Source of the DNA: Verrucomicrobiota bacterium
GTDB taxonomy: Bacteria > Verrucomicrobiota > Kiritimatiellia > CAIQIC01 > JAGNIJ01
DNA: 64,000 nt
Direction of reading: 5' to 3'
NCBI GenBank assembly: GCA_043803015.1
Contig: JAZDKK010000026.1
Coordinates: 20,707 to 84,706 of the forward strand
Shown: piece after piece, positions 1 to 64,000 of the stretch
Position numbering within the stretch: position 1 is the stretch's first letter
Layout: every line of letters starts with the position of its first letter
Program-made: the position numbers and the translations under genes
The notes under the pieces: model-generated
Databases searched by the model: none
Seen by the model: only the letters and a program-made list of their open reading frames with translations
Told to the model about the DNA's origin: nothing

Positions 1-1
1 G

Positions 2-244
2 AGCCGCACGATCTTTGCGCCGTTCAAGCGGCTGCACACGCGGGAGGAGTACGACGGCACCGGCATCGGGCTGGCGATCTGCCGCCGGATCGTCGCGCGC
101 CACGGCGGCGCGATCGGCGTCGACTCGACGCCCGGAAAGGGCAGCACGTTCTGGCTGACGCTGCCCTGGCTGACGGACCCGCTTCTCGAACAGGCAGGCA
201 AGAAGGAAAAAGCGTCTGACACGAATAAGGGAGAGACCCCATGA
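2..244 (+). CDS. Sensor histidine kinase, C-terminal HATPase_c fragment (5' end lies outside the window)
   Basis: Frame from nt 2 reads [51 protein letters not shown] (F and G2 boxes of phytochrome/Cph1-type kinases). Its TGA at 242-244 overlaps the next ATG (ATGA). Not in the ORF track. Confidence 0.9.
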
Positions 245-690
245 GCCGAATCACGGTCGAGCCGATCCGCGTGCTGCTGGTGGAGGATGACGAGGCCGAC
301 ATCATCCTGACCCAACGCGCCCTCGAGAAGGCGAACATCTGGAACACGGTGGACGTCGTGCGGAACGGGCAGGAAGCCCTGGACTACCTGCGCAACGAGC
401 ACGCCTACACCGACCGGACGAAGTTCCCCCGCCCCGGCCTGGTGCTCCTGGACCTGAACCTTCCGGGCCTCGACGGACGCGAGGTGCTGGACATCATGTG
501 CAAGGACCCGAAGCTGAAGACCGTCCCCGTCGTCATCGTGAGCACGTCGGACTACGAGAAGGACGTGGAGTACGGCCGCGCCCGGGGCGTGCAGCACTAC
601 ATCATCAAGCCGCTGCAGATCGACAACATGATGGCCACGTTCACCACCCTCCCGAGCTTCCGCATCATTCTCGGTAATATCGCCTCGTAG
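241..690 (+). CDS. Single-domain response regulator, Rcp1-like
   Basis: VLLVEDD...VLLDLNLP (phosphoacceptor Asp)...VSTS...YIIKP; translationally coupled to the kinase. Confidence 0.9.
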
Positions 691-808
691 CCGCGCCGCG
701 GCGTGGCAGGGACAGCGCCGGCCGGGCAGGGCCTGCTCCTCTTTTCTCTTGATTCGCCGGCCGGTTTGGCCGTTTGCTAGGCGCCCGATCCCAACAAAGG
801 AACGCACC

Positions 809-2476
809 ATGAGAAGCGACCAGGTCAAAAAGGGCTACGAACGCGCGCCGCACCGGAGCCTCCTGCGGGCCACCGGGCTCAACTCCGAGGCCATCGCGAA
901 GCCGTTCATCGCCATCTGCAATTCCTACACGGATGTCATCCCCGGCCACGTCCACCTCCGGAAAGTGGCGGACCTCGTCAAGAAGGCCATCGTCAAGGCC
1001 GGCGGCACGCCGTTCGAGTTCGACACCATCGGCATCTGCGACGGCATCGCCATGGGCCACACGGGCATGAAGTACTCCCTGCCCAGCCGCGAGCTGATCG
1101 CCGACTGCGTGGAGACCATGGTCAACGCCCACCAGTTCGACGGCATGGTGTGCATCCCGAACTGCGACAAGATCGTGCCGGGCATGATCATGGGCGCCCT
1201 GCGCACCAACATCCCGACGATCTTCGTCAGCGGCGGCCCGATGAAGGCCGGCAAGATGCCGGACGGGCGCACGGTGGACCTGATCAGCGTGTTCGAAGGC
1301 GTCGGCGCCTACAAGGCCGGCAAGATGGACGAGAAAGCCCTGCTCGAGCTCGAGTGCTATGCCTGCCCCGGCGCCGGCTCCTGCTCCGGCATGTTCACCG
1401 CCAACTCGATGAACTGCCTCACCGAGGCCATCGGCCTTGCCCTGCCGGGCAACGGCACCGTCCTCGCCGAGGACCCCGAGCGCCGGAAGCTGTGGCGGAA
1501 GGCCGGCCAGCGCATCGTGGAGATGGTCCGGGAGGACCTGAAGCCCCGCGACATCGTCACCCGCGAGGCGCTCGACAACGGGTTCATCCTCGACATGGCC
1601 ATGGGCGGGAGCACGAATACCATCCTTCACGCCCTGGCCATCGCGCACGAGGCGGGGATCGAGTACGACCTCGAGCGCATCAACGGGATTTCGAGGAAAT
1701 GCCCGAACATCTGCAAGGTCTCCCCCAGCTCGCCGTACCACGTCGAGGACGTGGATCGCGCGGGCGGCATCAGCGCGATCCTGAAAGAGATCAGCAAGAT
1801 GTCCGGCCTGCTGAACACCTCGTGCAGGACGGTGACCGGCAAGACGCTGGGGAAGAACATCGCGCGCGCCCAGACCAGGGATGCCAACTGCATCCGGACC
1901 GTCGAGAATGCGTACAGTCCCGAGGGCGGGCTGTTCGTCCTGCGCGGCAACCTCGCGCCCGACGGCGCAGTCATCAAGACCGCCGGTGTGGACCCGAAGA
2001 TGCTGAAGCACGAAGGCCCCGCGGTGATCTTCGAGTCGCAGGAGGACGCGTGCGAAGGCATCCTCGCCGGCAAGGTCCAGCCCGGCCACGTGGTCGTCAT
2101 CCGCTACGAAGGCCCGAAGGGCGGGCCCGGCATGCAGGAGATGCTGGCGCCGACGAGCTACATCATGGGCCAGGGGCTCGGCGACAAGGTCGCGCTGATC
2201 ACCGACGGCCGGTTCAGCGGCGGCACCCGCGGCGCGTGCATCGGCCACGTCTCGCCGGAGGCGGCGGAAGGCGGAACCATCGGCCTGCTCCGGAACGGCG
2301 ACGTCATCTCCATCGACATCCCCGGCCGGAAGCTCGAGGTCAAGCTGCCGGCCGATGAGCTGGCGCGTCGCAAGCAGGCCTGGCGGCCGCCGGAGCCGCG
2401 GTTTAAGACCGGCTGGCTGGCCCGCTACACGCAATTCGCCACCAGCGCCAGCACCGGCGGCGTGATGAAGATGTGA
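809..2476 (+). CDS. ilvD: Dihydroxy-acid dehydratase
   Basis: [49 protein letters not shown] motifs. Start placed at ATG 809 after AAAGGAA. Confidence 0.97.
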
Positions 2477-2486
2477 TCGCGCCGGA

Positions 2487-2588
2487 TTTTTCCAGACCTT
2501 GGAAAAAAAGCGCTCCGGTTCTCCAAGGGTTGGACTTGTCCGCCGTGGCGGAAAATCCGCGCCCTGTTTTTCCAAGGATTGGAAAAAA
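2487..2588. repeat. Cluster of three TTCCAA-N3-TTGGAA-type palindromes
   Basis: TTCCAG-ACC-TTGGAA at 2490, CTCCAA-GGG-TTGGAC at 2521, TTCCAA-GGA-TTGGAA at 2570, with T- and A-tract flanks. Same family at 28020-28102 and 45522-45600. Confidence 0.85.
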
Positions 2589-2598
2589 CCCCGGGACG

Positions 2599-2964
2599 CT
2601 ATCCGCGGTTCGCGCGCCCCGAGCGCAGGCGAGTGTAGAGCCACGACACGAGGAACAGAAGGCCTCCCGACGAGAAGAGGAGGGAGAACCGCTCGCTGGG
2701 AAAATGTCCCCTCTGTGCGTAGTTCACGACGTAGAACAGCACAAGGCTCAGGGCCGTGATCAACCCACCGAGGCCTTCGCTGAACCAGCCGACGATCATC
2801 CCGATGCAGACCCCGACCGGGAAGAACAGGCTCAGCAACATCTCCCGGGCGGTCATGTGCGCGGGGTTGAAGCCCTCGCCGATCATGAACACCAGAATAA
2901 TGCCGACACCCAGGACGCTCAGCACCCTCGCGATCCAGCCGATGACATTCGTCTTCACGCGCAC
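2599..2964 (-). CDS. Small hypothetical membrane protein (about 4 TM segments)
   Basis: Four hydrophobic stretches; directly downstream of the amidohydrolase on the same strand. The 3' end is less certain. Confidence 0.65.
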   Translation of the reverse strand: MRVKTNVIGWIARVLSVLGVGIILVFMIGEGFNPAHMTAREMLLSLFFPVGVCIGMIVGWFSEGLGGLITALSLVLFYVVNYAQRGHFPSERFSLLFSSGGLLFLVSWLYTRLRSGRANRG

Positions 2965-2979
2965 CCCTCTTTCTTGCGG

Positions 2980-3780
2980 TCAGATCCCCAGCAGCCTCGC
3001 GGCGTTGTCGTGGAACACGGCGGAGAGCTCGGCGTCGGCCAGGCCGGTGTTCCGGACCAGCGCGATCTCCTTGTCCTGCTCGGCCCACGGCGAGTCGGTG
3101 CCGAAGAGGATCTTCTCGATCCCGTGCTTCCGCGCCATCCGGACGAAGCGGTTGGCCGGAAGGAAGGAGAGCGTGAAGGACGTGTCGAAGTAGAGGTCCT
3201 TGCCCACCAGGTACTTCTCGACGTCGTCCCACATCTCGAACCCGCCGAAGTGCGCGGCGACGACGGCGAGCTCGGGCACCCTTTCCAGCACGTGCACGAG
3301 CCGGTCGGGGTTGCCGTGGTACGGGGGCCCCAGCCCGATGTCCACGCCGGCGTGGAAAAACGCGATGAGGCCGGCCGCGGCCATCTGGCGGTACAGCGGG
3401 AACATGCGCTCCTCGTCGACGTAAAACGCCTGGTAGTCCGGATGGAACTTCACGCCCTTGAGGCCGGCCCTCTTCATCCGGCCGATCTCGGCCGCGTTGC
3501 CGTCGTAGTCCGGGAAGAGCGTGCCGAAGTTGATCAGCCCGGGTCGTTCGTTCAGCCGGATGGCGAAGGCGTTGATGCTCGCCACCTGCGAAGCCTTGGT
3601 CGAAACCGGCTGGGTCACGCTGAGGTCGATGCCGCAGCGGCGCATGGAAGCTTCAAGTCCGGCGGCGGTGCCGTCGAGGAACGCCGTCTCGCCCGACCGT
3701 CCCGCCAGTTGCTGAACCGCTCTAGCGGCGATCTCGTCGGGGAAAATGTGCGTATGGATGTCGATGATCCGGCGCTTCAT
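2980..3780 (-). CDS. Amidohydrolase family protein (Amidohydro_2)
   Basis: IIDIHTH, GLKGVKFHP, FHAG, VAAHFGG, KILFGTDSPW motifs. Confidence 0.9.
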   Translation of the reverse strand: MKRRIIDIHTHIFPDEIAARAVQQLAGRSGETAFLDGTAAGLEASMRRCGIDLSVTQPVSTKASQVASINAFAIRLNERPGLINFGTLFPDYDGNAAEIGRMKRAGLKGVKFHPDYQAFYVDEERMFPLYRQMAAAGLIAFFHAGVDIGLGPPYHGNPDRLVHVLERVPELAVVAAHFGGFEMWDDVEKYLVGKDLYFDTSFTLSFLPANRFVRMARKHGIEKILFGTDSPWAEQDKEIALVRNTGLADAELSAVFHDNAARLLGI

Positions 3781-3881
3781 GGCTGTAAGGGAATTCCCAC
3801 AGCGACCGGGCCCTTTATACTTGTGACGCGGCCGACTTACAAGATAGCGTTCTTCGGGGTACGATAAAACTCAGAGAGCCG

Positions 3882-4079
3882 ATGATGGATGCGCATGCCA
3901 AAGAGACCGCGGAGTCGGGCGAACTGATGTACGTGAAGTGCGCCTACTGCGGCAAGTGGATGGACGTGAAGCCCGGTCACCTGCACTGGGTCAGCCACGG
4001 CCTTTGCGAGGACTGCCTCAAGAAGGAACTCGAGAAGGCGCGCGCCATGATTCCTCCGGAACAGACCCCCGCTTCGTAG
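3882..4079 (+). CDS. Small putative zinc-binding protein (CxxC...SHGxCxxC)
   Basis: CAYC...SHGLCEDC; coding-like codon usage; divergent from the amidohydrolase. Confidence 0.7.
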   Translation: MMDAHAKETAESGELMYVKCAYCGKWMDVKPGHLHWVSHGLCEDCLKKELEKARAMIPPEQTPAS

Positions 4080-4084
4080 ACCCC

Positions 4085-4184
4085 CGCTCGCCTCGGCGTA
4101 GCCTCCGGCGAAGCCCGGGCGGCCGGTTCGCCTGCCCGCCCTCGCTCGCCAAGCGAGGGAGCAGGCGGGGAGAACCGGCCCTAC
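4085..4184. repeat. Composite REP-like element with nested mini-hairpins
   Basis: 36-bp unit CGCTCGCCTCGGCGTAGCCTCCGGCGAAGCCCGGGC at 4085-4120, then GGCCGGTTC...GAGAACCGGCC-CTAC with CCTGCCCGCC...GCAGGCGGG (4131-4169) in its loop. Confidence 0.75.
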
Positions 4185-4193
4185 CCTTAAGGC

Positions 4194-5123
4194 CTACGGC
4201 GCCGCGTACATCGCCACGTAGTCCGGCAGCCACGCCAGGTAGTTCAGGTACTGGCTCGGAAGGTTCGTGACAAAGGACTCCGTGGCCGTCACCTGGCGCA
4301 TGTTCGGGCCGAGCTCGACGACCCACCCGTCCTTGATCTTCAGCTGCGGAATCTCCTGTCCGTCCGCGTAGACCAGCTCGAAAACCATCGTCCGCGAGGC
4401 CTCGCCGAACTGGTAGAAACTGGATTTGAGTCCCGGCTCCGAGACCTTCAGGAACCGGTCGAACCGGCTGGCGCCCAGCGTCACCTGCAGGGCATCGTAC
4501 AGGTCCTGCTGGAGCGCCTTGCCGTCCTCGGCAAACGTGGGGATGTTCAGGATGGCCTTGTCCGGCCGCGGGTTGGTGACCGTGATGATGGCGGCCTCGA
4601 TGTCGGAGAGATACTTCCGCGCGTAGACCAGGACGTCGTTGATGTTCTGTTCCTCCTCGGGCGTGATCTTCAGGAGCTCGACGACGTCCGGGTGCAGGGC
4701 GAAATCCTCGGTGAGAGGGGTCAGCTGCACCTTCGACATGAAGTTCTCGGGCAGCGGGTACTTGCCGCGGAAGTTGGTCAGCATCCAGTTGAGCACGGCG
4801 ATCAGCCGCGCCTGGAGCGTCTGGTTCTCCTGCCGGAGCGCGCGGTTTTCCTCGGTCAGCATCGCCACCTTGCGCGACAACTCGTCGGCCGGGCCGGGCG
4901 CCGCCGCCGGGGCCCGGACAGGATTGGCGACGGAGGACCTGACCGCCGGAAGCGTCAGGGGCTTGCCCGCGGTGAAGGTGACGCCGGGCCGGACCGCGGG
5001 AAGAACGCGCTTCGGCAGGACCCCGCGATGCTGAAAGAGGCCGAAGGATTCCGCCATCAGCGCTCCGAAGAGAGCGAGCGTCACGACCACCGCAAAAGCC
5101 ACGTAGAAAGCTGACGATCTCAC
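4194..5123 (-). CDS. Hypothetical N-terminally membrane-anchored protein with a coiled coil
   Basis: GTG start, hydrophobic N-terminus, heptad segment DELSRKVAMLTEENRALRQENQTLQARL. No family recognised. Confidence 0.7.
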   Translation of the reverse strand: MRSSAFYVAFAVVVTLALFGALMAESFGLFQHRGVLPKRVLPAVRPGVTFTAGKPLTLPAVRSSVANPVRAPAAAPGPADELSRKVAMLTEENRALRQENQTLQARLIAVLNWMLTNFRGKYPLPENFMSKVQLTPLTEDFALHPDVVELLKITPEEEQNINDVLVYARKYLSDIEAAIITVTNPRPDKAILNIPTFAEDGKALQQDLYDALQVTLGASRFDRFLKVSEPGLKSSFYQFGEASRTMVFELVYADGQEIPQLKIKDGWVVELGPNMRQVTATESFVTNLPSQYLNYLAWLPDYVAMYAAP

Positions 5124-5182
5124 GTCGATTCAAACCCCGCGACGGTGCACCGCGACATTATCAGGCGGGTGCAAACCGCAAG

Positions 5183-7894
5183 TCAAGGCGTTAGGCGGCT
5201 CGCCAGCACCGCCGCGCCGCCGGCGGGAAGGGCGACGACCAGGTTTGTCCCGCGGCCCCCGAGCGCCGGGGCCGCCGACACGATGACGTCCCATTTCCCC
5301 TCGCCCGGAAGGGCCACGCTCACCGGCTGCTCCTCCCTCCCGAAGTTGACCGCGACGACCACCCAGGCCCTGGCCACGACCCGCTCGTACACCGCGATGC
5401 CGGGCTGGGGTTGGGGCTGGAACCGGACCCCGCCGGACTGCAGCGCGGGGTGGCCGGTCCTGAGGCGCGCCAGCGCCCTGAAGTTCTCGTGCAGCGCGCG
5501 GCCGGCCGGCTGGTCGAGGTCGGGCCAGTGCAGGGGATTTCTCCCGAGCACCTTGGGCGTGGCTTCGCCAAATTCCTCGCCGGCGTAGACCATCGCCACG
5601 CCGGGCGCCGTCAGGGCGACGGCGATGGCCGCGAGGTCCCTGCGGAGGGCCTCCTCCTCCCGGAAGCCCGCCCCCCGGAGCTCGCGGAGGAAACGCTCCT
5701 CGTCGTGGCTCTCGACGTAGGCCACGCGTTCCAGCGCGTTGCTGAAGCCCAGCGTCAGCGGGCTCATGATCCGCTCGAACTCGGCCCGGTCCAGCTTCGC
5801 GTTCCGGATCATGTCGCGCAGGCGCCAGCGGAAGTAGTCGTGCCAGCCGGAATCCATCTCGGTCCCCGCCTGCAGCTCCGGGTCCGCAGGCAGGTGCTCC
5901 GCGATCTGGTAGCTGTTGCTGTCCGCCTGCTTCGCGGCGTAGGCGAACCAGCTCGCGCCCCAGTCGTTGTAGCCTTTCCACCCGACCCAGCGCGTGGCGT
6001 CGTAGCGGAACCCGTCGACATGGTAGTCCTCGATCCAGAAGCGGAGCAGGTCGGCCGCGTAGCCCTTGAACGCGTCGGACGATTGTTCGAGGTCCGGGAA
6101 CCCCCAGTTCTCGCCGAGGAACAGGTGGAAGTAGGGACTGGCGTCGTAGTCCGGCCCGTAGAGCTGGAACAGCGGCGAGTTCCAGTCCATGTGGTTCAGC
6201 ACGAGGTCCACGATCACGGCCAGCCCGCGGCGGTGCGCCTCGTCCACGAGGCGCTTGAGCTCGTCCGGCGTTCCGTACGCGGATTCCGGCGCGTAGTGGA
6301 ACGCCGGGTTGTACCCCCAGCTCCAGCCGCCGGGGAACTCCGTGACGGGAAGCGGTTCGACCGCGGTGACCCCGAGGTCCCGGATGTAGTCGAGCCGCGC
6401 GATCACGCCGGTGAAGCCCTGGCCGGGAGCCAGGTCATCGATCGCGAACTCGTAGATCACGAGGTCCCGGAGCGGCGGCCGCCTGAACCCGGCATCGGTC
6501 CACGCGAACGGCGCGGCCCCCACCCTGAGGATGGCGAGCGCCTTCTCTGGGACGTGCGTCTCCTTCCCTTCTTCGTCTTTCCACTCCACGTCGCGCGCGC
6601 ACGGATCGGCGAGGAACTGGGTGCCGTCAAGGCAGTACTGATAGGTGTACGTCCCGGGTTCGAGGCGTCGCCGCAGCCACCACCCGCCCCCGGGCGACAG
6701 GCTCATCAGGTCGGCGAGCGGGTCCCACCCGTTGAAGTCGCCGACGACGGAGACGAAGTGCTTGGCGGGCGCGTAGAGAACGAAGGTGACGTCGCCCTGT
6801 TCGTCGGCCGCGGCGCCGGGACGGGCGCCGGGCGGCAGGGCCTCCTCCCGGTACGGAGGAACGCGCCAGAACTCCGCCTGCTTCATGGCCACGAGCCCAT
6901 CCGCGACGGCACGGGCGACCACGGCATGCCGCCCGTACTCGAGATTCGTCACGCTGACGGGCCACTCAAACGGACGCCCGCACAGCGAGACGAGCGGCTG
7001 GCCGTCCAGCCACAGGCTGACGGCCTCCGACCTGAAAACCTGTACGGTCACGGTCAGGCTGTCGCGGACGGCTTGCCCGTCGAACGGCGCGACAAAGCGC
7101 ACGACGGCGCCGGTCGCGCTGGATTCGTCGCCGATGCCCATGTTGTAGTTCCGGCCGAGGTCGGTGTCCCAGACCTTCCCCCAGTGCGCAGCCGCATGGA
7201 GCGTCTGGACCACCTGCTCGGCCCGGTGGAAGGGCCCGAGCACGATCGTCGAGTTGCCCAGCCGGTCGGGCGGCGGCAAGGACGAATCCACGGCCAGCCC
7301 GTCCTCCGACGGCACCGTGCCCGCCGGCCAGTAGTTCGATGACGGCCGGCTCCACAAGCCGTGCTCGGCGTTCACGCCCCAGCGCAACTGCCCGCCGGCG
7401 GCGCTTCGGTGAACCGTGACGGTCACGGCGTCGTTGAGCGTAGGCGCCGCGGGACTGAAACCGATCCGCGCCTGGGTGATCGGGACGTGGTAGTCGTTGC
7501 CGTTGGCCGTGTCCCACCGGCCGTCGGCCCACTGGATCGCGAAATCCACCGAGCGGACCGGCTGGCTCGTGCTGTTGAACGGACCCATCGTGACGCGGCA
7601 CACGCCCTGGCTGTCCGGCGCGGACAGCGGCGTGCGGGTGGCGACGCCGTCCTCCTTCGAGCCCGCCGGCCGATAGGACGGGGCCGCCGGCTCCCAGGAG
7701 TTGCCCCGCGCGTTGACGCCCCAGTGCAGCACCCCACCCTGCGCGCACCCTGCGATCTCGATCCGGATCACGTCCTCGAGCGTGGGCGACGCAGGTTGAT
7801 GACAAACCTCTATCGCCGCCGCGCGGGAGACCGCGAGGGCGAGCAGGAGCGACAGCCATGGAGCGTGCCTGCGCATGATGGATCGGGGTTCCAT
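5183..7894 (-). CDS. Secreted GH13 alpha-amylase-family glycoside hydrolase with duplicated N-terminal modules, an Ig-like domain and CBM48
   Basis: Signal peptide; catalytic regions DLVLNH, GFRYDAT, IAEHL, ESHDE; CBM48 segment TFVLYAPAKHFVSVVGDFNGW. Start at 7894 or 7876. Confidence 0.88.
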   Translation of the reverse strand: MEPRSIMRRHAPWLSLLLALAVSRAAAIEVCHQPASPTLEDVIRIEIAGCAQGGVLHWGVNARGNSWEPAAPSYRPAGSKEDGVATRTPLSAPDSQGVCRVTMGPFNSTSQPVRSVDFAIQWADGRWDTANGNDYHVPITQARIGFSPAAPTLNDAVTVTVHRSAAGGQLRWGVNAEHGLWSRPSSNYWPAGTVPSEDGLAVDSSLPPPDRLGNSTIVLGPFHRAEQVVQTLHAAAHWGKVWDTDLGRNYNMGIGDESSATGAVVRFVAPFDGQAVRDSLTVTVQVFRSEAVSLWLDGQPLVSLCGRPFEWPVSVTNLEYGRHAVVARAVADGLVAMKQAEFWRVPPYREEALPPGARPGAAADEQGDVTFVLYAPAKHFVSVVGDFNGWDPLADLMSLSPGGGWWLRRRLEPGTYTYQYCLDGTQFLADPCARDVEWKDEEGKETHVPEKALAILRVGAAPFAWTDAGFRRPPLRDLVIYEFAIDDLAPGQGFTGVIARLDYIRDLGVTAVEPLPVTEFPGGWSWGYNPAFHYAPESAYGTPDELKRLVDEAHRRGLAVIVDLVLNHMDWNSPLFQLYGPDYDASPYFHLFLGENWGFPDLEQSSDAFKGYAADLLRFWIEDYHVDGFRYDATRWVGWKGYNDWGASWFAYAAKQADSNSYQIAEHLPADPELQAGTEMDSGWHDYFRWRLRDMIRNAKLDRAEFERIMSPLTLGFSNALERVAYVESHDEERFLRELRGAGFREEEALRRDLAAIAVALTAPGVAMVYAGEEFGEATPKVLGRNPLHWPDLDQPAGRALHENFRALARLRTGHPALQSGGVRFQPQPQPGIAVYERVVARAWVVVAVNFGREEQPVSVALPGEGKWDVIVSAAPALGGRGTNLVVALPAGGAAVLASRLTP

Positions 7895-7913
7895 GGCCTC
7901 ACCGGTCAACGTT

Positions 7914-9023
7914 TCAGCGGGCGGCTATCCGCAGAACCACGGTCCGGTTGCGGGTACGGTTATCAGCGGTGTCATTCGGGTACGGCGACCACTTCGTCCC
8001 GTACGTGATCATCTTGAACGAGCTCTCCGGCATCCCCGTCTTCAACTGCAGGAAGCGCACGACGGCCAGCGCCCTGAAGAGGCCGAGGTCCTCGTTGTTC
8101 TTGTATTCTTTCTTCGTCCGGATCGGAACGTTGTCCGTGCATCCGATGACCGTGATGAAGAGATTCGTCCGGTGCGGCGCGAGCTGCTGGGCGAGCTTGA
8201 GCAGCACGTCCTCCCCCTCGCGGCTCAGCGTGTAGCCGCTGACGAACAGCCCTGACTCGAACATCACGACTTTCTCGCTCCCCTCCACCGTCACGCGCGC
8301 GCCGGGCGCCTCGAGCTTCACCGCCGGCGCGGCGGGGCGGATCACGGGCTTCACAACGGGCTTCTCGGGGGGCGGCCGGGCCGGGGCTATTTTCGGGGCC
8401 GCGGCCGGCTTCGGCGCGGCGACGGGACCCGGCGCGCGCGCCGGTGCCGCCACGGGTTTCGCCGCCGGAGGCTGCGCCTGGGCCACTGCCCGGGACGCTG
8501 CGGGCCCGCGCTTCACGCTGCCGCGATAGGCGGCCCGGATGACACCGATGGCAAGGACGCCCATCGCGATCACCCCGAACACGGCCGCGACGGTCAGCGC
8601 ATGCGAGCTGGGTCTCCGCAGCGCATGTTTCTTCGATCCGACATCGGTCAACGGGGACAAACCCGAATACAGGGCGCCTTCAAACCGCGGAGCCGGGCGC
8701 GCCGGAGGCTTCTCCGGCGGCGGCTCTTCCGGTGCCGGTTGTTCAGGCAACGGCTCCGACAGGGGCGTATCCGGCAAGGGCGCCCCGGGCAGCGGCAGGT
8801 CCGGCAGCGGCGGTTCGGGAGAATCCGGCCCGGGCACGGGCGGCGGGTCGCTCTCCAACGCGTCCTCGCCCGTCGCCGGCGGCTCCTCGCGCGAGGGGAC
8901 GGGCGGCACCGTTTCCTCCCCGTACTTCGCCTTGGCGAAGGCAAACAAATCGAGCCCGTGGTCCCCCTCGTCGGGCGGCCCGTTCCCGTCCTCGCGTCTC
9001 AGGTCATCGTAGAGCTTGCTCAT
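7914..9023 (-). CDS. OmpA/MotB-like peptidoglycan-binding membrane protein with Pro-rich linkers
   Basis: C-terminal VMFES...ITVIGCTDN...RALAV...YG...NDTADNRTRNRTV; one TM segment; start placed at MSKLYDDL. Confidence 0.8.
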   Translation of the reverse strand: MSKLYDDLRREDGNGPPDEGDHGLDLFAFAKAKYGEETVPPVPSREEPPATGEDALESDPPPVPGPDSPEPPLPDLPLPGAPLPDTPLSEPLPEQPAPEEPPPEKPPARPAPRFEGALYSGLSPLTDVGSKKHALRRPSSHALTVAAVFGVIAMGVLAIGVIRAAYRGSVKRGPAASRAVAQAQPPAAKPVAAPARAPGPVAAPKPAAAPKIAPARPPPEKPVVKPVIRPAAPAVKLEAPGARVTVEGSEKVVMFESGLFVSGYTLSREGEDVLLKLAQQLAPHRTNLFITVIGCTDNVPIRTKKEYKNNEDLGLFRALAVVRFLQLKTGMPESSFKMITYGTKWSPYPNDTADNRTRNRTVVLRIAAR

Positions 9024-9104
9024 GCGCCGCCTGCCGGTAGTGCCTGCCACCCCACTCTAGCCCAGGCGGGAGCGCGCGTCACGATTTTACGCACGGGGAC
9101 CCGC

Positions 9105-10310
9105 TCACTTCGCCTGCCGAAAGCGCTGCATCAGCGCCAGGATCTCCTGGCGGATCTCGAACAGGGTCCGCCCGTAGGCGGGCATCTGTTCCAACGCTGC
9201 GGCCTTCGCCGCACTCACCCGCTCTGCCGCGGCGATCGCCTGGTGGAGATGATTCAGCGCCCGCTTCAGGGCGGCCACCACGAAACCACCCTCGGGGGCC
9301 TCGTCGTACGCGAGATGATTCAGCGCCCCCGCCAGTTTCGCCGCCGTGGTCTGCGTCTCAAAGACCATCTCGTGCACATCCTTCTGCGCCGGGTCTTCCA
9401 TCAGCCCGCGGGCCTCCGCGTCCCGCCACAGGTCGAGCCCCAGCTCGTGCGCGCGCAGGGTCAGCGGATGCTCGACGTAGCCGTGCTCGTCCCGCACCCA
9501 GTCGACCCCCTCCTTCAACGGGTTGGGGACCATCTCCGGCGGCTCCTCCCCCGCCTCCGCGAGGTCGGCCGGTTCGGGCGCGGCCGCTTCTTCCTCCGCC
9601 AGCGCCTCCTCCAGCCACGACCAGCCCATCTCCCTCGCGATGATCCGCTCGCGGTCCGGGTCGTCGGCGTACTTCTCGAACAACTTGGAGAACTTGTCGG
9701 TCGTCGCATCGGACTCCCGCATGAACTTCTCCCACTGGAACTCATCCATGGGCTCGTAGTCCTCGAAGTCGAATTCGTCCGGGTCGTCATCCGCCGCGTC
9801 CACCTGCCCCGTCACGCCCGCGAGCCATTCCACCAGGGCCTTCCGGTTGGCCTCGCGCTGGGCTTGTTCCTCCGCCGCCGAGAGCGTCCACGCGCGCTCC
9901 AGGATCTGCACGGCGTACTTCGTGGTCTCGATCACGACCCGCCCGTTGGCGCCGCTGAACCATTCCACGTACAGGGCGTTCGCCAGGGGGTAGGTGTCCG
10001 CTCCCGCGCCGCCGCGGCCGGCCGCCAGTTTCTCCAGGTCGGCCTCCGGAATATCCCGCACCTTGCGCGCCGCGGTGATGTCGCCCACCTGCCCGTCCTG
10101 GACTGGCGCCAGATCCACCGCGTCGCCCGCCTCGGGTTTGGGGTTGGTGAAGGTGAAGTGCGTGCCGGCCAGGTCGCGCCGGCAGTTGCCGGCCAAGCGG
10201 AGTTCGACCGGGTGTTCACGGCCGAACAGCCACACAAGGCCGGTGACCCGCCCCCGCTCCCGGTTGTCGATGTCCCCCCGGACCACGCTGCTGTTGAGCC
10301 GCCAAGCCAT
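9105..10310 (-). CDS. Conserved-looking hypothetical protein (MAWR...RGDIDNRERGRVTG), acidic middle, helical C-terminus
   Basis: Long ORF with strong GC3 coding bias. The N-terminus resembles uncharacterised PVC-lineage proteins (recognition from memory only). Confidence 0.75.
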   Translation of the reverse strand: MAWRLNSSVVRGDIDNRERGRVTGLVWLFGREHPVELRLAGNCRRDLAGTHFTFTNPKPEAGDAVDLAPVQDGQVGDITAARKVRDIPEADLEKLAAGRGGAGADTYPLANALYVEWFSGANGRVVIETTKYAVQILERAWTLSAAEEQAQREANRKALVEWLAGVTGQVDAADDDPDEFDFEDYEPMDEFQWEKFMRESDATTDKFSKLFEKYADDPDRERIIAREMGWSWLEEALAEEEAAAPEPADLAEAGEEPPEMVPNPLKEGVDWVRDEHGYVEHPLTLRAHELGLDLWRDAEARGLMEDPAQKDVHEMVFETQTTAAKLAGALNHLAYDEAPEGGFVVAALKRALNHLHQAIAAAERVSAAKAAALEQMPAYGRTLFEIRQEILALMQRFRQAK

Positions 10311-10462
10311 GTTGACCACGCAGGCCGTATTCTGCCCCGCAGTCTAGCACCGCGATCCCCGCCATGAAAAGCCGACTTTGGCTCCGCCGCCGCGGCCCCT
10401 TGGCACGGGTTCTGCTTTTCCAGAAGGGCAGAAGGCGTGCGCCGGGGCGGCGGGAGGCAGCC

Positions 10463-10906
10463 ATGCTGTTCGACGATCTGACCGACAAGGAGAAAGCCCA
10501 GCTTGAGCGGATCGGCCGCGTCCGAAGCTTCGCCAGGGGCTCGGTGCTGCTGCGGGAGGGCGACAACGGCAACTCGCTCTTCGTCATCCGGACCGGCGTG
10601 GTCGAACTGCGGAAGCCGTTCGACAACGAGCAGTACAAGCAGCTCCGCGACCTCGTCCCCGGCGACTTCTTCGGAGAGCTGTCCTTCCTGACCGACGCCC
10701 CGCGCTCCGCCGAGGCCATCGCCCTCCGCGACGCGGAGGTCCTCGAGATCCGGCGCCGCGACTTCAACCGGCTGATCCGGCGGAACCCGGCGCTCGGCCT
10801 GAAGATCTACCGCGGCATGGCCGAGGAGCTGGCCCAGCGGCTGCGCAGGAACAACGAGGACCTCAAGAGCACCGTGCTCCGCGCGCTGGACGAGATGGTT
10901 TCGTAG
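10463..10906 (+). CDS. Stand-alone cyclic nucleotide-binding domain protein
   Basis: EGDNGNSLFVIRTG...GDFFGELSFL...PRSAEAIA; GGAGG RBS before ATG 10463; no HTH. Confidence 0.88.
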   Translation: MLFDDLTDKEKAQLERIGRVRSFARGSVLLREGDNGNSLFVIRTGVVELRKPFDNEQYKQLRDLVPGDFFGELSFLTDAPRSAEAIALRDAEVLEIRRRDFNRLIRRNPALGLKIYRGMAEELAQRLRRNNEDLKSTVLRALDEMVS

Positions 10907-10942
10907 GGGGGGGGCAGGGCGCGCCGGCGCGGACGCCCCGAA

Positions 10943-11914
10943 TCAGCTCAGATCACGACGGCGGAAGTTGTCCGGCGGCGGCAGTCTCTGGTCGTGCGCG
11001 CCGGCGCTCACGTTGCGGTTCAGGGTCCGCAGCAGCTGGCGATAACTCCGTTCCACCTGCGCGAGCTTGTGCTCCGCCTCTTCCAGCACCGACCGCGGCA
11101 CGGTGTCGCCGCCGCGGGACTGCTGCTGCACCTGTTGGGCCTTGGCCTGTTCCGTCTGGACCAGGGTGCGCGCCTGTTCGTAAAGCTTCTTCCACTTGTC
11201 CACTTCCTGCCGCAGCAGGGCGAGCTCCTTCGGGTCCACCGGCTTGGGCCCGTTCGCCGCCGGCTTCTTGGCCTCGGCCGGCGCCGGAGGCTTCTGGGCG
11301 GCGGCCATCTTCAGCCCGTGGATCTCGTCCAACAGCTCTTTCTCCCTCTTGCCCGCGCGCGACTGCTCGTCCATGTACAGCCCTTCCCACTTCTCCGCCT
11401 TGTGCCGGTAGTCGTCGCGCTGCGCGGTGACCGTTTTCAGCTCGCGCTGGACCTGGGCGTCCCCGCCCGGTGAAGACGGCGGCGCCTCCCGCTCGCCCTG
11501 CGCTTTCGGCTCCGGGCCTTTCTTCTCGGCCTGCTGAAGACGGGCGACGAGCGCCTCCACGTGCGATTGCAGTTTCGTGTTCTGCGCCAGGACAGCGGTC
11601 AACAGGGCCTCGCTCACGACCGAGGCCTCCTTCGACACCTTGTGCACGACCCGGGCGCGCCGGGACACCGAGCCGTCTTCCACCAGCTCCTTCAGGGCGA
11701 AGAGGTTCAAAGGGCCGTACAGGGTGCCGTCGCGCAGCTCGACTTTCCAATCCATGGCCAGGTCGGCCAGGTTCGGGGCCGGGGACCAGCTTTTCTGATC
11801 CTGCGAGAGCTGGTCCTGCGGGGCCACGCGTCCGTCCCTCGCCCAGTCCTGCAGCGTGGGCAGATCTACCGGGCCGTAGATCTCTCCGTTCTGCTTCTTC
11901 AGGTACCAGGCCAT
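10943..11914 (-). CDS. Tandem GYF_2 (DUF4339)-like domains plus coiled coil
   Basis: Two W-x6-G-x-x-YGP-x-x-L repeats (WYLKKQNGEIYGPVDL; WKVELRDGTLYGPLNL) followed by long heptad regions. Confidence 0.7.
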   Translation of the reverse strand: MAWYLKKQNGEIYGPVDLPTLQDWARDGRVAPQDQLSQDQKSWSPAPNLADLAMDWKVELRDGTLYGPLNLFALKELVEDGSVSRRARVVHKVSKEASVVSEALLTAVLAQNTKLQSHVEALVARLQQAEKKGPEPKAQGEREAPPSSPGGDAQVQRELKTVTAQRDDYRHKAEKWEGLYMDEQSRAGKREKELLDEIHGLKMAAAQKPPAPAEAKKPAANGPKPVDPKELALLRQEVDKWKKLYEQARTLVQTEQAKAQQVQQQSRGGDTVPRSVLEEAEHKLAQVERSYRQLLRTLNRNVSAGAHDQRLPPPDNFRRRDLS

Positions 11915-12152
11915 GACGACACTTCCGCCCCCTTATCCGGTCAACAGTATACCCCAGAAACCGCCGTGCGGAAGGGCAGTCTTGTGAAGAAGGCCGTGGA
12001 GGTGCAAGCACATTTTTTTGCGAAAGAGGCCAAACCTCGGAGAACAAGCCGCGCACGCCGCCCTTCGTTCGGATTTGTCCAGGCCCGCCCCGAGCGGAAA
12101 ACGATGTGCAAAGCGCAGCATCGGTGCTAACTTCTCGTCCCGGGAGGGCGAA

Positions 12153-13640
12153 GTGTCCGCCGCCAGGAAAAAGCCGGATCTCGACAGGCCCCTCAGCATC
12201 GTCATTGTCGGGGCCTCGGGGGACCTCGCCCGGAAGAAGCTCATCCCGGCGCTGTTCGCCCTTTACAGCCAGGACCTGCTTCCGGCGTCGTTCCATCTCT
12301 TCGGCTTTGCCCGGACGCCCATGACCGACCAGGCGTTTCGCGAGAAGGCCGTCGAGTTCCTGACCTGCCGGTATGTCCCGAAGGTCAAGTGCGCGGAGCG
12401 GATGGACGAGTTCCTGTCCCGGTGCCACTTCGTGCCCGGCCAGTACACGTCGGCCGACTCGTTCCTCGACCTGTACCAGGCCATGAAACCCGTCGAGGGC
12501 GCGCGCGACGTCAACCGGCTGTACTACCTGGCCATCCCGCCTTCGATCTTCATCGACTCGATCCGCTCCCTGGGCCAGGCCGGCCTCGTGCATTGCGACG
12601 CCGGCCCGGGCTGGTCCCGCGTGGTCATGGAGAAGCCGTTCGGCCGCGACCGGGAGTCCTCGGACGTCATGGCGAAGGAGCTGGCCGGCGTGTTCCGGGA
12701 GCGGGAGATCTACCGGATCGATCACTACCTGGGCAAGGAGGTCATCCAGAACCTCATGGTGCTGCGCTTCGCCAACCCAGTGTTCGACCCGCTCTGGACC
12801 CGCGAGCACGTCGAGAGCGTCCAGATCTGCTGGAAGGAGGACATCGGCATCGGCAACCGCGGCGGGTACTTCGACGAGTTCGGCATCATCCGGGACGTCA
12901 TGCAGAACCACCTGCTCCAGATCCTCTCCCTGGTGGCCATGGAGGAGCCCGCGAGCCTCGATCCGCAGGCCGTGCGGGACGAGAAGGTGCGGGTCCTCCG
13001 GAGCATCCCGCCGCTGGCGCTGGAGAACCTGGTGATCGGGCAGTACCGCGGCGCCGAGCGCGGGAAGGTCCGGGCCGTGTCGTACACGCAGGAAGAAGGC
13101 GTCCGCCCGGACTCGCTCACGCCGACCTATGCCGCCGCCGCCCTGCACATCCGCAACCCGCGCTGGGAGGGCGTCCCGTTCTTCCTGCATGCCGGCAAGG
13201 GCCTGGACGCGCGCGGGAACGACATCCGGATCCGGTTCCGGCCGAAGGCCCGGAACCTTTTTGCCGAGGTCCTGCCCAGCCTTCCCGCCAACCAGCTCGT
13301 CATCCGGGTCCAGCCGGACGAAGCTATCTACCTGCGAATCGTGAACAAGGTGCCCGGCCTCAAGCTCTCGCTGGAGGAGACCTCGCTCAACCTGAAATAC
13401 CAGGCCGCGTTCGAGGAGATCATCCCCGATGCGTACGAATGCCTGATCCTGGATGCGATCCTGGGGGACAAGAGCCTGTTCATCCGCGACGACGAGCTGG
13501 CCGCCGCCTGGGATATCTTCACGCCCGTGCTTCATGAGACCGAGACGAAACGGCTGCCGCCCGAGCCGTACGAGTTCGGCGGCCAGGGGCCCCGGCAGGC
13601 CCGCCAGCTGGCCGCCCGCTACGGAATGGAGTGCCCATGA
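12153..13640 (+). CDS. zwf: Glucose-6-phosphate 1-dehydrogenase
   Basis: GASGDLA, EKPFG, RIDHYLGKE, RDVMQNHLLQ, YECLILD. GTG start after GGGAGG. Confidence 0.96.
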   Translation: MSAARKKPDLDRPLSIVIVGASGDLARKKLIPALFALYSQDLLPASFHLFGFARTPMTDQAFREKAVEFLTCRYVPKVKCAERMDEFLSRCHFVPGQYTSADSFLDLYQAMKPVEGARDVNRLYYLAIPPSIFIDSIRSLGQAGLVHCDAGPGWSRVVMEKPFGRDRESSDVMAKELAGVFREREIYRIDHYLGKEVIQNLMVLRFANPVFDPLWTREHVESVQICWKEDIGIGNRGGYFDEFGIIRDVMQNHLLQILSLVAMEEPASLDPQAVRDEKVRVLRSIPPLALENLVIGQYRGAERGKVRAVSYTQEEGVRPDSLTPTYAAAALHIRNPRWEGVPFFLHAGKGLDARGNDIRIRFRPKARNLFAEVLPSLPANQLVIRVQPDEAIYLRIVNKVPGLKLSLEETSLNLKYQAAFEEIIPDAYECLILDAILGDKSLFIRDDELAAAWDIFTPVLHETETKRLPPEPYEFGGQGPRQARQLAARYGMECP

Positions 13641-14299
13641 AAGTCCGCCGATTCGCAAGCTACGAGGAAATGACCGAGCATGTTGTCAAGCTGCTCACGA
13701 TTCACCTGGAGCGGAAAACGCCGGCTCCGCGGGGCATCATGCTGGCCGGCGGCCTGACCCCCCTGCCGGCGTACCGCAAGCTCGCCACGCTGCGGGTCCG
13801 CGCCGCGTCCTCGGCCCACATCCTCTTCAGCGATGAGCGCATGGTGCCGGCCAACTCGCCGGAGAACAACTACGCGAATGCGCGGGACATGATCAGAGCG
13901 TGCGGCATCCCCGAGCAGCGCGTCATCCGCGTGCACACGGAGTGCGCGCTCCCGGTCGCCGCCGACCGCTACGACCGCGACCTCACCAGCTTCTTCGCCA
14001 AGGGCGGAACCGTGGGCGTGGGGCTGCTCGGGCTCGGCGCCGACGGTCATACCGCGTCGATCCTCACGCCGGAAGACGCGGCGGAGAAGAGCCGTTTCGT
14101 CATCGCCGTCCCGCAGAAGCCCGGCCCGGACCGCGTGACGGTGACCCGGGATTTTCTCTTGCGGGTGGACACGCTCGTCATCCTCGTGTCGGGACCGGAC
14201 AAGGCGCCCATCGTGAAGCAGTTCCAGGAGAACCCCGGGTCCCTGCCCGCCGGCCAGGCGCTGGCAGGCGCGCGCGACATCGCGCTGTGGATCAGTTGA
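13637..14299 (+). CDS. pgl: 6-phosphogluconolactonase
   Basis: LAGGLTP, DERMVP...NNY, LLGLGADGHTAS, RVT; ATGA overlap with zwf. Confidence 0.88.
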   Translation: MKVRRFASYEEMTEHVVKLLTIHLERKTPAPRGIMLAGGLTPLPAYRKLATLRVRAASSAHILFSDERMVPANSPENNYANARDMIRACGIPEQRVIRVHTECALPVAADRYDRDLTSFFAKGGTVGVGLLGLGADGHTASILTPEDAAEKSRFVIAVPQKPGPDRVTVTRDFLLRVDTLVILVSGPDKAPIVKQFQENPGSLPAGQALAGARDIALWIS

Positions 14300-14319
14300 T
14301 TCGGAGGCGCCGGTCGGCG

Positions 14320-14961
14320 CTACGGCTGGGCCGGCAAAGACTGGCGGTTCTTCATCCGCTCCTGCCGGCTCTTGATGCGCTCGGCCGGCGTCATGACCTT
14401 ACCGCCGTTCCCCGATTTCGAACTCTTGTTGGTCACGCTCAGCTCGAAATCGTCGAAGATGAAGAAGTCGGTTTCCTTGTCCGGCGGTTTCTTCATGTGC
14501 ACGATGCCGCGTACGAGGAGGGTGTCCGTGCCTTTCGGAGGCTCCACGTCGCGGATCTCGACGCGCGTGAACGGCTGGTCGGAGTTCACCGGGTCCGACT
14601 GCTTGACCTCCAGCACTTTCTTGTCTCCGAGGAACTGGAATTCCAAGCTCCCCTCCGCCTGTCCCACCTGGAGCGACCTGATCCAGACCGACCCGGAGTA
14701 GAGCTCGCGGTGCTTGGCCGGTACCGCCTGCGAGACGCCGCGCCACTCTTCCTTGTCGCCTTCGTACACGTCATTCACGATCCCTGCCGCCCCGCTGTGC
14801 GTGTCGTTGCTGTCCTTGCTCGCGCGCCAGCCGGTACCGAAGGTTTCCCACCCTGTCATGCCCTCCTCGAAGCTGACGTTCGTCAGTATCTGGCCCAGCG
14901 CATCGGAACCCACAACAAGCCCCACAGCACAAACCACTGCCATAACCCACCGAGATCGCAT
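14320..14961 (-). CDS. Secreted protein with a galactose-binding-like (CBM4/9-type) domain
   Basis: Signal peptide then LTNVSFEEG..GW and a terminal FIFDDFEL, typical of the beta-sandwich. Confidence 0.65.
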   Translation of the reverse strand: MRSRWVMAVVCAVGLVVGSDALGQILTNVSFEEGMTGWETFGTGWRASKDSNDTHSGAAGIVNDVYEGDKEEWRGVSQAVPAKHRELYSGSVWIRSLQVGQAEGSLEFQFLGDKKVLEVKQSDPVNSDQPFTRVEIRDVEPPKGTDTLLVRGIVHMKKPPDKETDFFIFDDFELSVTNKSSKSGNGGKVMTPAERIKSRQERMKNRQSLPAQP

Positions 14962-14990
14962 GCCCCACCCTCCTTAATGTAAGGTCTGCG

Positions 14991-15018
14991 ATGTTAACCA
15001 TTTCTTAGTCAGTGTCAA
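14991..15018 (-). promoter_or_regulatory. sigma70-like promoter for 14320..14961
   Basis: TTGACA-N16-TAACAT on the minus strand, upstream of an AAGGAGG RBS. Confidence 0.55.
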
Positions 15019-15064
15019 CAGCCGGGTCAATGGATCAGTAGACGGCGCGTCGGCCCGCCGCGCC

Positions 15065-15997
15065 CTACCGGCGCCGGAGGTTGCCTTTGAACGGCTCGGG
15101 GTCCGAGAAGTCGGGCAGGAACTCGATGTCGTGCGCCAGGTTCTGGATGTAGACGTGCTGGAATTCGAGTTCGATGACCAGGTCGTACACCCGGCGGTGC
15201 TCGTCCGCGGAAATCCGGCGCGCGAGCTGCCCGCGCTCGAAGCAGAGCGGCATGGGGTGGAACTGGCTCATCACCGACAGGGGCAGAAGCTTCCCGAACT
15301 CCTTCCTGAGCAGGCGAAGCACGGCCAGGGTGTTCTCCACGTGGCCCGGCAGAATGAGGTGCCGCACCAGCACCCCGCGTTGGGCAGGATGAGCCCCGCT
15401 GGGGTCCCACGGCTCAAGGAAGCCCTTGAGCTCCAGCATCTTACGCAGGGACTCCAGGGCGATCTCGGGGTAGCGTTCGTCACCCATGCAGGCGCCGGCC
15501 AGGGCGGGCTGGGCGAACTTGAAGTCGGGCATGAAGAGGTCCATGAACTCGGCGTACTTCTCCACCATGTCCGGCCGCTGGTAGCCCGAGCTGTTGAAGA
15601 CCGTGGGGATGGAGATCCCCTCCCGGCGCAGCTCCGCGCAGAGGTGCTCGATGTGCGGCCAGAAATGGTCCGGCGTCACGAAGTTCAAGTTGTGCACGCC
15701 CGCCTTGATCAGCCGCCGCGCGGCGGCCACGAGCTGCTCCGGCGTGACCGGCTCGCCCAGGTTCTCGATCGAGATCTGGACGTTCTGGCAGAAGAAACAC
15801 CGGCTCGAACAGCCCGTGAAGAAGATCGCCCCCGAGCCCCGAGTGCCGGTGAACGACGGCTCCTCGCCGAAGTGCGGGCCCGCGGACGAGATGCGGCACA
15901 CCGCGGTCTCGCGGCAGATGCCCCGCTTCCCCTCCACGCGGTTGACGCCGCAGTCCCGGGGACACAGGCGGCACTCGCGGTAGAGATCCATATTCAT
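15065..15997 (-). CDS. Radical SAM protein, PflX-like (pyruvate formate-lyase activating enzyme family)
   Basis: CRLCPRDCGVNR, HFGEEP...GSGAIFFTGCSSRCFFCQN, VLVRHLILPG. Confidence 0.88.
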   Translation of the reverse strand: MNMDLYRECRLCPRDCGVNRVEGKRGICRETAVCRISSAGPHFGEEPSFTGTRGSGAIFFTGCSSRCFFCQNVQISIENLGEPVTPEQLVAAARRLIKAGVHNLNFVTPDHFWPHIEHLCAELRREGISIPTVFNSSGYQRPDMVEKYAEFMDLFMPDFKFAQPALAGACMGDERYPEIALESLRKMLELKGFLEPWDPSGAHPAQRGVLVRHLILPGHVENTLAVLRLLRKEFGKLLPLSVMSQFHPMPLCFERGQLARRISADEHRRVYDLVIELEFQHVYIQNLAHDIEFLPDFSDPEPFKGNLRRR

Positions 15998-16020
15998 TAG
16001 AACGATCCGTCTCTTCTCCT

Positions 16021-16062
16021 GTAGCCGGCGGCGTTGACGCCGGCCTCGGCGCGGCCGGCTAC
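16021..16062. repeat. GTAG-type REP doublet
   Basis: GTAGCCGGCGGCGTTGACGCCGGC...GCCGGCTAC; related to 30216-30270. Confidence 0.65.
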
Positions 16063-16071
16063 AGGAGATCC

Positions 16072-17445
16072 CTAATCCGGTTTCGGCAGCTCCGGCCCGC
16101 TGTCCTTGAGCGGCACGGCGAACGTCGGCCGGCCGAACCCGATCCGCCGGTTGAGCTCCGCGAGCAGGTGCCGCACGACCACGCGGGTCTGCACCGCACC
16201 CGGTTCCTGGATGTTGCGGAAGAAGACCAGGCCGGGGATCCGCAGCAGGCCGGTCATGATGAACAGCAGCTGGTAGTTGATCACCGTGAGGCCCATGAAC
16301 TGCCAGCGGAAGTCCACGAGCAGGCTGGCGATCCACCCGCTCAGGGTCGACGCCAGGAAACTGGTGATCCCGTTCAGCGCGGACAGCACGGCGACGTAAA
16401 TCGTACGCTGGCTGGAGGGCAGGACCTCGATGACCAGGTTGAAGCTGGCCAGACCGAAGCCGGCCCAGAACAGCCCGCTGAACACCGCGTTGACATAGAT
16501 CGGCCAGCGCAAGTCCCACGGGCAGAACGCGTAGTAGAAGGGCAGCTGGATGATGCCCAGCGCGTTGATGATGAGCACCGGCTTGTGGCCGAAGCGGTCC
16601 ACCATCCGCCCCCACACGCGCTGGAACAGGATGGTCGTGACCGCGGAGATCACCCCGAGGAGCGCGATGCCCTTGAAGTTCCACCGCATGTGTTTGATCA
16701 GGTGCGCGTTAAAGAACGGCGACGCGAGGCTCACCGCGAACAGCCAGTACAGGTAGGAGATGATGATCCTCCGGTACCTCGCGTCCCGCATGGGCTGGAC
16801 GACGTACTTCAGCAGCGCCGGCACAGGCTCCGGTCGGGAGTCCGGGTCCGGCTGCCGCAGGATCAGGCGGAGCGCCATCAGCCCGGCCGCCACGGCAATG
16901 AGCTGCAGCGTCAGGTACCCTCCGTAGTAGAGGCCGTGCTGGTTGAAGGCGTCGATCGTGAAGCCGGCGGCCAGGCTGGCCACAATGCTGACGGCGCCGT
17001 TGATGCGGTTCCGCGTCGCGAAGTACCGGCCGCGGATGGTCGAGGGGACCAGGGCCGACATCCACGTCACCCAGCCCGCGACGGCCAGGTGCATGGCGAT
17101 GCTCGACAGCAGGTACAGGACCATGAAGAGGAGCACCATGTGGCTCTTCAAGGCGAACGGAATCAGGGCGATGGGAAACCAGAGCGTCCTCGACGCAACG
17201 GAGAACCAGGCGACGATGGGCTTGCGGAGCCCCGTCTTTTCGACCAGCCAGGCCCCGGGGATCTGGAACACCTGGGCCAGGACAGGGATGGCCGTGAGCA
17301 GGGCGAGCTGGAAATCGTTCGCTCCGAGGAGCAGGGCGAAGCCGGTAAAGAAGGCCCCGGACGTCAGAACGAAATGGACCGACGCCCAGGATCCCTCGGT
17401 CGTCGAGATCCGGAGTGCATTCCGCGTTATGGATGCCTTGCGCAT
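16072..17445 (-). CDS. MFS transporter
   Basis: About 12 TM segments; RGRYFATRN and WGRMVDRFGHKPVL (MFS motif A). Start placed at MRKAS. Confidence 0.88.
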   Translation of the reverse strand: MRKASITRNALRISTTEGSWASVHFVLTSGAFFTGFALLLGANDFQLALLTAIPVLAQVFQIPGAWLVEKTGLRKPIVAWFSVASRTLWFPIALIPFALKSHMVLLFMVLYLLSSIAMHLAVAGWVTWMSALVPSTIRGRYFATRNRINGAVSIVASLAAGFTIDAFNQHGLYYGGYLTLQLIAVAAGLMALRLILRQPDPDSRPEPVPALLKYVVQPMRDARYRRIIISYLYWLFAVSLASPFFNAHLIKHMRWNFKGIALLGVISAVTTILFQRVWGRMVDRFGHKPVLIINALGIIQLPFYYAFCPWDLRWPIYVNAVFSGLFWAGFGLASFNLVIEVLPSSQRTIYVAVLSALNGITSFLASTLSGWIASLLVDFRWQFMGLTVINYQLLFIMTGLLRIPGLVFFRNIQEPGAVQTRVVVRHLLAELNRRIGFGRPTFAVPLKDSGPELPKPD

Positions 17446-17748
17446 GGCAGAGTCAGGATAGTAGATGCAATCGGGCAAAAAGTGAAATGCGGGCCGCGAC
17501 CGGAAAAAAGCGCCCCGCCGGTTTTTTTGGATTTCCATGGGGACATGGTCATGGTATGGTTCGGCTCCGAGGGAGCTTGAGGCAGTACCCCGGGGCCGTG
17601 TCGTACCGGTTTCTGCCGCGCGCAGAGACCGTCCATGAGAAGCTGGAGGCAGCGAAGCGTGACAATTTGGCGCGCCGGCTGGTACGATTATTGCGCTAGG
17701 TAGCGTCGGACATGTCTGTTCGGGCAAGGAAAATCAGGGGAAAACGGG

Positions 17749-18912
17749 ATGCCTGACGAAAAAGAGTTCTCTTCGACGATGCGGATCGACATTCCGCCGG
17801 AGGAGCTGGCCACCGCGGCGCAGAAGACCAAGAAGGTGGACACCGGCAAGATCCGGCTTCGCCCGCCGACGCAGAGACTGCGGCGTTCAGCCGCGCTGGA
17901 AACCCCCGACGTCAAGTACGACCAACTTCTTCAGAGCATCTACGACGCGGCGCTGATCACCGACATGCAGGGCAACATTGTCGACAGCAACGTCCGCGCA
18001 GTCGAGTTTCTCAGGTACTCGCGTCGTGAGTTCCAGGATCTGAATGTTCTGCAGATTGTCAGCGGCGCGGATACCTCCCTTCTCGAAGTCCTTTGTCAAA
18101 ATCTTCAAAACGAGAAATTTGCGCTCATCCAAGCTTACTGCAAACGCAAGGATGGATCTTTCTTCCCGACCGAGATCGCGGTCAACATGCTCAAGATCGA
18201 AGAGCCGCGGTTCTGCTTGATGATCCGCGATATCACGGTGCGCCGAAAAGCCGAAGAGATGCTGAGGACCGAGCACAACGCGATTCAGAACTCCGGCAAC
18301 GGCATCGCCATCGCGGACGCGAGGGCGAAACTGGAATACGTGAACCCCGCCCTCCTCAAGCTGTGGGGCGTCGAGGCGCAGGAGGAAGTGCTCGGAACGG
18401 ACCTCCGGGCCCTCATGGCCGATGCGGCCGCGGCAGAACGATTGGTGACGGCCGTGCTGAACGACCACCAGGCGTGGAGCGGCGAGCTCGTCGGCAAGAG
18501 GAAGGACGGCACCACGTTCGACGTCCAGGTGTCGGCCGCCTGCAACCGCGACAGCGACGGCGATGTCGTCGGCATGGTCCTGTCGCTCGTGGACATCACC
18601 GACCGCAAGCGGGCCGAAGAGGCCCTTCGCCAATCCGACCGCCAGAACGTCATGCTGGCCAGCGTGGGCGCGGCCTGTCATCACCTCGGCCAGCCGGCGA
18701 CGGTGATCCTGGCAAACCTCGAGATCATCCGCAGGATGACGACCGACGTCGACAAGGCCGAGTTGAAGGACATCCTTCGCCTCACCAACGAGGCGGCCGA
18801 GTCGCTGGCCGAGGTCCTGCACAAGCTGAACGCGATCAACGAGTACAGGACCGTGCAGTACCTGGATCACCGGGACGCGAGGTCCCCCGACAACATCATC
18901 CTCGACATCTGA
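17749..18912 (+). CDS. PAS-PAS protein with a C-terminal HisKA-like helix pair and no HATPase domain
   Basis: Two PAS/PAC units (RKDGSFFPTEI; RKDGTTFDVQV), then H-box-like CHHLGQPATVI; ends about 75 aa later. Confidence 0.82.
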   Translation: MPDEKEFSSTMRIDIPPEELATAAQKTKKVDTGKIRLRPPTQRLRRSAALETPDVKYDQLLQSIYDAALITDMQGNIVDSNVRAVEFLRYSRREFQDLNVLQIVSGADTSLLEVLCQNLQNEKFALIQAYCKRKDGSFFPTEIAVNMLKIEEPRFCLMIRDITVRRKAEEMLRTEHNAIQNSGNGIAIADARAKLEYVNPALLKLWGVEAQEEVLGTDLRALMADAAAAERLVTAVLNDHQAWSGELVGKRKDGTTFDVQVSAACNRDSDGDVVGMVLSLVDITDRKRAEEALRQSDRQNVMLASVGAACHHLGQPATVILANLEIIRRMTTDVDKAELKDILRLTNEAAESLAEVLHKLNAINEYRTVQYLDHRDARSPDNIILDI

Positions 18913-18973
18913 CCGCGCGCGGAGGTCAGAGCCCCGGCTTGCGCACACCAGGCGGTTCGCCTACGCTGTCACC

Positions 18974-19180
18974 GTGACCAAGGCCTACCTGTTCCTCCGC
19001 GTCGCGGGTTACGTGGCCAGCCTGCTGGGTGTGGTGCTCTTCACGCTCGGACGGCAGGGCGGCGACCCGAAGTCGCCTCTCATGCTGTGGGGATTGGCCC
19101 TGCTGGCCGCGGGTTTCCTGTCCTTCTTCGTGACCTACGTCCTGTGGATGCTGAACCGCCTGATGGGCCGCCGCCGGTAG
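18974..19180 (+). CDS. Small two-TM membrane protein
   Basis: Two hydrophobic helices and a basic tail; TTGCGC-N17-TACGCT-N6-GTG lies upstream. Confidence 0.65.
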   Translation: MTKAYLFLRVAGYVASLLGVVLFTLGRQGGDPKSPLMLWGLALLAAGFLSFFVTYVLWMLNRLMGRRR

Positions 19181-19202
19181 CTGCGGCCACGAGAAACAGG
19201 CA

Positions 19203-19231
19203 TTGACAGCCCCCGGGCCCTCGGCTATCTT
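19203..19231 (+). promoter_or_regulatory. sigma70 promoter of rplM-rpsI
   Basis: TTGACA-N17-TATCTT. Confidence 0.75.
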
Positions 19232-19264
19232 CTGCCCCTCTATTTTGGGGAAGAGGTGTTGCGA

Positions 19265-19693
19265 ATGAAGACCACGCTGATGAAGGAAGAGGACGTGTTG
19301 CGGACGTGGTACGTCGTGGACGCGGCGGATACGCCCGTCGGACGGCTGGCCGTGAAGGTGGCCAACGTCCTGCGGGGCAAGACGAAGCCCACGTTCACGC
19401 CGCACGTGGACACGGGAGATTTCGTCGTCGTCGTGAACGCCAGCAAGGTGAAGCTGACGGGCGCGAAGGAGGAGAAGAAGATGTACGAGCGCTTCTCCGG
19501 CTATCCGGGCGGGCTGAAGCTTACGCCGGCGAACAAGGTCCGCGCCAAGAATCCGGGGTACCTCATTACCCATGCCGTCAGGGACATGCTGCCGAAGAAC
19601 AAGCTGAGCCGGCAGATCTTCACCCGTCTCAAGGTCTACGCGGGCGCGGAGCATCCGCATGCGGCGCAGAAACCTGAGCCGTTCAAAATCTAA
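19265..19693 (+). CDS. rplM: 50S ribosomal protein L13
   Basis: WYVVDA...GRLA...LRGKTKPTFTPHVDTGDFVVVVNA...MLPKN. Confidence 0.98.
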   Translation: MKTTLMKEEDVLRTWYVVDAADTPVGRLAVKVANVLRGKTKPTFTPHVDTGDFVVVVNASKVKLTGAKEEKKMYERFSGYPGGLKLTPANKVRAKNPGYLITHAVRDMLPKNKLSRQIFTRLKVYAGAEHPHAAQKPEPFKI

Positions 19694-19711
19694 CAACCGG
19701 GGGATCAGGCC

Positions 19712-20110
19712 GTGGCACAAAAAGTGGTAGAGTACTCGGCAACCGGCCGGCGCAAGACGGCCGTGGCCCGCATCCGGCTCGCGCACGGGGTGGGCAAGAT
19801 GCTGGTCAACGGGCGGGAGTTCAAGAACTTCTTTCCGCTGGAGTCCGTGCGGAACTACATCCAGCAGCCGCTCGTCATGACCGATTCCATCAAGCGGTTC
19901 GACATCATCGCCACCGTGGCCGGCGGCGGAACCACCGGGCAGGCCGGCGCCATGCGGCACGGCATCTCCCGGGCCCTCACGCTCGCCGATTCCTCCCTGA
20001 GGGACAAGCTGAAGAGCAGCGGCTGCCTGACGCGCGATCCGCGCATGAAGGAGCGCAAGAAGTACGGCCGCCCCGGGGCCCGCAAGAGATTCCAGTTCTC
20101 GAAGCGATAG
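19712..20110 (+). CDS. rpsI: 30S ribosomal protein S9
   Basis: TGRRKTAVAR...GGGTTGQAGA...ERKKYG...QFSKR. Confidence 0.98.
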   Translation: MAQKVVEYSATGRRKTAVARIRLAHGVGKMLVNGREFKNFFPLESVRNYIQQPLVMTDSIKRFDIIATVAGGGTTGQAGAMRHGISRALTLADSSLRDKLKSSGCLTRDPRMKERKKYGRPGARKRFQFSKR

Positions 20111-20130
20111 TCGGTTTCCAAGTTTGAGTC

Positions 20131-20165
20131 GGCCCCGGACGCCCCGCGTTCGGGGCCGTTTGTTT
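20131..20165 (+). terminator. Probable intrinsic terminator after rpsI
   Basis: GGCCCCG...CGGGGCC stem followed by GTTTGTTTT. Confidence 0.55.
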
Positions 20166-20228
20166 TGGCCCCCGCCCGCGCGAAATCTTCTGGCGCGCCG
20201 CACGGAAAAGGACTAAGAGCATGGGCCG

Positions 20229-20311
20229 ACCCACCCCGGCTTCGCCACCCCTCCGCAGGAGGGGAGGATCAGAACGGGGTCCCCTCCCCGGAGGGGACGG
20301 GAGGGGTGGGT
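20229..20311. repeat. Composite palindromic intergenic element
   Basis: Outer ACCCACCCC...GGGGTGGGT enclosing two CCCCTCC-n-GGAGGGG hairpins (20248-20264, 20281-20296). Confidence 0.65.
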
Positions 20312-20337
20312 ACACCAATATGAGGTGCTTGGAAGTT

Positions 20338-21543
20338 ATGAACAAACCGAAGTTGAAGATCATAGAGGACCTCGTTCTGCCGAAGGGCTTCCAGGCCGCC
20401 GGCATCCCGGCCGGTCTGAAAAAGAGCGGACGAAAGGACCTCGCCCTCCTCGTGTCCGGCGTCCCGGCCGTCATGGCAGGCACGTTTACGACGAACCAGG
20501 TCAAGGCCGCGCCGGTCAAGCTCTGCCGGCAGCGGGTTGCCGCCGGGCGCGGCGGGCGGGCGATCGTCGTCAACAGCGGCACCGCCAACGCCTGCACCGG
20601 CGCCCGGGGCCTGCGGGACGCGGAGCGGATGGCCGCGATCGTCGCCGGGCAGATCGGGGTCGACGCGCGGACCGTGTTCGTGTGCTCGACGGGCCGGATC
20701 GGCACGTTCCTGCCGATGGACCTCATCGAGCCGGGCATCCGGAAGGCGGCCGCACGGCTGGCGAAGGCCGGCGGGCCGGGCGCGGCCGACGCCATCATGA
20801 CCACCGACACGCGGCCGAAGAAGTGCACGGTGCGGCTCGCGGTGGACGGCAAGACCGTGACCGTGTCGGCCATGGCCAAGGGCGCCGGCATGATCGAGCC
20901 GAAGATGGCCACGATGCTGGCGTTCCTCCTGACGGACGCGGCGGTCGAGCGGAAGGCCCTGCAGGCCTGTCTCTCGGCGGCCGTGGAGGCGAGCTTCAAC
21001 CGGATCACCGTGGACGGGGACCGGAGCACGAACGACACCGTGCTCTTCATGGCGAACGGCCTGGCGGGCAACCGGCCGCTCAAGCCGGGACACCCGGCCT
21101 GGGCCGCGTTCGGCGACGCCGTAAACGCAGTGACGCTGAACCTCGCGCTGAAGATCGTCCGGGACGGCGAGGGCGCCTCCAAGATGGTCACGGTCCGCGT
21201 GCGGGGCGCGCGGACGGCGGCCGACGCCGACACGGCAGCGCGCGCCGTCGCCAACTCGCTGCTGGTGAAGACCTCGTGGGCGGGCGACTACCCGAACTGG
21301 GGCCGGATCATGGACGCGCTGGGCTACTCGGACGCGAAGGTGGACGAGCGGCGCGTCGAGATCCGCTACGACGGTCTGCCGGCGGCGAAGAGGGGGCTGG
21401 CGGCGGGAACGCCCGTCGCGAAGCTGAGCCGGGTGCAGCAGCAGAAGGAATTCGCCCTGGACATCGACCTGCATCTCGGCCGGGGCGAGGCGGTGGTCTA
21501 CACGTGCGACTGCACGGAGGCGTACGTTCGGATCAACATGTGA
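20338..21543 (+). CDS. argJ: Bifunctional glutamate N-acetyltransferase/amino-acid acetyltransferase
   Basis: AGTFTTN, NSGTANACTG, MTTDT, AKGAGMIEPKMATML, DGDRSTNDT, DGEG, NWGRI. The upstream ORF extension is repeat-derived. Confidence 0.96.
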   Translation: MNKPKLKIIEDLVLPKGFQAAGIPAGLKKSGRKDLALLVSGVPAVMAGTFTTNQVKAAPVKLCRQRVAAGRGGRAIVVNSGTANACTGARGLRDAERMAAIVAGQIGVDARTVFVCSTGRIGTFLPMDLIEPGIRKAAARLAKAGGPGAADAIMTTDTRPKKCTVRLAVDGKTVTVSAMAKGAGMIEPKMATMLAFLLTDAAVERKALQACLSAAVEASFNRITVDGDRSTNDTVLFMANGLAGNRPLKPGHPAWAAFGDAVNAVTLNLALKIVRDGEGASKMVTVRVRGARTAADADTAARAVANSLLVKTSWAGDYPNWGRIMDALGYSDAKVDERRVEIRYDGLPAAKRGLAAGTPVAKLSRVQQQKEFALDIDLHLGRGEAVVYTCDCTEAYVRINM

Positions 21544-21594
21544 TTGATTTCCAGCAGGTGGAGTCGTACTCGTAATCGTTCAAGAGAGCAGCGC

Positions 21595-22467
21595 ATGCAG
21601 AAGGTGATCGAAAAAGCTGAAGTGCTGATCGAGGCGCTTCCGTATATCCAGCGCTTCCGGGGCGATGCCGTCGTCGTCAAGTTCGGCGGCAGCGCCATGG
21701 AGGACAAGCTGAACGTGCAGACGGTCCTGAAGGACGTCGCCTTCATGGAGTGCGTCGGCCTGCGGCCCGTCCTGGTGCACGGCGGCGGCAAGGCGATTTC
21801 CCAGCGGATGAAGGACGCCGGCCTGCGGCCGGTCTTCGTGAAGGGCCTGCGGGTGACCGACGAGGATTCGATCAAGATCGTCCAGCAGGTGCTGAACGAG
21901 GAGGTCAACCCCGAGGTCGTCCAGACGCTGGAGGATTTCGGCTGCAAGGCCCGGGGCATCCACGGCGAACACATCTTCACGGTGGTCAAGCACACGGAGA
22001 AGGACGAGCAGACCGGCGAGGAGCTGGACTGGGGCTACGTGGGCGAGGTGGTCGCGGTGGACCTCGAGCCGGTCCGGGCCTACCTCCAGGCCGGCATCAC
22101 GCCCGTCATCACGCCGCTCGGGACGGACAAGGACCGGCGGCTGTACAACGTGAACGCCGACGAGGCGGCCGCCGCCGTGGCGCGGGAGCTGAAGGCCCGG
22201 AAGCTGGTGTTCCTGTCCGACGTCCCCGGCCTCCTGGAGAACCGGGAGGACCCGACGTCGATCCTGTCGACCCTCAAGCTGAGCGAGGTGGAGGACCTGA
22301 TCGGGCGCGGCGTCATCGACGGCGGAATGCTCCCGAAGGTGAACGGGGCCATCGGGGCGCTGAAGGCCGGCGTCAAGAAGACGCACATCATCGACGCCCG
22401 CATGCCGCACTCGCTGCTGCTGGAGCTGTTTACAGACAAAGGTGTGGGGACAGAAATAGTCCAATGA
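21595..22467 (+). CDS. argB: Acetylglutamate kinase
   Basis: EALPYIQRF, VVKFGGSAM, VHGGGK, GLRVTD, NVNAD, GGMLPKV. Confidence 0.97.
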   Translation: MQKVIEKAEVLIEALPYIQRFRGDAVVVKFGGSAMEDKLNVQTVLKDVAFMECVGLRPVLVHGGGKAISQRMKDAGLRPVFVKGLRVTDEDSIKIVQQVLNEEVNPEVVQTLEDFGCKARGIHGEHIFTVVKHTEKDEQTGEELDWGYVGEVVAVDLEPVRAYLQAGITPVITPLGTDKDRRLYNVNADEAAAAVARELKARKLVFLSDVPGLLENREDPTSILSTLKLSEVEDLIGRGVIDGGMLPKVNGAIGALKAGVKKTHIIDARMPHSLLLELFTDKGVGTEIVQ

Positions 22468-22513
22468 GTTGCGGCGCCGGGGTTCCCGGCGCTGCGGAGG
22501 AAGGGTTGAGTCC

Positions 22514-23725
22514 ATGTCGCTTTCTGAAGATATCGTTGCGCTGCACAAACAGTACGTCATGCCCACCTACGCGCCGGGGCTGGTCCTGGTCCGGGGCAAG
22601 GGCACGAAGGTGTGGGACGCCGACGGGAAGGAGTATCTCGACTTCCTGGCCGGCATCGCCGTGCTCGCCGTCGGCCACTGCCACCCGAAGGTGGTCAAGG
22701 CCATCAAGCAGCAGGCCGCCAAGCTGATGCACGTGTCGAACCTGTACTACAACGAGAACCAGCCGCGGCTGGCCGAGAAGCTCTCGAAGTTGTCCCTCCA
22801 GGGGAAATGCTTCTTCTGCAATTCCGGCGCCGAGGCCAACGAAGGCCTGTTCAAGCTCGCGCGGTTCTGGGGCCACGCCCAGGGCAAGTACGAGATCGTC
22901 TCGATGACGAACTCGTTTCACGGCCGGACGCTGGCGACGCTCGCGGCGACGGGCCAGACGAAGTACCAGAAGGGCTTCGAGCCGATGCCCATGGGCTTCG
23001 CCTACGCCGACTTCAACAACCTGGATTCGGTCCGGGCCACGGTGAACGGGAAAACCGCTGCCATCCTCGTCGAGGCGGTGCAGGGCGAGGGCGGCATCGT
23101 CCCGGCGTCGCCGGAATTCATGAAGGGCCTGCGGGCGCTCTGCGACGAGAAGGGCATGCTCATGCTCTGCGACGAGGTCCAGTGCGGGCTCGGGCGGACG
23201 GGCCACTGGTTCGGTTTCCAGGCGCACGGCGTTCAGCCGGACGCGTTCTCGCTGGCCAAGGGCCTGGCCAACGGCTTCCCGATCGGCGCCATGGTGGTCG
23301 CGCCGAAGCTGGCGGATCTGCTCCAGCCCGGCAACCACGCCAGCACGTTCGGCGGCAATCCGCTGGCCTGCGCCGCGGCGCTTGCGACCCTCGACGTCAT
23401 CGAGCAGGAAGGCCTGCTCGAGAACGCCGCGAAGATGGGCGAGATGCTCAAGGGCCGGCTGAAGAAACTGGCCAGGAAGTATCCGTTCATCAAGGACGTC
23501 CGGGGCCTCGGGCTCATGGTGGGGCTGGTCTGCGACCGGCCCGCCAAGCCGCTGGAAGCCATCCTCCGGGACAAGGGGCTGATCTCGATTGCCACGCACG
23601 AGGTGGTCATCCGGTTTCTGCCGCCGCTGAACGTGAAGCCGTCGCAGATCCGGCAGGCCGTGAAGATCGTGGACGAAGCCTGCGCCCAGTGGCAGGCCCA
23701 GCCGGCACAGCCGCCCCAGGCCTGA
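22514..23725 (+). CDS. argD: Acetylornithine aminotransferase
   Basis: YLDFLAGIAV, NSGAEANE, SFHGRT, DEVQCG, SLAKGLANG, STFGGNP; arg operon context. Confidence 0.93.
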   Translation: MSLSEDIVALHKQYVMPTYAPGLVLVRGKGTKVWDADGKEYLDFLAGIAVLAVGHCHPKVVKAIKQQAAKLMHVSNLYYNENQPRLAEKLSKLSLQGKCFFCNSGAEANEGLFKLARFWGHAQGKYEIVSMTNSFHGRTLATLAATGQTKYQKGFEPMPMGFAYADFNNLDSVRATVNGKTAAILVEAVQGEGGIVPASPEFMKGLRALCDEKGMLMLCDEVQCGLGRTGHWFGFQAHGVQPDAFSLAKGLANGFPIGAMVVAPKLADLLQPGNHASTFGGNPLACAAALATLDVIEQEGLLENAAKMGEMLKGRLKKLARKYPFIKDVRGLGLMVGLVCDRPAKPLEAILRDKGLISIATHEVVIRFLPPLNVKPSQIRQAVKIVDEACAQWQAQPAQPPQA

Positions 23726-23872
23726 AAACCGCGCCTCGACAGCGAAAAATCCCGCAAAAAACGCCCTAAGCGACTCCCCCCTCATTTGCCGTATTGACAT
23801 GGCGGTCCGATTGTTGTTCTGTATGCAGCCCTGACTGTTGCGGGGTCGGATGTTGCGATGCGGGGTTCAGGA

Positions 23873-24859
23873 ATGTTTCCCTCCCTAACAAGGCCCACGG
23901 TGGCCGTGCTTTTTCTGGCGCTTGCCGGGTGTTTCACCGGGCGCGGCGGACGCGACAGCGCTGTCATCAAGCCGATCCTGGCTCCGGCAGGCGCCGCTGA
24001 AGGCCACGTCGAAATCCGCCGGCTGGGCGACCTGGCCAATCGCGCGATCACCGAGAGCAGCGGGATCGCGTTCAGCCGTCGCTCCAGGAACCTGCTTTGG
24101 ACCGAGAATGATTCCGGCGATGCGCCGCGCCTTTATGCCTTCGATGGCAAGGGCCGAAACGTGGCGACCGTCGAGGTCCGAGGCGCGAGCGCCTACGACT
24201 GGGAAGACATGAGTGCGGCGTCCCTTCGCGGGACGCCCTACCTCGTCATCGCGGACGTGGGGGACAACGACCGCATCCGCCCTTCTTGCTCGATCTACCT
24301 CCTCGAAGAGCCCGCCCTCCCCTTCTCGAGCCAGGCCCAGACCGCAACCTCGACGGTCTCCCGCGTCATCAACTTCACCTACGACGACGGCCCGCAGAAC
24401 TGCGAGGCCGTCGGCATCGACCCGGAGTCGGAGACCATCTACCTCGTCAGCAAGCACCGCATCTCCGACACCAAGGTGTACACGCTCGCCATCCCATTCG
24501 ACGGCCAGACGAACGCGGTCGTGGCGCGAACCGTGGCCACGCTGCCCGACGTTCACGAGGTCACCGGTTTCGATATCTCCGCGGACAATGACCGCGCGGT
24601 TGTGCTGACCTACGACGACGCGTTTGAGTATACCCGCCGGAGCGGCGAGAGCTGGGCGACCGCCTTCGAGGGCACCCCGCGCCGCCTCCCCATGCCCTGG
24701 CGCGCACAGGGCGAAGCCATCTGCTACGGCCCCGATGGCCGCGCCCTGTATCTGACCAGCGAGAACGCCCCCTCCCCCCTGTGGGAGGTCCGCGTCGTGA
24801 ACGGCCCGCGCGCAACACAGGTCGCGACCAACGGCGGGTCGACGACCGGCAGCCTGTAG
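23873..24859 (+). CDS. Lipoprotein, predicted beta-propeller of unknown function
   Basis: Lipobox LAGC; motifs ESSG, NDSG, DWEDM, DVGDN, DGPQNCEA, QGEAI. Confidence 0.75.
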   Translation: MFPSLTRPTVAVLFLALAGCFTGRGGRDSAVIKPILAPAGAAEGHVEIRRLGDLANRAITESSGIAFSRRSRNLLWTENDSGDAPRLYAFDGKGRNVATVEVRGASAYDWEDMSAASLRGTPYLVIADVGDNDRIRPSCSIYLLEEPALPFSSQAQTATSTVSRVINFTYDDGPQNCEAVGIDPESETIYLVSKHRISDTKVYTLAIPFDGQTNAVVARTVATLPDVHEVTGFDISADNDRAVVLTYDDAFEYTRRSGESWATAFEGTPRRLPMPWRAQGEAICYGPDGRALYLTSENAPSPLWEVRVVNGPRATQVATNGGSTTGSL

Positions 24860-24921
24860 CCGCGGCCGGCTTGTCCGCCGACTCGTCCGCCGAAGCCTTG
24901 GCGAAGGCGGACGATCGCGGC
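24856..24921. repeat. REP-like hairpin carrying a nested GTCCGCCGAAGCCTTGGCGAAGGCGGAC mini-element
   Basis: GTAG (overlaps the stop codon)-CCGCG...CGCGGC stem; insert at 24870-24912. Confidence 0.65.
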
Positions 24922-25003
24922 ACACCCCAAAAAGCGTGGACTCCACCTGCCGGACGCGGTAAGTTTCCTACCCCCTGAAACAAGGGCAAACAGGAGCTCT
25001 GGC

Positions 25004-26184
<1,181 letters not shown>

Positions 26185-26191
<7 letters not shown>

Positions 26192-26655
26192 TTTACGCGA
26201 ATTCGCGCGAATTCAGGGAGGAAACCGCCTTGGCTAAACTCCTGGAGAAGGACCTCGTCTACCGCATTGTCGGCTGTGCCATGAAGGTCCACACGGAAGT
26301 CCGCTACGGACTGCGGGAGAAGACCTACGAACGTGCGCTGTGCGTCGAGTTCCGCCACCAGGGGATTTCGTTCAATCAGCAATGCGTTTATCCCGTTCTC
26401 TATCGGGACGAGAGGATCGACGAGTATATCCCTGACCTCGAAGTAGAGGGCCGGGTGCTGATTGATGCCAAGACGATCGAGAACATCACGGATATCGAGC
26501 GCGGCCAGATGATGAACTACCTCCGCATCTCCGGCCGCAAGGTCGGCCTCATCATCAACTTCAAACACCCGTCCTTGCAGTGGGAACGCGTCGTGCTGGA
26601 TTCGGCCCGCTGACTTTCTTCTCTTCAATTCGCGCACATTAGCGTAAATTAGCGG
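26185..26655. mobile_element. Putative IR-bounded single-gene cassette (GxxExxY)
   Basis: Left CCGCTAATTTACGCGAATTCGCGCGAATT (26185-26213) against the reverse complement of 26627-26655, CCGCTAATTTACGCTAATGTGCGCGAATT (26/29). Mobility is inferred. Confidence 0.6.
26230..26613 (+). CDS. GxxExxY protein (PD-(D/E)xK-like), flanked by 29-bp inverted repeats
   Basis: YGLREKTYE, DLEVE...IDAK, QMMNYL...GLIINF; TTG start after GGAGG; lower GC than its neighbours. Confidence 0.9.
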   Translation: MAKLLEKDLVYRIVGCAMKVHTEVRYGLREKTYERALCVEFRHQGISFNQQCVYPVLYRDERIDEYIPDLEVEGRVLIDAKTIENITDIERGQMMNYLRISGRKVGLIINFKHPSLQWERVVLDSAR

Positions 26656-26672
26656 TGCCTTAGCGGTGGCCT

Positions 26673-27926
26673 ATGGAAGCCTTCACTTACAAGAACGGCC
26701 AGCTGCACGCGGAGGGCGTCGGGGTCGCTGAACTCGCCGCCCGCCACGGCACCCCTCTGTTCATCTACAGCCGCACGCACCTCGAGGAGCAGTACCGCGC
26801 CCTGGCCGCCGCGATGAAGGCGGTCGAGCCGCTCCTCTGCTTCTCCGTGAAGGTCAATACCAACGCGGCGGTGATCAGGACGTTCGCCGACCTCGGGGCC
26901 GGCGCCGACGTGGTTTCCGGCGGCGAGCTGTTCCGCGCGCGCCGGGCCGGCGTGCCCGCGGACCGGATCGTCTTCGCCGGCGTGGGCAAAACCGTCGAGG
27001 AGATCGAGTACGCCCTGAAAGAGGGCATCCTGTTTTTCACCGTCGAGTCCGAGGCCGAGCTGGAGCGGATCGCCGAATGCGCGGTGCGCCTGCGCCAGAC
27101 GGCGCGCGTGGCCCTGCGGGTCAACCCGGACGTGGACCCGAAGACCCACCGCTACATCAGCACGGGAAAGAAGGAGAACAAGTTCGGACTGGACCTCGTG
27201 CGGGCCGAGCGCGCGTACGAGCAGGCCTCGCGGCTCTCGAACCTCGAGATCGTCGGCCTGCACATGCACATCGGCTCGCAGATCCTTTCGCCGGAGCCGT
27301 ACGCGGAATCGCTGGAGAAGGTCGCCGGCCTGTGCCAGCAGCTCAAGCGGCGGTTCCCGTCGTTCAAGTACATCGACTTCGGCGGCGGACTGGGCATCCA
27401 GTACAAATACGAAGAGCGTCCGCTGGACCCGCGCCGTTTCGCGGACGTGGTCGTGCCGCACCTGCAGGAGTTCGGCCTCTCCGTGGTCATGGAGCCGGGC
27501 CGCTTCCTCGCCGGCAACGCCGGCATCCTCGTGGCGCGCGTGCAGTACGTCAAAGAGAACTCCGTCAAACGGTTTGTCATCGTGGACGCCGCGATGAACG
27601 ACCTGATCCGCCCGCCGCTCTACCAGGCGCACCACGAGATCGTGCCGGTCCGGGAGACGTCCGGGACCGTCCTCGGCGACGTGGTGGGCCCGGTGTGCGA
27701 GTCCGCCGATTTTCTCGCCGTCGACCGCGAGCTCCCGCGCGTGCAGGCGGGCGACCTCCTGGCCGTTCGCGGCGCGGGCGCGTACGCGTTCGCGATGGCC
27801 TCGAACTACAACAGCCGCGGCCGCGCGGCCGAGGTCATGGTCTGGGGCGCGAAGAGCGCGCTGATCCGCGAGCGCGAGACCCGCGAAGACCTCGTCCGCG
27901 GCGAGAAGACGCCCAAGTGGAAGTAA
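26673..27926 (+). CDS. lysA: Diaminopimelate decarboxylase
   Basis: FSVKVNTN, DVVSGGE, LRVNP, KFG, HMHIGSQ, DFGGG, EPGR, GPVCESAD, GAYAFAMASNYN. Confidence 0.97.
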   Translation: MEAFTYKNGQLHAEGVGVAELAARHGTPLFIYSRTHLEEQYRALAAAMKAVEPLLCFSVKVNTNAAVIRTFADLGAGADVVSGGELFRARRAGVPADRIVFAGVGKTVEEIEYALKEGILFFTVESEAELERIAECAVRLRQTARVALRVNPDVDPKTHRYISTGKKENKFGLDLVRAERAYEQASRLSNLEIVGLHMHIGSQILSPEPYAESLEKVAGLCQQLKRRFPSFKYIDFGGGLGIQYKYEERPLDPRRFADVVVPHLQEFGLSVVMEPGRFLAGNAGILVARVQYVKENSVKRFVIVDAAMNDLIRPPLYQAHHEIVPVRETSGTVLGDVVGPVCESADFLAVDRELPRVQAGDLLAVRGAGAYAFAMASNYNSRGRAAEVMVWGAKSALIRERETREDLVRGEKTPKWK

Positions 27927-28019
27927 CTCGCGCCGGCGCGACGCGCGTTTTTCCAATCCGCCTGCCTGCCAGCCCCGCGGCCCGGGGGCAGGCTGGCCCC
28001 GCACGCTGTGCGTGGGGCG

Positions 28020-28102
28020 GGCAGGTCCTTGGAGAAATGGCTCGTATCTTTTTCCAATCCTTGAAAAAATGGCTCCTAGATTTTCCAATGTCTGGAAAAA
28101 AA
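28020..28102. repeat. TTCCAA-N3-TTGGAA-type palindromes, 31-bp phased
   Basis: Half-site TTGGAG at 28029; TTCCAA-TCC-TTGAAA at 28052; TTCCAA-TGT-CTGGAA at 28083. Confidence 0.85.
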
Positions 28103-28116
28103 GGCCGAGGTGCCAC

Positions 28117-28983
28117 ATGTTCGAAGGTGCTTATACAGCGATAGTTACGCCGTTCAACAAGGACGGCAGCGTGGATTTCGCTAAACTCCGCGACCTGATC
28201 GAATTCCAGGTCAAGAACGGGATCGACGGCATCGTGCCGGTCGGAACGACCGGCGAGTCGCCGACGCTCGACTACGAGGAGCACGAGAAAGTCGTCGAGG
28301 TTTCGGTCCAGGCGACGCGGAGAAGGATGAAAGTCATCGCCGGCACGGGCGCCAATTCGACCCGCGAGGCGCTGGAGCTGACCCGGCACGCGATCGGGGC
28401 CGGGGCGGACGCGACCCTCCAGGTCACCCCGTACTACAACAAGCCGAACCAGGCCGGCCTGATCAAGCACTTCACGGCCGTGGCGGACCTCGGTCTGCCG
28501 ACGGTGCTCTACAACATCCCCGGCCGGACCGGCCGCGAGATCGATGTGGCCACGGTGGTCGAGCTGTCGAAGCACCCGAAGATCGTCGCGCTCAAAGAGG
28601 CGGGCGGGAGCGTGGACCGCGTGAGCCAGATCGTAACCCGCTGCAAGATCGAGGTGTTGTCCGGCGACGACTCGCTCACCCTGCCGATGATGGCGGTGGG
28701 CGCGCTCGGCGTCATCAGCGTGGTTTCCAACATCGCGCCCAAAGCGGTCGCGGACCTGGTGCACGCCGCCCCGAAAGGCGACTGGAAGCAGGCGCAGGCG
28801 CTGCACCAGAAATACTACCGGCTGTTTACGGACCTCTTCATCGACACCAACCCCATCCCGGTCAAGGCGGCGATGGCGATGATGGGCCTGTGCGAAGAGG
28901 TGTATCGTCTGCCGCTCTGCGAGATGGCGGCGAAAGGCAGAGAGACGGTGAGAGAAACACTCAAGGCGCTTGGGCTGATTTGA
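28117..28983 (+). CDS. dapA: 4-hydroxy-tetrahydrodipicolinate synthase
   Basis: TAIVTPF, GTTGES, AGTGANST, LYNIPGRT, LKEA, NPIPVK. Confidence 0.97.
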   Translation: MFEGAYTAIVTPFNKDGSVDFAKLRDLIEFQVKNGIDGIVPVGTTGESPTLDYEEHEKVVEVSVQATRRRMKVIAGTGANSTREALELTRHAIGAGADATLQVTPYYNKPNQAGLIKHFTAVADLGLPTVLYNIPGRTGREIDVATVVELSKHPKIVALKEAGGSVDRVSQIVTRCKIEVLSGDDSLTLPMMAVGALGVISVVSNIAPKAVADLVHAAPKGDWKQAQALHQKYYRLFTDLFIDTNPIPVKAAMAMMGLCEEVYRLPLCEMAAKGRETVRETLKALGLI

Positions 28984-29409
28984 TTGCCGATTGCCGATGT
29001 CCGATTGCCGAATGAAGAGATGAACAAGAACGACCTGAAGGAGCGAACCAAGAGCTTCGGACTTCGTTGCGTCAATCTGACGAATGCCCTGCCGAAGACT
29101 GCGGCCGGCCACGTGCTGGGCAACCAGCTGCTCAGGGCCGGGACCTCCGTCGGGGCCAACTACCGATCGGCCTGCAGAAGCAGGTCAACGGCAGAGTTCA
29201 TCGCGAAGATCGGCGTGGTGGAAGAAGAGGCAGATGAATGCTGCTACTGGCTGGAGATAGTCCGCGACGCCAAGCTGATGAAAGCGGCCCTTCTTCAATC
29301 TTTGTTGCAGGAAGCGGATGAGCTGACTGCTATAATGGCAGCGTCTCGTAAATCGGCGGCAAGGAATCGTCGTCGCTGATTCGGAAATCGGCATTCGGAA
29401 ATCGACAAT
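28983..29409. mobile_element. Putative cassette: four-helix-bundle gene between inverted heptamer arrays
   Basis: (ATTGCCG)n at 28983-29013 against the reverse complement of 29379-29409 (25/31); spans exactly dapA stop to dapB ATG. Mobility is inferred. Confidence 0.6.
29020..29379 (+). CDS. Four-helix-bundle protein (bAvd/23S-IVP-like)
   Basis: DLKERTKSF, QLLRAGTSVGANYR, S.AEFIAK, EEADECCYWLE, EADEL.AI; lower GC. Confidence 0.92.
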   Translation: MNKNDLKERTKSFGLRCVNLTNALPKTAAGHVLGNQLLRAGTSVGANYRSACRSRSTAEFIAKIGVVEEEADECCYWLEIVRDAKLMKAALLQSLLQEADELTAIMAASRKSAARNRRR

Positions 29410-30219
29410 ATGAAAAAAGTGGTGGTCATAGGTGCCGCTGGCCGGATGGGGCGAACCCTCGTTCATTGCCTGGAAGCGGAAACGGTGCCGGGCCTCGAGC
29501 TGGCGGCCGCCGTAGACATCTGGGACTGCCCGGAGCGCGGCCAGGATGCAGGGATCGTGGCGGGCTGCGGCGAGATGGGCGTGAAGATCTCGTCGGACCT
29601 CGCGGAGGTCGGCGCGGCGTGCGACGTCGTGATCGACTTCAGCGCGCACCAGGGGACCGCCGGCAACGCGCAGCGGGTGGCCGAGTGGCGCAAGCCGCTG
29701 GTCATCGGAACGACAGGGATGACCCCCGAGGAGAAAAAGGTCATCGGCGAGGCCGCGGCGACCATCGCGATCGTGATGTCGCCGAACATGAGCCTCGGCG
29801 TGAACCTCCTGTTCTCGCTGGTTGAGAAAGCGGCCGGCGCGCTGAAGGGCAAGGGCTACGACGTCGAAATCATCGAGCGGCACCATCGCCGCAAGAAGGA
29901 TTCGCCCAGCGGAACAGCGCTGGCGCTCGGCGAGGCGGCGGCCAGGGGGCTCGAGTGGAAGCTCGACCAGGTGGCGATCCACGGCCGGCACGGCCTGCAC
30001 GGCGAGCGGCCCGCCCAGCAGATCGGCTTTCACGCCGTCCGCGGCGGCGACATCGTGGGCGACCACACCGTGCTGTTTGCCGCCGAAGGCGAGTGCATCG
30101 AGCTCTCCCACCGGGCGACGAGCCGCGAGGCGTTCGCGCTCGGCGCGCTGCGCGCCGCGGCGTGGTCGATCGGCCGCGCCCCGGGCCTGTACACCATGCG
30201 GGACGTGCTCGGGTTGTAG
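29410..30219 (+). CDS. dapB: 4-hydroxy-tetrahydrodipicolinate reductase
   Basis: GAAGRMG, VIDFS, VIGTTG, SPNMSLGVN, IERHHRRKKDSPSGTA, RGGDIVGDH. Confidence 0.97.
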   Translation: MKKVVVIGAAGRMGRTLVHCLEAETVPGLELAAAVDIWDCPERGQDAGIVAGCGEMGVKISSDLAEVGAACDVVIDFSAHQGTAGNAQRVAEWRKPLVIGTTGMTPEEKKVIGEAAATIAIVMSPNMSLGVNLLFSLVEKAAGALKGKGYDVEIIERHHRRKKDSPSGTALALGEAAARGLEWKLDQVAIHGRHGLHGERPAQQIGFHAVRGGDIVGDHTVLFAAEGECIELSHRATSREAFALGALRAAAWSIGRAPGLYTMRDVLGL

Positions 30220-30270
30220 CCGCGGGCGTTGACCGCGGCGGAAAGAGCCGCCCTCGACGCGGGCGGCTAC
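30216..30270. repeat. GTAG-type REP doublet
   Basis: GTAGCCGCGGGCGTTGACCGCGGC ... GCCGCCCTCGACGCGGGCGGCTAC; the GTAG contains the dapB TAG. Confidence 0.7.
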
Positions 30271-30280
30271 AGGCGGCGCG

Positions 30281-30790
30281 ATGAAGACGGAAGCGGGCCT
30301 CAGTCTCGGATCCAATCTCGGCGACCGGCTCAAGAACCTGTCCGACGCCAGGCACCTGATCGCCACGCTCTCCGGCGTCCAGCTCGTGGCGCAGTCGCCC
30401 GTCTACGAAACGGAGCCGGTCGGCGTAAAGCCGGAGTACCGCGAGCTCAAGTTCCTGAACGCGGTGCTCATCGTGGAAAGCCCCTGGACGGCGCGCGAGT
30501 GGGCCCACGAGCTGCGGGCCATCGAGGCGGCCATGGGCCGCACGCGCGGGCTGGACCGCTACGCGCCGCGCACCATCGACATCGACATCATCTACCTCGA
30601 CCGCCTGCGGGTGGACGAGGCCGGGCTCGTGATCCCCCACCCCCGCTGGGCCGAGCGGCGTTTCGTCGCGCAGCCGCTGGCCGACGTGCGCCCGGACCTC
30701 CTTCTTCCCGGCGCGCCCGGCACCGTGGCGCAGGTTCTCGCGGGCCTGCCGCCCAGGGAGGGCGTGACGCTGTTTGCGAAGGAGTGGTAG
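30281..30790 (+). CDS. folK: 2-amino-4-hydroxy-6-hydroxymethyldihydropteridine diphosphokinase
   Basis: LSLGSNLGDR, SPVYETEP, FLNAV, PRTIDIDI, PHPR...RRFV. Confidence 0.96.
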   Translation: MKTEAGLSLGSNLGDRLKNLSDARHLIATLSGVQLVAQSPVYETEPVGVKPEYRELKFLNAVLIVESPWTAREWAHELRAIEAAMGRTRGLDRYAPRTIDIDIIYLDRLRVDEAGLVIPHPRWAERRFVAQPLADVRPDLLLPGAPGTVAQVLAGLPPREGVTLFAKEW

Positions 30791-30809
30791 GACGTGGTAG
30801 GCTAGCCGC

Positions 30810-31610
30810 ATGAACGAACGCGTCAAATGGACCGCGCCGCGGATCAAGGCTCTCAAGGGCAAAGGGAAGGTCGTTTCCCTGACCGCGTACGATTACTCCA
30901 CCGCCCGCATCGTGGATGAGGCGGGGTTTCACCTGGTCCTCGTGGGCGATTCATTGGGCATGACCATGCTCGGCTACGAGAACACCCTGCCCGTCACGAT
31001 GGAGGAAATGCTCCACCATACGGCGGCTGTGGCGCGCGGCACGAAGTACGCGCTGGTGGTGGCGGACATGCCCTTCCTCTCCTACCAGGTGTCCGTCGCG
31101 CAGGCCCTCGAGAACGCCGGCCGATTCCTCAAGATCGGGGCGGACGCGGTGAAGGTCGAGGGGGGTGCTTTCAGGGCGCCGACCGTCCGCGCGCTGGTCG
31201 AGAATGGTATCCCGGTACTGGGCCACGTCGGCCTCACGCCGCAGAGTCTCCAGGCCCTCGGAGGTTTCAAGGTTCAGGGCAAGAAGCCGCGGGAAGCCGA
31301 CCAGATCGTTGAAGATGCGAAGGCCATCGAAGCCGCCGGCGCATTTGCCATTGTGCTCGAGGCGGTCCCCGCCGCCCTCGCACCGGAGGTCACCGCCGCG
31401 GTCGGCGTGCCCACGATCGGCATTGGCGCCGGTCCCGGATGCGACGGCCAGATCCTCGTCGTCCACGACATCCTCGGGACGTACGGTGATTTCAGGCCGA
31501 AGTTCGCGAAGCGGTACGCCGAGCTCGGCGCCGAGATGAGGAAGTCTTTCGAACAGTACAAGAAGGAAGTCGAGGACGGAACGTTCCCCGGCCCGGAACA
31601 CTGTTACTAG
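30810..31610 (+). CDS. panB: 3-methyl-2-oxobutanoate hydroxymethyltransferase
   Basis: LTAYD, LVGDSLG, ADMPFLSY, VKVEGG, GHVGLTPQS, IGIGAG...DGQILV. Confidence 0.97.
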   Translation: MNERVKWTAPRIKALKGKGKVVSLTAYDYSTARIVDEAGFHLVLVGDSLGMTMLGYENTLPVTMEEMLHHTAAVARGTKYALVVADMPFLSYQVSVAQALENAGRFLKIGADAVKVEGGAFRAPTVRALVENGIPVLGHVGLTPQSLQALGGFKVQGKKPREADQIVEDAKAIEAAGAFAIVLEAVPAALAPEVTAAVGVPTIGIGAGPGCDGQILVVHDILGTYGDFRPKFAKRYAELGAEMRKSFEQYKKEVEDGTFPGPEHCY

Positions 31611-31627
31611 ATGCCGACCCCGCCCGG

Positions 31628-31660
31628 CTTGCCCGCCGAAGCCCAAAGGGCGAAGGCGGG
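31628..31660. repeat. CYTGCCCGCC-GAAGCC-n-GGCGAAGGCGGG mini-element
   Basis: Near-identical to 50121-50152, and both are flanked by GG | AGGTCGC. Confidence 0.7.
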
Positions 31661-31675
31661 AGGTCGCGGTCCACC

Positions 31676-32524
31676 ATGCGAACGATCCGCTCACCATCCG
31701 AAATGCACGAGACCTCGCTCTCCCTCCGGCGCGAGGGCAAGCGCATCGCCCTCGTCCCCACCATGGGCTATCTCCACGAGGGCCACCTTTCGCTCATGCG
31801 GATCGCCCGCCAGCATGCGGATGTGCTTGTCGTCAGCATCTTTGTGAACCCGGCGCAGTTCGGCCCGAACGAAGACCTGGCCAAGTACCCCCGCGACTTC
31901 GGGCGCGACGAGAAGCTCTGCCGGCAGGAGAAGGTGGACCTCGTGTTCTACCCGCAGGCCGCCGACATGTACCTGCCGGACCACAGCGTGTACGTCGTGG
32001 AGGAGAGCTTGTCCCGCGGCCTGTGCGGCGCCTCGCGCCCGGGCCACTTCCGCGGCGTGGCCACCGTGGTGGCCAAGCTGTTCAACCTCGTCCTGCCGGA
32101 CGTCGCCGCGTTCGGGGAAAAGGACGCCCAGCAGCTCCGCATCATCGAGCGCATGGTCCGCGACTTGAACATCCCGGTCCGGATCCTCCGCGGGCCCACG
32201 GTCCGGGAGCCCGACGGCCTGGCGATGAGCTCCCGCAATGCCTACTTGTCGCCGGACGAGCGCCGCCAGGCGCTGTGCCTGCGACGGGCTCTGGACCGGG
32301 CCGAGAAGCTCTACCGGGAAGGCCAGCGCGACCCGGAAGAGATCCTGTCGGCGATGCGCCGGATCGTGGAGGGGGAGGAGGCCGCCCGGGTGGACTACAT
32401 CGAGATCCTGGACGACGCCACGCTGGAGCCCGTCTCGGCCGTCCGCGGGCCGTGCCTCATCGCGCTGGCAGCATTCATCGGACGAACCCGCCTGATCGAC
32501 AACACCGTCGTCGGCGGCAGCTGA
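31676..32524 (+). CDS. panC: Pantoate--beta-alanine ligase
   Basis: VPTMGYLHEGH, SIFVNPAQF, YPRD, RPGHFRGV, FGEKDAQQ, GLAMSSRN, RLIDN. Confidence 0.97.
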   Translation: MRTIRSPSEMHETSLSLRREGKRIALVPTMGYLHEGHLSLMRIARQHADVLVVSIFVNPAQFGPNEDLAKYPRDFGRDEKLCRQEKVDLVFYPQAADMYLPDHSVYVVEESLSRGLCGASRPGHFRGVATVVAKLFNLVLPDVAAFGEKDAQQLRIIERMVRDLNIPVRILRGPTVREPDGLAMSSRNAYLSPDERRQALCLRRALDRAEKLYREGQRDPEEILSAMRRIVEGEEAARVDYIEILDDATLEPVSAVRGPCLIALAAFIGRTRLIDNTVVGGS

Positions 32525-32527
32525 GCC

Positions 32528-33529
32528 ATGAGAATCGAGACCTTCGCCAAGGCGCTGGCCGTACTGAATGCCCATCCGCCGCGCTTCGAGCCCCAGCCCG
32601 CACGGCGCGACGCCTTCCTCCGGATCGGCGACTTCCTCGAGAAATCCGTGCGCGCAGGCCAGCCGCACGACCTCAAGGCCAAGCCGGCCCGCGCGGCTTC
32701 CCCGCTGCCGAGTCCTGTCTGGCAGATCGTCGAGCAGCGGCTGGCCAAGGCCCTGCGCGAAATCGAAGACGCTGACCTGCCGACGGAGACGCTGCAGGCC
32801 TGGCAGATGTACAACGACGGCGTGATCATCAGGGCCGGGGACGTTGTCCTGGGCCTCGATGTCATCCCCATGCCGCGGTTCTTCGGCTGGCCGGAACCCG
32901 CGGGCCTGACCGAGAAGGTGGCGGGGCTGCTGGACCTGCTGCTGGTCACGCACGAGCACGAGGATCACTACGACCGGCAGCTCGTCGGCGCCTGCCTGCG
33001 GCTGGGCAAGCCCGTCTTCCTGCCGGAGCCGCTCGCGCGCGACTGGGGCACGGACCCCAATCTTTTCCGCGCGGGGCACGGCGGGGAGGTCGAGCTGGAT
33101 GATCTTCACATCCTGGCGAGACGCGGGGTGCACGTCTGGCGGGAGAGCGCCGACGACGTGCCGGTCGTGTACTACGAGGTCGCGTGCCAGAAGGGGTTCA
33201 GATTTCTGTTCGGCGGCGATGCGGACTACACGAAGGGCATGGAGAAAACGGCCGGGGCCGACCTCGACCTGTTCTTCCTGCCCTGGCGGAACCCCAGCGA
33301 GCTGTACGAGGACGGCCATCCCGCGCGGATCGGCACGACCCTGGACGCCGTGAACATCGCCATCGAGCGGCTGGCCCCCCGCGCCCTGCTCTACGAGCAC
33401 TGCGCCGAACTGAACCATGTGTATGACGGCTTCACGCCCTCCTTCGATATCGCGCTCGACCTCCAGCGGCGGCTTCCCGTACCGTCAGAATTGTTGTTCT
33501 GGGGAGAAACGGTTCGTCTGTCCAAGTAG
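32528..33529 (+). CDS. Metallo-beta-lactamase-fold protein (UlaG-like) with an N-terminal extension
   Basis: LLVTHEHEDHYD (HxHxDH) and FGGDAD. Confidence 0.72.
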   Translation: MRIETFAKALAVLNAHPPRFEPQPARRDAFLRIGDFLEKSVRAGQPHDLKAKPARAASPLPSPVWQIVEQRLAKALREIEDADLPTETLQAWQMYNDGVIIRAGDVVLGLDVIPMPRFFGWPEPAGLTEKVAGLLDLLLVTHEHEDHYDRQLVGACLRLGKPVFLPEPLARDWGTDPNLFRAGHGGEVELDDLHILARRGVHVWRESADDVPVVYYEVACQKGFRFLFGGDADYTKGMEKTAGADLDLFFLPWRNPSELYEDGHPARIGTTLDAVNIAIERLAPRALLYEHCAELNHVYDGFTPSFDIALDLQRRLPVPSELLFWGETVRLSK

Positions 33530-33565
33530 TGCTGTAGCGCCGGCGCTACAGAAGAGACTGATAGT

Positions 33566-34729
33566 ATGAAAACCAGCCTGCGCCATGGCATTGACGTGCT
33601 GATCGAGGACCATCCGGACTGGCTGGCCGGCCGGCGGGTGGGCCTGGTGGCGCATCCCGCCAGCGCGGGCGCGGCCGGCACGGCATCCGCCGAACTGCTC
33701 CGGCAGGTGAAAGACGCCACGCTGGTCTCCCTGTTCGGCCCCGAGCACGGCTTCGGCGGCCGCGGCGGCGCAGGCGAGGAGATCGCCAGCGGACGGCACC
33801 CGGAGTGGGGCCTTCCCATCCACTCGCTCTACGGCGAAACCCGCCGGCCCACGCCGGAGATGCTGAGCGATCTCGACGTCATCGTCTTCGACCTCCAGGA
33901 CCTCGGCGCCCGTCCGTACACGTACGTCTCCACTTTGCTGTACGTGCTTCAGGCGGCGGCGGAGCACCGGAAGTCCGTGATTGTGGCCGACCGGCCCGTC
34001 CCCCTGGCCCACGTGGTGGATGGGCCGATGCTGAACGCCGCGTTCCAGAGCTTCGTCGGCTGCGTTCGGACGCCCGTCGTGTACGGCATGACGCCGGGCG
34101 AGATGGCGGTGTGGCTGCAGCGGGACCTGGAGCTGTCGCTCGACCTGCGCGTGGCGAAAATGACCGGTTACCGGCGCGAGGCTGAGCGGCCGTCCGCGTG
34201 GCCGCCGTGGATCCCGCCGTCGCCGGCGATCCCGACCTGGGAGAGCGGGCTCTGCTTTCCCATCACGGTGTTCTTCGAGGCGCTGCCGGCGATCGACCAC
34301 GGGCGCGGCACCGAGACGCCGTTCGAACTGCTCGGCGCCCCGTGGCTGAAGAGCGACGAGTTCTGCAAGGCCGCCGCAGCCTATCCGCTTCCCGGCATCG
34401 AGTTCGCCTCTCGTGCGTACAAGGCCGGGACCGGCGTTTACAGGCGGCAGCGACTGGAGGGCCTCAGGATCCGCGTGACGGGACCCAAGGTGTTGCGGCC
34501 CGTCGCCACGGCGGTGACGATTCTCCATCTGCTCCAGGAGATCCACGGGGCCGCGTGGTTGTGGTCCCAGCCGGGAACACGACAGGATTTCTTCGACAGG
34601 CTGATGGGGACCGACACCGTGCGGCTGAACCTGCAGGACGGACTGCCGCCGCTGGAGATCGTCGCCGCCTGGGAGCGCGATCTCGCCGGCTTCCGCGAAT
34701 CCCGCCGTTCCTGCCTGATGTACTCCTGA
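33566..34729 (+). CDS. namZ: Exo-beta-N-acetylmuramidase NamZ family (DUF1343)
   Basis: VGLVAHPAS, LFGPEHG, SLYG..RRPT.EML, FDLQDLGAR.YTY, DRP.P, GMTPGE, PPSPAIP, GRGTETPFEL.GAPW. Confidence 0.9.
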   Translation: MKTSLRHGIDVLIEDHPDWLAGRRVGLVAHPASAGAAGTASAELLRQVKDATLVSLFGPEHGFGGRGGAGEEIASGRHPEWGLPIHSLYGETRRPTPEMLSDLDVIVFDLQDLGARPYTYVSTLLYVLQAAAEHRKSVIVADRPVPLAHVVDGPMLNAAFQSFVGCVRTPVVYGMTPGEMAVWLQRDLELSLDLRVAKMTGYRREAERPSAWPPWIPPSPAIPTWESGLCFPITVFFEALPAIDHGRGTETPFELLGAPWLKSDEFCKAAAAYPLPGIEFASRAYKAGTGVYRRQRLEGLRIRVTGPKVLRPVATAVTILHLLQEIHGAAWLWSQPGTRQDFFDRLMGTDTVRLNLQDGLPPLEIVAAWERDLAGFRESRRSCLMYS

Positions 34730-34779
34730 CTTGAATTCCAACGACTCCGGCGGATGTTGAAACAGGGAAGGGAGTCGTC

Positions 34780-34974
34780 ATGAAGTACAGCGCCGGCCTC
34801 CAGAGCGAAGGGGAGGAGTACTTGGCCGCGTGCGCCGAACTCGGCATCTCGGCCCATGGCTTGAGCCCCGCGAACGCCCTCGACGCCCTGCGGGCCGAGA
34901 TCCGGTACCGCGTGGAGCTCTGCCCGTGTTCGAGCGTCGACGACGACTACGTCGAGTTGATGGTTGCGGACTGA
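34780..34974 (+). CDS. Small HicB-N-terminal-like protein
   Basis: YLAACAELGISAHG.SP..AL..L..EI pattern; GGAG RBS. No HicA adjacent. Confidence 0.55.
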   Translation: MKYSAGLQSEGEEYLAACAELGISAHGLSPANALDALRAEIRYRVELCPCSSVDDDYVELMVAD

Positions 34975-34981
34975 TTTGCCA

Positions 34982-35172
34982 TAGCCCGGGTAAACCGGGC
35001 TCTACCCGCCTCCGTCCCGTAGAGCCCGCTTCATGCGGGCTACCCTAGCCCGGGTAAACCGGGCTCTACCTGTGTCCATCCCGTAGAGCCCGCTTCATGC
35101 GGGCTACCCTAGCCCGGGTAAACCGCGGGCTCTACCTGTGTCCATCCCGTAGAGCCCGCTTCATGCGGGCTA
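34982..35172. repeat. BIME-like array: three 64-bp units of inverted REP pairs
   Basis: Units start at 34982, 35046 and 35110: AGCCCGGGTAAACCGGGCT-CTAC / linker / GTAG-AGCCCGCTTCATGCGGGCT. Confidence 0.88.
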
Positions 35173-35239
35173 CGCTCACCGGAATCGGGTTGCAGGACCT
35201 CGCCGCACCCGCTAGCTTAGTCTCCTGCCTGCCGACCTT

Positions 35240-35332
35240 GGAGGGGTGGCTGAGTGGTTTAAGGCACTCGACTCGAAATCGAGAGAGCTGTGAAGAACGG
35301 CTCCGTGGGTTCAAATCCCACCCCCTCCGCCA
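35240..35332 (+). tRNA. tRNA-Ser(CGA)
   Basis: Acceptor GGAGGGG/CCCCTCC, G73, encoded CCA; anticodon stem CTCGA/TCGAG with loop CT-CGA-AA; long variable arm; GGTTCAAATCC T-loop. Confidence 0.97.
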
Positions 35333-35483
35333 CGCACCAGAGTTCCGCGGAGCGGAACACGGTGCGTGGCTGCCCCGAAGCGTGCCGCGAAGCCCTGAAG
35401 TTAAGCGAAGCGCATACTTCAGGGCGAAGCGGCTCTGCTTCGGGGCGCCAGGGCACACCCGTCCTGCGTTCTTGCTCAAAAGA

Positions 35484-35512
35484 TTGTCAAAACCGCGGCA
35501 TCCGGCTATGCT
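35484..35512 (+). promoter_or_regulatory. sigma70-like promoter
   Basis: TTGTCA-N17-TATGCT; supports the GTG start at 35539. Confidence 0.6.
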
Positions 35513-35538
35513 CACCCAAGTTTACTGAGAGGCACGGG

Positions 35539-36735
35539 GTGCGGCTCGTTCTTCACATATCCCTCGCGGCTGTTCTGGTCCTCGCCTTCGGATCCTTCTC
35601 CTATGGCCAGAATGTGCGGCTGGCCAACGGCGTGAGCATCAGGGGGGAAGTGCGCAACGTGACCGACGACGGTCTGGAGATCCAGACGCCCACGGGTCCG
35701 CGGACCTATTCGTGGGAGACCCTCTCGATCGCCACGCGCTACCAGTACCAGCCGGTCTTCCGGGCCAACTACGAGGCGATCCTGCAGGGCCTGCCGCCTT
35801 CCGCCAGGACCAACGCGCCGGACATCACCGAGGAGAAACCCCGGGAGGTCGCCGAGGCGCCCGTCGAGAAAACGTCCGCGCCGACGCAGGCCGTCGCCCA
35901 GGCCCAGTCGCTCAACGTCTTCGAGCAGCTCGAGTACGAGAACGTCGATCCGATCGCGATATCGAAGTTCCCCAACCTGCAGCTCCGCTCTCCCCCGCTG
36001 GCCGCCTACGTCGGCTTGCAGTACGGCCCGGGCAAGGATGATGTCGCCTACCTGGCCTTCGACACCAGGACCTCCGACGATCCGCGGGACGTGGTCTACG
36101 TCTTCAGCCCGGGCAGCCCGGAGTACGCGAGCACCGCGAAGATGGGCGGCACCAAGGTCAGCACGAAAGAGGGCCGCACAGCCACCCTCAAGAAGTTCAA
36201 CCTGTCATCGAAGTTCGGCCAAGCCGACGCGAGTTTCGACGTGGAATGCTCTTTCTCCACCGCCCAGGCCAACGTGTTGATGTTGACCATCGGCTGCGAG
36301 CTCTACAAGGGCAATACCAAGTCCCGATTCGTGCTCATGGGGCAGACCGCCGACCTGGTCCAGGGCGAGGGGGTCATCGTGGTCAAGGGCATCCTCGACC
36401 TGCCCGTCTTGTGGGTCAGCCTCGACATGACGACGGGTTCGCCGCGGTTGGTCGGCAACCTCAACATGTCCCACCTGAAGCTGCTCCCGAAGGAAGGCAT
36501 GGACAACCGGGTCACCGTGACCGTCACCGACGACAAGGGCGCCGTGGTTCAGCGCGAGTTGTTCAAGCTGGATGAATCGACGGCGGCCGAGAAGTACAGC
36601 CTCAGCTGCGACCTGAAGAAAACGGTTCCCGGCCAGTCCTACACGGTCCAGGCGTCCATCGATCTCGGTCCGTTCCTCGGACCCGTCTCGTTCGAAGAGA
36701 AGATCACCATCCCGAAGGCTCAGCCGGCGGCGTGA
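35539..36735 (+). CDS. Secreted hypothetical protein
   Basis: Signal peptide RLVLHISLAAVLVLAFGSFSYG, then a small beta-rich module (VRLANGVSIRG...YSWETLS). The ORF-track start at 35290 overlaps the tRNA and is rejected. Confidence 0.72.
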   Translation: MRLVLHISLAAVLVLAFGSFSYGQNVRLANGVSIRGEVRNVTDDGLEIQTPTGPRTYSWETLSIATRYQYQPVFRANYEAILQGLPPSARTNAPDITEEKPREVAEAPVEKTSAPTQAVAQAQSLNVFEQLEYENVDPIAISKFPNLQLRSPPLAAYVGLQYGPGKDDVAYLAFDTRTSDDPRDVVYVFSPGSPEYASTAKMGGTKVSTKEGRTATLKKFNLSSKFGQADASFDVECSFSTAQANVLMLTIGCELYKGNTKSRFVLMGQTADLVQGEGVIVVKGILDLPVLWVSLDMTTGSPRLVGNLNMSHLKLLPKEGMDNRVTVTVTDDKGAVVQRELFKLDESTAAEKYSLSCDLKKTVPGQSYTVQASIDLGPFLGPVSFEEKITIPKAQPAA

Positions 36736-36766
36736 CGTCTTCTGCGTAGTGCGTTGCGTGTCCTGG

Positions 36767-36851
36767 GTAGGGACGGCTCTCCGAGCCGTCCGCCCAGGCT
36801 CCGCCCGAGGCTACGCCGAGGTGAGCGGCGCGCTCGGAGAGCGCGCCCTAC
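36767..36851. repeat. GTAG REP doublet with the 36-bp unit between its arms
   Basis: GTAGGGACGGCTCTCCGAGCCGTCC - [36792-36827, reverse complement of the 36-bp unit] - GCGCGCTCGGAGAGCGCGCCCTAC. Confidence 0.75.
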
Positions 36852-37690
36852 CTCAGACCTTGTTGGGAATTGCCCCCGCTCGCTCTTCTCTGCCGCACCG
36901 CCTCGTAGAGCAGGATGGTCGTGGCGGTGGCCACGTTCAGCGAATCCGCCTGGCCCAGCATCGGGATCCGAACCTTCGCATCGGCGTTCTTCATCCACGG
37001 TTCGCTCAGGCCGTACTGCTCCGACCCGACGACGAACGCGCTGCCGCGCGCCAGGTCCGCGGCGGTGTACTCCGTCCCGGCATGCGGCGTGGCCGCGATG
37101 ATCTGGATGCCCCGCTCCCGGAGCCAAGCCAGGGCCTCGGCGGAGGACGCTTCGACGACCGGCACCGAGAAAAGCGTGCCGATGCTGGCGCGGACGACGT
37201 TGGGATTGCTGATGTCCGTGCACTGGTCGCAGACGATGACCGCGTCGGCACCGGCCGCATCCGCAGACCGGAGGATCGTCCCGAGGTTGCCGGGCTTCTC
37301 AATCGCCTCGGCGACCACGATCAGGGGGGCCGGCGACTTGATATCGAGGTCCGCCAGGGCGGTCCGCACCTGGGGGCCGACGGCCAGGAGCCCTTCCGGG
37401 CGGTCGCGGTACGCCATTTTCTGGAAGACGGCGTCCGTACACTCGAAGAGCTCCGCGCCGGCCGCCCCCGCCCGCTCGACGATCTCGGGCTCGTTCTTAC
37501 CAAGGTAGAGGGCAGGGCAAAAGAAGAGGGCGGCGGGTTTCCAGCGGTTGTCCAGCGCACGCTTCACCTCGCGGTACCCCTCCACCAGCAGCAGGCCCGC
37601 GTCGTCGCGGTGGGACCGCTTGTTCAGCTTGATGACCTCCTTGACCCGCGGGTTCTGGAGGCTGGTAATCGGCTGTGGTTTCGCGGGCAT
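36848..37690 (-). CDS. TrmH/SpoU-family RNA 2'-O-methyltransferase
   Basis: ITSLQNPRVK, LVEG.RE, EKPGNLGTILRSADAAG, VGSEQYGL, IPM.G.ADSLNVA. Confidence 0.93.
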   Translation of the reverse strand: MPAKPQPITSLQNPRVKEVIKLNKRSHRDDAGLLLVEGYREVKRALDNRWKPAALFFCPALYLGKNEPEIVERAGAAGAELFECTDAVFQKMAYRDRPEGLLAVGPQVRTALADLDIKSPAPLIVVAEAIEKPGNLGTILRSADAAGADAVIVCDQCTDISNPNVVRASIGTLFSVPVVEASSAEALAWLRERGIQIIAATPHAGTEYTAADLARGSAFVVGSEQYGLSEPWMKNADAKVRIPMLGQADSLNVATATTILLYEAVRQRRASGGNSQQGLR

Positions 37691-37807
37691 GGTGGGAGAA
37701 TCGCGGTGGAGCGGCGCTGGTGTCAAGCGTTGACACGGGCGGGCCGCTATCCGTCGAGGGATGAACCCTCTCCTGCAACCGTAGGAGCGGCTTCACGCCG
37801 CGACATC

Positions 37808-37835
37808 TTGACGCCGGGTCTGCTAGGGGTACACT
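37808..37835 (+). promoter_or_regulatory. sigma70-like promoter
   Basis: TTGACG-N16-TACACT, then GGAGG and ATG 37850. Confidence 0.6.
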
Positions 37836-37849
37836 GCCCTTCGGAGGCC

Positions 37850-38545
37850 ATGAAAAGCACCTATCCACTGCTGCTGGCGCTTGTCCTCGCGGCCACGGCG
37901 GCCCGGGCCGACGTGCCTGGCTTCGAGCGATACCAGGTCATCCTGGACCGGAAGCCGTTCGGCGAACCGCCGCCTCAGCCCGTGGTCCCCTCCACCATCG
38001 CGCCGGAGCAGTCGTTTGCCCGGAACATCCGCATGTCGGCGCTGTTGGAGTCCAACGACGGGGAGATACGCATCGGGCTGATCGATCTCCAGAGCAACCA
38101 GAACTTCTTCCTCGGCGTGGGCGACGTCGAGAACGGCGTCGAACTGGTCTCCGCCGACTACGAGAAAGAAGAAGCTGTGATCAAGAAGGGCGACGAGATG
38201 GCCCTGATCAAGCTGCAGTCCGGCGACATCCAGCCGCTGACCCCCGAGCAGCAGCGGGAGCAGATGAACCAGCCTCCGCCCTCGTCCTCGCGCCGGCCCT
38301 CCTATGCCGAGCGCCGGCTGGCCCGCCAGCAGCAGCGCCAGCAGACGCCGCCGGCGCCGCAAGCCCCACCGCCCCAGCCCAAGTACACGGGCGAGGAGCT
38401 GGAGAAGCACTTGCGGGATTACCAGATGGAAGTCATCCGGCAGGGACTCCCTCCCCTGCCCATTCCCCTCACACCCGAGATGGACCAGCAACTGGTGACC
38501 GAGGGCGTCCTGCCGCCGCTCCAGCCGGAACAGCCGGCGCCGTGA
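37850..38545 (+). CDS. Secreted/periplasmic hypothetical protein with a Pro/Gln-rich tail (loosely GspC-like)
   Basis: Signal peptide; Y..IL.R.PFG, then a beta-rich domain (IGLIDLQSNQNFFLGVGDVENGVELV). The GspC similarity is a guess. Confidence 0.7.
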   Translation: MKSTYPLLLALVLAATAARADVPGFERYQVILDRKPFGEPPPQPVVPSTIAPEQSFARNIRMSALLESNDGEIRIGLIDLQSNQNFFLGVGDVENGVELVSADYEKEEAVIKKGDEMALIKLQSGDIQPLTPEQQREQMNQPPPSSSRRPSYAERRLARQQQRQQTPPAPQAPPPQPKYTGEELEKHLRDYQMEVIRQGLPPLPIPLTPEMDQQLVTEGVLPPLQPEQPAP

Positions 38546-38571
38546 GGGGTTCGTGATTCCGGGCGATCACT

Positions 38572-39264
38572 CTACGGCTGCGTAATGCCGGCGCTTCCCG
38601 ACCGTCCCGCCGTATCGGACACGTTGACCGCGTTGCCGCCCGAGGAGACTCGCGTGTAGGTCACGGATGCCCCGCTCGAACTGCTGAGAGAACCGCTGCT
38701 GTTGGCCACGCTCCACGAGTAGCTGCCGCTTCCGCCCGTGACCGTGAACACCTGGGTCTGGCTGTTGGATGAGAGGTTGGCGGATCCGGGGCTGACGACC
38801 AGGCCGCCGGGGCCGGCGTTCGTGGGCACCGTGGCCACACCGTAGACCGTGGCATAGAGACCCGGCTCGATCCACGTCCCGCGCATCGTGGCGGAGCCCC
38901 CACCCACTTCGATCGTGCCCGAGATGGTCACCTCTTTGCCGGCCGAGCTTTGTCCCTCCAGGCTGTACGTGACCAGCGTGTCGGACTCGTTGCCGGCGGT
39001 GCCCCGGTACACCTTGTTGTAGTTGTCGATGGCCTCAAGCTGGTCGCCGGACTGGCGAAGCTCCAACTGGTCGATCGGCTTGCCGGAATTCGTGGAAATG
39101 ATGGTGCTGCCGGCCGTCGGGTGCCGGTACACCCCCGAGATCACGACGCCAATAGTCCTCGTAACGCTGTCGGTATTCTGGAGCTCACAGCCCAGGAAGA
39201 CGAGGGCGAGCAGGGCGAGGAAGCTGCAGGCGAGCACGACGGAGCCGATTCGACTGCTTTTCAT
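38572..39264 (-). CDS. Lipoprotein with a C-terminal Ig-like domain
   Basis: Lipobox FLGC; C-terminal LVVSPGSA...FTVTGGSGSYSWSV...VNVSD. Confidence 0.75.
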   Translation of the reverse strand: MKSSRIGSVVLACSFLALLALVFLGCELQNTDSVTRTIGVVISGVYRHPTAGSTIISTNSGKPIDQLELRQSGDQLEAIDNYNKVYRGTAGNESDTLVTYSLEGQSSAGKEVTISGTIEVGGGSATMRGTWIEPGLYATVYGVATVPTNAGPGGLVVSPGSANLSSNSQTQVFTVTGGSGSYSWSVANSSGSLSSSSGASVTYTRVSSGGNAVNVSDTAGRSGSAGITQP

Positions 39265-39383
39265 GCTGGTCCTTTCGGAAACACGATTCGGTCACTCTTT
39301 AGCGCGAACCCCCGGGACATGCAAGGTTGATTGTGGGGGGCCTGCGGAGCAGCCAGGCGCCGGCTGTGGGCCCGGCTGGCGGA

Positions 39384-39456
39384 ATCGTCCTCCTCGTCGT
39401 CCTCGTGCTCGTCCTCGATTGCGGCTTCCGAGGACGACGACGAGAACGAGGACGAT
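39384..39456. repeat. Inverted hexamer-array hairpin (TCGTCC)n...(GGACGA)n
   Basis: Left arm 39384-39417, right arm 39429-39456, imperfectly complementary. Confidence 0.7.
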
Positions 39457-39514
39457 CGGCTGACGGCGACGACTAGATCCTTGCCGGACCGCTGTGCCCT
39501 GTTAGACTTCCCCC

Positions 39515-40078
39515 ATGGCCCCCGCACCCGCGAACGGACTCCGTCCCCACCACATCCGCGACGTCCTGTTCACCGCCGACGACATCGCGCGACGTGTGGA
39601 CAAGCTGGTGCAGGAGATGGCTGCCTATTGCCGCGGCGAGAACTTCGCGATGATCGGAATCCTCCGCGGCAGCTTCATGTTCCTGGCCGACCTCGTGCGC
39701 GACCTGTACCACCACGACGTGCACCCGCGGATCGACTTCATGACGCTCGAAAGCTACGGCTCGGGCACCGTGTCGTCCGGTACCGTCCGGATCACAAAGG
39801 ATATCGGCCTCGATGTCCGCGGCGCGACGGTTCTTCTCGTGGACGACATCCTTGATACCGGCCGCACGCTGGCCTTTGCGTGCCAGCACCTGCGCGACCA
39901 GGGCGCGAAAACGGTGAAAACCTGCGCCCTGCTGGACAAACCCGCGCGGCGCGCGGCGCCGTTCCGGGCCGATTACGTGGGGTTTCCGGTCGAAGACCAC
40001 TTTGTGGTGGGTTACGGGCTGGACTACGACGCACGGTACCGCGAACTGCCGTACATCGCGAAGGTGACGTTTCTCTGA
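39515..40078 (+). CDS. hpt: Hypoxanthine phosphoribosyltransferase
   Basis: ILRGSFMFLADL, ESYG, VLLVDDILDTGRTL, LLDK, FVVGYGLD...YRELPYI. Confidence 0.96.
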   Translation: MAPAPANGLRPHHIRDVLFTADDIARRVDKLVQEMAAYCRGENFAMIGILRGSFMFLADLVRDLYHHDVHPRIDFMTLESYGSGTVSSGTVRITKDIGLDVRGATVLLVDDILDTGRTLAFACQHLRDQGAKTVKTCALLDKPARRAAPFRADYVGFPVEDHFVVGYGLDYDARYRELPYIAKVTFL

Positions 40079-40079
40079 T

Positions 40080-40161
40080 CAGTGTTCGGTGTTCAGTGTT
40101 CGGTGTTCGGTCTCGGAAGCAATGCTATCCACCGAATACTGAAAACCGAACACTGAACACT
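40080..40161. repeat. Inverted heptamer-array hairpin (RGTGTTC)4...(GAACACY)n, likely a bidirectional terminator
   Basis: CAGTGTTCGGTGTTCAGTGTTCGGTGTTCGG against CCGAATACTGAAAACCGAACACTGAACACT, between convergent stop codons. Confidence 0.8.
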
Positions 40162-40166
40162 TCTTC

Positions 40167-40901
40167 CTACTCGTCCACCAGGTCGATGAGGTCCCTGACC
40201 GAGTCATTCGACTCTTTCTGAGGCCTGGACTCGGGTTGGCGTTCCGGTTGCGGCTCCGGCTGCGGCTCTGCTTGGGCGGGTGCGCCTTCCTGAACCGGCA
40301 GAGGCGCCTCCTCGGCAGAACCCGGACGCTCGCCCCGGTCTCCGCGGTCATCCCGGTCGCCCCGGTCGCCGCGGTCGCGCCGGTCGCCGCGGTCGCCACG
40401 ACCGCCTCGGCGTCCGCGCCGTCTCGACGGACCACGGTCACCGCCACCGCCCTCTCCTCTCCCACCGCCGTTCTCCATCGCTCTCCGGAACGTGGCTGGC
40501 TTCATGACCCCGCCGCCGATCTCAAGGACCCTCTTCTCCACTTGCGGGTTCGAGGTGATCACGGTGACCTGCCGGCTCCGGACCTCGTGCTTGAGCAGGC
40601 TGACCAAGAGGTCCTGCAGGGCGGCCACCTTCTCCGCAAAGTAGACGGACACGGCCCCGTAGGTCTCTCCGTTGGCGACCTCGCGCAGGGGGCGTCCCTC
40701 GAAGACCGCCTGGATGCGGAGGTGCTCCTTCTCGGCGAACTGCGAGAGCTGCTGGAGAACGCTGATCTGGTCGCGCGGCCCCAGCCGGTCGTTCCTGCCG
40801 CTCAGCAACGGCGCCGCGTCCACGATGTAGAGGCGCTTGGATCGGCTGCCGCCGGGGCCGCCGCCTGAAAACAGCGCCTTGATTCTGTCGAAGAGGCTCA
40901 T
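40167..40901 (-). CDS. NYN/PIN (YacP)-like domain with an Arg/Gly/Asp low-complexity tail
   Basis: YIVDA...AVFEG...V.F...VITSN...G..M...F pattern, then RRRGRRGGRGDRGDRRDRGDRGDRDDRGDRG. Start placed at MSLFDRIK. Confidence 0.65.
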   Translation of the reverse strand: MSLFDRIKALFSGGGPGGSRSKRLYIVDAAPLLSGRNDRLGPRDQISVLQQLSQFAEKEHLRIQAVFEGRPLREVANGETYGAVSVYFAEKVAALQDLLVSLLKHEVRSRQVTVITSNPQVEKRVLEIGGGVMKPATFRRAMENGGGRGEGGGGDRGPSRRRGRRGGRGDRGDRRDRGDRGDRDDRGDRGERPGSAEEAPLPVQEGAPAQAEPQPEPQPERQPESRPQKESNDSVRDLIDLVDE

Positions 40902-41153
40902 GAATACTCCTGTTCCCTGGGCCACGCTGGCCCAAAACAAGCCCCGCACCTTACCTGAGGGGAGAGGCAACTGCAAGGGTGGAGTTACCGGCCCTTCTGG
41001 CGGCTCCGGGTGGATCGCGTTGCCCTCAACGCGATCGAGCGCGCCTTGGGGGCAGGGCGCGCCACCCCGGCCCGCGCGAGCGCGGGCCCTACACGGCGTT
41101 GGTTGACGGAGGCGCCTTGAATCGCTAAGGTCTGCACCTTTTACGGGCCAACC

Positions 41154-41897
41154 ATGTCCGAGCAGAGCCGCTATACAATTCATTGCCCGAAGTGCCGGCA
41201 CCCGCAGTCGGTGGAGCTGTACGAGTCCATCAACGTGCAGTCGGCCCCGGATCTCAAGGAGAAGCTGATGGCCAATCAGGTCAACCTGGTGGTCTGCGGG
41301 CAGTGCGGCCTCTCCTTCCGCGTGGACAAGTCGCTCCTCTACCACGACCCCGCCCGCCGGGTCATGATCTACCTGCTCCCGCTCGGCGAGGCGGCCTTCG
41401 AAGCGGGCGAGCAGGAGTTCTCCGACCTCCTGCGCCGCCTGAACGGGGTGTTGCCGGAAGGCGTCCAGGCGCCCGAGGTCTGCCTGGTTTTCAGCCGCGT
41501 CGAGCTCATCGAGCGCATCTTCCTCTTCGACGCCGGGCTCAACGAGCGCGTGATCGAGTACATCAAGTACATGATCTACACGCGGAACCTGGCCAAGGTC
41601 ACCCCGGCCGAGAAAGCCCTGCTGTTCGACGCCCAGGATTCCACGCCGGAGAACCTGCGCTTCGTCGTGCAGGATGTGAAGACCCGGAAACTGGAGGCGG
41701 TGCTGGACTACGAGCGGAAGGCCTACACGGCGTTGTGCGAGATGTTCGACCGCGACAGCCAGACCCCGACGCTCCTGGAGCTGTTCCCCGGCCCGCACGT
41801 CAGCGCGCGGGCGCTGCTTCTGCGGGAGGCGCGGACACCGCCGGCAGCGGGGAAACCGCCAGCGGGAGAGAAAAAGAAGCCGGCGGGTTCGTCGTAG
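41154..41897 (+). CDS. CpXC domain protein
   Basis: CPKC...INV...PDLKE......CGQCG......LLYHDP. Confidence 0.85.
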   Translation: MSEQSRYTIHCPKCRHPQSVELYESINVQSAPDLKEKLMANQVNLVVCGQCGLSFRVDKSLLYHDPARRVMIYLLPLGEAAFEAGEQEFSDLLRRLNGVLPEGVQAPEVCLVFSRVELIERIFLFDAGLNERVIEYIKYMIYTRNLAKVTPAEKALLFDAQDSTPENLRFVVQDVKTRKLEAVLDYERKAYTALCEMFDRDSQTPTLLELFPGPHVSARALLLREARTPPAAGKPPAGEKKKPAGSS

Positions 41898-42594
41898 CCG
41901 AAGGGGCCGGCGTTTCTTTCTTCTTCGGGTTCTTCTGGGCCCGCATTTCCTTGTCCACGAACAGCAGGGCGTTCTCGGCCAGGGGCGCCCAGCGGCTCGT
42001 GGCGTGCGCGGCTATGAACTCCTCGTAGACCGCCTTGGCCTCCTGGAACCGGCCCTGCTGCGCGTAGCAGCGCGCCTTCCCGAGGAAGGCCAGCGGCGCG
42101 AGGTAGTGATTCGTGTACGCGTTCGCAAACGCGTCGAAGGCCGCGATCGCGCCGTCCCACTGTTCCGTGGCTTCCAGGCACTGCGCCTTGCCCAGCTCGG
42201 CGGCCTGCCGCATCGGATGCGCCGGGTACTTCGAGATGAACTGGTCGTAGGTGAAACGGGCCACATCGTACTGGCCGGCATCGAAGTAGGCCGCGGCCAG
42301 CGTCATCTGGGCGACGGGAGCGGACGGCGCCGAGGGATACTGGCTGATGACCTGCTGGAGCTGCTCCGGGCTGCGGGCGTTGAGCAGCATCTGCGACGCG
42401 CGCATGGAGATGGACTGCCTGTAGTTCTTGTACGCGCCGATCCCGAGGACGAGCGCCACCGCGACGCCGACGCCGATGATGACCGACTGGCCGTGCTGCT
42501 TCAGCTGGGCGAGCAGCTTCTGGGTCTCCGTCTGTTCGGCCGGCTTGGTCTCCGCCGGTGTCGTCTGCCCCCGAAGTTCTGGTTCTTCCGCCAT
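41800..42594 (-). CDS. Membrane-anchored TPR protein (YfgM-like)
   Basis: One TM segment then repeated TPR helices (LAAAYF..G.YD.A...Y..F...YP.H). Confidence 0.8.
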   Translation of the reverse strand: MAEEPELRGQTTPAETKPAEQTETQKLLAQLKQHGQSVIIGVGVAVALVLGIGAYKNYRQSISMRASQMLLNARSPEQLQQVISQYPSAPSAPVAQMTLAAAYFDAGQYDVARFTYDQFISKYPAHPMRQAAELGKAQCLEATEQWDGAIAAFDAFANAYTNHYLAPLAFLGKARCYAQQGRFQEAKAVYEEFIAAHATSRWAPLAENALLFVDKEMRAQKNPKKKETPAPSATTNPPASFSLPLAVSPLPAVSAPPAEAAPAR

Positions 42595-42668
42595 GTGTTT
42601 CGCTGTCCTTTTCGCCGATCGGTTGCGTATTTATGGCGTTGCCGCGGGGGAAACGCAAGTCCTGCGTT

Positions 42669-42753
42669 GTAGGGGCGCTTGTGCTTGCCTCGGCGAAGCT
42701 CGGAGAGCGAAGCCGGGTCAAGCGCCCTGGGCGCTTCGCAGAAGCGCCCCTAC
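42669..42753. repeat. GTAG REP doublet with a nested GAAGC hairpin
   Basis: GTAGGGGCGCTT...AAGCGCCC...GGGCGCTT...AAGCGCCCCTAC; a variant of the 36-bp unit at about 42683-42717 sits in the first loop. Confidence 0.7.
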
Positions 42754-43304
42754 AACGACGGCGTCGCAGGGGTCCCGCCGGCGTCCTCCTTGACCGCCTG
42801 CTGGTAGATCTCGACCACGCGCGCGGCGGCCGATTCGGGGCTCAGGTGCGTCGTGTCGATCTGAAGCGGGATGGCCTCGTACAGGGGCTTGCGCGCTTCC
42901 AGCAATTCCAGAAGCTTGCGCGCCTTGTCGCCGCCTTCGAGCAGCGGGCGGTGGCTCTCGCTGCGCACGCGCTGGAGAATGGCGGTCGGGGAGGCCTTGA
43001 GGCAGATGACGACGCCGGTCCTGCCGAAGTCACGGATGTTGTCGGGGTTGAGCACCACGCCGCCGCCGGCGGTGATGACCAGGTTCTTCCTGGCGCTGAG
43101 TTCAACGACCAGTTGTCTTTCGAGTTCGCGGAAGCGGGTCTCGCCGTCGCGGGCGAAGATCTCCATGATCTTCCGGCCCGCCCGCCCCTCGATCATGGTG
43201 TCCATGTCGACCATCGAGCGTTCGAGCCGCAACGCCACGAGGCGCCCCGTCGCCGTCTTGCCCGTCCCCATGAAACCGACGAGCACGATGTTGGTCTTGT
43301 TCAC
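42750..43304 (-). CDS. aroK: Shikimate kinase
   Basis: VLVGFMGTGKT, D.D..IE, GE..FRELE, TAGGG, RPLL, R...Y. Confidence 0.95.
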   Translation of the reverse strand: MNKTNIVLVGFMGTGKTATGRLVALRLERSMVDMDTMIEGRAGRKIMEIFARDGETRFRELERQLVVELSARKNLVITAGGGVVLNPDNIRDFGRTGVVICLKASPTAILQRVRSESHRPLLEGGDKARKLLELLEARKPLYEAIPLQIDTTHLSPESAAARVVEIYQQAVKEDAGGTPATPSL

Positions 43305-43333
43305 CCACCCCCCCGTTCCCCGCCCCGCCCCAT

Positions 43334-43375
43334 CAAAAAAGGGGGTCTCCCTTTCGTAAAGGCGGAACCCCCTCC
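43334..43375 (-). terminator. Intrinsic terminator downstream of the csp gene
   Basis: Minus strand GGGGTTCC-GCCTTT...AAAGG-GAGACCCC followed by TTTTTT. Confidence 0.6.
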
Positions 43376-43408
43376 TGATTCACCACGGTGTTTCGATCGC
43401 GCGGACTG

Positions 43409-43630
43409 CTACTGAACCTGGGACTCCGTCAGGCGCACCACATCGCGCGCCCGGGCTCCCTTGGGATCCTGGAAAATCTCGAATTGTACCTTGTCGCCTT
43501 CGCTCAACGTCTTGAACCCGTCCGCGAGAATAGCGGAGTAGTGCACGAACACGTCCTGATTCATCCCGTCGGGCACGATAAAACCATACCCCTTCTTCTC
43601 GTTGAACCACTTGACGGTACCTTGGGCCAT
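43409..43630 (-). CDS. cspA: Cold-shock protein
   Basis: [15 protein letters not shown] (RNP1), VFVHYSAI (RNP2). Confidence 0.95.
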
Positions 43631-43737
43631 ACGGATAACCTCCCGTTACTGATTGGCTGTATTCTTGCGTCTGGCCAGTGAATTACAAGTGGAATATTTG
43701 AATTTTCTGTACTTTTTGTAACCCCCGCGGGACCCCG

Positions 43738-44565
43738 TCAGAGGACCCCCCCGGACGCCCAGCCGACATACGCATCCCACCACCCCTTGCCCCAGAGAAT
43801 CCAGATGACCGCGGCGACCGCCAGGTAGGGCCCATAGGGCACCCGGCTCTGCCACTGTTTCCTCCGCGCCAGCACCAAGGCCCCGCTCAGAGCCGACCCC
43901 AGCACGGAGGAAAGCATGACGGTGAACAATACCGCCCGCCATCCCAGCAGGGCCCCGAGACCCCCCAGCAGCTTCACGTCGCCCATGCCCATGGCGTCCT
44001 TCTTGAAGACCCATTTCCCCACTATCGCCACCGCCCAGAGCAGGCCGGCACCCGCCGCCGCGCCGATCAGCGCCGCCACGAGACCGCCAAGCCACGTCGA
44101 CTCACCATGGAGCGAGGGCACCAGCGGGCTCAGCACGAGACCCGCCACGATTCCGCCCAGCGTCACGCGGTCCGGGATGATCATGTACTCAAGGTCCACG
44201 AAGGTGCCGAGCGCCAGGCCCGAGACCACCATCCAGTAGATCGGCGTCCTCGCGTCCACGCCGTACTGGATCCAGACGAGAAGAAACAGGACGCCCACCA
44301 GCCCCTCCACGAGGAAGTACCGGATCGAGATCGTCCCGCCGCAGTGCCGGCACCGGGCCCGGAGCAACACGTAGCTCAAAAGCGGGATGTTGTCGTACCA
44401 CGCGATCATCTTCCCGCAGTGCGGACAATGCGACCGCGGCGCCACCACCGACTCCTCGCGCGGGATGCGGTAAATGCATACGTTGAGGAAACTTCCGACG
44501 CAGCAGCCGAGGACGAAGACCACGAAGCTGAAGTAGCCGTAGAGGAAAGGGAAGACGTCCATCAT
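43738..44565 (-). CDS. pilD: Prepilin peptidase/N-methyltransferase
   Basis: GSFLNVCIYRIP, SHCPHC...NIP..SY..LR.RCRHC, DLE..IIPD, MGMGDVKL, PYGPYL. Confidence 0.95.
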   Translation of the reverse strand: MMDVFPFLYGYFSFVVFVLGCCVGSFLNVCIYRIPREESVVAPRSHCPHCGKMIAWYDNIPLLSYVLLRARCRHCGGTISIRYFLVEGLVGVLFLLVWIQYGVDARTPIYWMVVSGLALGTFVDLEYMIIPDRVTLGGIVAGLVLSPLVPSLHGESTWLGGLVAALIGAAAGAGLLWAVAIVGKWVFKKDAMGMGDVKLLGGLGALLGWRAVLFTVMLSSVLGSALSGALVLARRKQWQSRVPYGPYLAVAAVIWILWGKGWWDAYVGWASGGVL

Positions 44566-45419
44566 TTGCCGTACACCGCCTTCTCCAGCGCCTTGCGCAT
44601 GACCTCCGACGGCGGTTTGGCCCCGGTCCAGATCTCGAAGGCCCTGACGCCCTGGTAGAGGAGCATCCCGAGCCCGTTGGCGGTCCGTGCGCCGACGGCC
44701 TTCGCGGACTTCATCAGGGGGGTCTCCGGGTGCAGGTACACCAGGTCAAACACGAGCTGGCCGCGGCGGAACGCCGCGGAACCGATCGGCGGGGCGTCGT
44801 CCTGCTTCATGCCCAGCGGCGTGGCCTGCACCACGAGGTCCGCCGCGCGCGCGCCGCGCTCCCAGTCGTCCGAAACCTCGGCCATGCTCACCTCGGTGAA
44901 GAACTGCGTGTCGATCTCCATCAGCACCTTCCTCGCCCTCACCCTGTCCGTGTCCGCCAGCATGATCGACCGCGCGCCCGAGCCGGCGCAGGTCACGGCC
45001 ACCGCGCGCCCCGCCCCGCCCACGCCGCAGACGAAGACCGACTTGCCGGCCACCGGCTCGCCGAAGGCCTCCTCGACCGCGCGCAGGAAGCCGTCGCCGT
45101 CCGTGTTGTAGCCGATCATCCCGTCCGGCGTGAACTTGACGGTGTTCACCGCGCCGAGCAGCTGCGCGGACTCGTCGAGCCGCGTCATGAGCTTGCACGC
45201 GGTTTCCTTCAGCGGCACCGTGATGTTCGCGCCGCCAAATCCCATCGCCCTCATGCCGGCCAGGACCTCGGGCAGGCGCTCCGGGGGAACATCGAAGGCC
45301 ACGTAGACCGCATCCATTTCGAGGGCCTCGAACGCCGCATTGTGCATGACGGGCGACAGCGTATGCCCGACCGGGTGGCCGAGGATCGCGAAGGTCTTGG
45401 TGTGTCCGCCGATTTTCAT
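44562..45419 (-). CDS. aroE: Shikimate dehydrogenase
   Basis: PVGHTLSP.MHN, GANITVPLK, GAVNT, GYNTDG.GF, GVGGAG, ATPLG, DLVY, NGLGML.YQ. Confidence 0.95.
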   Translation of the reverse strand: MKIGGHTKTFAILGHPVGHTLSPVMHNAAFEALEMDAVYVAFDVPPERLPEVLAGMRAMGFGGANITVPLKETACKLMTRLDESAQLLGAVNTVKFTPDGMIGYNTDGDGFLRAVEEAFGEPVAGKSVFVCGVGGAGRAVAVTCAGSGARSIMLADTDRVRARKVLMEIDTQFFTEVSMAEVSDDWERGARAADLVVQATPLGMKQDDAPPIGSAAFRRGQLVFDLVYLHPETPLMKSAKAVGARTANGLGMLLYQGVRAFEIWTGAKPPSEVMRKALEKAVYGK

Positions 45420-45426
45420 GTTTTCG

Positions 45427-45522
45427 ATCCCACGGGCTTGCCCCGTGGAGGGTCAGGCCGCTTGACGGCGACCCCGTCGCTGGTCCTCCAACCTAAGCAT
45501 CCACGGGACAAGCCCGTGGGAT
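45427..45522. repeat. Inverted pair of 23-bp palindromic REP-like units
   Basis: ATCCCACGGGCTTGCCCCGTGGA (45427-45449) and TCCACGGGACAAGCCCGTGGGAT (45500-45522); 22/23 complementary. Confidence 0.8.
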
Positions 45523-45600
45523 TCCGATGCTTGGAAAGTCTCAGCTAGATTTTTCCAATCCTTGGAACATTAAGCCAGAACATTTCCAATGTTTGGAGAA
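45522..45600. repeat. Three TTCCAA-N3-TTGGAA palindromes at 31-bp spacing
   Basis: Starts at 45522 (TTCCGA-TGC-TTGGAA), 45553 (TTCCAA-TCC-TTGGAA) and 45584 (TTCCAA-TGT-TTGGAG). Confidence 0.88.
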
Positions 45601-45697
45601 ACCGGTGCGGCCAGCCGGGTCACCTCCTTTTCTGCGTGACTGCCGGCTCCCGCCGCCAGATACTTCCCCCGTACCAACCACAACCAGGGAGGCCACC

Positions 45698-47614
45698 ATG
45701 CGCCAAGGGATTCTTGCCGTCCTTCTCGCCATCTCGTTCGCCTGCAGCGCCTTCGGGCAGGGTGACCTGACCCCGCCGGGGGCCCCCGCGCCGATGATGA
45801 AGACGCTCCAGCAGGTCGAGCCGCGGACGCCGATCACGAACCTGCCGTACACGATCAGCTGGCCCGGCTCGTACTACCTGACCACGAACCTTTGGGGCAT
45901 CGGCGGCTCTCACGGGATCGACATCGAGAGCGACAACGTCACGATCGACCTGAACGGCTTTGAGCTGGCCGGCATGCCCAGCAGCCTGAGCGGCATCTAC
46001 AACCCAGGCAACCGCAACTTGGCCGTGCGCAATGGCACAGTGCAGGGTTGGGGGCAAAGCGGCATCGACTTCTCCAGCGCGGTGAACTGCGAGGTCCGGG
46101 ACGTGCGCGCCTCGGCCAACGGCTACGTCGGGATATGGCTGGGCAAGGGCTCGCGCATCGCCGGCTGCTCGGCGGGCTACAACGTCTACGGGCTCGCCGT
46201 CAGAGACGGCTCAGCGATCGAGAACAGCGAGGCCGGTTGGAACACGTGGGGGATCTACAGCGAGAACGGCTGCCGGATCGGCGGATGCGTGGCCAACGAG
46301 AACCACTCGGCCGGCATCAGCGTGTGGGGCAAGAGCGTGATCAGCGAGTGCACGGTCTTCGCCAACGGCACCAATGGCATCGAGGGCGGTCTCGGCACGA
46401 TCATCGCCAAGTGCGCTGTGGGGTTCAACCGGGGCGACGGCATCGTGGTCGTGGGCGACTGCCAGGTGCGGGACAACGACTGCCAGGGCAACGGCAAGGA
46501 CGACAGCGACGGCGCGAACATCCATGCCACGGGCGACGGCAACCGGATCGAGGGCAACCACGCGGAAGGCGCCGACCGCGGGCTGGACGTGGACGGCACG
46601 GGCAACTACGTGGCCGACAACACGGTCCGCGGCAACACGGACAACTACGACTTCGTCGCCGGCAACCAGCTGAACCTCCTGCTGGGCGAGGTGCCGGAAA
46701 CGCTGGACTGGCCGTGCTCGGTGAAGTTCGCGGGGACGCTGATCTGTCCCACCGCGTACACCAACGGGATTACCGTGAACGCCGACGATGTCACCATTGA
46801 CATGGCTGGGCATACGCTGGTCGGCCCGGGCGGGACCGACGGGTGCGGCATCTATCAGTCAAGCAACCGCTGCAACTTGCGAGTCGTCAATGGGATGGTG
46901 ACTCATTGGCAGGGGTACCTGGGTCCTGGCATGGCTGGGATCTGGGCTGCGGGGGTGAACAGCCAGTTGGAGAACGTGCAGGCGGCCACGAACTACTACG
47001 GCATAAGGGCCGGAAAGGGAAGCGTTCTCTCCGCCTGCAGCGCCGCGAACAACCTCAACTACGGCATTATCGTAACTGAGGGCGGCACCCTGTCCGGCTG
47101 CGCGGCGTCCGACAACGGCGCGGCCGGTATCCTCACAGGTCAGGGCTCCACCCTGTCCGACTGCGTGGCCTACCGCAACCGCACCCGCGGCATCAGCACG
47201 GGCAGGGCGTGCGGCGTGTCCCGCTGCAACGCCTCGTACAACACGGGGGAGGGCATCAACGCTGACACCAGCTCCCGGGTGTCCGATTGCGTGGCGAACA
47301 ACAACTCCAGCGATGGCATCGAGGTCTCCGGTTCGTGCCACGTGGAAGGCAATTCCTGCCAATGGAACGGCGAGGGCGGCGAGGGCGCCGGGATCCACGC
47401 GACCGGCTCCGGGAACCGGATCGATGGCAACCAACTTCGCCTGAACGATGTCGGATTGGCGGCGGACTCGTCGTACAACCTCGTGGTTCACAACACGGTC
47501 GGGGGAAACACCACCAACTTCGCCATCGCCGCGAACAACGCCACGGGCATTGTCATCTCGGTCACCGGCGGCGGAACGGTCTCCGGCGATCCGTGGGCGA
47601 ATATCGAGTTCTAG
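45698..47614 (+). CDS. Secreted right-handed parallel beta-helix repeat protein with two tandem modules
   Basis: Signal peptide; QGDLTPPGAP..TL..VEPRTPI; each module opens with ..VTID[LM].G..L.G; many N...GI repeats; ends PWANIEF. Confidence 0.85.
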   Translation: MRQGILAVLLAISFACSAFGQGDLTPPGAPAPMMKTLQQVEPRTPITNLPYTISWPGSYYLTTNLWGIGGSHGIDIESDNVTIDLNGFELAGMPSSLSGIYNPGNRNLAVRNGTVQGWGQSGIDFSSAVNCEVRDVRASANGYVGIWLGKGSRIAGCSAGYNVYGLAVRDGSAIENSEAGWNTWGIYSENGCRIGGCVANENHSAGISVWGKSVISECTVFANGTNGIEGGLGTIIAKCAVGFNRGDGIVVVGDCQVRDNDCQGNGKDDSDGANIHATGDGNRIEGNHAEGADRGLDVDGTGNYVADNTVRGNTDNYDFVAGNQLNLLLGEVPETLDWPCSVKFAGTLICPTAYTNGITVNADDVTIDMAGHTLVGPGGTDGCGIYQSSNRCNLRVVNGMVTHWQGYLGPGMAGIWAAGVNSQLENVQAATNYYGIRAGKGSVLSACSAANNLNYGIIVTEGGTLSGCAASDNGAAGILTGQGSTLSDCVAYRNRTRGISTGRACGVSRCNASYNTGEGINADTSSRVSDCVANNNSSDGIEVSGSCHVEGNSCQWNGEGGEGAGIHATGSGNRIDGNQLRLNDVGLAADSSYNLVVHNTVGGNTTNFAIAANNATGIVISVTGGGTVSGDPWANIEF

Positions 47615-47622
47615 GAGAAACC

Positions 47623-48492
47623 ATGAGGACCCGTCTGCTCGTCCTGCTGGCCATAGCCCTCGCCGTTTCGGCGCGGGCGGAGTCGACGATCAACGCGGCC
47701 AACAAGTACGCTTACGGCGCGAACGTGGGGTGGATCAACGCCCGCGCCGACATCACCAATGGCGCGGTGATCGGCGAGTACGCCTGCGCCGGCTACCTGT
47801 ACGGCGCCAACATCGGCTGGATCCATCTCGGCAACGGCACGCCTACCAACGGCATCCGCTACGGCAACGAGTCCGGGGACGACTGGGGCGTCAACCACGA
47901 CGGCTTGGGCCAGCTGTCCGGCTGCGCCTACGGGGCGAACGTGGGCTGGATCGTTTTCGAGCAGACCTACGGCCAGCCCAAGGTGAGCCTTCTCACGGGC
48001 ATCCTGAGCGGCTCGGCCTACGGCGCCAACATCGGGTGGATCAGCCTCAGCAACGCGCAGGCGTTCGTGGAAACGGACGCCCTGCGCGACACCGATTCGG
48101 ACGGCGACGGCATTCCGGATCCCTACGAGTACAGGCACACGAACGACTTGGATGTGCTGACCGCCACGGGCGACTTCGATCACGACGGCGTGCCGGACGT
48201 GGACGAGGCCACAGCCGACACCGGCGCGATGTCGTCCAACGACAACCTCCGCGTGACCCAGCTCAACGAGCTGGGCGGCGGCACGACCTCACGCGTGTCC
48301 TGGCTCAGCCGCGAGACGCGGCTCTACTACGTGGAGACGGCCTCCGGAATGTCCAACAGCAGCTCGTGGGCGGACAGCGGCCTCGGCGTGCAGGCGCCCG
48401 ACGCCGGCGACACCACCACGCGCGAGTTTCCAGACACCGCCTCGACGTCCCAGTTCTACCGCGTGAAGGCGGTTAAACCGCCCGCGCTGTAG
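47623..48492 (+). CDS. Secreted protein with four YGAN[IV]GWI repeats and a C-terminal DxDxDG/FYRV module
   Basis: Signal peptide; AYGANVGWI, LYGANIGWI, AYGANVGWI, AYGANIGWI; AGGAG RBS. Confidence 0.82.
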   Translation: MRTRLLVLLAIALAVSARAESTINAANKYAYGANVGWINARADITNGAVIGEYACAGYLYGANIGWIHLGNGTPTNGIRYGNESGDDWGVNHDGLGQLSGCAYGANVGWIVFEQTYGQPKVSLLTGILSGSAYGANIGWISLSNAQAFVETDALRDTDSDGDGIPDPYEYRHTNDLDVLTATGDFDHDGVPDVDEATADTGAMSSNDNLRVTQLNELGGGTTSRVSWLSRETRLYYVETASGMSNSSSWADSGLGVQAPDAGDTTTREFPDTASTSQFYRVKAVKPPAL

Positions 48493-48504
48493 CTTCGACG
48501 TAGC

Positions 48505-50070
48505 TCAAGGCTGCCGGCGCGCGCCCTTTTTCCCCGCCGACTTCATGAACAGGTAGCTGTTCAGGGCGTTCAGGTACGCCTTGGCGCTGGCCTCGACGAT
48601 GTCGGTGCTGGCGGCCTTGGCCGCCACGCGGTCACGGCCGAACGCCACCTGCACACTGACCTCTCCTACCGCATCCTCGCCGCGCGTTACGGCTTGGATC
48701 GAATAGTCGAGGAGATCTCCCGGCGTGCCGGTGATGCGGTCGATGGTCTTGAGGGTCGCGTCCACGGGGCCGTCGCCGCACGCGGAATCTTGCTTCACCT
48801 GGTCGCCTTTCTTCAGCCGGACCGTCGCCGTGGGCACCGTGCTTGTGCCGGTCGCAACGTGCAGGTAGTCCAGCGCGTAGACCTGCGGGACCTCGGCGAT
48901 CCCCTCGCGCATGATCGCGATCAGGTCGTCGTCGTAGATCACCTTCTTCTTGTCGGCCAGGACCTTGAACCGGTTGTAGACGTCTTCCTTCTGCTCTTCC
49001 GTCAGTTCAAAGCCCATCTTGGCCAGATGGGTGACCAACGCGTGGCGCCCGGAATGCTTGCCTAGGACCAGCTCCGACCCGGAGATGCCGACGTCCTCCG
49101 GCCGCATGATCTCGTACGTGCGGCGCTCCTTCAGGATGCCGTCCTGGTGGATGCCGGCCTCGTGCGCGAAGGCGTTCGCGCCCACGATGGCCTTGTTCCG
49201 CTGGACCACCATGCCGGTCAGCTGGCTGACCAGCCGGCTCGCGCGGTACAGTTCCTTCGTGTTCACGTTCGTCCAGACGTGGTTGAACGCGTCGCCCCGC
49301 ACTTTCATGCCCATGACCACCTCTTCCAGCGAGCAGTTGCCCGCGCGCTCGCCCAGGCCGTTGATCGTGCACTCCACTCCGCGCGCGCCGTTGCGGACCG
49401 CCGCCAGCGAATTGGCCACGGCCAGCCCCAGGTCGTTGTGGCAGTGGACGTGAATGATCGCGTGCTTGATGTTCGGCACGTGCTCAACCAGGTAGGCGAT
49501 CAGCCGGCCGAACTCGATCGGCACGGCGTAGCCCACCGTGTCGGGGATGTTCACGGTCGCGGCGCCGGCATCAATCACGGCCTCGACCACCTCGGCCAGG
49601 AAATCCGGCTCCGTGCGCGAGGCGTCCTCCGGGCTGAACTGCACGTCCCGGCAGAATTTCCTCGCGTACTTCACGGCCCAGACGGCCTGCTTGACGATCT
49701 CGTGCTTGGCCTTCTTCAGCTTGAACTGCCGGTGGATGGCGGACGTGGCCAGGAAGACGTGGATCCGGCTCCGCTTCCCGGCGGGGGCGACGGCCTCCCC
49801 GGCGCGTTCGATGTCCTTGGCGATGCACCGCGCCAGCCCCGCGATCCGCGGCCCCTTGACCTGCGTCGCGACGGCCTTCACGGCCTCGAAATCGCCGGGC
49901 GAGGCAATGGGGAAACCGGCCTCGATGATGTCCACGTTCAGCCGCGCGAGCTGTCGGGCGACCTCCATTTTCTCGTTCAGGCCCATGCTGGCGCCCGGAC
50001 ACTGCTCGCCGTCGCGCAGTGTCGTGTCGAAGATGATGACCCTGTTCTGCTCGCTTCTCTTTGCGCTCAT
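48505..50070 (-). CDS. leuA: 2-isopropylmalate synthase
   Basis: [66 protein letters not shown] regulatory domain. Confidence 0.96.
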
Positions 50071-50085
50071 GATTTTACCTTCTGT

Positions 50086-50165
50086 GTAGCGGCGGTCTCC
50101 GACCGCCGATCGGCGACCGGCCTGCCCGCCGAAGCCGCCGGGCGAAGGCGGGAGGTCGCCGCTAC
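50086..50165. repeat. GTAG REP doublet with a 32-bp mini-element in the second loop
   Basis: GTAGCGGCGGTCTCCGACCGCCG ... GGCGACCGG [50121-50152] AGGTCGCCGCTAC. Confidence 0.78.
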
Positions 50166-50206
50166 ATCCCTTTTGATATATCCTCTCATTGCCTGTTCAA
50201 ACCAAC

Positions 50207-50234
50207 AAAAAACCCACCGCGGGTTGCGGTGGGT
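50207..50234 (-). terminator. Attenuator terminator (3:4 hairpin) upstream of leuA
   Basis: Minus strand ACCCACCGC-AACCC-GCGGTGGGT-TTTTT. Confidence 0.85.
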
Positions 50235-50259
50235 CCGTACGAAAGCCCCTCGGGCCAAA

Positions 50260-50379
50260 TCAGATGCAACACCTCGCGCCCACCGCCGCGCGGGTGTTGC
50301 CGCTAAGCAAGAGCTCCAGCGTCCACAGGCTCTGATGCTCTGTGCCAACTCCCCGGGCGATGGTCGTCGCAGGTTTCAC
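50260..50379 (-). CDS. Putative leu leader peptide, 39 aa (MKPATTIARGVGTEHQSLWTLELLLSGNTRAAVGARCCI)
   Basis: GTG at 50379, TGA at 50262-50260; five Leu codons within eight codons, immediately 5' of the 1:2 hairpin. Confidence 0.72.
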   Translation of the reverse strand: MKPATTIARGVGTEHQSLWTLELLLSGNTRAAVGARCCI

Positions 50380-50389
50380 GCTGGTAAAG

Positions 50390-50418
50390 AGTATAGGGCA
50401 GCTGCCGCGCGACGTCAA
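50390..50418 (-). promoter_or_regulatory. sigma70 promoter of the leu leader
   Basis: TTGACG-N17-TATACT on the minus strand. Confidence 0.82.
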
Positions 50419-50526
50419 TAGCCCGCCGCCGGGTGCCCCAGCTGCGCCGACGACATGAACACACCTCGCAAGGTGTGTTCATATGGCCGTAGGGGGCTCG
50501 CGCGTACGTGTCTGCACGAAGTCGCT

Positions 50527-51285
50527 TCACCCGTAGCCCGTGCCGGACGACGGCTCGGGCACGAGCCCGCCGAAGCCGCCCGCGCTGTTCCGCCTCAGGC
50601 CCGCCAGAACGAGCGCGCGGTAGAACATCGTGCGGAACCACCACGGACGGCGCACCGTCAACTCCTGCGGCGGCCCGGACGACGCCGTGTCCTTCATCAG
50701 CACGCGGATACCGGCGTCCTGCCACCGGCGGAGGACGTGCGACAGGTCGTCGCCCGGCGAGGAAACAAGGTACTGCACCAGCATCGCCGTGCGCACGCCC
50801 TGCGACAGCAGGAAATTCGCCGAGGGGAAATCCTGCGGCAGGACGACCCAGCGGTTGTCGAAGTGCCGCGGCAAGGGCTTGGCGCCCCCGGCGAGGCGGT
50901 CCGCGTCCAGGAGGAACGCCGGCGGGGCGTCCGCCTCCAGGCGCATCCCGCGAAGCTCGATGGAAAGGCCGATGAGGGCATTCATGATCCCTTCCACATG
51001 CACGAGTTCATCCATGCCCGGGCAGGTGTTGTACAGGGGAACCGGGGCGTAGCCGCGCGCCGCGAGCGCCACGCCGTACCGGACGGAGTCGGCGCCCGGC
51101 AGGTTGACGACGAGGGCAGTCTTCTCCTGCGGCGGAGGCGCCCAGCTCGTGTCGAGGCCCCGCCAGTCGGGCATGGCGCCCGCCTCCCACACGGGCCTCA
51201 GCTTGGCGAACAGGACCGGCTTGGCCCATCGGGACCAGGTCGGGCTGACCGAACTCCACATCGCATACAGCTCTTCACCGATCAT
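50527..51285 (-). CDS. Uncharacterised protein with a C-terminal GLRRNSAGGFGG motif
   Basis: AAGGAG RBS; 21 bp from the ligase stop; conserved-looking motifs W..WAKPVLF, NLPG, PVPLYN, PPAFLLD, FDNR, DFPSA. Confidence 0.8.
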   Translation of the reverse strand: MIGEELYAMWSSVSPTWSRWAKPVLFAKLRPVWEAGAMPDWRGLDTSWAPPPQEKTALVVNLPGADSVRYGVALAARGYAPVPLYNTCPGMDELVHVEGIMNALIGLSIELRGMRLEADAPPAFLLDADRLAGGAKPLPRHFDNRWVVLPQDFPSANFLLSQGVRTAMLVQYLVSSPGDDLSHVLRRWQDAGIRVLMKDTASSGPPQELTVRRPWWFRTMFYRALVLAGLRRNSAGGFGGLVPEPSSGTGYG

Positions 51286-51306
51286 CGGACTGCTCTCCTT
51301 TCCCGA

Positions 51307-52536
51307 TCACGGCGACTTCCGGCGCACCAGCACGGCGGCATCCCGGGCCTGGCCGTCGATCAGCGGGCGCTGCGCGAACCGCCCGTAGGCGCCGGCCGCC
51401 TTCCCGTCCACGGTGTACACGCCGACGCACGCGTAGCAGGCGCCGTCCGCCGTCGGCAGCGGGACCGCCTCGAAACGCCGCTGGGCAACCCAGTGCCGCG
51501 GGCGGAGGCGGACGCTGCGCACGATGCGGCGCCATTCCTTCTGCTCGGTCACGCCCTTCATGCCGATGTCCTCCCCCACCCGCCCGAAAGCCGGCTTGAG
51601 AACCCATTCGCCGTCGGTGTCCCATCGGACCTCCCGCGGGTCCAGGGTTTCCGGCAGAAGGCGGCGCCACGTGTTCACCGGCGTGCGCAGGCTGTCCCAG
51701 ACGAGAGGAAAACGCTTGGACTGGGTCAGTAGGGCGGCGCCGGGATTGCAGAGGCAGACCTGCGTGCGCGCGAAGAAGTGCGACCACCCCGCCGCGCGAG
51801 GCAGGTTCGGCAGCCACTCGCCCGGGAAGAACCGTACCAAGGCGCTCACCGGGTCCGGGCTGAATGGCGCAGTCACCCGCGCCGTGCCGTCGTCCCACCG
51901 GAGGTGGTCTGGGGCCAGCAAGCAGGTCCGGCGTCCGCGCGCCTCCAAGTGCCCGGCGAGGTACTCCATGACCTGGCGGTCATCCGTATACGCCGTGGCG
52001 TGCACCAGGCCCACGAGCCCGCCGTCAGGCGTCCCCCCGGCCAGGGCATCGGCCAGTGCCCCCGCAGGGTCGCCGCAAGGAGCACAGCCCGGGTAGTGCT
52101 CGGCCACCATGCGCGTGAACCCAGACGCCTCGATGTACCCGCCGGGCACGTCCGTGTTGGCCTCGGAGATGCACCATCCCGCCGGGGTGAGGTGGAAATC
52201 GAACCGGATGACCCGCGCGAGGGCGGGCGGCGCGTGGCCGTTGCCCGCGCCGTCCAGCGCCCGGCGGATGGCCCATGGAATCCCCAGCCGGCGCTGCAGG
52301 TCCGGTCTTCCAATGAGCTCCCGTTCCGCGGCGGCGGCTTCGTCTGCCAGCTGCGACGCCAGCGAGCTGAGGGTGAGCCACGTGGGCTCGTCCAGGACGA
52401 TCGGCGCATCGTGCAGGATCGAGACGTCGCCGACCTGCGGGTCCCACTTGCAGCAATCGAAGATCGTCCGCCGCCGGATGGCGGCGAAGGTGTCGGGCGC
52501 CAGCGGAGGCGCCATATTCCACGGCGTTTCGCTCAC
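51307..52536 (-). CDS. Glutathionylspermidine synthase-like ATP-grasp ligase
   Basis: RFDFH, ISEANTDVPGG (R-x-D and E-x-N metal ligands of GspS), QSKR, WVLKPAFGRVGEDI, WVAQRRF, VGVYTV. The GTG start overlaps the upstream TGA. Confidence 0.85.
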   Translation of the reverse strand: MSETPWNMAPPLAPDTFAAIRRRTIFDCCKWDPQVGDVSILHDAPIVLDEPTWLTLSSLASQLADEAAAAERELIGRPDLQRRLGIPWAIRRALDGAGNGHAPPALARVIRFDFHLTPAGWCISEANTDVPGGYIEASGFTRMVAEHYPGCAPCGDPAGALADALAGGTPDGGLVGLVHATAYTDDRQVMEYLAGHLEARGRRTCLLAPDHLRWDDGTARVTAPFSPDPVSALVRFFPGEWLPNLPRAAGWSHFFARTQVCLCNPGAALLTQSKRFPLVWDSLRTPVNTWRRLLPETLDPREVRWDTDGEWVLKPAFGRVGEDIGMKGVTEQKEWRRIVRSVRLRPRHWVAQRRFEAVPLPTADGACYACVGVYTVDGKAAGAYGRFAQRPLIDGQARDAAVLVRRKSP

Positions 52537-53330
52537 CAGGCCCCCAGGGAGTGGACATAGACGGCCGCGGCGACGAAATACGCCACCGCCAAAGGCGTCC
52601 CGTACACGTGCGCGGCGCGCGTGGGCGCCTCGGGCGTCGGCTTCAGCACCCGCTCCACGCCGACGGCGACCGCCGCCAGCACGAGCAGCGGCCGGGCCAC
52701 GCGGAGGAAGTCCGACACGGTGACGTCCACGGAGACCCAGTCGCCCGCCACCGCACGGCCGAGCACGAGCCCGGCGGCGATGAGGTACCCGGCCAGGCGG
52801 ATTCCGGCGGCCTCGTCGCGGTCCACGGTGACCGCCTCCGACACGTGCGAGAACAGTTCCAGCAGCCACCACAGCGCGAACAGCCCGGCCGACGCGAGCG
52901 CCGCGCAGAAGACGACCACCCACCAACCGGGGCCGTTGCCGATGTTCCCCCCGGCGAAGGAGAGGGTCAGGCCCGCGAGCGCGCCGCCGAGGGCGTGGCT
53001 CGCGGCCAGGTTGCCCCGTTCCGCCACGTCGTCGCGGCCGCTGATCCCGAACACCGGGAACAGCAGGGCGCTCAGTCCGACCCAGGCCATGCCCATGACG
53101 AGGTAGAAAAGGATGTACACCGGGCTCGTGCGCACATCGGAGGACGCGTAGTTCATGAGCACCAGCAGGAGGAGCCCGACGCAGATCAGCGGCGTGTAGT
53201 AGAGGGAAAAACGTTGCGGGTGGCCGGAGGCAAGCCGCGTGACGGTGGCCGCCCGCCAGTACCACGATATCCACAACATCAAGGCCAGGACACCGCTGAC
53301 CACGAGGGCCATCACCTCGTCTTCCGACAT
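52533..53330 (-). CDS. DUF350-like polytopic membrane protein (duplicated)
   Basis: About 8 TM segments; two DUF350-type motifs DDVAERGNLAASHALGG and EAVTVDRDEAAGIRLAG; strong RBS. Confidence 0.7.
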   Translation of the reverse strand: MSEDEVMALVVSGVLALMLWISWYWRAATVTRLASGHPQRFSLYYTPLICVGLLLLVLMNYASSDVRTSPVYILFYLVMGMAWVGLSALLFPVFGISGRDDVAERGNLAASHALGGALAGLTLSFAGGNIGNGPGWWVVVFCAALASAGLFALWWLLELFSHVSEAVTVDRDEAAGIRLAGYLIAAGLVLGRAVAGDWVSVDVTVSDFLRVARPLLVLAAVAVGVERVLKPTPEAPTRAAHVYGTPLAVAYFVAAAVYVHSLGAW

Positions 53331-53461
53331 GGTTTTCCTCCCCCCCTTTTCAGGGCTCGGTCGTGCGCTGTTCGGCAGGATAGCGTCCGCCCGCCGCCGC
53401 TTCAAAGACAAACGGCGCGCGCAGATTGCCCGCCGCCCCAATTGCCGCTAGACTTCCGGCG

Positions 53462-55357
53462 ATGAACCCCAGGCGACCCTCGAAAGCCTTCGTGCTGGCG
53501 GCCGGACTCGGCACGCGCATGCTGCCGCTGAGCCGCGACCTGCCGAAGCCGCTTATGCCGCTCTGGGGCAAACCCGTCCTCCAGCACACGCTCGAGCTCC
53601 TTCGCCGCTGGGGCGTGAAGGACGTGGTCATCAATCTGCATCACCTGCCGGGCGAGATCCTGGAATTCGTCCGGCACAACCCGGTGCCCGGACTGCGGAT
53701 CAGCCTCTCGCACGAGCCGGACATCCTCGGCACCGGCGGCGCGCTCCGCCGGGCGGCCTGGTTCCTCGGCGACGCCCCCTTCTGGCTGATCAACGCCGAC
53801 ATCGCCCTCGACCTGAAGCCGGATGCCCTCGTGAAGAAGTTTGCCGGCGGCAGGTACCTAGCCGCCGTCTGGCTCGATGAAATGCGGGGCCCGCGCACGG
53901 TGGAGATGAAGCGCGGCTGCGTGACCTCGTTCGAGAGCCGGCGCCCGGGCCGCGCCGGAACATACACCTTCTGCGGACTTCACCTGCTTTCCCCCAGAAT
54001 CCTCGATTTCCTTCCGGCCGAAGGCTTCGCAGGGATCATCCCGGCCTACGAACTCGCGATGAAACGGGGCGAGCGCATCGCCGGCGTGTGCGTGCCCGGC
54101 TCGTTCTGGGCCGACCTGGGAACGCCCGAGCAGTACCTCGAGGCGCATCGCAGAAAAGGGGAGCGCGCATGGATCGGATCGAACGTGACGATCGAACGCG
54201 GGGCCCGGGTGGTCGATTCGGTGATCTGGGATGGCGCGCACCTTGCGGCGCGCGCCCGGGTGCGGCACGCCATTGTCGGCCGGGACACACGGGTTGAAGG
54301 TTTGGAGGACTACATCGCCATGCGCGCAGACCGCGCCTTGGACGCGCAGGAAGCCGCAGCGCTGGAGACGTGCGGCTGGCCGATGGAGCATCTGACCGCC
54401 TGTCCGCTCGGCGCCCGCGGGTCCGCGCGCACGTTCACGCGGATCAGGCGGGGACTCCGAAGCATCATCCTGATGCGCTACAGCCTCGAACGCGCGGAAA
54501 ACGGGCTGTACTGCGCGCACGCGCGTTTCCTTGACCGGCTGGGCCTGCGCGTTCCGAAGGTGTTGCTGGACCGACCGGTGGACCGGCTCGCCCTCCTGGA
54601 AGACCTCGGCGCGACGTCGCTCGAGGACGAGGTCCGCCGGCGGCCGGTTCAGCAGGTCCGACAGCTCTACCGCCGCGTGCTGGACCAGGTGCTGCTCCTC
54701 CACGGCGCCGGCGCCCGGGCCGCGCGCCGCTCGCCTCGGCGTAGCCCCGGGCGAAGCCTGGGCAGCAAGCTTCCCCTCATGCCGCCGTTCAGCGCCGATC
54801 TCTACCGGTGGGAGCGCGACTTCTTCGCGCGTCAATTCCTGGAGCTTCATCTTCATCGGCCGGCCGGCGAAATCCGCGGTATCCGGCGCGACCTGGCGTG
54901 TGTTGCGGCGCGTCTTCTCCGGGCGCGACCCGTCCTGATTCACCGCGACCTGCAGTCCAGCAACATCCTGCTGCCGGGCGGCCGGCCCGCCTTCGTGGAC
55001 TTCCAGGGGATGCGCATGGGCGCGGCCGCGTACGACCTGGCTTCGCTGCTCTGCGACCCGTACGCCGGCCTCGCCCCGCACCTGCAGGAGGAGCTCCTGG
55101 AGTACTACGCCGCGCGCGCGGATGACGGCGCCGCCGCACGCCGCCTCTTCTGGTGGGCGGCCATCGAACGGCTCGCGCAGGCCCTCGGCGCGTACGCGCG
55201 GCTGAGCCGGTTGCCCGGCATGCAGTCGTTCCGCCGTCACATGCCGACCGCCCTCGCGACCCTCCGGCGAGCCCTCGGCCGCGTGCCCGGACTGCCTTGT
55301 CTGCGCCGCTGGGCGGACGCTCTGGCCGCGCCGGGGAACGCCATTGACACCCCATGA
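53462..55357 (+). CDS. Fusion of a MurU-like nucleotidyltransferase and an AmgK-like anomeric sugar kinase
   Basis: N-terminal AFVLAAGLGTRMLPLS..LPKPL, VINLHH, EPDILGTGG, INAD, W.DLGTPE.Y. C-terminal GS.R.F.RI, LLEDLG, IHRDLQSSNIL, VDFQG...G...YDLASLL.D. Confidence 0.85.
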   Translation: MNPRRPSKAFVLAAGLGTRMLPLSRDLPKPLMPLWGKPVLQHTLELLRRWGVKDVVINLHHLPGEILEFVRHNPVPGLRISLSHEPDILGTGGALRRAAWFLGDAPFWLINADIALDLKPDALVKKFAGGRYLAAVWLDEMRGPRTVEMKRGCVTSFESRRPGRAGTYTFCGLHLLSPRILDFLPAEGFAGIIPAYELAMKRGERIAGVCVPGSFWADLGTPEQYLEAHRRKGERAWIGSNVTIERGARVVDSVIWDGAHLAARARVRHAIVGRDTRVEGLEDYIAMRADRALDAQEAAALETCGWPMEHLTACPLGARGSARTFTRIRRGLRSIILMRYSLERAENGLYCAHARFLDRLGLRVPKVLLDRPVDRLALLEDLGATSLEDEVRRRPVQQVRQLYRRVLDQVLLLHGAGARAARRSPRRSPGRSLGSKLPLMPPFSADLYRWERDFFARQFLELHLHRPAGEIRGIRRDLACVAARLLRARPVLIHRDLQSSNILLPGGRPAFVDFQGMRMGAAAYDLASLLCDPYAGLAPHLQEELLEYYAARADDGAAARRLFWWAAIERLAQALGAYARLSRLPGMQSFRRHMPTALATLRRALGRVPGLPCLRRWADALAAPGNAIDTP

Positions 55358-56127
55358 AAAGCATGCGACCTTGGGCCAACATGACAATCAAAGGCTTTCG
55401 CGGAACGCCGCTCCTGCGTCTTGCCGCCCTCGCGCTCATCGCGACCCTGACGGGCTGCGTCAAAGTCGAACAAACCCTCACGCTGAACAACGACGGCTCT
55501 GGCGTCATCGATATCACCTACGGCATGTCGGAGGAGGCCGTCACCGGCATGGCGGAGACGGCCAAGAGCATGATGGAGGAAACGAACAGCAGCGACAGCG
55601 CCACGATGCCGTTCGACTTCAGCGACGAGGATATCCGGAAGGACTTCAAGGACTACGAAGCCAGCGGCGTCGTGCTGGAGTCGGTCAGCAGCGAGGTCCG
55701 CGAAGGCTGGAAGTACCGGCACCTGGTCATCCGGTTCCGGGACCTCGGGGGCCTGGCGCAGACCGGGTTTATCGCGGACCGGGATTTCTCCCTCTCGAAA
55801 GATGCCGCGGGCAACTACGTGCTGGTCCAGGCCACGGCCGGCAACGGGAACGTCTCGGATCAGCTTTCCGCGCTGGGCGGCGCCGAGATGGAAGAGGTGA
55901 TGAACACCGTGATGCAGGGTTTCAAGGCCGTCCTCCGGGTCAAGACCCCGGGGAAGATCCTCGAGACCAACGCCCCTGAGAAATCCGACCGGTCGGCGAC
56001 CTGGACGTTCGACCTGGAGAAGGACCCGGACGCGCTGGAGAAGGTCCAGCAGGCGTCGATGCGAATCGTTTTCGAAGGCAAAGGCCTGAAGATCCCCGAA
56101 TTCAAGAGCGCGAGCGCAAATCACTGA
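55354..56127 (+). CDS. Lipoprotein (LppM/DUF3153-like)
   Basis: Lipobox LTGC-VKVEQTLTLNNDGSG; V..PGKI.ETNA......TW; start at 55354 or 55381. Confidence 0.75.
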   Translation: MKSMRPWANMTIKGFRGTPLLRLAALALIATLTGCVKVEQTLTLNNDGSGVIDITYGMSEEAVTGMAETAKSMMEETNSSDSATMPFDFSDEDIRKDFKDYEASGVVLESVSSEVREGWKYRHLVIRFRDLGGLAQTGFIADRDFSLSKDAAGNYVLVQATAGNGNVSDQLSALGGAEMEEVMNTVMQGFKAVLRVKTPGKILETNAPEKSDRSATWTFDLEKDPDALEKVQQASMRIVFEGKGLKIPEFKSASANH

Positions 56128-56167
56128 ATGCCGGCCGTCGTCCGGCCTGCGGAGACTTGGTCGAGAC

Positions 56168-57235
56168 GTGGCTTTGTCCAGGACAGCGCAGAAGTACCAG
56201 CGGGAGCTGAAGTCGCTCGCCGACAGCCTGCCTTTCAAGAGGGTCGAGCTCCCAGAGTTCCGGCACGCCTCGTACCTGCCCAACCAGGTCCGCCAGAAGC
56301 GGACGTACTGTACTCCCGATCACAGCATGCAGGCGATCGGCCGCTTCCTCATTTAGCGCGGCACGGTGGAGCTGCTGTCGCCCGAGAACACCCTCAACCT
56401 GTTCCGCGAGATGCACTCGTGCGCCTTCCGGATCCGCCAGCTGTCGCGCAAGCGGCTCAAGTCCGCCCGGGAGTGGCACCGGGCCGTCGTCAACGGGCGC
56501 AGCCTGATTTCCGAGATCGAAGCCGCGGAGGAGGAGCTGTTCATCGCCAACCGCCGGCTCGTGGTGAGCTGCATCAAGCCCTACTTCTGGATCGGCCAGG
56601 TTTGGCTCGCCGACTTCCTCCAGGAAGGGTCCAAGGCCCTGTCCAACGCCATCCGCAAGTTCGATTTCACGCGCGGCACGCCCTTCTACGTCTACGCGCA
56701 GAAGGCCGTGCAGAACCGCCTCCGCAACTTCTTCCGGGACCACGTCCGCTCCGGCAGCATCGGGATACGCCCGTCCCGCGACATGGTCGCCATCAAGGAG
56801 ATCATCGACGCGTGGTCAAAGGAGCACGACAAGGAGCCGGACACGGCCATCCTGGCCAAGCTGACGGGCCTCCCGGAGGCGCGCATCGAGAAGATCCGGC
56901 CGTTCATCCAGCAGTGGGAGAACATCCCGGCCCCGCTGGTCTCGCTCGACGCCATGTTCGGCGAGAACGGCACCAATCTCTACGACCTGGTGGAGGACGT
57001 CGACGCGGAAGAGGCTTCGCGGGCTGCCCAGCGCTCCGAGATATGGTCGGCGATCGACCGCCTGCCGCCGCGCGCCAAGTTCATCATGCGCCTGCGCTTC
57101 ATCGAGGGCCGGACGCTGGAAGAAACCGGGAAGATCCTCGCCCTGACGCGCGCCCGCATCAAGCAGATCCAGGACGACTCGCTCCGCAAGCTGAGGCAGA
57201 TGCTCCAGCGCGGCGTCAAGAACCCGAGAATGTGA
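56168..57235 (+). pseudogene. Divergent sigma70-family RNA polymerase sigma factor interrupted by an in-frame TAG (56354-56356); may still be expressed from GTG 56366
   Basis: Region 2 ANRRLVVS...DFLQEG..AL..AI.KFD..RG..F..YA; region 4 TLEE.G..L.LTRARIKQI. ORFs 56168..56356 and 56366..57235 are in the same frame. Confidence 0.7.
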
Positions 57236-57281
57236 CCGGTGATCGGTTCCCCCGACGACCGCCGCTCCGGTCACCGGTCAC
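57232..57281. terminator. Heptamer-based hairpin between convergent genes
   Basis: GTGACCGGTGATCGG against CCGGTCACCGGTCAC (14/15); overlaps the sigma TGA. Confidence 0.7.
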
Positions 57282-57290
57282 GGGCCGTTA

Positions 57291-59072
57291 TCAGCGCGCC
57301 TTCTTGAACTCGATGCTGGAGATGTCGAAACCCCCAACCGTGAAGCGGGCTTCCAGCACGTGCTGGCCGGCCGTCAGGTTGAACCCCTTGACGGTGGTGG
57401 CGCGGAAGTTGTCCCATCCGCCCGTTTTCGGAACCGAGATGACCGACGTCAGCGGCGCGCCGTCCCAGTACAACTGGAGTCGGCCGGTCGAGTTCGGGCT
57501 GGCCGTGCGAATGTAGATGTCGTACTTGGCGGCCTGCGACACGTTGACCGTGAACTTCAGCCGCTCGTTGCTGTCGACCCAGCTGACCTTGAAGCCGCCG
57601 GCTTCTGAGGTCGTGTTGACGTCCACGCCGTCGTTCCGATACTTCCAGCCGCTGTTGTACGGCGCGCCGTAGAGACCGTCCGGGTTCTTGTAGCGAGTAT
57701 CGGAGTACGCAAGGCCCTGGTTCCCCACGTCGTAGTTCACGCAGTTGATCTTGCAGGGGAGGGTGTGCGTCACGAACGCGTACGGCTGCGTGTTGAACTG
57801 GGGCGACAGCAGGGCGTCGAACCAGCCGGGGTCGAACGCGCACTTGGCCGTCAGTACGTTCGTCGCGCACTCCATCAGGCCCTTGTTTGCCCGGGTGGCG
57901 TTGATCGGCAAATCCCGGAAGTTATCGATCACATACTGGTAGTCGGGGGTGACGTAGGCAGAGAACGCGGAGGCGATGTTGTCTACCTTCTTGTACCCCC
58001 ACATGCACCATCCGATGTTGTTGGCTTCCAGGAGCTGGGCGAACTCGTACAGCCAGGGGTTCGAGTTCTCGCCGCTCTCCGTGACGCACAGCGGCACATT
58101 GTGCTGGATCGCCACGTCGAGGAACGGCTGGATCGTGGCCTGGGTGGTGGGCGTCCAGTACCGGTGGAAGCAGAGCACCATGTTTGAATCCCACGGCGGC
58201 ACCAGGCCCTCCAGGGAGCCGCCGAAGAGGTCTCCCCCAACCATGATGATGTGGTTCGCATCCACCTCGCGGATGGCGTCGGTGATCTGGATCAGGGCCG
58301 CGCGAAGATCTTCCACGCCGGCGTCGGCGGGAAGCCACGCCTCGTTCATCAGCTCGTACCCGAGGATGGCGGGCTCGTCCTTGTAGCGGTTGGCGATCTC
58401 GCGCCAGATGTCCGCGGTCCGCTGCTTGTTGAACTCCGGCGTGCGGCCCGTGGTCGCGTAGTAGTCGGCGTTCGATTGCCAGAGGCAGGGCACGCCGGTC
58501 TCCAGCCAGTTGGTGATGGCGTCGCTCCAGTACCAGTAGGTCCACTCCGGATCGGCGGGCCCGTCGTGCGACTGCCCGCCGGGGCAGGCGTGCATGTCCA
58601 GGATCACAGCCAGGTCGTTCGCCGCGCACCACTGGACGACCTTGTCCATGAAGGCGAAGCCTTCGGAGCTGTATTGGCCCGGGGTGTCTTGCGGGCTGAC
58701 CAGCCGGTAGTTGAAGGAGAAGCGGATCGTGTTGAAGCCTTCCGCGCTGAAGTCGGCCACGTCGGCCTGCGTCACGAAGTTGGACTGGAAGGTGTTCCAG
58801 AACTTGGCGGCGTTGGTTACGCCCACGATCTCTCGGATGCGCGTCTTGATGCTCGACTCCGAGCCGAGGTGGCGGCTGTGCACCGCGTTCAGGCGCAAGG
58901 CATACGCCTCCGTGTTCTGCCAGTGGCTGAGGTCGTTGCCCCTGATCTGGAAGGGCTGGCCGTCAGGCCCCAGGATGTTCCGCCCGGAACAGCTATAGTA
59001 AGGGCCCTGCGCGAAGGCGCTCAGGGCACAAAGACACAACGCAAGAACCGCAAGGACAGGATACTTTCTCAT
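57291..59072 (-). CDS. Secreted GH5 glycoside hydrolase with a C-terminal CBM6-like module
   Basis: Signal peptide; FNTIRFSFNY, ILDMHACPGGQ, GYELMNEA (acid/base), FHRYW, TESGEN (nucleophile); CBM6 LKFTVNV....Y...IR.AS...TGGWDNF. Confidence 0.9.
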   Translation of the reverse strand: MRKYPVLAVLALCLCALSAFAQGPYYSCSGRNILGPDGQPFQIRGNDLSHWQNTEAYALRLNAVHSRHLGSESSIKTRIREIVGVTNAAKFWNTFQSNFVTQADVADFSAEGFNTIRFSFNYRLVSPQDTPGQYSSEGFAFMDKVVQWCAANDLAVILDMHACPGGQSHDGPADPEWTYWYWSDAITNWLETGVPCLWQSNADYYATTGRTPEFNKQRTADIWREIANRYKDEPAILGYELMNEAWLPADAGVEDLRAALIQITDAIREVDANHIIMVGGDLFGGSLEGLVPPWDSNMVLCFHRYWTPTTQATIQPFLDVAIQHNVPLCVTESGENSNPWLYEFAQLLEANNIGWCMWGYKKVDNIASAFSAYVTPDYQYVIDNFRDLPINATRANKGLMECATNVLTAKCAFDPGWFDALLSPQFNTQPYAFVTHTLPCKINCVNYDVGNQGLAYSDTRYKNPDGLYGAPYNSGWKYRNDGVDVNTTSEAGGFKVSWVDSNERLKFTVNVSQAAKYDIYIRTASPNSTGRLQLYWDGAPLTSVISVPKTGGWDNFRATTVKGFNLTAGQHVLEARFTVGGFDISSIEFKKAR

Positions 59073-59202
59073 GACAACCTCCGATACGTCTGAACTTCTC
59101 TGAACTTCTAGGATCTACTCATGAACAAAACCGGGAACGTTCCCAGCATTGGTACGCCTATCACGGGACCGGTCCCGTGTAAAGCAGAATCTGAAGAAAA
59201 GA

Positions 59203-59814
59203 TTAGGCGGGCCAATCCGCGGGCCCGCGGGCCAGCATCTCGCCCCATGCCGCCGCGGCTTTCCGCAGGGCGCGGCCGCGGTGCGAAATGGCGTTCTTGG
59301 CCCCCGGCTCCATCTCGGCAAAGGTCACGGTGTGACCCTCCGGGAGAAACACCGGGTCGTAGCCGAACCCGCGACGGCCCCTCTCCTCCTGGCCGATCCG
59401 CCCCTCGCACCGGCCCTCGACCGTGCACGCTTTTCCGTCCGGGCTCGAGAGCGCAATGACGCAGCGGAAGCGTGCCCGCCGGTCCCCCACCCCGTCGAGT
59501 TCGCCCAGCAGCTTCCGGTTGTTCGCAGGGTAGCTCACCGGCTCGCCGGCGTACCGGGCCGAAAGGACGCCGGGCCGGCCACCCAGGGCGTCCACCTCCA
59601 GACCGGAGTCGTCGGCCAGCGACCATAGACCGGTCGCCCGCGCCAGCGTAACCGCCTTCTTGACGGCGTTCGCCTCGAACGTCGGCCCGTCTTCTTCCAC
59701 GTCGGGGATGTCCGGGAAGTCCAGCGCGCTCACGATCTCCAGGCCGGGCACCTGGAAGATCTCGCGGATTTCCGCCAGCTTGTGCCGGTTACGCGTGGCG
59801 ATGACGATCTTCAT
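59203..59814 (-). CDS. rdgB: dITP/XTP pyrophosphatase (RdgB/HAM1)
   Basis: IATRNRHKLAE, TFEANA..KA, LADDSGLEVDAL.G.PGV.SARY, GFGYDPVF, KN.ISHRG.A. Confidence 0.96.
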   Translation of the reverse strand: MKIVIATRNRHKLAEIREIFQVPGLEIVSALDFPDIPDVEEDGPTFEANAVKKAVTLARATGLWSLADDSGLEVDALGGRPGVLSARYAGEPVSYPANNRKLLGELDGVGDRRARFRCVIALSSPDGKACTVEGRCEGRIGQEERGRRGFGYDPVFLPEGHTVTFAEMEPGAKNAISHRGRALRKAAAAWGEMLARGPADWPA

Positions 59815-59898
59815 GCGCCTACGAGGATAACCGCGAACGGACGGGAATCAACCCTTCGATGGACTGGGGGCTGGCGCGAAGGCGCGGAGGGGGCCGCC

Positions 59899-62800
59899 TT
59901 ACTCCAGCTGGATCCTGTAGAAGAGCGGGCCCTCGCCGGAGGCTGGGTTCGTGTAGGCGTTCTCGTCCGGCGTGGCAGCCTGGTTGGTGGCGATCGGGGT
60001 GAAATCGGGGTCCACCAGACGGGACGCACGAACGACCCTGTAGGACTTGTTCGTAACGCTGCTCCACCGAATGATCACCTCGTCCGGCCGCGGTTCGCAG
60101 GACACGATTCGGAGCAGGGAGGACGTGTTCGTGGGATTCGTGCCCGCGAGACGTTCGTGCGAGTCGATGAAGTGGTCTGCGTCGGCGTCGCCGTACGGGG
60201 AGAAGCACGCCAGCGAAGCACAGTAGCTGAGTTCCCAGGAATCCGGCAGGCCATCGGCATCGGCATCGCCGATCAGGTCCTGGATCTCCTCCTGGGTCAG
60301 GGCCACGCGGTAGATCCGGACCTCGTCCATGACGCCGTCGAACGGCTCCGCGGCGCCGGGCGGGTTGGCTCCGATCCACGCCTGCACGCTGTCGTTGCTG
60401 CTGAGCCCGCCGCTCTTCGCCGTGCTGCCCGCGAGCGCTCCGTCCTGGTAGAGCATCATCGCGCTGCCGTCGTACACGGCGGCGATGTGAATCCAGTTGC
60501 CGTTCGTCAGATTCTTGCCCGTGTCGGCGATGAGCGTCGTGGTCGTCCCGCCGGTCTTAAGGCGGAACCTGAGGCGGTCCGTGTCGTCGTACGAGCTCAG
60601 CATCCAGTAGTGATCCTGCTCCGCCGTGCCCGTGGCCTTCGAGACGAACCGAATGTCTCCGTTGAGCGAATCCGCCTTGATCCATGCCGTGATGGTCATG
60701 CACGTGCCCGGGATGTCCAGGGTGCCCGCCGTAACGCGGTCGTCCGTGCCGTCGAAGTCCAGGCCGCCTCCGATCCGCGCGGCGGTCCAGGCCGCGCCGA
60801 CTACGGTGCCGGTATGCCCGTGGCCCGAGGAGTCGTCCGCGACGCTTCCCGCCCCTTCGTCAAACGCCCAGTAGGCGACCAGGGTCGAGCCGGGCTCGAC
60901 GACGTTCAGCGTGACGCTCACCGCCTGCGTGGCGTTCAGGACACCGGGGTTCGTGGCCGTGACCGTGATGGTCCCGCCGTAGGAGCCCGCCGGCAGGTCC
61001 GACGAGTGGAAGCTCACGGTGATCGTGTCGCTCTCGCCCGCGACCGACCCGCCCACCGGGCTGACAGACATCCAGCCGGCATTGGTCGTGATAACGTACT
61101 GTATCGTGCCCGTTCCGGCGTTGGAGACCCCGAGACTCCGGGCGGGCGCGTCGTTCGAAACGGCGCCGGTCGTCGACAGGGCCACCGGATCGACCGCCAG
61201 CTGGGGCGGGCCCGGCGGCGCAGCAAAGAGATCCACCGCGTCGTTGCGCCAAATGTGCAGGTACTGGTACGCGTCGTAGGCGATGCTCACGATGTCCAGG
61301 TCGCCGTCGCTGTCGAGGTCCGCCAGCCGTGAGCCCAGGTGGCTCTCGCGGCCCAAGCTGACCTGGTGCCCCGCCCATCCCGCCGCGTTCGTCTGGTTCT
61401 CCCACACGATCACCTTCAGGTCACCGCGATGCTCGCCGGTGACCACGTCGAGGTCCCCGTCGTTGTCCACGTCGCCCACGTCCTTGCTGTTCGTGCTCCC
61501 CTGCGTCGCGATCGTGCGCCGGGTCCAGTTCCCGTTCGTGGCCACGGCCGGCCGCTCGAACCAGTAGGTTTCCGCGCCGCTGGAAATGCCGTTCTCGACG
61601 CTGACGATTACGTCGAGTCGGTTGTCGTTGTTCAGATCGCCCACGTTGATCCGGTCGCACCACTCGCCCGATGTGTCCCCGAGTGCGTGCCGCAGCCAGT
61701 TGCTGGAGCCGTCGCCGGGGTTCTCCCACCAGGCCACCTGGTCGCCGCTCCCGCCGTACGCGGCCACCACGTCGTCGTCGCCGTCGCTGTCGATGTCCCC
61801 GGCCGCGAGGCCGTCCTCAGCGACGGCGTCCGCCGTGATTTGCACCTTGGGCCAGCTGCCGGCGGCGGGATTGGTGGGGACGCGGAAATAGAAGAGGCCT
61901 GCGGTCGCCCCCCCAACGGTGCCGGCCGCGTAAACGATTTCAGCCAGGCCGCCTGTCACGACCTGCGCCGTCCGGTAGCCCTGGCTGTTCTGGTGCTCTG
62001 TCGTCGGCAGGGTCCCGATGAGGGTGGACGACCACGAGTCGGCGAGGGCGGACGCGGGCTTGAGCCAGTACACGTTGGGGAGGTCCTGCGCGATGACATC
62101 AGGCCGCCCGTTCGTGTCGACGTCCAGCACGAGGTTCGCATCGAGCGTCGAACTGCCGGGAAGCGTGATCCGCGTCCACGCGTCCGTCATGACGCCGCCG
62201 GGGTTGATGTAGAAGTAGCGGCCGGAGGCGATGTCCAGGTAGCCGTCGCCGTTGACGTCGCCGAACGCCAGGCCGAAGTCCACGTTCCCGCGGCTGGAGT
62301 CAGCCTGGACATACGTCCAGTTGTCCAGCGCCAGCAGGCCGTCCTCGACCGTCACCTGCACCGCTGCGGAGGTGGCGATGGCGCCGGAATTGTCTGTGGC
62401 CCGGGCCATCAGCTCGACGACGCCCGTGGCCGTGGTCCCCCAGCCAACGAAATAGGGAGCCAGCGAGTCCTCGCCCAGCTTGTTCGTGCCGCTGTAGAAC
62501 TCGACCTCGGCGACCGAGCCGTTGCCATCAAAGGCGTGGGCCGACAGCCTGACCGTCGCCCCCAGGTGGAACACCGCGTTGGGGGCCGGCCTGCGGAGGG
62601 CCACCGCCGGCGGGACATTCGTGGCGGAAACGGTGGTATTGCTCCAGACCGTGGCGGGCGGCGGCTGGCCGATCCAGCCGCTGCCGAAGAGGTCCATGTC
62701 GTGGTCGTTCCCGATGTCGCCGACCCGCAGGTTGTGCGCGCCCGGCGAACCGGACACGACCTGCTCGGAGAACGTCGGCGTCGCCCCGCCCTGGTTCAGC

Positions 62801-63759
62801 CAGAGAACGACCTCCCCTCCGCCCGGAGCGATGTTCTCGAGACCCAGCGCCAGGTCCACCAGCCCGTCGTTGTTGAAATCGGCCGCGCTGAGCTTGTGGC
62901 TTCCCGAGCTGTTGTCGATGACGTGCTTGGTCCACGCGCCGCTGAGGACGTTCGTCGGCGCCTCGTACCAGGCGAACTCGCCGCCGGTGTGCAGGGGGCA
63001 CATGACCACGTCCGGCCGCCCGTCTGCGTTGAGGTCTGCGACCAGCGTGGCGATCTCGCTGCCGGACACCGATCCGATCGTTCGCGTCCTGATCGTCCCG
63101 TTCAGCGGATCGGCCGGCATTTCGTACCACCGCCCGGCCGCCGCGAGATCAAGGTCGCCGTCTCCGTCCACATCGCCCAGCCCCAGCCCTTCGCCCGAGG
63201 TCAGACCGACCTCTGTTCCGACATCTCTCGACACCCAGTTGGTCGGCGTGCTCTGCATCCACAGCATGAAGGCGCCGCCGCGGGTCACGACATCCGGCGC
63301 GCCATCGTTGTTCACATCGCCGACGTCGACGTCGTGGGCGTAGTAGCCGACGGTGTCGATCGCGTGGCGCGTCCAGGAGGTGACGCCGGTGGGATTGGAC
63401 GCGGGCCGCGGGTTCTCGAACCACGCCAGGTCGCCGCCGCTGCCGCCGTCCGGCACAATGATGTCCGCATCGCCGTCGCCGTCCACATCACCCGCCTGCA
63501 TGTCGGTGGTGAATTCGACCCGGGCCTCGGCCACGCGGTACTTGGTCCACCCCGGGTAGCGGTACCAGTACATATCGACGGACGTGTCACCGCCCACGAC
63601 CACGTCGAGGAACCCGTCCCCGTCGAAATCCGCGATGGCCTTCACGTCCCCGCTCATCGCGGCGTCGATCACGGCCGCGGTGAACGGCACGGCCTCAGCC
63701 GCCGTGCCGACGGCGAGGGCGAGCAGACTGACCAGCAACAGGTGCTGCCGCGCGATCAT
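59899..63759 (-). CDS. Large secreted protein: two FG-GAP/VCBS propellers, Ig (Big-7-like), BACON-like and LamG domains, C-terminal DxDxDG/FYR module
   Basis: Signal peptide; 7+7 xDxxxDGxxDxx repeats; N.PP.VAL..P Ig; LVAYWAFDEGAG...WIHIAAVYDG...MDEVRIY..AL (LamG). Confidence 0.88.
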   Translation of the reverse strand: MIARQHLLLVSLLALAVGTAAEAVPFTAAVIDAAMSGDVKAIADFDGDGFLDVVVGGDTSVDMYWYRYPGWTKYRVAEARVEFTTDMQAGDVDGDGDADIIVPDGGSGGDLAWFENPRPASNPTGVTSWTRHAIDTVGYYAHDVDVGDVNNDGAPDVVTRGGAFMLWMQSTPTNWVSRDVGTEVGLTSGEGLGLGDVDGDGDLDLAAAGRWYEMPADPLNGTIRTRTIGSVSGSEIATLVADLNADGRPDVVMCPLHTGGEFAWYEAPTNVLSGAWTKHVIDNSSGSHKLSAADFNNDGLVDLALGLENIAPGGGEVVLWLNQGGATPTFSEQVVSGSPGAHNLRVGDIGNDHDMDLFGSGWIGQPPPATVWSNTTVSATNVPPAVALRRPAPNAVFHLGATVRLSAHAFDGNGSVAEVEFYSGTNKLGEDSLAPYFVGWGTTATGVVELMARATDNSGAIATSAAVQVTVEDGLLALDNWTYVQADSSRGNVDFGLAFGDVNGDGYLDIASGRYFYINPGGVMTDAWTRITLPGSSTLDANLVLDVDTNGRPDVIAQDLPNVYWLKPASALADSWSSTLIGTLPTTEHQNSQGYRTAQVVTGGLAEIVYAAGTVGGATAGLFYFRVPTNPAAGSWPKVQITADAVAEDGLAAGDIDSDGDDDVVAAYGGSGDQVAWWENPGDGSSNWLRHALGDTSGEWCDRINVGDLNNDNRLDVIVSVENGISSGAETYWFERPAVATNGNWTRRTIATQGSTNSKDVGDVDNDGDLDVVTGEHRGDLKVIVWENQTNAAGWAGHQVSLGRESHLGSRLADLDSDGDLDIVSIAYDAYQYLHIWRNDAVDLFAAPPGPPQLAVDPVALSTTGAVSNDAPARSLGVSNAGTGTIQYVITTNAGWMSVSPVGGSVAGESDTITVSFHSSDLPAGSYGGTITVTATNPGVLNATQAVSVTLNVVEPGSTLVAYWAFDEGAGSVADDSSGHGHTGTVVGAAWTAARIGGGLDFDGTDDRVTAGTLDIPGTCMTITAWIKADSLNGDIRFVSKATGTAEQDHYWMLSSYDDTDRLRFRLKTGGTTTTLIADTGKNLTNGNWIHIAAVYDGSAMMLYQDGALAGSTAKSGGLSSNDSVQAWIGANPPGAAEPFDGVMDEVRIYRVALTQEEIQDLIGDADADGLPDSWELSYCASLACFSPYGDADADHFIDSHERLAGTNPTNTSSLLRIVSCEPRPDEVIIRWSSVTNKSYRVVRASRLVDPDFTPIATNQAATPDENAYTNPASGEGPLFYRIQLE

Positions 63760-63849
63760 GGCACTACTAGGGATAGCTGTTGGCACCGAAGGTGTTAACG
63801 GCGGGGCGTGTTTTTTCCTGGCGCATGCGGGGGAGCCGGCACTTCCCCC

Positions 63850-63878
63850 TTGCCCGGGATGCGGCCGGCGGGTATCTT
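63850..63878 (+). promoter_or_regulatory. sigma70-like promoter of tRNA-Leu
   Basis: TTGCCC-N17-TATCTT. Confidence 0.55.
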
Positions 63879-63901
63879 ACCTCGTGTTCCCGCCGTCCCG
63901 T

Positions 63902-63985
63902 GCTCGGGTGGTGGAATGGCAGACACGCATGTTTGAGGGGCATGTGCCGAAAGGCGTGGGGGTTCGACTCCCCCCCCGAGCACCA
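63902..63985 (+). tRNA. tRNA-Leu(GAG)
   Basis: Acceptor GCTCGGG/CCCGAGC, A73, CCA; anticodon loop TT-GAG-GG; GGTTCGACTCC T-loop; variable arm. Confidence 0.96.
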
Positions 63986-64000
63986 TCCTTCGCTCCTCGC

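Follow-up and report, generated by a model that had tools for sequence, protein, structure and literature searches.

The palindrome clusters found at three intergenic loci of the window (the whole 64,000-nucleotide stretch of DNA from a Verrucomicrobiota bacterium that was analysed) belong to a family of extragenic palindromes, here called 'P units', that spans a bacterial class. The P units are most likely docking sites for a homodimeric, cooperative DNA-binding protein, a reading that we hold with about as much doubt as belief. The observation of phased palindromes itself was confirmed and extends far beyond the window. In the source genome (2.15 Mb, 65.7% GC) the P unit has the form TTTTTCCAA-N-S-N-TTGGAAAAA, with two 5-bp arms 10 bp apart, and it is AT-rich in a genome of ~66% GC. 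All palindromes listed in the preliminary description were present, with starts at 2490, 2521 (2 mismatches), 2570, 28052, 28083, 45522, 45553 and 45584, and so were the four 31-bp start-to-start steps (2490-2521, 28052-28083, 45522-45553 and 45553-45584). The window held 7 matches with ≤1 mismatch versus 0.04 expected from 100 shuffles. The units and the elements inserted in them are listed in Table 1.

According to Pfam, locus 1 is located between the convergent ilvD and DUF7670 genes, locus 2 between lysA and dapA, and locus 3 between the divergent aroE and beta-helix/NosD genes, in agreement with the neighbours named earlier from the sequence alone (ilvD, dapA and the beta-helix gene), whose functions are unrelated. 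In the 49-bp step from 2521 to 2570, an 18-bp mini-hairpin inserted at 2535-2552 lengthens a step of 31 bp. The half-site said to lie 32 bp before the pair at locus 2 does exist (TTGGAG at 28029), but it belongs to a whole unit, which has its left half at 27948-27959 and is split by a 66-bp hairpin.

Table 1. P units and inserted elements at the three loci of the window.
Feature	Positions	Strand	Sequence and context
P unit 1, locus 1	2487..2509	.	TTTTTCCAGACCTTGGAAAAAAA; 11 bp 3' of ilvD stop codon
P unit 2, locus 1, degenerate	2519..2534	.	TTCTCCAAGGGTTGGA; 31 bp past unit 1
'Y' mini-hairpin insertion, locus 1	2535..2552	.	CTTGTCCGCCGTGGC + duplicated GGA; in the A tract of unit 2
P unit 3, locus 1, perfect core	2567..2588	.	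end 11 bp from stop codon of convergent DUF7670 gene
Split P unit, left half, locus 2	27948..27959	.	TTTTTCCAA + TCC; 22 bp 3' of lysA stop
'X' nested hairpin, 66 bp, GC-rich	27960..28025	.	in P-unit centre, TCC on each side
Split P unit, right half, locus 2	28026..28037	.	TCC + TTGGAGAAA; 32 bp, i.e. in phase with next unit
P unit, locus 2	28049..28069	.	TTTTTCCAATCCTTGAAAAAA
P unit, locus 2	28081..28102	.	TTTTCCAATGTCTGGAAAAAAA; end 14 bp 5' of dapA ATG (28117), abuts ribosome-binding site
P unit, locus 3, first of three	45522..45537	.	TTCCGATGCTTGGAAA; divergent aroE / beta-helix gap
P unit, locus 3, perfect core	45550..45567	.	TTTTTCCAATCCTTGGAA; 31 bp past preceding unit
P unit, locus 3	45583..45601	.	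TTTCCAATGTTTGGAGAAA; 31 bp past preceding unit, ~100 bp 5' of beta-helix ATG (45698)

The genome-wide scan revealed 130 P sites with ≤1 mismatch, 93 of them perfect, and a spacing histogram with a peak at 31 bp. Among sites with ≤1 mismatch, 58 of the 61 spacings between neighbours ≤200 bp apart were exactly 31 bp, and the number of such spacings rose to 61 when ≤2 mismatches were allowed; random spacing, the outcome named beforehand as contradicting phased sites, was thus not seen. The three exceptions, of 49-51 bp, correspond to 31 bp plus an 18-19-bp insert. The source genome has ~55 arrays, each of 2-4 P units, joined by linkers that are fixed in length and not in sequence. A literature search found no paper describing these palindrome arrays. 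Ninety-one percent of the P sites were located outside called genes, i.e. within the 13% of the DNA that is non-coding. Co-directional gaps contained 30 arrays, divergent gaps 12 and convergent gaps 9, which is about what the frequency of each kind of gap would give. Many arrays lie right beside a start codon (11-25 nt) or a stop codon (4-30 nt) and are therefore probably transcribed. The genes downstream were unrelated housekeeping genes, and those flanking the arrays included ilvD, dapA, aroE, icd, ruvB and aspS. The matS/parS-like or regulon-type role proposed at first does not fit with ~55 arrays in every type of intergenic gap beside unrelated genes, and neither a regulon nor a promoter is indicated.

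The distribution of the motif among relatives had been proposed as a check. Of 50 genomes sampled from the same class (Kiritimatiellia-type Verrucomicrobiota), 17 had pairs 31 bp apart, versus 0/101 of other classes, and a control pattern in the same survey gave 0 in every genome. Within the order, the motif was found in 22/41 genomes, with a density between lineages of 0 to ~1 per 2.4 kb. The invariant core of the family is TTCCA-N5-TGGAA, surrounded by lineage 'dialects'. Some dialects are symmetric: TTCCAT...ATGGAA (G164), TTCCAAT-S-ATTGGAA (G013) and TTCCAAG-S-CTTGGAA (G011/G015). In these both arms change together, which fits the expectation for a dimer. The asymmetric ones, TTCCAG-RCA-TTGGAA (G003/G007) and TTCCAC-TCA-TTGGAA (G038), are not explained by a symmetric dimer and look like the product of copying from a master sequence. 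The relatives retain a spacing of 31 or 32 bp (14 spacings of 31 and 5 of 32 in one sampled region of G011), and in G038 the spacings were 31 and then 22 bp, whole turns again.

One array, upstream of an amidohydrolase gene, has been retained in its orthologous position across 5 genera, in 9 genomes altogether. At this locus the mean pairwise identity among the 9 family genomes was 97.8% in the core, 73% in the T/A flanks, 60% in the centre and 31.6% in the spacer, with a unit spacing of 31 or 32 bp, a pattern suggesting that selection acts on the core and the spacing and not on the spacer. Units at orthologous loci change in concert. At the aspS and folE gaps the array was present in the source genome only (0/8 relatives each), the array upstream of ruvB was present in 3/9 family genomes, differing even within genera, and no array was found in the orthologous dapA gap of the four closest relatives read. 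Their absence from the aspS, folE and dapA gaps means that many copies may be dispensable. In G038 an array lies inside a 125-bp repeat, the copies of which are 94-96% identical in unrelated flanks; this repeat, together with the absence of arrays from several orthologous gaps of sister genera, points to a mobile and mosaic aspect of the family. The arrays thus have the organisation of REP/BIME mosaic repeats, with partial turnover.

The suggestion that the palindromes are phased sites for a dimeric protein remained the best supported one: the spacing is exactly three turns, motif and spacing are kept class-wide while the spacers drift, and the half-sites vary independently, but no reader was found. 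Only one stem position, -1/+15, was variable; its combinations, T.A (68), T.G (20), C.A (21) and C.G (10), did not covary (Fisher p=0.34). No strand bias was detected in the sense orientation, with 26 G.U-type versus 23 A.C-type changes (p=0.78). Since the half-sites vary independently and there is no strand bias, selection probably acts on duplex DNA and not on a hairpin. We infer protein binding, as well as its cooperativity. The P units would act on double-stranded DNA by docking a homodimeric protein, and with 5-bp arms 10 bp apart the two monomers would contact successive major grooves, one each. Because the units are 31 bp (three helical turns) apart, neighbouring dimers would be on the same side of the helix, which could allow cooperative binding in chains of 2-4. 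Such chains would form a small nucleoprotein block in an intergenic gap, and our guess is that it could serve to organise the DNA locally or to insulate adjacent transcription units, and not to control a particular regulon. If a protein reads the arrays, it would be a new sequence-specific bacterial chromatin organiser in a poorly studied class of Verrucomicrobiota; as the recognition code (TTCCA-N5-TGGAA with whole-turn spacing) is already known from the sequence, the question is directly testable.

Six candidates for the protein reading the P units (RAYT, Lrp/AsnC, MarR, IclR, ComEC and a phage repressor) failed. Y1/RAYT genes (PF01797) were present in 39/41 genomes irrespective of the motif; the motif-rich G002 (97% complete, 52 pairs) and G038 have none, motif-free genomes carry many, and no P unit was found near the six Y1 genes of the source genome. 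A single-copy Lrp/AsnC homologue was present in 40/41 genomes, the motif-free ones included, and in 6 motif-positive genomes a region of 1.5 kb around the Lrp gene contained no P unit. ComEC occurs in 38/41 genomes, motif-positive or not, and also in the source genome. The MarR-type gene adjoining one array tracks phylogeny and not the motif, and the IclR family gave clear matches in 5/41 genomes and none in the source genome.

The arrays could instead be purely selfish, non-autonomous mobile DNA (REP/MITE-like) of no use to the host, in which the palindrome would be the binding site of a copying enzyme (transposase, nuclease or recombinase) encoded elsewhere; we consider this possible but rather unlikely. 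The 190-bp array-plus-X block in the lysA-dapA gap, which measures ~20 bp in the two closest relatives, the patchy aspS, folE and ruvB arrays, the G038 repeat and the presence of arrays on 4 viral contigs all point in this direction, as do the asymmetric dialects, which suggest copying from masters. Most spacers in the source genome are unrelated, with a weak excess of similar ones (24 pairs with ≤2/10 differences versus ~3 in shuffles), a flanking module is common to three arrays, and G038 has clear copy families. However, direct repeats of 3-8 bp at array edges were no commoner than with shuffled flank pairs, no target-site duplication was visible at the G038 repeat, and the array ends have no terminal repeats beyond the P units themselves. 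The fixed length of spacers that are mostly unrelated and the lack of any link to Y1/RAYT also stand against selfish copying, and the persistence of one locus in 9/9 family genomes, with a core identity of 98% and random spacers, is not expected of neutral selfish DNA. No IS with P-type ends was found. The simple MITE considered in the preliminary description was rejected by the marks which that description itself had named for it, as array edges show no excess of target-site duplications and there is no transposase link; the spacers also differ between arrays. Part of the idea survives, as the sequences partly support a mobile, mosaic side of the family.

An insertion hotspot coincides with the centre of the P unit: three elements unrelated to each other (X, Z and an IS30-family element) were inserted exactly there, with 3-bp flanks, which supports an exposed or distorted centre. 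All 5 genomic copies of X lie in P-unit centres, the Y insert is also attached to P units at three other loci of the genome, and all orphan half-sites are split units. For annotation, the arrays and the nested X, Y, Z and IS30 insertions account for many AT-rich islands and odd intergenic expansions of these genomes.

A broader and tentative proposal, to which we give rather little credence, is that Kiritimatiellia genomes have a 'punctuation' system, in which an abundant putative protein, unnamed or unrecognisable by family, would form polymers on the helically phased palindromes that mark the borders of genes. The sites would be written and maintained by a dedicated activity that copies or homogenises them. 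Such an activity would explain the dialects, including the asymmetric ones, at ancestral loci, as well as spacers of fixed length and free sequence, and a bound or distorted unit centre would be the reason why three unrelated mobile elements land there. The family offers a clean natural experiment, as hundreds of dispersed short sites stay identical while their surroundings drift. This problem of site homogeneity is common to REP elements, uptake sequences and HIP1, and for most of them it is unsolved.

It is improbable that the P unit is a DNA-uptake or 'molecular drive' signal like USS or DUS, where a surface or periplasmic receptor would prefer DNA with the motif and recombination would spread and homogenise it. 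The class-wide motif with its dialects and uneven density, the concerted change at orthologous loci and the ComEC gene of the source genome are in line with such a signal; USS and DUS are likewise enriched in paired form between genes. However, uptake signals accumulate in genes too, in contrast to the intergenic P sites, USS and DUS are neither palindromic nor set at an exact 31-bp phase, and the occurrence of ComEC whatever the motif status means that nothing links the two.

Even less probable are RNA hairpins (a 9-bp AU-rich stem with a 3-nt loop) in 5' or 3' UTRs, acting as mRNA stabilisers, terminators or protein-binding stem-loops. The likely transcription of many arrays would agree with them, and in the unit split by X the P arms still close a single long hairpin (-58 kcal/mol, z = -3.3). 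The stems are, however, weak, a two-unit stretch folded no better than shuffles (z = -1.4), the variable stem position shows no covariation and G.U is not favoured over A.C in the sense strand. There is no U tract 3' of the stem, no Rfam family matched the P units, and spacing by whole DNA turns (22, 31 or 32 bp) has no obvious meaning in RNA. An intrinsic terminator was rejected on the basis of the AT-rich stem, the T tract 5' of it and folding equal to shuffles. The least likely explanation is that the units belong to promoters (TTGGAA as -35, T/A tracts as UP elements) or serve an ordinary regulon as operators: TTGGAA resembles TTGACA, a few arrays have a good -10 at 17 bp (e.g. C30:3158, TATAGT) and the amidohydrolase array keeps a fixed distance from the ATG (unit start at -37 to -41 in 7/8 relatives), but -10-like hexamers were not enriched past the outer TTGGAA (1/140 array edges at 15-19 bp), the 9 convergent arrays, that of locus 1 included, lie where no promoter is expected, and the adjoining genes have no common function.

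Several known systems share features with the P units. Like USS (Pasteurellaceae), DUS (Neisseriaceae) and HIP1 (cyanobacteria), the P motif is a lineage-wide over-represented short word with dialects and uneven densities between related lineages; those words, however, lie largely inside genes and are unphased, and USS and DUS are non-palindromic, whereas P sites are mostly intergenic and almost all 31 bp from a neighbour. The AllR/IclR operators, TTGGAA-W5-TTCCAA and TGGAAAT-N-ATTTCCA (PMC8222616, table 1), have the half-site words TTGGAA and TTCCAA in common with the P units. The arm order is, however, inverted there and everted in P units, and the spacing differs.

REP/BIME elements (Enterobacteriaceae, Pseudomonas; RAYT) resemble the P units in organisation: both are short extragenic palindromes in tens to hundreds of copies (here 130 sites, 91% of them outside genes, in ~55 arrays), clustered into arrays, mosaic with other small motifs, present in all intergenic contexts, and long-lived at some loci while gained or lost at others. 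REP/BIME of E. coli are bound by the host proteins IHF, gyrase and Pol I. Both are also specific targets for insertion elements: IS1397 and ISKpn1 insert in REP loops with 3-4-bp duplications, and X, Z and the IS30-family element in the P-unit centre. P units differ in being AT-rich, without stem covariation or a Y1/RAYT link, in linkers fixed in length but not in sequence, in a spacing of exact whole helical turns, and in a core conserved class-wide, whereas REPs are usually species-specific.

Lrp/AsnC (FFRP) sites at E. coli pap and ilvIH are 13-15-bp arm-N3-arm palindromes that recur about every three turns, up to 4-6 to a set, and are wrapped on an octamer of dimers; P arrays have the same arm-N3-arm form and step in sets of 2-4, but their centre is N-S-N and not A/T-rich. 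NrdR boxes are two ~16-bp palindromes whose centres are separated by 31-32 bp, a whole number of turns, and a dimer of dimers binds them on one face. Their consensus, acaCwAtATaTwGtgt, occurs only upstream of ribonucleotide reductase genes, whereas P units have a different sequence, unrelated neighbours and a place in convergent gaps too; P units are nevertheless likewise tandem palindromes, 31 bp apart in 58/61 spacings.

Every palindrome of the form TTCCAA-N3-TTGGAA that had been named for the window was present in it; seven sites were found with at most one mismatch, compared with 0.04 expected from shuffles, and the degenerate site at 2521 was counted only once two mismatches were allowed. 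The 31-bp start-to-start step occurred four times, as described before. Between 2521 and 2570 the distance is 49 bp, the usual 31 bp being lengthened by an 18-bp mini-hairpin, Y, inserted into the A tract of unit 2. The sequence at about 28029, taken in the preliminary description for a half-site, was indeed present, but it turned out to be the right half of a split unit, the left half of which (27948-27959) is separated from it by a 66-bp GC-rich hairpin, X, with TCC on either side. Since the three arrays lie in a convergent, a co-directional and a divergent setting, all three kinds of intergenic gap are represented. We also noticed that the palindrome CCACGGG-ACAAG-CCCGTGG is present twice next to the array at locus 3 and recurs next to an unlinked array, and that the three gaps within the argG-lysA-dapA-dapB operon have each been enlarged by different small elements, the lysA-dapA gap being enlarged by an array of these palindromes (hereafter P units) together with X.

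Positions of the P arrays and associated features (C-numbers are contigs of the studied genome; the window is C26:20707-84706)
Feature	Position or identifier	Setting or source
Locus 1	window 2487-2588	122-bp gap, stop codon to stop codon, between convergent ilvD and DUF7670 gene (Pfam)
Locus 2	window 27948-28102	lysA-dapA gap (Pfam)
Locus 3	window 45522-45601	gap between divergent aroE and beta-helix/NosD gene (Pfam)
argG-lysA-dapA-dapB operon	window 26185-29409	
CCACGGG-ACAAG-CCCGTGG	window 45431-45450, 45501-45519; C51	on C51, right of array at 87086
Hairpin X	window 27960-28025; C82:5846-5915; C5:10084-10152; C49:2989-3057; C52:11936-12004	
Z/Y hairpin family	window 2535-2552; C29:26603; C57:44383; C67:2735; C5:~10032	also in dozens of other places
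GCCGGCGGTGCCGGC hairpin module	C72:25680-25700; C4:15625-15650; C26:9640-9665	
SsnA-like amidohydrolase gene	C72:24263-25585	array upstream
IS30-family element	C16:37939-38988	
Top6B-like gene	C9:69969-71714	
Viral contigs with P arrays	UViG_3300025706_000103; 3300035698_006241; 3300009838_000057; 3300035527_000387	IMG/VR

The phenomenon is far larger than is visible from the window sequence alone. In the assembly of the studied genome (2.15 Mb in 84 contigs, 65.7% GC, 66% complete), the motif scan allowing one mismatch gave 130 sites, of which 93 matched perfectly, where about one was expected by chance on extrapolation from the window shuffles. As many as 118 of the 130 lay outside called genes, the non-coding share of the DNA being only 13% by a crude gene caller, and several of the 12 'genic' sites were located at doubtful gene ends. 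The predicted spacing peak was evident, as 58 of 61 neighbour spacings of up to 200 bp were exactly 31 bp; with two mismatches allowed, there were 43 pairs, 11 triplets and one quadruplet. The complete unit is a 21-bp palindrome, TT(T/C)TTCCAA-N-S-N-TTGGAA(A/G)AA. At 128 of 129 sites its central base is C or G, and about 10 bp beyond the unit are GC-rich and without consensus. The arrays were distributed over 30 co-directional, 12 divergent and 9 convergent gaps (619, 218 and 115, respectively, among background gaps longer than 60 bp). The genes downstream form a mixed list (dapA, aroE, icd, ruvB, aspS, lysC, folE, PolX polymerase, an ECF sigma factor and pilin-like genes) and thus have no common function. 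One array is situated 78 bp from a gene whose N-terminus, judged by the family motif, looks like that of a type IIB topoisomerase (Top6B-like) subunit, which would be unusual in a bacterium.

The pair pattern was also found in relatives of the studied organism, which is a Kiritimatiellia-type member of the Verrucomicrobiota and whose closest dapA loci belong to MAGs labelled Kiritimatiellae, Lentisphaerae or Verrucomicrobia. Among 41 genomes of the order, 22 had the pattern, with 22 to 776 pairs per strand in a genome and none for the control pattern. The exact TTCCA-N5-TGGAA pair at 31 bp occurred in 17 of 50 genomes sampled from the class and was missing from all 101 taken from other classes of the phylum, and the distribution was patchy even inside families. 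The core TTCCA-N5-TGGAA is invariant, while the inner five bases form lineage 'dialects': A-NSN-T in the studied genome, AT-S-AT in genome G013, AG-S-CT in G011 and G015, TTCCAT...ATGGAA in G164, and the asymmetric TTCCAG-RCA-TTGGAA in G003 and G007 and TTCCAC-TCA-TTGGAA in G038. Within 100 kb of G011, 32 of 42 sites were intergenic, and the spacing was 31 bp 14 times and 32 bp five times; the arrays of G038 were oriented triplets with steps of 31 and then 22 bp. All these spacings (31, 32 and 22 bp) are near whole helical turns. Arrays with 31-bp spacing were additionally noticed on four viral contigs among 2.9 million (L188-L192), all intergenic, one of them carrying four units with steps of 31, 31 and 41 bp. 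Full-text literature searches returned no description of the P motif, nor of palindromic repeats in Kiritimatiellota.

To follow individual arrays, we compared 60 orthologous regions upstream of nine genes in nine other genomes of the family, the orthologs having been found by searching with ten N-termini joined into one query. The array preceding the SsnA-like amidohydrolase gene was present in all nine genomes, from five genera, with two to four units spaced by 31 or 32 bp, and the proximal unit started 37-41 bp before the ATG in seven of eight relatives. At this locus the ten core bases had a mean pairwise identity of 97.8%, compared with 73% in the T/A flanks, 60% in the centre and 31.6% in the spacer, the last value being about random. 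Arrays were found upstream of icd in six of ten genomes, upstream of ruvB in three of nine (varying inside genera), upstream of the M20 peptidase, PolX and kpsF genes in two to three genomes each, and upstream of aspS and folE in the studied genome only. In the two closest relatives, lysA and dapA are separated by about 20 bp; since the array was missing from the orthologous loci of the four closest relatives examined, and a unit just upstream of dapA from all 13 related dapA loci, a conserved dapA regulatory site was rejected. Judging from these alignments, the units and their spacing have been actively maintained over the long term at some loci, and other arrays gained or lost. Units at inherited loci show their own lineage's dialect, which means that they either co-evolve with a reader or are homogenised by copying. 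In the slot upstream of ruvB, occupied by a P array in G007, G009 and the studied genome, G003 (L132) carries several 7-bp repeats in succession (cagttat ctgttat cggttgt ...), so different repeat families appear to occupy one intergenic slot.

The best-supported reading, to which we give about an even chance, is that the P family represents phased docking sites on duplex DNA for a cooperative dimeric protein, in a REP/BIME-like mosaic with partial turnover; the dimer-binding part of the preliminary description is thereby favoured, but an ordinary regulon is not supported. The chief rival, a purely selfish repeat copied by some enzyme, seems to us considerably less probable and differs from the docking-site reading chiefly in who benefits. 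The family is also in part mobile and mosaic. In G038, an array and a 65-bp tail constitute a 125-bp repeat of 94-96% identity with at least four unrelated flanks and sharp ends, at which no duplication was visible. The studied genome has an excess of array spacers differing at no more than two of ten positions (24 pairs, compared with about three in shuffles), and a terminator-like hairpin, GCCGGCGGTGCCGGC, with a T run merging into the first unit, adjoins three separate arrays; their last spacers, too, are related, which is evidence that array-plus-module blocks were copied. A simple, classical MITE was not borne out, because direct repeats of 3-8 bp were not in excess at array edges, giving no sign of target-site duplications. 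In G038 (L092, L089, L111, L112), a MITE-like element, about 230 bp long and bounded by inverted ends TGAGACACTTT, was seen at several loci 8-50 bp from P arrays. A mini-CRISPR has a similar repeat-spacer layout, but the 10-bp spacer, two to four repeats and about 55 loci do not fit it.

None of the candidate partners fits. Y1/RAYT (PF01797) occurs in 39 of 41 genomes independently of the motif and is missing from the motif-rich G002 and G038; the Lrp/AsnC homologue is a single-copy core gene (40 of 41 genomes), with no P unit within 1.5 kb of it in six motif-positive genomes; and ComEC, considered as an uptake-signal marker, is ubiquitous (38 of 41). The MarR-type gene separated by an array from the divergent icd, and a 139-aa neighbour, both track phylogeny and not the motif, the former being present in the motif-free G019 and G023 and absent from the motif-rich G002, G006, G009, G020, G024 and G038. 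The AllR operator, TTGGAA-W5-TTCCAA, has the half-site words of the P unit (PMC8222616). IclR/AllR, proposed from these identical words, gave clear matches in five genomes only, the studied one not among them. A phage repressor was rejected as well, since no repressor gene adjoined the arrays on the viral contigs.

If the palindromes acted as RNA or single-strand hairpins, their arms would be expected to vary together. The only frequently varying stem position, -1/+15 (T.A 68, T.G 20, C.A 21, C.G 10), showed no covariation (Fisher p=0.34), and at 68 sites in co-directional gaps, oriented by the direction of transcription, changes keeping G.U on the sense strand (26) were not commoner than those giving A.C (23). 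A two-unit stretch folded no better than shuffles and no Rfam family matched P units, so the hairpin reading was rejected. The constraint therefore acts on each arm separately and on both strands equally, which fits a dimer on duplex DNA, contrary to a hairpin. Hexamers resembling -10 elements were found 15-19 bp past the outer TTGGAA at one of 140 edges, without enrichment, and arrays also lie in convergent gaps, which rules out a general promoter role, including that of a sigma-70 -35 element; a terminator reading is likewise not supported.

The centre of the P unit is a site of repeated insertion. X, a GC-rich nested hairpin of 66-70 bp (GCCTGCCTGCCAGCC...GGGGCGGGCAGG), is present in five copies of 91-100% identity, all exactly between TTCCAA-NNN and NNN-TTGGAA, the flanking triplets being identical in two of the five; it seems to be a small element homing to P centres. 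Z, a REP-like hairpin family (CCGCCTTCGCCAAGGCTTCGGCGGACAAGTCG) of dozens of copies, has one member in a P centre on C5. Its short form Y, CTTGTCCGCC-N3-4-GGC with a 3-bp duplication, is found nested in P units; at four loci it lies in the T/A tract, and it explains the spacings of 49-51 bp. Six Y1_Tnp genes were noticed in the studied genome. An IS30-family element of 1050 bp, single-copy in the assembly, with a 317-aa transposase and inverted ends TGCAGAG..., also occupies a P-unit centre, with TCA duplicated on both sides. The loops of REP units in E. coli are insertion targets of IS1397 and ISKpn1, and IS30 favours palindromic hot spots; the insertions in P centres closely parallel both. 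This parallel suggests that the centre may be distorted or exposed, a state to be expected if a dimer were bound there. In its mosaic organisation, too, the P family resembles REP/BIME.

Follow-up and report, generated by a model that had tools for sequence, protein, structure and literature searches.

The genes argG and lysA lie in the same direction on the forward strand of the window (the whole stretch of 64,000 nucleotides analysed here), and the co-directional junction between them is filled by a cassette of 473 nt (26184-26656) that shares the orientation of both. The cassette carries one gene, encoding a protein of the GxxExxY family, between two arms made of short repeated words. The features of the site are listed below.

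25004 to 26191, + strand: argG, argininosuccinate synthase (NF001770, 622 bits)
26184 to 26213, + strand: left arm, three phased decamer units, outer end AACC
26186 to 26192, 26196 to 26202 and 26206 to 26212: left-arm words CGCTAAT, CGCGAAT and CGCGAAT
26216 to 26221, + strand: Shine-Dalgarno-like GGGAGG, read from the sequence, 8 nt before the TTG of the cargo gene
26230 to 26613, + strand: GxxExxY gene of 127 aa, from TTG (26230) to TGA (26613)
26614 to 26626, + strand: pyrimidine tract CTTTCTTCTCTTC
26627 to 26656, + strand: right arm, outer end GGT
26628 to 26634, 26638 to 26644 and 26648 to 26654: right-arm words ATTCGCG, ATTAGCG and ATTAGCG
26659 to 26665, + strand: additional copy of the terminal unit, (C)TTAGCG, 8 nt upstream of the lysA ATG
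26673 to 27926, + strand: lysA, diaminopimelate decarboxylase (TIGR01048, 494 bits)

The two arms form an inverted repeat of 30 nt, complementary at 27 of 30 positions, with 413 nt between them. Its score of 21 was not reached in any of 1,000 dinucleotide shuffles of the cassette's own flanks (mean 7.6, maximum 17). Both arms consist of three units spaced at exactly 10 nt, and the right arm has one unit more (left 3, right 3+1). The last codons of argG and its TAA stop (26189-26191) fall within the first word of the left arm. The GC content is 57% in the cassette, compared with 65-70% in the flanks and 65.7% genome-wide. An earlier note on this DNA had described inverted repeats of 29 bp (26 of 29 matching) around a nuclease gene, an internal periodicity of about 10 bp, an argG stop codon inside the left repeat and an AT-richer cargo between argG and lysA. 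All of these hold on measurement, with the repeat slightly longer than first given. A search of the cassette for promoter-like or terminator-like sites found none, and the cassette gene evidently relies on read-through transcription from its host operon.

The cargo protein scores 128.2 bits on the GxxExxY profile TIGR04256 (cut-off 35) and 116.2 bits on PF13366, PDDEXK_3 (cut-off 22). These two are its only Pfam and NCBIfam matches, and they agree with the earlier assignment of the gene to a GxxExxY nuclease fold. Its active-site residues are E30, D69, D79-A-K81 and Q93xxxY97. In an alignment of 57 family members, G27, E30, K31, Y33, D69, K81 and N110 are invariant, and Q93, N96 and Y97 are nearly so. 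The D..K site to which the earlier note had drawn attention, in place of the commoner E..K, is the minority form: position 79 is glutamate in 46 of the 57 sequences and aspartate in 11, the cargo protein included. The alanine at position 80 was found only once in the alignment. This pattern of residues, E...D...(D/E)xK...QxxxY, is the catalytic signature of nucleases of the RecB, Cas4 and lambda-exonuclease type, which the cargo protein has in common with those enzymes. It differs from them in being half the size, in having no Fe-S cysteines and in having no CRISPR or recombination partners.

An AlphaFold2 model of the cargo protein (pLDDT 94.3) has a restriction-endonuclease-like alpha/beta fold. 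The best Foldseek matches of the model in the PDB are LHK-Exo, lambda exonuclease, Cas4 SSO0001 and Hjc; these structural matches are weak (TM about 0.5), and Cas4-like chemistry is offered here as a lead only. A sequence search of the PDB with the cargo protein matched no solved structure. Two-domain fusions of ~265 aa are frequent among the top matches within the family, a hint that the protein works as a dimer or a larger assembly.

The family to which the cargo belongs is large. A profile search at E <= 0.001 returned 36,927 representatives of clusters at 50% identity, which places PF13366/GxxExxY among the larger prokaryotic families without known function. In a superfamily survey of 2012, PF13366 is entered as "Unknown" and is credited with multiple transfers between bacteria and archaea. 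Our search of the full-text literature on GxxExxY and PF13366/PDDEXK_3 found no paper on the repeats or the genomic packaging of the family.

Framing by inverted decamer arrays is typical of the GxxExxY family across bacteria and archaea. We sampled 80 loci from public genomes (Verrucomicrobiota, Acidobacteriota, Planctomycetota, Desulfobacterota, Proteobacteria, Chloroflexota, Nitrospinota, Methanosarcinales and others), which with the argG-lysA cassette makes 81. Carriers of the family gene include the cultured Paludibaculum fermentans, Cerasicoccus arenae, Propionigenium maris and Thalassobacterium sedimentorum. A flanking inverted repeat with a score of at least 13 was present at 42 of 78 loci (54%), compared with none of 146 control positions shifted by 800 nt within the same loci. 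At 57 of the 81 loci, one 7-mer occurs at least twice on each side of the gene, inverted between the two sides. Successive words are spaced at exactly 10 nt in 160 of 246 cases, at 9 nt in 31 and at 11 nt in 9, and the modal number of units per arm is three. The generic unit is C-R-Y-N-R-A-T followed by three bases, for example CACAGATGAA, CACGAATGAA and CGCGAATGAA, and the outer end of the arm is AGCC or AACC across the family. Most of the sampled copies are thus framed as the argG-lysA copy is, so that the first of the two outcomes by which the earlier note would have been refuted, other copies without inverted repeats, is not what is seen. The same is true within the source genome, where four of the five GxxExxY genes are bracketed by inverted repeats, each with its own sequence and internal period.

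The class of word tracks the protein tree. The nearest proteins (55-78% identity, from Verrucomicrobiota, Kiritimatiellota and unclassified MAGs) all have arms of the form AACC-CG[CT]NAAT, and relatives at 65% identity are also present in other phyla. We show that gene and arrays make up one evolutionary unit; the agreement between words and clades could stem from co-inheritance alone. Units within one arm are ~80% alike. Between the two arms, units compared in register are identical at 8.59 of 10 positions and those out of register at 8.25 of 10, a difference that is not significant (p = 0.11), so that in essence one unit is arrayed twice, in opposite directions, to give the inverted repeat.

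A second cassette lies 2.3 kb from the first and fills the space between the dapA stop codon and the dapB start codon.

28982 to 29403, + strand: sister cassette, a four-helix-bundle gene (28984 to 29379) between inverted 7-nt arrays
28982 to 29004 and 29381 to 29403: arrays of the sister cassette

Its gene is of the TIGR02436/PF05635 type ("23S rRNA intervening-sequence protein"). The resemblance to the dapA/dapB site, with an unrelated cargo, that had been pointed out earlier is therefore a real one. Indeed, seven of the eight four-helix-bundle genes in the source genome are bracketed by inverted repeats, again each with its own sequence and internal period.

Where the cassettes sit follows a general rule: they occupy short junctions between co-directional genes of an operon, on the same strand. 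Among the 40 framed loci with both neighbours present, 28 cassettes are co-oriented with both ('++') and one is opposed to both ('--'), the neighbouring ORFs having been called by a simple method. The outer edges of the arms lie ~0-25 nt from the upstream stop and the downstream start. Close relatives of the cargo protein occupy other junctions, between acyltransferase and AIR-synthase-like genes, HlyD and AcrB, saccharopine dehydrogenase and carboxynorspermidine decarboxylase, and ExbB and ExbB. Such junctions join functionally linked genes. We looked for a conserved partner gene or a defence-island context around the cassettes and found neither.

We compared the argG-lysA junction in relatives within the same order. 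An intact cassette of the same word class is present in the source genome (G000, spacer of 481 nt), in G008 (464 nt) and in G013 (474 nt), and the G008 and G013 proteins are 78% and 68% identical to the G000 copy. In G019 the cassette is truncated: its left arm is gone, and so are the first ~33 residues (~26%) of its protein. Gene-less hairpins stand at the junction in four further relatives; they are built of decamers in G010 (CACGAAT, 3+3 units), G004 (CACGAAA) and G002 (CACGGAT, 2+2 units), and of 7-mers in G007. G001 and G005 have a spacer of 59 nt with weak remnants. The junction is empty in G006 and G009, where the argG TAA, one base and the lysA ATG follow one another, and in G014 (14 nt). 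The cassette thus occupies the junction in four genomes, three have it empty, and unrelated hairpins use the same site. The presence/absence polymorphism on which the earlier note had staked its reading is therefore found, and because the state of the junction differs even within two genera, gains or losses continue.

The argG-lysA copy is nevertheless old, for we show that it is common to relatives from three taxonomic families. Between the G000 and G013 cassettes, synonymous sites are saturated (pS 0.80) and pN is 0.20, while the left arms are identical at 26 of 30 positions with their word cores intact. Saturated pS, low pN and intact words together indicate purifying selection on the protein and on the words alike.

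The argG frame of G000, G008 and G019 runs on into the first unit and ends within it. In G013 the native stop of argG is retained, 5 nt ahead of the array, so the stop-in-array state looks like a secondary small deletion or fusion. The earlier note had proposed one class of single-gene elements, bounded by inverted repeats and targeting the stop codons of housekeeping operons. The class is real, as the counts for GxxExxY and four-helix-bundle genes in the source genome attest (4 of 5 and 7 of 8), and it is the targeting of stop codons that is not borne out, since the native stop of G013 lies outside the array. The argG frame of the first unit, at first sight a shared feature pointing to a single insertion, was dropped as an argument because G008 breaks the frame.

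Arms also occur with no gene between them. The source genome has only four such solo arrays (1-2 hairpins and two lone arms). A 3+3 hairpin at C33:20455-20526 has the word of the C56 gene (CACTAAT), a gene-less pair on C44 has the terminal sequence of the C57 gene (TAGCCGCGAGAGAACGCA), and lone arms of the CGCGAAT type on C16 and C40 match the argG-lysA cassette.

The relative G010 takes this much further. Its genome contains 48 arms of triple CACGAAT, and the reversed pattern used as a control occurs 0 times. The arms fall into 18 inverted pairs and 12 lone arms, and only one pair encloses a GxxExxY gene. Each arm (AACC and ~30 nt) is near-identical in all copies. The loops, by comparison, are 7-56 nt long and mutually unrelated in sequence and length, and some hold other arrays nested within them. 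We considered whether the loops are remnants of a deleted gene and ruled this out, the loops not being gene-derived. No target-site duplication was found at the 18 arm pairs. The conserved or homogenised entity in G010 is the arm, and not the whole hairpin element.

We propose that the cassette combines a minimal Cas4/RecB-type PD-(D/E)xK nuclease with its cognate phased repeats, and that the two ride together on operon transcription. Drawing on analogy with characterized systems, we would give this reading an even chance of being right. The GxxExxY nuclease would be a sequence-specific binder, and probably a cutter, of its own phased words, acting on them in cis and, at gene-less copies, in trans. 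Through this interaction of nuclease and word the arms would stay uniform and could spread or persist. On transcription of the operon, both arms could also pair into a ~30-bp stem that brackets the ORF, as in the ORF-bearing intervening sequences of 23S rRNA, and the stem may limit damage to argG-lysA expression. The unit would persist in operon junctions, where transcription comes free and the harm done is small.

That the nuclease reads its own words is suggested by the solo arrays of the source genome, which match resident genes (C33 with C56, C44 with C57, and C16 and C40 with the argG-lysA cassette). It is suggested as well by G010, with its 48 arms for one gene, by the family-wide framing, by the clade-specific words and by the constraint on words at the level of sequence. 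The riding on operons and the long-range stem of the predicted RNA fold also fit the reading. The retention of all catalytic residues and the confident model support the nuclease part of the reading.

A different account, close to that of the earlier note, would make the cassette an autonomous element, transposon-like or homing, whose nuclease cuts at the terminal inverted repeats or at empty target sites and thereby moves the whole ~470-bp unit into the stop codons of housekeeping operons. The same clade of protein and word does occur at unrelated junctions in different genomes, presence varies within genera at argG-lysA, relatives at 65% identity are found in other phyla, and the cassette is AT-richer than its host. 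Two paralogues of cassette length in one genome, L113 and L127, share ~80% identity over the gene and arms only. Small PD-(D/E)xK homing endonucleases exist, I-Ssp6803I among them.

Against this stands the lack of the marks that such movement leaves. No target-site duplication was found at the argG-lysA copy or at 35 other cassettes, no target motif is shared among the cassettes examined, and the genomes searched held no recent copies of a cassette alone, paralogous cassettes within a genome being 65-80% identical. Fourteen identical copies in a Solibacteraceae MAG (G045) looked at first like transposition and were rejected as such: they are passengers in a larger repeat of 2199 bp, bounded by CTAG, with another ORF of 531 aa. 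Viral contigs gave only five relatives and no sign of a phage vector. Moreover, the argG-lysA copy is ancient and stable, with synonymous sites saturated between orthologous copies, and the stop-in-array state is secondary, as the native stop of G013 indicates. Homogenised arms around unrelated loops in G010 are a poor fit to simple cut-and-paste of one element; the hairpin is not copied as a whole. Finally, one nuclease alone cannot integrate DNA, and the sites are too varied for a sequence-specific homing enzyme. We regard an autonomous element of this kind as unlikely.

The arms might instead matter only as RNA. On this account they pair in the polycistronic mRNA and insulate the operon, the stem being cut by RNase III or coupling lysA translation to argG termination, and the role of the protein is unrelated or nil. 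The minimum-free-energy RNA fold of 26170-26690 does contain the long-range stem (z = -2.9), and the predicted fold lengthens it across the Shine-Dalgarno region. In this predicted fold the pyrimidine tract would pair with the Shine-Dalgarno region just inside the stem. The relative G013 carries GGGAGGGG where G000 has the Shine-Dalgarno-like GGGAGG. RNase III (rnc) was not found in the source MAG but is present in 15 of 15 good-quality relatives, and its absence is put down to incompleteness of the MAG (66% complete). The strong co-orientation with the operon, and arms that abut the upstream stop and the downstream start, also suit an RNA-level role.

So does the likeness to the ORF-bearing intervening sequences of 23S rRNA in Coxiella and Leptospira (PMC4990558). 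In Coxiella a 28-bp stem surrounds an ORF-bearing intervening sequence of ~430 nt and is cut by RNase III, and the arm contains tandem heptamers (PMC4990558). The cassette is of comparable build: the unit measures ~430-470 nt and its terminal stem 28-30 bp, the loop encloses a small ORF, and short repeats stand in tandem in the arm. The neighbouring cassette even holds a protein of the true intervening-sequence type. Unlike those sequences, the argG-lysA cassette lies in an mRNA operon junction and not in helix 25/45, and its cargo has a nuclease fold.

What tells against a purely RNA-level element is the words. A stem needs complementarity, not repeated identical words, and yet the word cores are conserved across saturated divergence and the units within an arm resemble one another closely. 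If a hairpin were all that is needed, compensatory drift could occur and the units of an arm would have no need to be alike, so the constraint appears to be on the sequence itself. Nor are the arms more complementary in register than out of it. Conservation at the level of words, which the stem does not require, points to a sequence-specific reader of the phased words. Among arm mismatches G:U outnumbers A:C (46 vs 30), a weak excess of sense-RNA wobble that is not significant (p = 0.085). Rfam gave no match over 25800-29600. In G010 many arms stand alone or enclose arbitrary loops, and the protein is under purifying selection with its active site intact. We therefore think a purely RNA-level element slightly less plausible than a transposing one; the RNA stem is likely a by-product, possibly a useful one.

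Least probable, in our estimate, is a domesticated host function. The protein would then serve in defence, in DNA repair or in regulation, the arrays would be autoregulatory operators and the position in an operon would be incidental. Long-term vertical retention under purifying selection, several divergent paralogues per genome and a 10-bp phasing that would, as in operator or iteron arrays, place the words on one face of B-DNA all suit this. Against it, close relatives have lost the gene and show no trace of it (their junction is empty or has a gene-less hairpin), the gene has neither a conserved partner nor a defence-island context, arrays flank it on either side and are found at a distance from any gene as well, and operators would have no promoter belonging to the gene on which to act.

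The preferred reading, of a nuclease with its cognate phased repeats, has published precedent. For two other enzyme folds, the literature already has small nuclease genes set between repeats of their own. One is that of the REP/REPIN-RAYT systems, in which the gene of an enzyme lies between inverted copies of the repeat on which the enzyme acts and many gene-less doublets are found in intergenic regions. G010, with one gene, 48 arms, 18 pairs and 12 lone arms, fits this pattern; the source genome has only 1-2 hairpins and two lone arms. The differences are that RAYT is a Y1 HUH transposase, whereas the cargo is PD-(D/E)xK and not HUH; that REPINs are copied with their spacer, whereas the loops of G010 are unrelated; and that REPs are not phased tandem arrays. 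The spread or homogenisation of the G010 arms does not resemble REPIN copying.

Bacterial MITEs, such as Correia/NEMIS and ERIC, are likewise inverted-repeat elements between co-transcribed genes, able to form RNA hairpins. Target-site duplications flank them, their interiors are conserved, and they rely on a DDE transposase encoded elsewhere. None of these three features was found for the GxxExxY cassettes.

The nearest experimentally characterized parallel is, by analogy of architecture, Ssn (Chenal et al., Nat Commun 2025, PMC11893778), and it supports the reading of a nuclease paired with its repeats. Here small GIY-YIG nuclease genes are flanked by NTS/SRM repeats, which the protein binds and cuts as single-stranded DNA; homologues carry their own variants of the repeat, and only 42% of ssnA homologues have repeats on either side of the gene (PMC11893778). 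As at argG-lysA, a small single-domain nuclease gene lies between short repeats that are also found, gene-less, elsewhere in the genome. The folds differ, however, Ssn being GIY-YIG (cd10448) and the cargo PD-(D/E)xK rather than GIY-YIG. The repeats differ too, for NTS/SRM is a single hairpin, whereas each arm of the cassette strings together three 10-nt units in phase and forms no fold of its own. The 10-nt phase suggests that duplex DNA is what is read; Ssn and RAYT, for their part, act on hairpins of single-stranded DNA, and this counts against the parallel.

Four features were not found in the literature searched and are to that extent new: the PD-(D/E)xK fold of the framed nuclease, the phased triple-decamer arms, the filling of operon junctions, and conservation at the level of the arm. 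Clade-specific, exactly phased arrays give the GxxExxY family a directly testable pairing of protein and repeat. If the proteins are sequence-specific nucleases and their words many, nature would offer in this family a library of small nucleases, programmable by choice, much as has been suggested for Ssn. The locus further ties everyday operon junctions to the ORF-bearing intervening sequences of rRNA, which have long lacked an explanation.

A bolder version of our reading, and one that we hold only as a long shot, is that GxxExxY proteins are word-specific nucleases that write, copy or homogenise their own phased ~30-nt arms at gene junctions, whatever lies between them. Were this so, the mobile or maintained unit would be the ~30-nt arm, and the gene, arrays or arbitrary sequence would be the contents of a loop. 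The GxxExxY cassettes and the four-helix-bundle genes with their 7-nt arrays would then define a new class of element made of a protein and a repeat, and the origin of ORF-bearing rRNA intervening sequences would be explained.

The series of intact, truncated, gene-less and empty junctions at argG-lysA provides material for reconstructing how such an element arrives and decays. Two of the gene-less hairpins in that series can be set beside genes of the same genome. The word of the G002 hairpin (CACGGAT) differs from that of the one GxxExxY locus read there, L167, a partial copy, and this counts against our preferred reading, as does the small number of solo arrays in the source genome. The word of the G004 hairpin is the word of a G004 gene.

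Two features that involve gene cassettes, each a gene framed by inverted arrays of short words, are set out here.

Window 28982-29403: cassette carrying a four-helix-bundle gene (PF05635, rRNA intervening-sequence-type), with inverted 7-nt arrays of GATTGCC units on both sides.
L141:2589-4787 (G045:C1:14088-16286): 2199-bp repeat with CTAG at both ends, in a Solibacteraceae MAG.

The Solibacteraceae genome yielded 14 identical GxxExxY matches. Its 2199-bp repeat is present in at least five copies that are 100% identical, and it holds a 531-residue open reading frame adjoining a complete GxxExxY cassette, whose arrays are built from 8-nt units (TCTTGGCG). The 531-residue product had no match in Pfam or NCBIfam. 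This CTAG-bounded repeat may be an unclassified insertion sequence.

Many of the top family matches in the profile search carry two tandem GxxExxY domains (∼250–295 residues, for example P0001–P0011), which hints that the single-domain proteins function as dimers.

In genome G019, the orthologous argG-lysA cassette is truncated (L017:1082-1400). The deletion, which is of the microhomology type, fused the AATGAA of the first repeat unit with an identical intragenic AATGAA.

Across the whole source genome, tandem arrays with a period of 7 nt predominate (104, compared with 18 of 8 nt, 7 of 10 nt and 1 of 11 nt), and they far outnumber the four-helix-bundle genes (8). An example is the heptamer hairpin at C16:26545-26640, which contains no gene. 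In the window, the space between the dapA stop and the dapB start is taken up precisely by the four-helix-bundle cassette.

Further arrays are nested within the loops of three decamer hairpins of genome G010. At L194 and L195 the nested arrays are of a hexamer type (TAATCT/TAATCG) and form a hairpin of their own, and the loop at L185 contains one lone arm of the CACAGAT type.

Upstream of the GxxExxY cassette on contig C57 of the source genome lie tandem direct repeats of ∼50 nt (C57:53968-54127), every one of which includes the terminal sequence of that cassette (GCCGCGAGAnAACGC). A separate palindromic repeat, TTTTCCAA(N3)TTGGAAAA, recurs between genes in the source genome (for example C44:1760-1790) and in its relatives (loci of G011, G014 and G021).

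Follow-up and report, generated by a model that had tools for sequence, protein, structure and literature searches.

A 427-bp unit (28983-29409) fills exactly the gap between dapA and dapB in the window, i.e., the whole stretch of 64,000 nucleotides that was analyzed. It consists of a small gene (here called the cargo) between two inverted arrays of heptamers, and the features of the locus, all on the + strand, are as follows.

28117..28983, + strand: dapA (4-hydroxy-tetrahydrodipicolinate synthase), the upstream host gene (TIGR00674, 368.5 bits, cut-off 206; ORF table)
28981-28983, + strand: stop codon TGA of dapA
28983..29013, + strand: left arm, heptamers ATTGCCG, ATTGCCG, ATGTCCG and ATTGCCG followed by AAT (repeat search, period-7 matches)
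29014..29019, + strand: purine-rich GAAGAG, abutting the cargo ATG and outside the arm (sequence reading); possibly a weak ribosome-binding site
29020..29379, + strand: cargo gene, 119 aa, a four-helix-bundle protein of PF05635/TIGR02436 (HMM scores, AlphaFold2, Foldseek)
29379..29409, + strand: right arm, ATT followed by CGGAAAT, CGGCATT, CGGAAAT and CGACAAT, inverted relative to the left arm (repeat search)
29410..30219, + strand: dapB (4-hydroxy-tetrahydrodipicolinate reductase), the downstream host gene, with its ATG at 29410 (TIGR00036, 279.6 bits, cut-off 122)

The left arm (28983-29013) was retrieved by the repeat search as ATTGCCGATTGCCGATGTCCGATTGCCGAAT and the right arm (29379-29409) as ATTCGGAAATCGGCATTCGGAAATCGACAAT; they are 31 nt each, complementary at 25 of the 31 positions (81%), and separated by 365 nt. 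Because the left arm starts at 28983, its first base is the A of the dapA TGA, and the right arm runs from the A of the cargo TGA to the base directly 5' of the dapB ATG, so the coordinates confirm what the initial annotation had stated about the extent and the complementarity of the arrays. Period-7 self-matches were found at 19 of 24 positions in the left arm and at 17 of 24 in the right arm. The inverted-repeat score of the arms (16.0) was reached by none of 5000 shuffles (mean 4.8, maximum 10.5) and by none of 655 equally spaced pairs of segments from the window (maximum 11), and a chance origin of the arms was rejected by these two controls. The lower GC content previously ascribed to the cargo is real: 58.1% in its ORF compared to 63.8% in dapA, 69.8% in dapB and 66.5% in the window, with a GC3 of 70% against 87% (dapA) and 90% (dapB). 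A scan of 27900-29500 yielded neither a sigma-70-like promoter nor an intrinsic terminator, and no rRNA or other RNA family of Rfam was found at the cassette. There is no transposase in the cassette (the cargo matches PF05635 only), and the sequences adjoining the arms (..CTGATTTG/A.. and ..T/ATGAAA, the slash marking the arm boundary) contain no direct repeat that could represent a target-site duplication; the unit was therefore rejected as an IS or MITE. We know of no enzyme that inserts such cassettes.

The cargo protein scored 81.9 bits against TIGR02436 (cut-off 24) and 63.4 bits against PF05635 (cut-off 33.8). Its AlphaFold2 monomer (pLDDT 95.7) comprises helices at residues 3-23, 28-52, 57-83 and 89-118, and Foldseek placed the model close to 2RLD (BT_0352; TM 0.86), 2GSC (Xcc0516; 0.80) and Avd (4DWL/8UB7; 0.76), 2RLD being also the sequence match in the PDB (1.6e-15). 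Profile and fold searches thus agree with the initial assignment to a TIGR02436-like family related to 23S rRNA intervening-sequence (IVS) proteins and to Avd. The PDB entries 2RLD and 2GSC contain five chains each. Of the conserved family motif GxxRxxxSxxxNxxE (PMC3936711), R39, S43 and N47 are present in the cargo and invariant or nearly so in its subfamily, the first G is replaced by Q36, and the last E by S50 (mostly A in the subfamily).

The comparison of the dapA/dapB junction among relatives revealed filled, remnant and empty alleles. An orthologous cassette is present in four lineages of two families (G000, G006, G007 and G010), only arm stubs are left in G002, G014 and G013 (the dapA of G002 is 95% identical at the nucleotide level to that of the filled G006), and the junction is empty in G009, G003 and G004. 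In the more distant family f4, dapA and dapB overlap (ATGA/GTGA). In the DapA+DapB tree, the filled and remnant states all fall within one clade with 99% support. The cassette is thus an old insertion into a dapA/dapB junction that is of the overlapping ATGA type in more distant relatives. These alleles support the transposase-less insertion unit proposed at the outset, and the gene is not simply present at this site, without inverted repeats, in all relatives. The simplest history is a single insertion before three verrucomicrobial families diverged, with vertical inheritance thereafter; at least four lineages retained the intact gene, and elsewhere it decayed to arm stubs or was lost. Monophyly of the four dapA/dapB cassettes was borderline in the tree of the 119-aa protein and was not rejected (AU p=0.075). 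No recent movement was seen at this locus.

The genome contains seven paralogues, at the sites integrase/waaA, hyp/dprA, purL/purQ, moxR/DUF58, hldE-like/hldD-like, ftsW/ahcY and dapA/dapB, all in sense orientation; inverted heptamer arms flank every one of them (7/7), their sequences differing from one paralogue to another. The same build with other heptamers was found in about 90% of 100 paralogues sampled in the order. Among relatives, 62 of 107 cassettes lay above the 99th percentile of a control with mismatched flanks, and heptamer arrays were present in nearly all. In 108 of 110 cassettes, GC was below that of the flanks, which fits turnover or a foreign origin. At all 13 distinct sites where the neighbours were called or identified by Pfam (13/13), the cargo gene lies in sense between co-directional host genes. 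When the orientation of 100 relatives' cassettes was modelled from 350-nt flanks (open-frame and codon-usage models), most calls were ambiguous (the confident ones being 29 sense and 4 antisense), and the statement on orientation therefore rests on the 13 distinct sites.

Members of the same protein subfamily (60-69% identity) occur in other phyla, always in sense, at unrelated junctions within operons (hsdR/hsdM, PIN/hyp, MqnA-like/AP_endonuc_2, RND MFP/pump, ?/lysA and another dapA/dapB). Their arms are 67-96% identical to those of the unit at 28983-29409, compared to 60-65% for the proteins, 20-38% at fourfold sites (synonymous sites are randomized across the members of the subfamily) and a mean of 47% (maximum 64%) for the arms of other subfamilies. 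In a Desulfohalobiaceae contig, a 21-nt stretch of the right arm, CGGAAATCGGCATTCGGAAAT, is identical beside a gene of 65% identity. The subfamily and the heptamer type ATT(G/T)(C/T/G)(C/G)(G/A) thus travel together across phyla and insertion sites. Arm conservation across phyla is far above the neutral expectation, which predicts a specific contact between protein and nucleic acid. Arm similarity climbed with protein identity at non-homologous sites (0/500 permutations as strong), and arrays of the subfamily's heptamer type were detected in 9 of 9 genomes with the gene and in 10 of 52 without it (p=5e-6; in the closer families only, 8/8 vs 5/11, p=0.018), both associations being confounded by the shared descent of the gene together with its arms.

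We lean, with modest confidence, towards regarding the unit as a gene-bearing, heptamer-armed four-helix-bundle cassette that is the operon-resident counterpart of the ORF-bearing IVSs of 23S rRNA. Such ORF-bearing IVSs were reportedly described in the 23S rRNA of Leptospira by Ralph and McClelland in 1993. In Coxiella burnetii, the helix-45 IVS contains an ORF of the family, which is decaying and probably untranslated, together with GACAGAT heptamers and a terminal stem of 28 bp that is cleaved by RNase III at the first repeat (Warrier et al. 2016, PMC4990558). The two kinds of element agree in the S23p/PF05635 family within the loop, the terminal inverted repeats (a stem of ~28-31 bp), the 5' tandem heptamers, the size of ~430 nt, the sense orientation within the transcribed gene or operon that hosts them and the lack of a transposase, so that the architecture, tandem heptamers included, bears out the earlier comparison with a 23S IVS placed in an mRNA. 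They differ in their host (the dapA-dapB mRNA junction rather than rRNA helix 25 or 45), in the heptamers of the cassette being present in both arms, in the cassette ORF, which is intact and strongly constrained whereas that of Coxiella decays, and in excision by RNase III, which has been demonstrated for the IVS and is only proposed for the cassette.

If the cassette works in this way, the dapA promoter would drive a single dapA-cargo-dapB mRNA containing the cassette, and pairing of the arms would form a stem of ~31 bp linking the stop of dapA with the start of dapB, a possible substrate of RNase III as in rRNA IVSs. With 6 mismatches in 31 positions and a longest perfect run of 6 bp, the stem may be a poor one. 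All of the good-quality relatives (24/24) have RNase III, which was not found in the host MAG, the assembly of which is 66% complete. Terminating ribosomes would melt the arms, so that translation could run from dapA through the cargo to dapB. The initial annotation had suggested that looping out of the cargo restores dapA-dapB coupling; the ATGA overlap in more distant relatives makes an ancestral coupling plausible, but related cassettes show an overlap between the cargo stop and the host gene downstream of it, which points to a relay through the cargo and not to its bypass. Avd is a basic pentamer that acts within a ribonucleoprotein. The cassette product, as a putatively pentameric Avd-like protein, would probably recognize the heptamer type of its own arms, in either RNA or DNA, which would explain why arm sequence is conserved beyond mere complementarity.

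The two arms of each copy covary. Compared unit by unit among nine subfamily cassettes, 89.7% of the cells were paired (0/500 shuffles as high; slid registers 17-52%), and 19 of 28 pairs showed changes on both sides. However, G:U was not in excess over A:C among the arm mismatches (97 vs 83, p=0.33) and one-sided G-U cells were rare (5 vs 34 double changes), which is unusual for a selected RNA stem. The double changes are mostly of the transversion type. The minimum-free-energy RNA fold of 28960-29440 includes the terminal stem, and the fold of the whole region is not unusually stable (z = -1.75). The termini may pair in the mRNA, as initially proposed, but correction from arm to arm at the DNA level accounts for the covariation equally well.

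These data bear on the strongest of the alternatives, an element of the REPIN/RAYT type, in which the arms are DNA hairpins or cruciforms, the protein binds in trans and promotes the copying of gene-less hairpins, and complementarity is maintained by template switching (quasipalindrome correction) instead of selection acting on an RNA stem. We consider it unlikely, but it is favored, besides the G:U counts and the transversions, by the following: the 2.15-Mb MAG contains ~105 heptamer arrays and 27 close inverted pairs, which are mostly gene-less and of few types; a gene-less hairpin of the cassette's own heptamer type lies at C79:150-230; and G010 has 37 pattern matches against 2 subfamily genes. 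Likewise, Xanthomonas is rich in inverted GGGAATC pairs (PMC4692102). As in REP/REPIN-RAYT systems, a lone gene stands between inverted short repeats that are also dispersed as gene-less hairpins, with several repeat families within one genome; unlike in them, the gene encodes a small helical bundle that lacks the HUH/Y1 nuclease motif, the repeats are tandem heptamers, not a single palindrome, and the units are oriented strictly in sense within operons. Furthermore, the protein has no known catalytic motif, the cassette encodes no nuclease, recombinase or RT, and no RVT_1 match was found in the genome. A mechanism confined to DNA requires neither the 13/13 sense sites nor the polarity by which the 5' arm is G-rich (72 vs 6), the assembly, at its level of completeness, contains no gene cognate to the commonest hairpin types (ATGGTTG and GTTATTC), and the dapA/dapB cassette has remained at one site since before the split of the three families.

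A domesticated, immobile module, in which the protein is a sequence-specific RNA- or DNA-binding regulator of the host operon and of other heptamer loci and the arms are operators tuning the relative expression or stability of dapA and dapB, seems to us decidedly improbable. Long vertical inheritance with an ORF under constraint while synonymous sites are random would suit such a regulator, as would an arm sequence conserved across phyla and the arms of some copies, which overlap translation signals and even coding sequence. But the operons in which the subfamily resides (R-M, efflux, toxin-antitoxin, menaquinone) have no common function, loss is frequent with decayed stubs even in close relatives, and the GC deficit relative to the flanks fits turnover or foreign origin. 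The idea that the cargo is the accessory protein Avd of a DGR and its location between dapA and dapB incidental was rejected and carries next to no weight, because, despite the similarity in fold (TM 0.76) and the rank of PF05635 as the commonest family in DGR neighbourhoods (PMC10053308), no RT is adjacent to it and none was found anywhere in the assembled genome, a template/variable repeat pair (TR/VR) is absent, and the neighbours are housekeeping genes, all seven paralogues standing alone in operon junctions with heptamer arms. Sequence identity to Avd (4DWL, 8UB7) is ~13%.

Beyond the reading as an operon-resident counterpart of 23S IVSs, a broader possibility, tentative and on present evidence somewhat unlikely, is that PF05635 pentamers are putative sequence-specific readers of tandem heptamers, one type per subfamily, that the cassettes are master copies of the gene-less heptamer hairpins dispersed through many bacterial genomes, and that 23S IVSs are only the subset residing in rRNA. 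Besides GGGAATC in Xanthomonas, Rehm et al. (2015, PMC4692102) described GGGGAYT repeats from Nostoc; four-heptamer elements are also known from Geobacter metallireducens (PMC2700814), and the published intergenic repeats (PMC4692102, PMC2700814) resemble the arms in having about four 7-nt units, often as convergent intergenic pairs, in being transcribed and in positions conserved between related species. The papers name no gene family and read the repeats as G-quadruplex or regulatory elements, whereas the cassette arrays bracket a PF05635 gene and their heptamer type tracks the protein subfamily. A search of the literature on the gene family with heptamers or with the family accession gave no report of arms outside rRNA or of an operon-resident cassette. 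If the broader reading were true, a large orphan protein family and the long-unexplained excess of heptamers in bacteria would gain a function, and 23S IVSs, the S23p/Avd-like orphan family and the over-representation of intergenic tandem heptamers would form one testable system. For this, the dapA-dapB locus is a good test bed, with essential, ancestrally coupled host genes and with filled, stub and empty alleles in relatives.

The space between dapA and dapB is filled by a cassette consisting of a four-helix-bundle cargo gene between two arms, and each element of what the initial annotation had described there (heptamer arrays running from the dapA stop to the dapB start, their inversion, and a cargo of lower GC) was confirmed by the coordinates, the repeat score and the base composition.

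Features of the dapA-dapB junction
28117-28983, + strand, dapA (TIGR00674, well over cut-off)
28983-29013, left arm, 31 nt
29020-29379, + strand, cargo ORF, 119 aa (TIGR02436 81.9 bits, PF05635 63.4 bits)
29379-29409, right arm, 31 nt, 81% complementary to the left arm (repeat search)
29410-30219, + strand, dapB (TIGR00036, well over cut-off)

In the window sequence, dapA ends ...CTG ATT TGA, followed by TTGCCG ATTGCCG ATGTCCG ATTGCCG AAT GAAGAG and the cargo ATG, and the cargo ends ...CGC TGA, followed by TTCGGAAATCGGCATTCGGAAATCGACAAT and the dapB start (ATG AAA). The inverted-repeat score of the arms (16.0) was equalled in none of 5000 shuffles (maximum 10.5) and by none of 655 segment pairs of the same spacing in the window, and both arms are period-7 arrays (self-matches 19/24 on the left and 17/24 on the right). 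GC is 58% in the cargo versus 64-70% in dapA, dapB and the window, and GC3 70% versus 87-90% in dapA and dapB. The lysA-dapA spacer (27927-28116) carries TTTTCCAAT three times and GAAA(A)ATGGCTC twice. We rate the unit as an element of the type of the 23S rRNA intervening sequences (IVSs), residing in an mRNA. That it is an inserted, IVS-like four-helix-bundle cassette is very probable; the full mechanism taken jointly (co-transcription, an RNA stem, relay translation and a protein that reads its own heptamer) is at best slightly favoured, and the interpretation in the initial annotation is, as a whole, partly supported.

The genome-wide check of paralogues proposed there gave a uniform result in the source MAG (2.15 Mb, 84 contigs, 66% complete), where reverse-complementary tandem 7-nt arrays flank all seven PF05635 genes over the cut-off. 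The heptamer differs from copy to copy (GTGTTCA, GGGAATG, GAGATCT, ATTGCCG, TTTTCGA, CTCGGCC and CCAACGN), and all seven cassettes are in sense orientation between co-directional neighbours, in spacers filled almost entirely by the arms.

Host genes of the seven MAG cassettes
integrase / Kdo transferase
hypothetical / DprA
PurL / PurQ
MoxR / DUF58
cytidylyltransferase (HldE-like) / epimerase (HldD-like)
FtsW / AhcY (neighbours named by reading alone)
dapA / dapB

With 100 more PF05635 genes from 60 relatives, the sample comprised 107 cassettes, 62 of which had an inverted-repeat score above the 99th percentile of a control in which left and right flanks came from different cassettes; nearly all of the others have heptamer arrays as judged by eye. 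Of 110 cassettes, 108 had a cargo GC below that of the flanks. In the purL-purQ cassette the four-helix-bundle ORF itself contains a third heptamer array (GATCTCAGATGTCAGATCTCAGATC, G000:C82:22006-22032), and at G000:C37:13067-14115 the ORF between inverted AGGTKGT-type arrays, 1 kb apart, is not a four-helix-bundle gene but encodes an NAD(P)-binding, epimerase-like protein of 310 aa.

The nearest proteins to the cargo in a database of 5.8 billion sequences reach no more than 60-69% identity and are spread over several phyla; at their loci the cargo is always in sense orientation, with co-directional neighbours.

Host genes of the cargo subfamily
? / lysA
dapA / dapB
hsdR / hsdM
Phd-PIN / hypothetical (Desulfohalobiaceae)
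MqnA-like / AP_endonuc_2 (Bacteroidota)
RND adaptor / RND pump (Pyrinomonadaceae)

Subfamily copies elsewhere have the arm type found at dapA-dapB: the Bacteroidota copy has ATTGCCG/ATTTCCA/ATTGCCA with complements exactly mirrored in the other arm, the Acidobacteriota copy TTTTCGA/TTTTTGA/TTTGCGA with a perfectly mirrored right arm, and the Desulfohalobiaceae copy CGGAAATCGGCATTCGGAAAT, identical to our right arm over 21 nt. Compared with our cassette, same-subfamily arms are 67-96% identical (other-subfamily arms at their best offset: mean 47%, maximum 64%), versus 60-65% for the protein and 20-38%, about random, at fourfold-degenerate sites, from which we infer that purifying selection acts on the arm sequence itself, beyond the complementarity of the arms. 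When 81 armed cassettes were compared between non-homologous sites, the similarity of their arms rose with protein identity, from 0.47 without detectable protein similarity to 0.67 at identities of at least 70%, and the correlation of the two was matched in none of 500 permutations; numerous cassette pairs with 75-89% protein identity occupy sites with unrelated flanks. The cassette appears to move between sites as a unit, protein and heptamer staying together. Arrays matching ATTKBSR three times in tandem were present in all nine genomes with a subfamily gene (at least 50% identity) versus 10 of 52 others (p=5e-6), and within the closer families in 8/8 with the gene versus 5/11 without (p=0.018); a control with the pattern reversed gave 1 match versus 152. 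Such protein-heptamer associations are confounded by the shared descent of gene and arms and are necessary, not sufficient, for a protein that reads the heptamer.

Covariation was scored in nine subfamily cassettes with four units per arm, in a hand-picked register that biases slightly towards pairing: 89.7% of cells held standard pairs versus 76.3% when shuffled, and 19 of 28 pairs had changed on both sides versus a shuffled mean of 8.8 (0/500 shuffles equal in each case), with pairing of 17-52% in slid registers. Variant units recur at mirrored positions of the opposite arm (AATGCCA/TGGCATT in the relative G006, ATTTTTG/CAAAAAT in the Acidobacteriota copy), so the arms of each copy track each other. 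The G:U excess expected of an RNA stem was absent from 81 cassettes (sense-strand G:U 97 versus A:C 83, p=0.33), and one-sided G-U cells were few in the nine-cassette set (5 versus 34 double changes). The proposal that the termini pair in the mRNA has the covariation of the arms in its favour and the missing G:U signature against it. Template switching during replication between the arms of a quasipalindrome would yield the same covariation as RNA pairing, so the data fit RNA pairing and DNA-level correction equally well and do not separate them. The main rival is a DNA-level hairpin element. Pointers to the transcript are sense orientation at 13/13 distinct sites, no promoter-like or terminator-like site in a scan of 27900-29500, and the Coxiella IVS, in which an ORF of this family goes with heptamers (GACAGAT) and a terminal stem of 28 bp cut by RNase III at the first repeat (PMC4990558). 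A transcript-level role is further suggested by the polarity of the 5' arm (among 84 armed cassettes from L039-L138 and the source genome, 72 are G>C there and 6 C>G, the dapA-dapB subfamily being among the exceptions), by the minimum-free-energy fold of 28960-29440, which includes the terminal stem in a region not unusually stable as a whole (z = -1.75), and by RNase III in 24/24 good-quality relatives (it was not found in the 66% complete source MAG).

When dapB was searched in the 60 relatives and the dapA-dapB junctions were read, filled, stub and empty alleles were found, as befits the insertion unit initially proposed. Orthologous cassettes (61-63% protein identity to ours) fill the junction in G006 (genus g3; ATTTCCA/ATTGCCA with TGGAAAT/TGGCATT), G007 (genus g4; AATTCCG with CGGAATT) and G010 (family f2; ATTGCCG with CGGCAAT), and the metagenome relative P0007 likewise has a cassette there. 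G002, whose dapA is 95% identical to that of the filled G006, keeps stubs of both arms in a 43-nt spacer (TTTCCCATTG ... TTGGAGATTGGCC); heptamers of the right arm alone remain in G014, and G013 has stubs of ATTGGCC type. Empty junctions measure 13 nt (G009) and 16 nt (G003) or overlap (G004, TGATG), and in the outgroup family f4 the two genes usually overlap by ATGA or GTGA. Every filled and stub state falls within one clade of the DapA+DapB tree (SH-aLRT 99; families f1, f2 and f5). The simplest history would be that the cassette entered the junction once, when the two genes overlapped there, and was then inherited vertically and lost several times. Insertion may instead have occurred here more than once, a single clade of dapA-dapB cassettes being borderline on the tree of the 119-aa protein (AU p=0.075). 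In genus g2 (L022, L024 and L026, from G005, G001 and G008), different palindromic elements occupy the junction, among them an inverted 9-nt-period array (CCACAGAGG GCGCAGAGG ACACGGAGG / CCTCCGTGA CCTCCGTGT CCTCTGTGG) and, in G008, an unrelated GC-rich palindrome. In family f3 relatives (L014-L016, L020) dapB stands alone, and upstream of it the palindrome TTTTCCAAGG(G)CTTGGAAAA is separated by 17 nt from TACACT, an arrangement that resembles a promoter accompanied by an operator-like palindrome.

Looping-out of the cargo had been supposed to restore dapA-dapB coupling; coupling is plausible given the ancestral overlap, but start/stop overlaps in related cassettes suggest a translational relay through the cargo rather than its bypass. 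In P0007 the stop of the cargo and the start of dapB share ATGA (L139:1875-1878), and in the hsdR-hsdM cassette the cargo stop likewise overlaps the start of hsdM (L142:1878-1884). In G007 dapB has just one canonical in-frame start, a TTG that overlaps the stop of the cargo (probably TTGA, L013 about 1465-1470), so its right arm would be translated; in such cassettes the right arm is part of coding sequence. Here the 30 nt from the cargo stop to the dapB ATG are right arm throughout. In a relay, ribosomes that terminate at the end of dapA would open the left arm and so expose the cargo start, and those that terminate at the end of the cargo would do the same for the right arm and the dapB start.

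An AlphaFold2 model of the cargo from 32 homologues is a confident four-helix bundle (pLDDT 95.7), closest in structure to BT_0352 (2RLD, TM 0.86) and Xcc0516 (2GSC, TM 0.80), then to Avd alone and in the DGR ribonucleoprotein (4DWL and 8UB7, TM 0.76). Homology of PF05635 and Avd is published (PMC10053308), and nucleic-acid binding by this fold is plausible given Avd's place in an RNA-protein complex. A DGR role of the cargo is unsupported, no reverse transcriptase having been found in the genome. Also published are 23S rRNA IVSs that carry heptamers and an S23p ORF (PMC4990558), the abundance of heptamer repeats in intergenic regions, inverted pairs included, for which no gene family is named (PMC4692102, PMC2700814), and PF05635 genes in cas loci (PMC3936711). 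Our literature searches found no paper on an operon-resident cassette or on a heptamer type tied to a protein subfamily; this locus contributes the three-family allelic series, arm conservation measured against synonymous sites, a G:U test with a negative outcome and the co-occurrence test.

A period-7 scan of the MAG counted about 105 arrays as well as 27 close inverted pairs; most are gene-less hairpins, and a few heptamer types are represented, with 25 ATGGTTG-like, 17 GTTATTC-like and 16 GTGTTCA-like. One in the window (40079-40161; TCAGTGT TCGGTGT ... / ...CCGAACA CTGAACA) begins at the A of the stop codon (TGA) of ORF 39515-40078 and sits between convergent ORFs; its heptamer type recurs in both arms of a four-helix-bundle cassette of the MAG (G000:C37:3586-3903). 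Another, of the dapA-dapB type (G000:C79:146-235; ATTTGCG ATTTCCG ATTTTCG ... CGGCAAT CGGAAAT CGAAAAT, 28-nt loop), adjoins a TGA, is followed by GGAGAA (the ribosome-binding site of the next gene) and ATG, and looks like the decayed stub of G002. As in REPIN-RAYT systems, genes and gene-less hairpins of the same repeats coexist in the MAG; unlike them, there is no nuclease. G010, G017 and G021 each have 31-37 threefold ATTKBSR matches versus only 2-3 cognate-subfamily genes, which shows that arrays of this type without a gene multiplied in these genomes, and in G017 a dense cluster of them surrounds one cognate gene (C55:53279-55861).

Follow-up and report, generated by a model that had tools for sequence, protein, structure and literature searches.

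A candidate leader-peptide attenuator for leucine control of leuA in Verrucomicrobiota

Here, we describe a candidate leucine attenuator upstream of leuA in an uncultured Verrucomicrobiota bacterium (GCA_043803015.1). Sequence comparison and RNA folding support a reading, to which we assign a probability of about 0.85, in which the element would work as a leader-peptide transcription attenuator of the ribosome-mediated kind and adjust leuA expression to the level of charged tRNA-Leu. The element occupies positions 50207 to 50418, on the minus strand, of the window, i.e., the whole 64,000-nucleotide stretch of DNA that was analyzed. It precedes the gene for 2-isopropylmalate synthase, leuA (48505 to 50070, minus strand; NF002086, 775.9 bits; TIGR00973, 729 bits), which is monocistronic here, the next gene being convergent. 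The leucine-attenuator interpretation was put forward in an original prediction, and it is supported by the conservation of the parts of the element across five families of relatives, by the retention of the Leu codons, and by covariation of the pairing. Leader-peptide attenuation as such is a textbook mechanism; the novelty lies in the lineage, in the leaderless start, and in the placement of the antiterminator in a loop.

A consensus scan of 49500-51000 detected a single promoter-like site (shuffle expectation 0.1). On the minus strand, this site consists of the −35 hexamer TTGACG (50413 to 50418), a 17-nt spacer and the −10 hexamer TATACT (50390 to 50395), with 10/12 consensus matches. The leader ORF (50260 to 50379, minus strand) starts with GTG 10 nt past the −10 box, so that the 5' UTR would be ∼0 to 4 nt long and would lack a Shine-Dalgarno sequence. 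It comprises 39 sense codons, encodes the peptide MKPATTIARGVGTEHQSLWTLELLLSGNTRAAVGARCCI, and ends with TGA at 50262-50260. Transcription probably starts exactly on the GTG or a few nucleotides ahead of it, and the ORF would then be translated in a leaderless or near-leaderless manner. Leaderless initiation at GTG is weak in some bacteria; the start codon here is GTG and the relatives are all ATG-initiated. Among the relatives described below, TTGAC is kept in 36/36 at a fixed distance to the leader start, and the start codon lies 7 to 10 nt past the −10 box in all 36 loci.

Within the ORF, the regulatory Leu cluster (50305 to 50328, minus strand) consists of CTG (50328-50326), the two codons TGG and ACG, a second CTG (50319-50317), GAG, and the run CTC-TTG-CTT (50313-50305), i.e., 5 Leu inside 8 codons. 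The cluster is followed, 4 nt past the last Leu codon, by a hairpin of −24.2 kcal/mol (50266 to 50300, minus strand) with the arms GCAACACC-CGCGC and GCGCG-A-GGTGTTGC, which has 13 pairs, one bulge and the 8-nt loop GGCGGUGG. This spacing, in which the last Leu codon begins 7 nt ahead of the hairpin base, is invariant in families f1 and f4. The antiterminator strand, or region 2, is GCGGTGGG (50279 to 50286, minus strand; GCGGUGGG in the RNA), of which 7 nt lie in the hairpin loop and one is the first nucleotide of the 3' arm. It is the perfect 8-bp complement of CCCACCGC (50233-50226), the 5' arm of the terminator, and the duplex is worth −18.5 kcal/mol. The stop codon lies 16 nt downstream of the antiterminator strand here and 10 to 20 nt downstream across the order. 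Between the stop codon and the terminator there is a small spacer hairpin, GGCCC-GAG-GGGCU (50244 to 50256, minus strand), and relatives have a small hairpin of other sequence at this position. The intrinsic terminator (50207 to 50236, minus strand; −19.5 kcal/mol) is formed by GGACCCACCGC and GCGGUGGGUUU around the loop AACCC, with 11 pairs in the stem (50236-50210), and ends in a U-tract (T6 in the DNA). Finally, an upstream segment, CCAUCGCC, in codons 6 to 8 of the leader (50356 to 50363, minus strand) is complementary to GGCGGUGG with one G.U pair. The original prediction had placed the promoter, the near-leaderless GTG ORF without Shine-Dalgarno sequence, the clustered Leu codons, the hairpin 4 nt after the last of them and the U-tailed terminator where we find them. 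It had also described the hairpin as a 1:2 stem with an internal strand able to pair with the terminator 5' arm; the 8-bp pairing holds, while the strand proved to be mostly loop and not part of a 1:2 stem.

The arrangement recurs in relatives. We collected the DNA upstream of LeuA orthologues with 66 to 86% identity, which gave 36 distinct loci in five families (f1 to f5) of the same order; the closest of these relatives are uncultured Verrucomicrobiota MAGs, some of them labelled Lentisphaerae or Opitutia. A promoter, a short ORF, a Leu cluster, an antiterminator strand, and a terminator are present upstream of leuA in 36/36 loci, and the counterpart of the leader ORF is in frame in every one of them, has 28 to 39 codons and stops 0 to 9 nt beyond the hairpin. 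A covariance model built from 29 of the 36 loci, R1, finds one match per genome, directly upstream of leuA, in 28 genomes of the order (E 1e-21 to 1e-29). Four genomes have no R1 match; orthologous leuA is missing from two of these (G020 and G024) and divergent in the other two (G031 and G040). At the level of the phylum, R1 matches are limited to the class, save in one genome. In the assembly itself (2.15 Mb scanned, 66% complete), a strict scan yielded 143 terminators, of which one, that of the window leader, is combined with a promoter and a short ORF at the 5' end; the same scan revealed no sister attenuators elsewhere in the assembly. Because the arrangement is a single case in the assembly and recurs upstream of leuA in every relative, it exceeds chance.

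These data also bear on the idea that the element is an independent short unit, i.e., an sRNA or small-protein gene with its own promoter and a constitutive terminator. A strong promoter and a strong terminator 210 nt apart would fit such a unit, as would a weak Rfam match to Hrs13 over the terminator (23.2 bits; E 0.0025). However, this match is far below the gathering score of 52 and rests on the terminator hairpin, and we rejected it together with anti-hemB and other Rfam matches as chance-level. Moreover, the scan of 49500-51000 showed no further promoter-like site in the interval from the terminator to leuA, the element accompanies leuA in 28/28 genomes of the order and is missing where orthologous leuA is missing, and the RNA hairpin accounts for the conserved C-terminal half of the leader peptide. 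We, therefore, regard an independent unit as highly improbable.

Several lines of evidence suggest that the Leu cluster is read as codons. First, 3 or more Leu codons fall inside a stretch of 6 codons in each of the 36 relatives, and the run is spelled differently in different families, i.e., (CTG/CTC/CTA) TTG CTC TCC CTT in f1, CTG CTT CTC GCG TTG in f4 and CTG TTG TTG (TTG) in f3, while single positions vary synonymously among the relatives (CTG/CTC/CTA, TTG/TTA and CTT/TTG). Leu is, accordingly, kept as an amino acid or codon rather than as a nucleotide string. Conservation of the Leu cluster upstream of leuA had been named in the original prediction as a check, as had that of the antiterminator pairing, and both are borne out (see below for the pairing). 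Second, TTG makes up 46/160 (29%) of the leader Leu codons as opposed to 4.3% of the Leu codons in the long ORFs of the genome, and is found in 35/36 leaders; the use of rare codons is a hallmark of attenuator leaders. Third, elsewhere in the class, R1 has weaker matches in front of leuA, long-form leuA (NF002991), and ilvB (TIGR00118), and these class-level leaders share the module GCGGTGGG ... CCCACCG-loop-CGGTGGG-Un. The leaders of leuA contain 14 to 20% Leu and 5% Val (e.g., NLLALRLALL), and those of ilvB 18% Leu and 18% Val (e.g., YLVLVLVLVR and LLVVVLAVVL). The ilvB leaders (L105, L107, L112, L113, L115, L116 and L117) belong to other families of the class and are leaderless and Val/Leu-rich, and Leu-rich leaders precede long-form leuA in L111 and L114. 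The composition of the peptide follows the downstream gene, and this is the strongest argument for codon reading. Altogether, the leader ORF is probably translated.

An alternative is that the element is a non-translational RNA switch, in which hairpin and terminator act as a sensor of a protein, tRNA or small ligand, and that the ORF and its Leu codons are incidental. Nucleotide-level conservation of the hairpin and its flanks extends to synonymous sites, a base-composition calculation gives a chance of ∼40% for an open frame of 39 codons in a genome of 66% G+C, the leuA leaders of Planctomycetota combine a short ORF lacking a Leu run with a conserved hairpin inside it, and Streptomyces provides a precedent of non-classical behavior (PMC1262725). 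The incidental presence of an ORF is, however, difficult to reconcile with start codons that, in 36/36 loci, keep both the reading frame and their spacing to the −10 box, and with stops that always fall just past the hairpin. Likewise, the Leu run persists amid unrelated nucleotides in f3, L053 and L058, with synonymous variation, and the leader composition tracks the gene, i.e., Leu for leuA and Leu plus Val for ilvB. Finally, when 49900-50700 was searched against Rfam with cmscan (E up to 10), no leader family, including Leu_leader (RF00512), and no T-box or riboswitch was detected. We consider a non-translational switch improbable.

The two alternative structures are supported by covariation. 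We used an alignment of 29 f1/f4 sequences for structure statistics, with slid partners and 500 shuffles as controls. For the terminated state, i.e., hairpin plus terminator, 87.7% of the cells are paired and covariation is 0.176 as opposed to ≤0.066 for slid partners; for the hairpin, 87.5% of the cells are paired, with register shifts and compensatory changes. The antiterminator helix is 87.1% paired. None of the 500 shuffles matched the observed values for the terminated state or for the antiterminator. Pairs in the terminator stem covary (GC 22/AU 7 and GC 13/AU 12/CG 2), and one antiterminator pair (CG 18/UA 7/UG 4, with 0 unpaired) follows the matching change in the terminator stem. Importantly, in 24 of the 53 class leaders the antiterminator complementarity reaches 1 to 3 nt into the terminator loop, and these extensions covary (CGG/CCG, TTC/GAA, TTT/AAA and TC/GA), which cannot come from the terminator's own stem. 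RNAalifold on f1 also recovered hairpin and terminator with compensatory changes and register shifts. The covariation reflects few independent events, mostly from f4 versus f1/f3. Because a shuffle test of antiterminator length alone was weak in this G+C-rich sequence (8.2 observed versus 6.0), the case for the antiterminator rests on position, covariation, and loop extension.

Folding of the leader RNA (numbered from the G of GTG, i.e., nt 1 = 50379) is consistent with a switch. The naked leader folds with z = −3.5; in its minimum free energy structure the terminator forms and CCAUCGCC is paired with the antiterminator strand, and the duplex between the N-terminal segment and nt 85-103 is worth −24.8 kcal/mol. 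A CCATCGC motif recurs in f1, f3, and class-level leaders. The RNAalifold consensus fold of f1 did not recover the pairing of CCAUCGCC with region 2 and, for this reason, the role of the N-terminal segment as a second protector is one that we infer. To model a ribosome on the leader, only the RNA 3' of the ribosome was folded, ending at nt 156 prior to region 4; folding with a mask over the footprint only was dropped because pairs unrealistically spanned the ribosome. The 2:3 helix has a probability of 0.00 with RNA free from nt ≤80, which rises to 0.34, 0.96 and 1.00 with RNA free from nt 82, 84 and 86, respectively. When the last Leu codon, CUU (nt 73-75), is in the A site, the ribosome reaches to approximately nt 83-85 and, thus, the model switches at the expected ribosome edge. 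The original prediction had called for alternative structures in this region, and the folding gives them as a clean terminator/antiterminator switch at nt 82-86. In the model, opening of the hairpin requires a stall at the end of the Leu cluster, on its final one or two Leu codons; a stall at the earlier CTG codons would leave it closed. With the hairpin intact, the terminator state is favored by 10 to 11 kcal/mol, and at full-length equilibrium its advantage is about 10 kcal/mol as long as the 5' arm is not masked. Across the 53 leaders, capture of the terminator 5' arm by any upstream strand has, at the expected ribosome edge (d = 12-13), P≥0.41 in all and P>0.6 in nearly all, with this any-strand probability being too noisy in f4 to place the switch.

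We, therefore, suggest the following model. With ample leucine, or without translation, the conserved hairpin would, together with the N-terminal CCAUCGCC, keep GCGGUGGG sequestered. CCCACCGC would then pair with the downstream copy of GCGGUGGG to form the U-tailed terminator, and the polymerase would stop before leuA. A ribosome that continues to the stop codon, 16 nt downstream, would also block GCGGUGGG; in the folding model, the antiterminator strand is just behind the footprint of this ribosome and not beneath it, and CCAUCGCC likely becomes the protector in this situation. By contrast, when charged tRNA-Leu is scarce, the ribosome would stall in the Leu cluster. With CUU, which starts 7 nt before the hairpin, in its A site, the ribosome would occupy the first 4 to 6 nt of the hairpin 5' arm. 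The freed GCGGUGGG would capture CCCACCGC once it is transcribed, the terminator would not form and leuA would be transcribed. The functional outcome predicted from the sequence is leucine-dependent read-through.

The placement of region 2 in a loop also allows a different view of the hairpin in f1, f2, f4 and f5, in which it aids antitermination as a scaffold rather than acting as a protector, with the ribosome loaded through obligate leaderless initiation. The loop-displayed GCGGUGGG and CCCACCGC would form an H-type pseudoknot. A Leu-stalled ribosome would halt short of the hairpin and keep it, giving read-through, while a translating ribosome would unwind the hairpin and cover the loop while the terminator is made, giving termination. 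Consistently, region 2 lies in the loop in 29/29 f1/f4 sequences. The loop size is 8 to 11 nt in f1; in f4 it is 13 nt, and GGCGGGC is unpaired over its full 7 nt, preceded by 5 loop nucleotides and followed by 1. In addition, the last Leu codon is fixed 7 nt before the stem so that most stalls would spare the stem, the stop codon lies 10 to 20 nt past the strand in the order so that a terminating ribosome would cover the 3' arm, and the pseudoknot is sterically plausible. It comes, however, without energy support, as ViennaRNA cannot score pseudoknots. Moreover, f3 and class-level leaders work without such a hairpin, the pseudoknot-free model already switches cleanly at the expected ribosome edge, and a scaffold predicts read-through when there is no ribosome, unless the N-terminal segment intervenes. 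On balance, we find a scaffolding hairpin possible but unlikely, both as an H-type pseudoknot and as a scaffold dependent on leaderless loading. If true, a loop-presented antiterminator would be a variant of attenuation not described for classical systems.

The protector-based attenuator that we favor resembles known systems to different degrees. The enterobacterial leu attenuator (leuL of leuLABCD) combines a leader rich in Leu codons, including rare codons, with protector, antiterminator, and U-tailed terminator structures. The element described here shares the Leu-cluster ORF with rare codons, the alternative structures, and the regulatory logic. It differs by the lack of a match to RF00512 in sequence or structure, by the leaderless or near-leaderless start without a Shine-Dalgarno sequence, by Leu codons that lie just upstream of the hairpin and not within its 5' arm, by the antiterminator strand in the hairpin loop, and by a monocistronic leuA, with ilvB-leuC forming a separate operon without an attenuator. 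The geometry of the enterobacterial leu/ilv attenuators had been claimed for the element in the original prediction; this comparison upholds the same parts and logic, but the loop-placed strand is atypical of a classical 1:2 protector. As in the four-segment model of E. coli trp, the segments are ordered CCAUCGC ... GCGGUGG ... CCACCGC ... GCGGUGG-Un, with the codons ahead of segment 2, and this order is clearest in f3, which has no extra hairpin. Unlike in trp, Leu is sensed, segment 1 is separated from segment 2 by the regulatory codons instead of containing them, and in f1, f2, f4 and f5 an extra local hairpin encloses segment 2.

The leuA leaders of Corynebacterium, Mycobacterium, and Streptomyces are similar in that a Leu run precedes a stand-alone leuA in a G+C-rich genome. 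For instance, the C. diphtheriae leuA leader peptide MNRANLLLLRRGGSQA (PMC5784534) can be compared with an f3 leader ending in ...GRLLLLRRAAVGGEVRT, both written to the stop codon. The near-leaderless start is not unique either: Corynebacterium provides documented examples of leaderless leader peptides, among them the ilvB leader-peptide transcript of C. diphtheriae (PMC5784534). The class-level ilvB leaders with Val/Leu runs before a terminator resemble the Corynebacterium glutamicum ilvBNC attenuator; these leaders are in other genomes, whereas ilvB in the window genome has no leader. The actinobacterial LEU element is described as a pseudoknot whose base stem forms between the Leu-codon run and the leuA Shine-Dalgarno sequence, and often has no clear terminator (PMC1262725); the element here differs by a clear terminator, by the phylum, and by the lack of sequence similarity. 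As summarized in that paper (Seliverstov et al. 2005), attenuator-like leaders of leuA and ilvB in Streptomyces coelicolor behaved in a non-classical manner on mutation. For the present element, we rejected a base stem of the LEU-element kind: between the Leu run and the leuA Shine-Dalgarno sequence, the best pairing in the window is 6 bp, which 59% of shuffles equal, and 1 of the 36 loci (L004) stands out.

A full-text literature search on Verrucomicrobia, Verrucomicrobiota, Planctomycetes and PVC found no description of leader-peptide attenuation, with Lopatovskaya et al. (2010) lying outside its scope. This agrees with the original prediction, which knew of no such attenuator in the lineage. 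The element would, thus, extend classical leader-peptide attenuation to Verrucomicrobiota and the PVC group. To our knowledge, the PVC group is mostly uncultured and almost nothing is known about its gene regulation. The class would hold a coherent attenuator family for leuA, long-form leuA and ilvB, in which one shared antiterminator/terminator module combined with differing codons amounts to a natural experiment on codon-sensing logic. The leaders also imply that leaderless initiation is functional in the lineage and fast enough to couple with transcription. A covariance model could annotate such leaders, currently invisible to gene callers, in MAGs. The gain is one of distribution and annotation, not of principle.

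Leu-run leaders also occur at greater distance. L053 (Phycisphaerales) and L058 (Binataceae), which represent two other phyla, have near-leaderless Leu-run leaders and terminators upstream of leuA, with the peptides …LPRLLLLSTEFCL, written to its stop codon, and …AGLLLSLALT…. These Leu runs suggest that leucine leader peptides are widespread beyond the groups usually cited. Five leuA upstream regions of Planctomycetota (L046, L047, L049, L070 and L071) have a promoter and a short ORF (e.g., MSYATAHAASAQGGFSVRGHTANVVLPG, to the stop codon) with an internal hairpin that covaries between genomes, and with no Leu run and no obvious terminator; they are a different kind of leuA leader. In the window genome, the region upstream of the ilvB-leuC operon on contig C45 contains neither a leader ORF nor a terminator; this region (C45:53203-53450) is AT-rich with repeated GCACAT-like motifs, which suggests that the operon may be regulated by a protein.

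R1 and the relatives gave some further observations. A 29th strong R1 match, L102 in G038 (C149:9228-9363; E 7e-19), is a diverged second copy in which the leader, MMRIHQMEDLYLALRRDTRATAGGGCCVG up to the stop codon, precedes not leuA but a gene for a 195-aa protein; this protein has no match in NCBIfam and, by eye, resembles an HTH regulator with a cupin-like C-terminus. In L119 (G106:C99), a CCCACCG/CGGTGGG stem with a U-tract ends a 5S rRNA gene. This stem is, thus, a generally favored terminator in the class, and R1 matches at E ∼1e-5 may be false positives that reflect the terminator only. In f4 (L016 to L030), a fifth conserved segment, GCCCGC(C), lies just past the terminator U-tract and complements GGCGGGC, the 3' arm of the terminator. 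In read-through transcripts, this segment could engage arm 4 in a new pairing. The fifth segment is missing from f1 and from the window.

The element is flanked by palindromes. Between the stop codon of the upstream gene (50527) and the leader promoter, 50455-50482 is a perfect palindrome, ATGAACACACC-TTGCGA-GGTGTGTTCAT. Because exact or near-exact copies of 28 to 31 nt are present on contigs C16, C9, C31 and C54, this palindrome is a REP-like repeat, possibly serving as a terminator or insulator of the upstream operon; the equivalent place in relatives is occupied by inverted-repeat or heptamer arrays that are unrelated to it. On the other side, the spacer from the terminator to the leuA Shine-Dalgarno sequence contains a G+C-rich palindromic insert (50080-50165; GTAGCGGCGACC ... 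GGAGACCGCCGCTAC) and is thereby lengthened to 136 nt as compared to 51 to 65 nt in most f1 relatives. Pieces of the insert of 19 to 31 nt recur on eight other contigs and once more on C26, and L013, L014 and L036 have other palindromes at the position of the insert.
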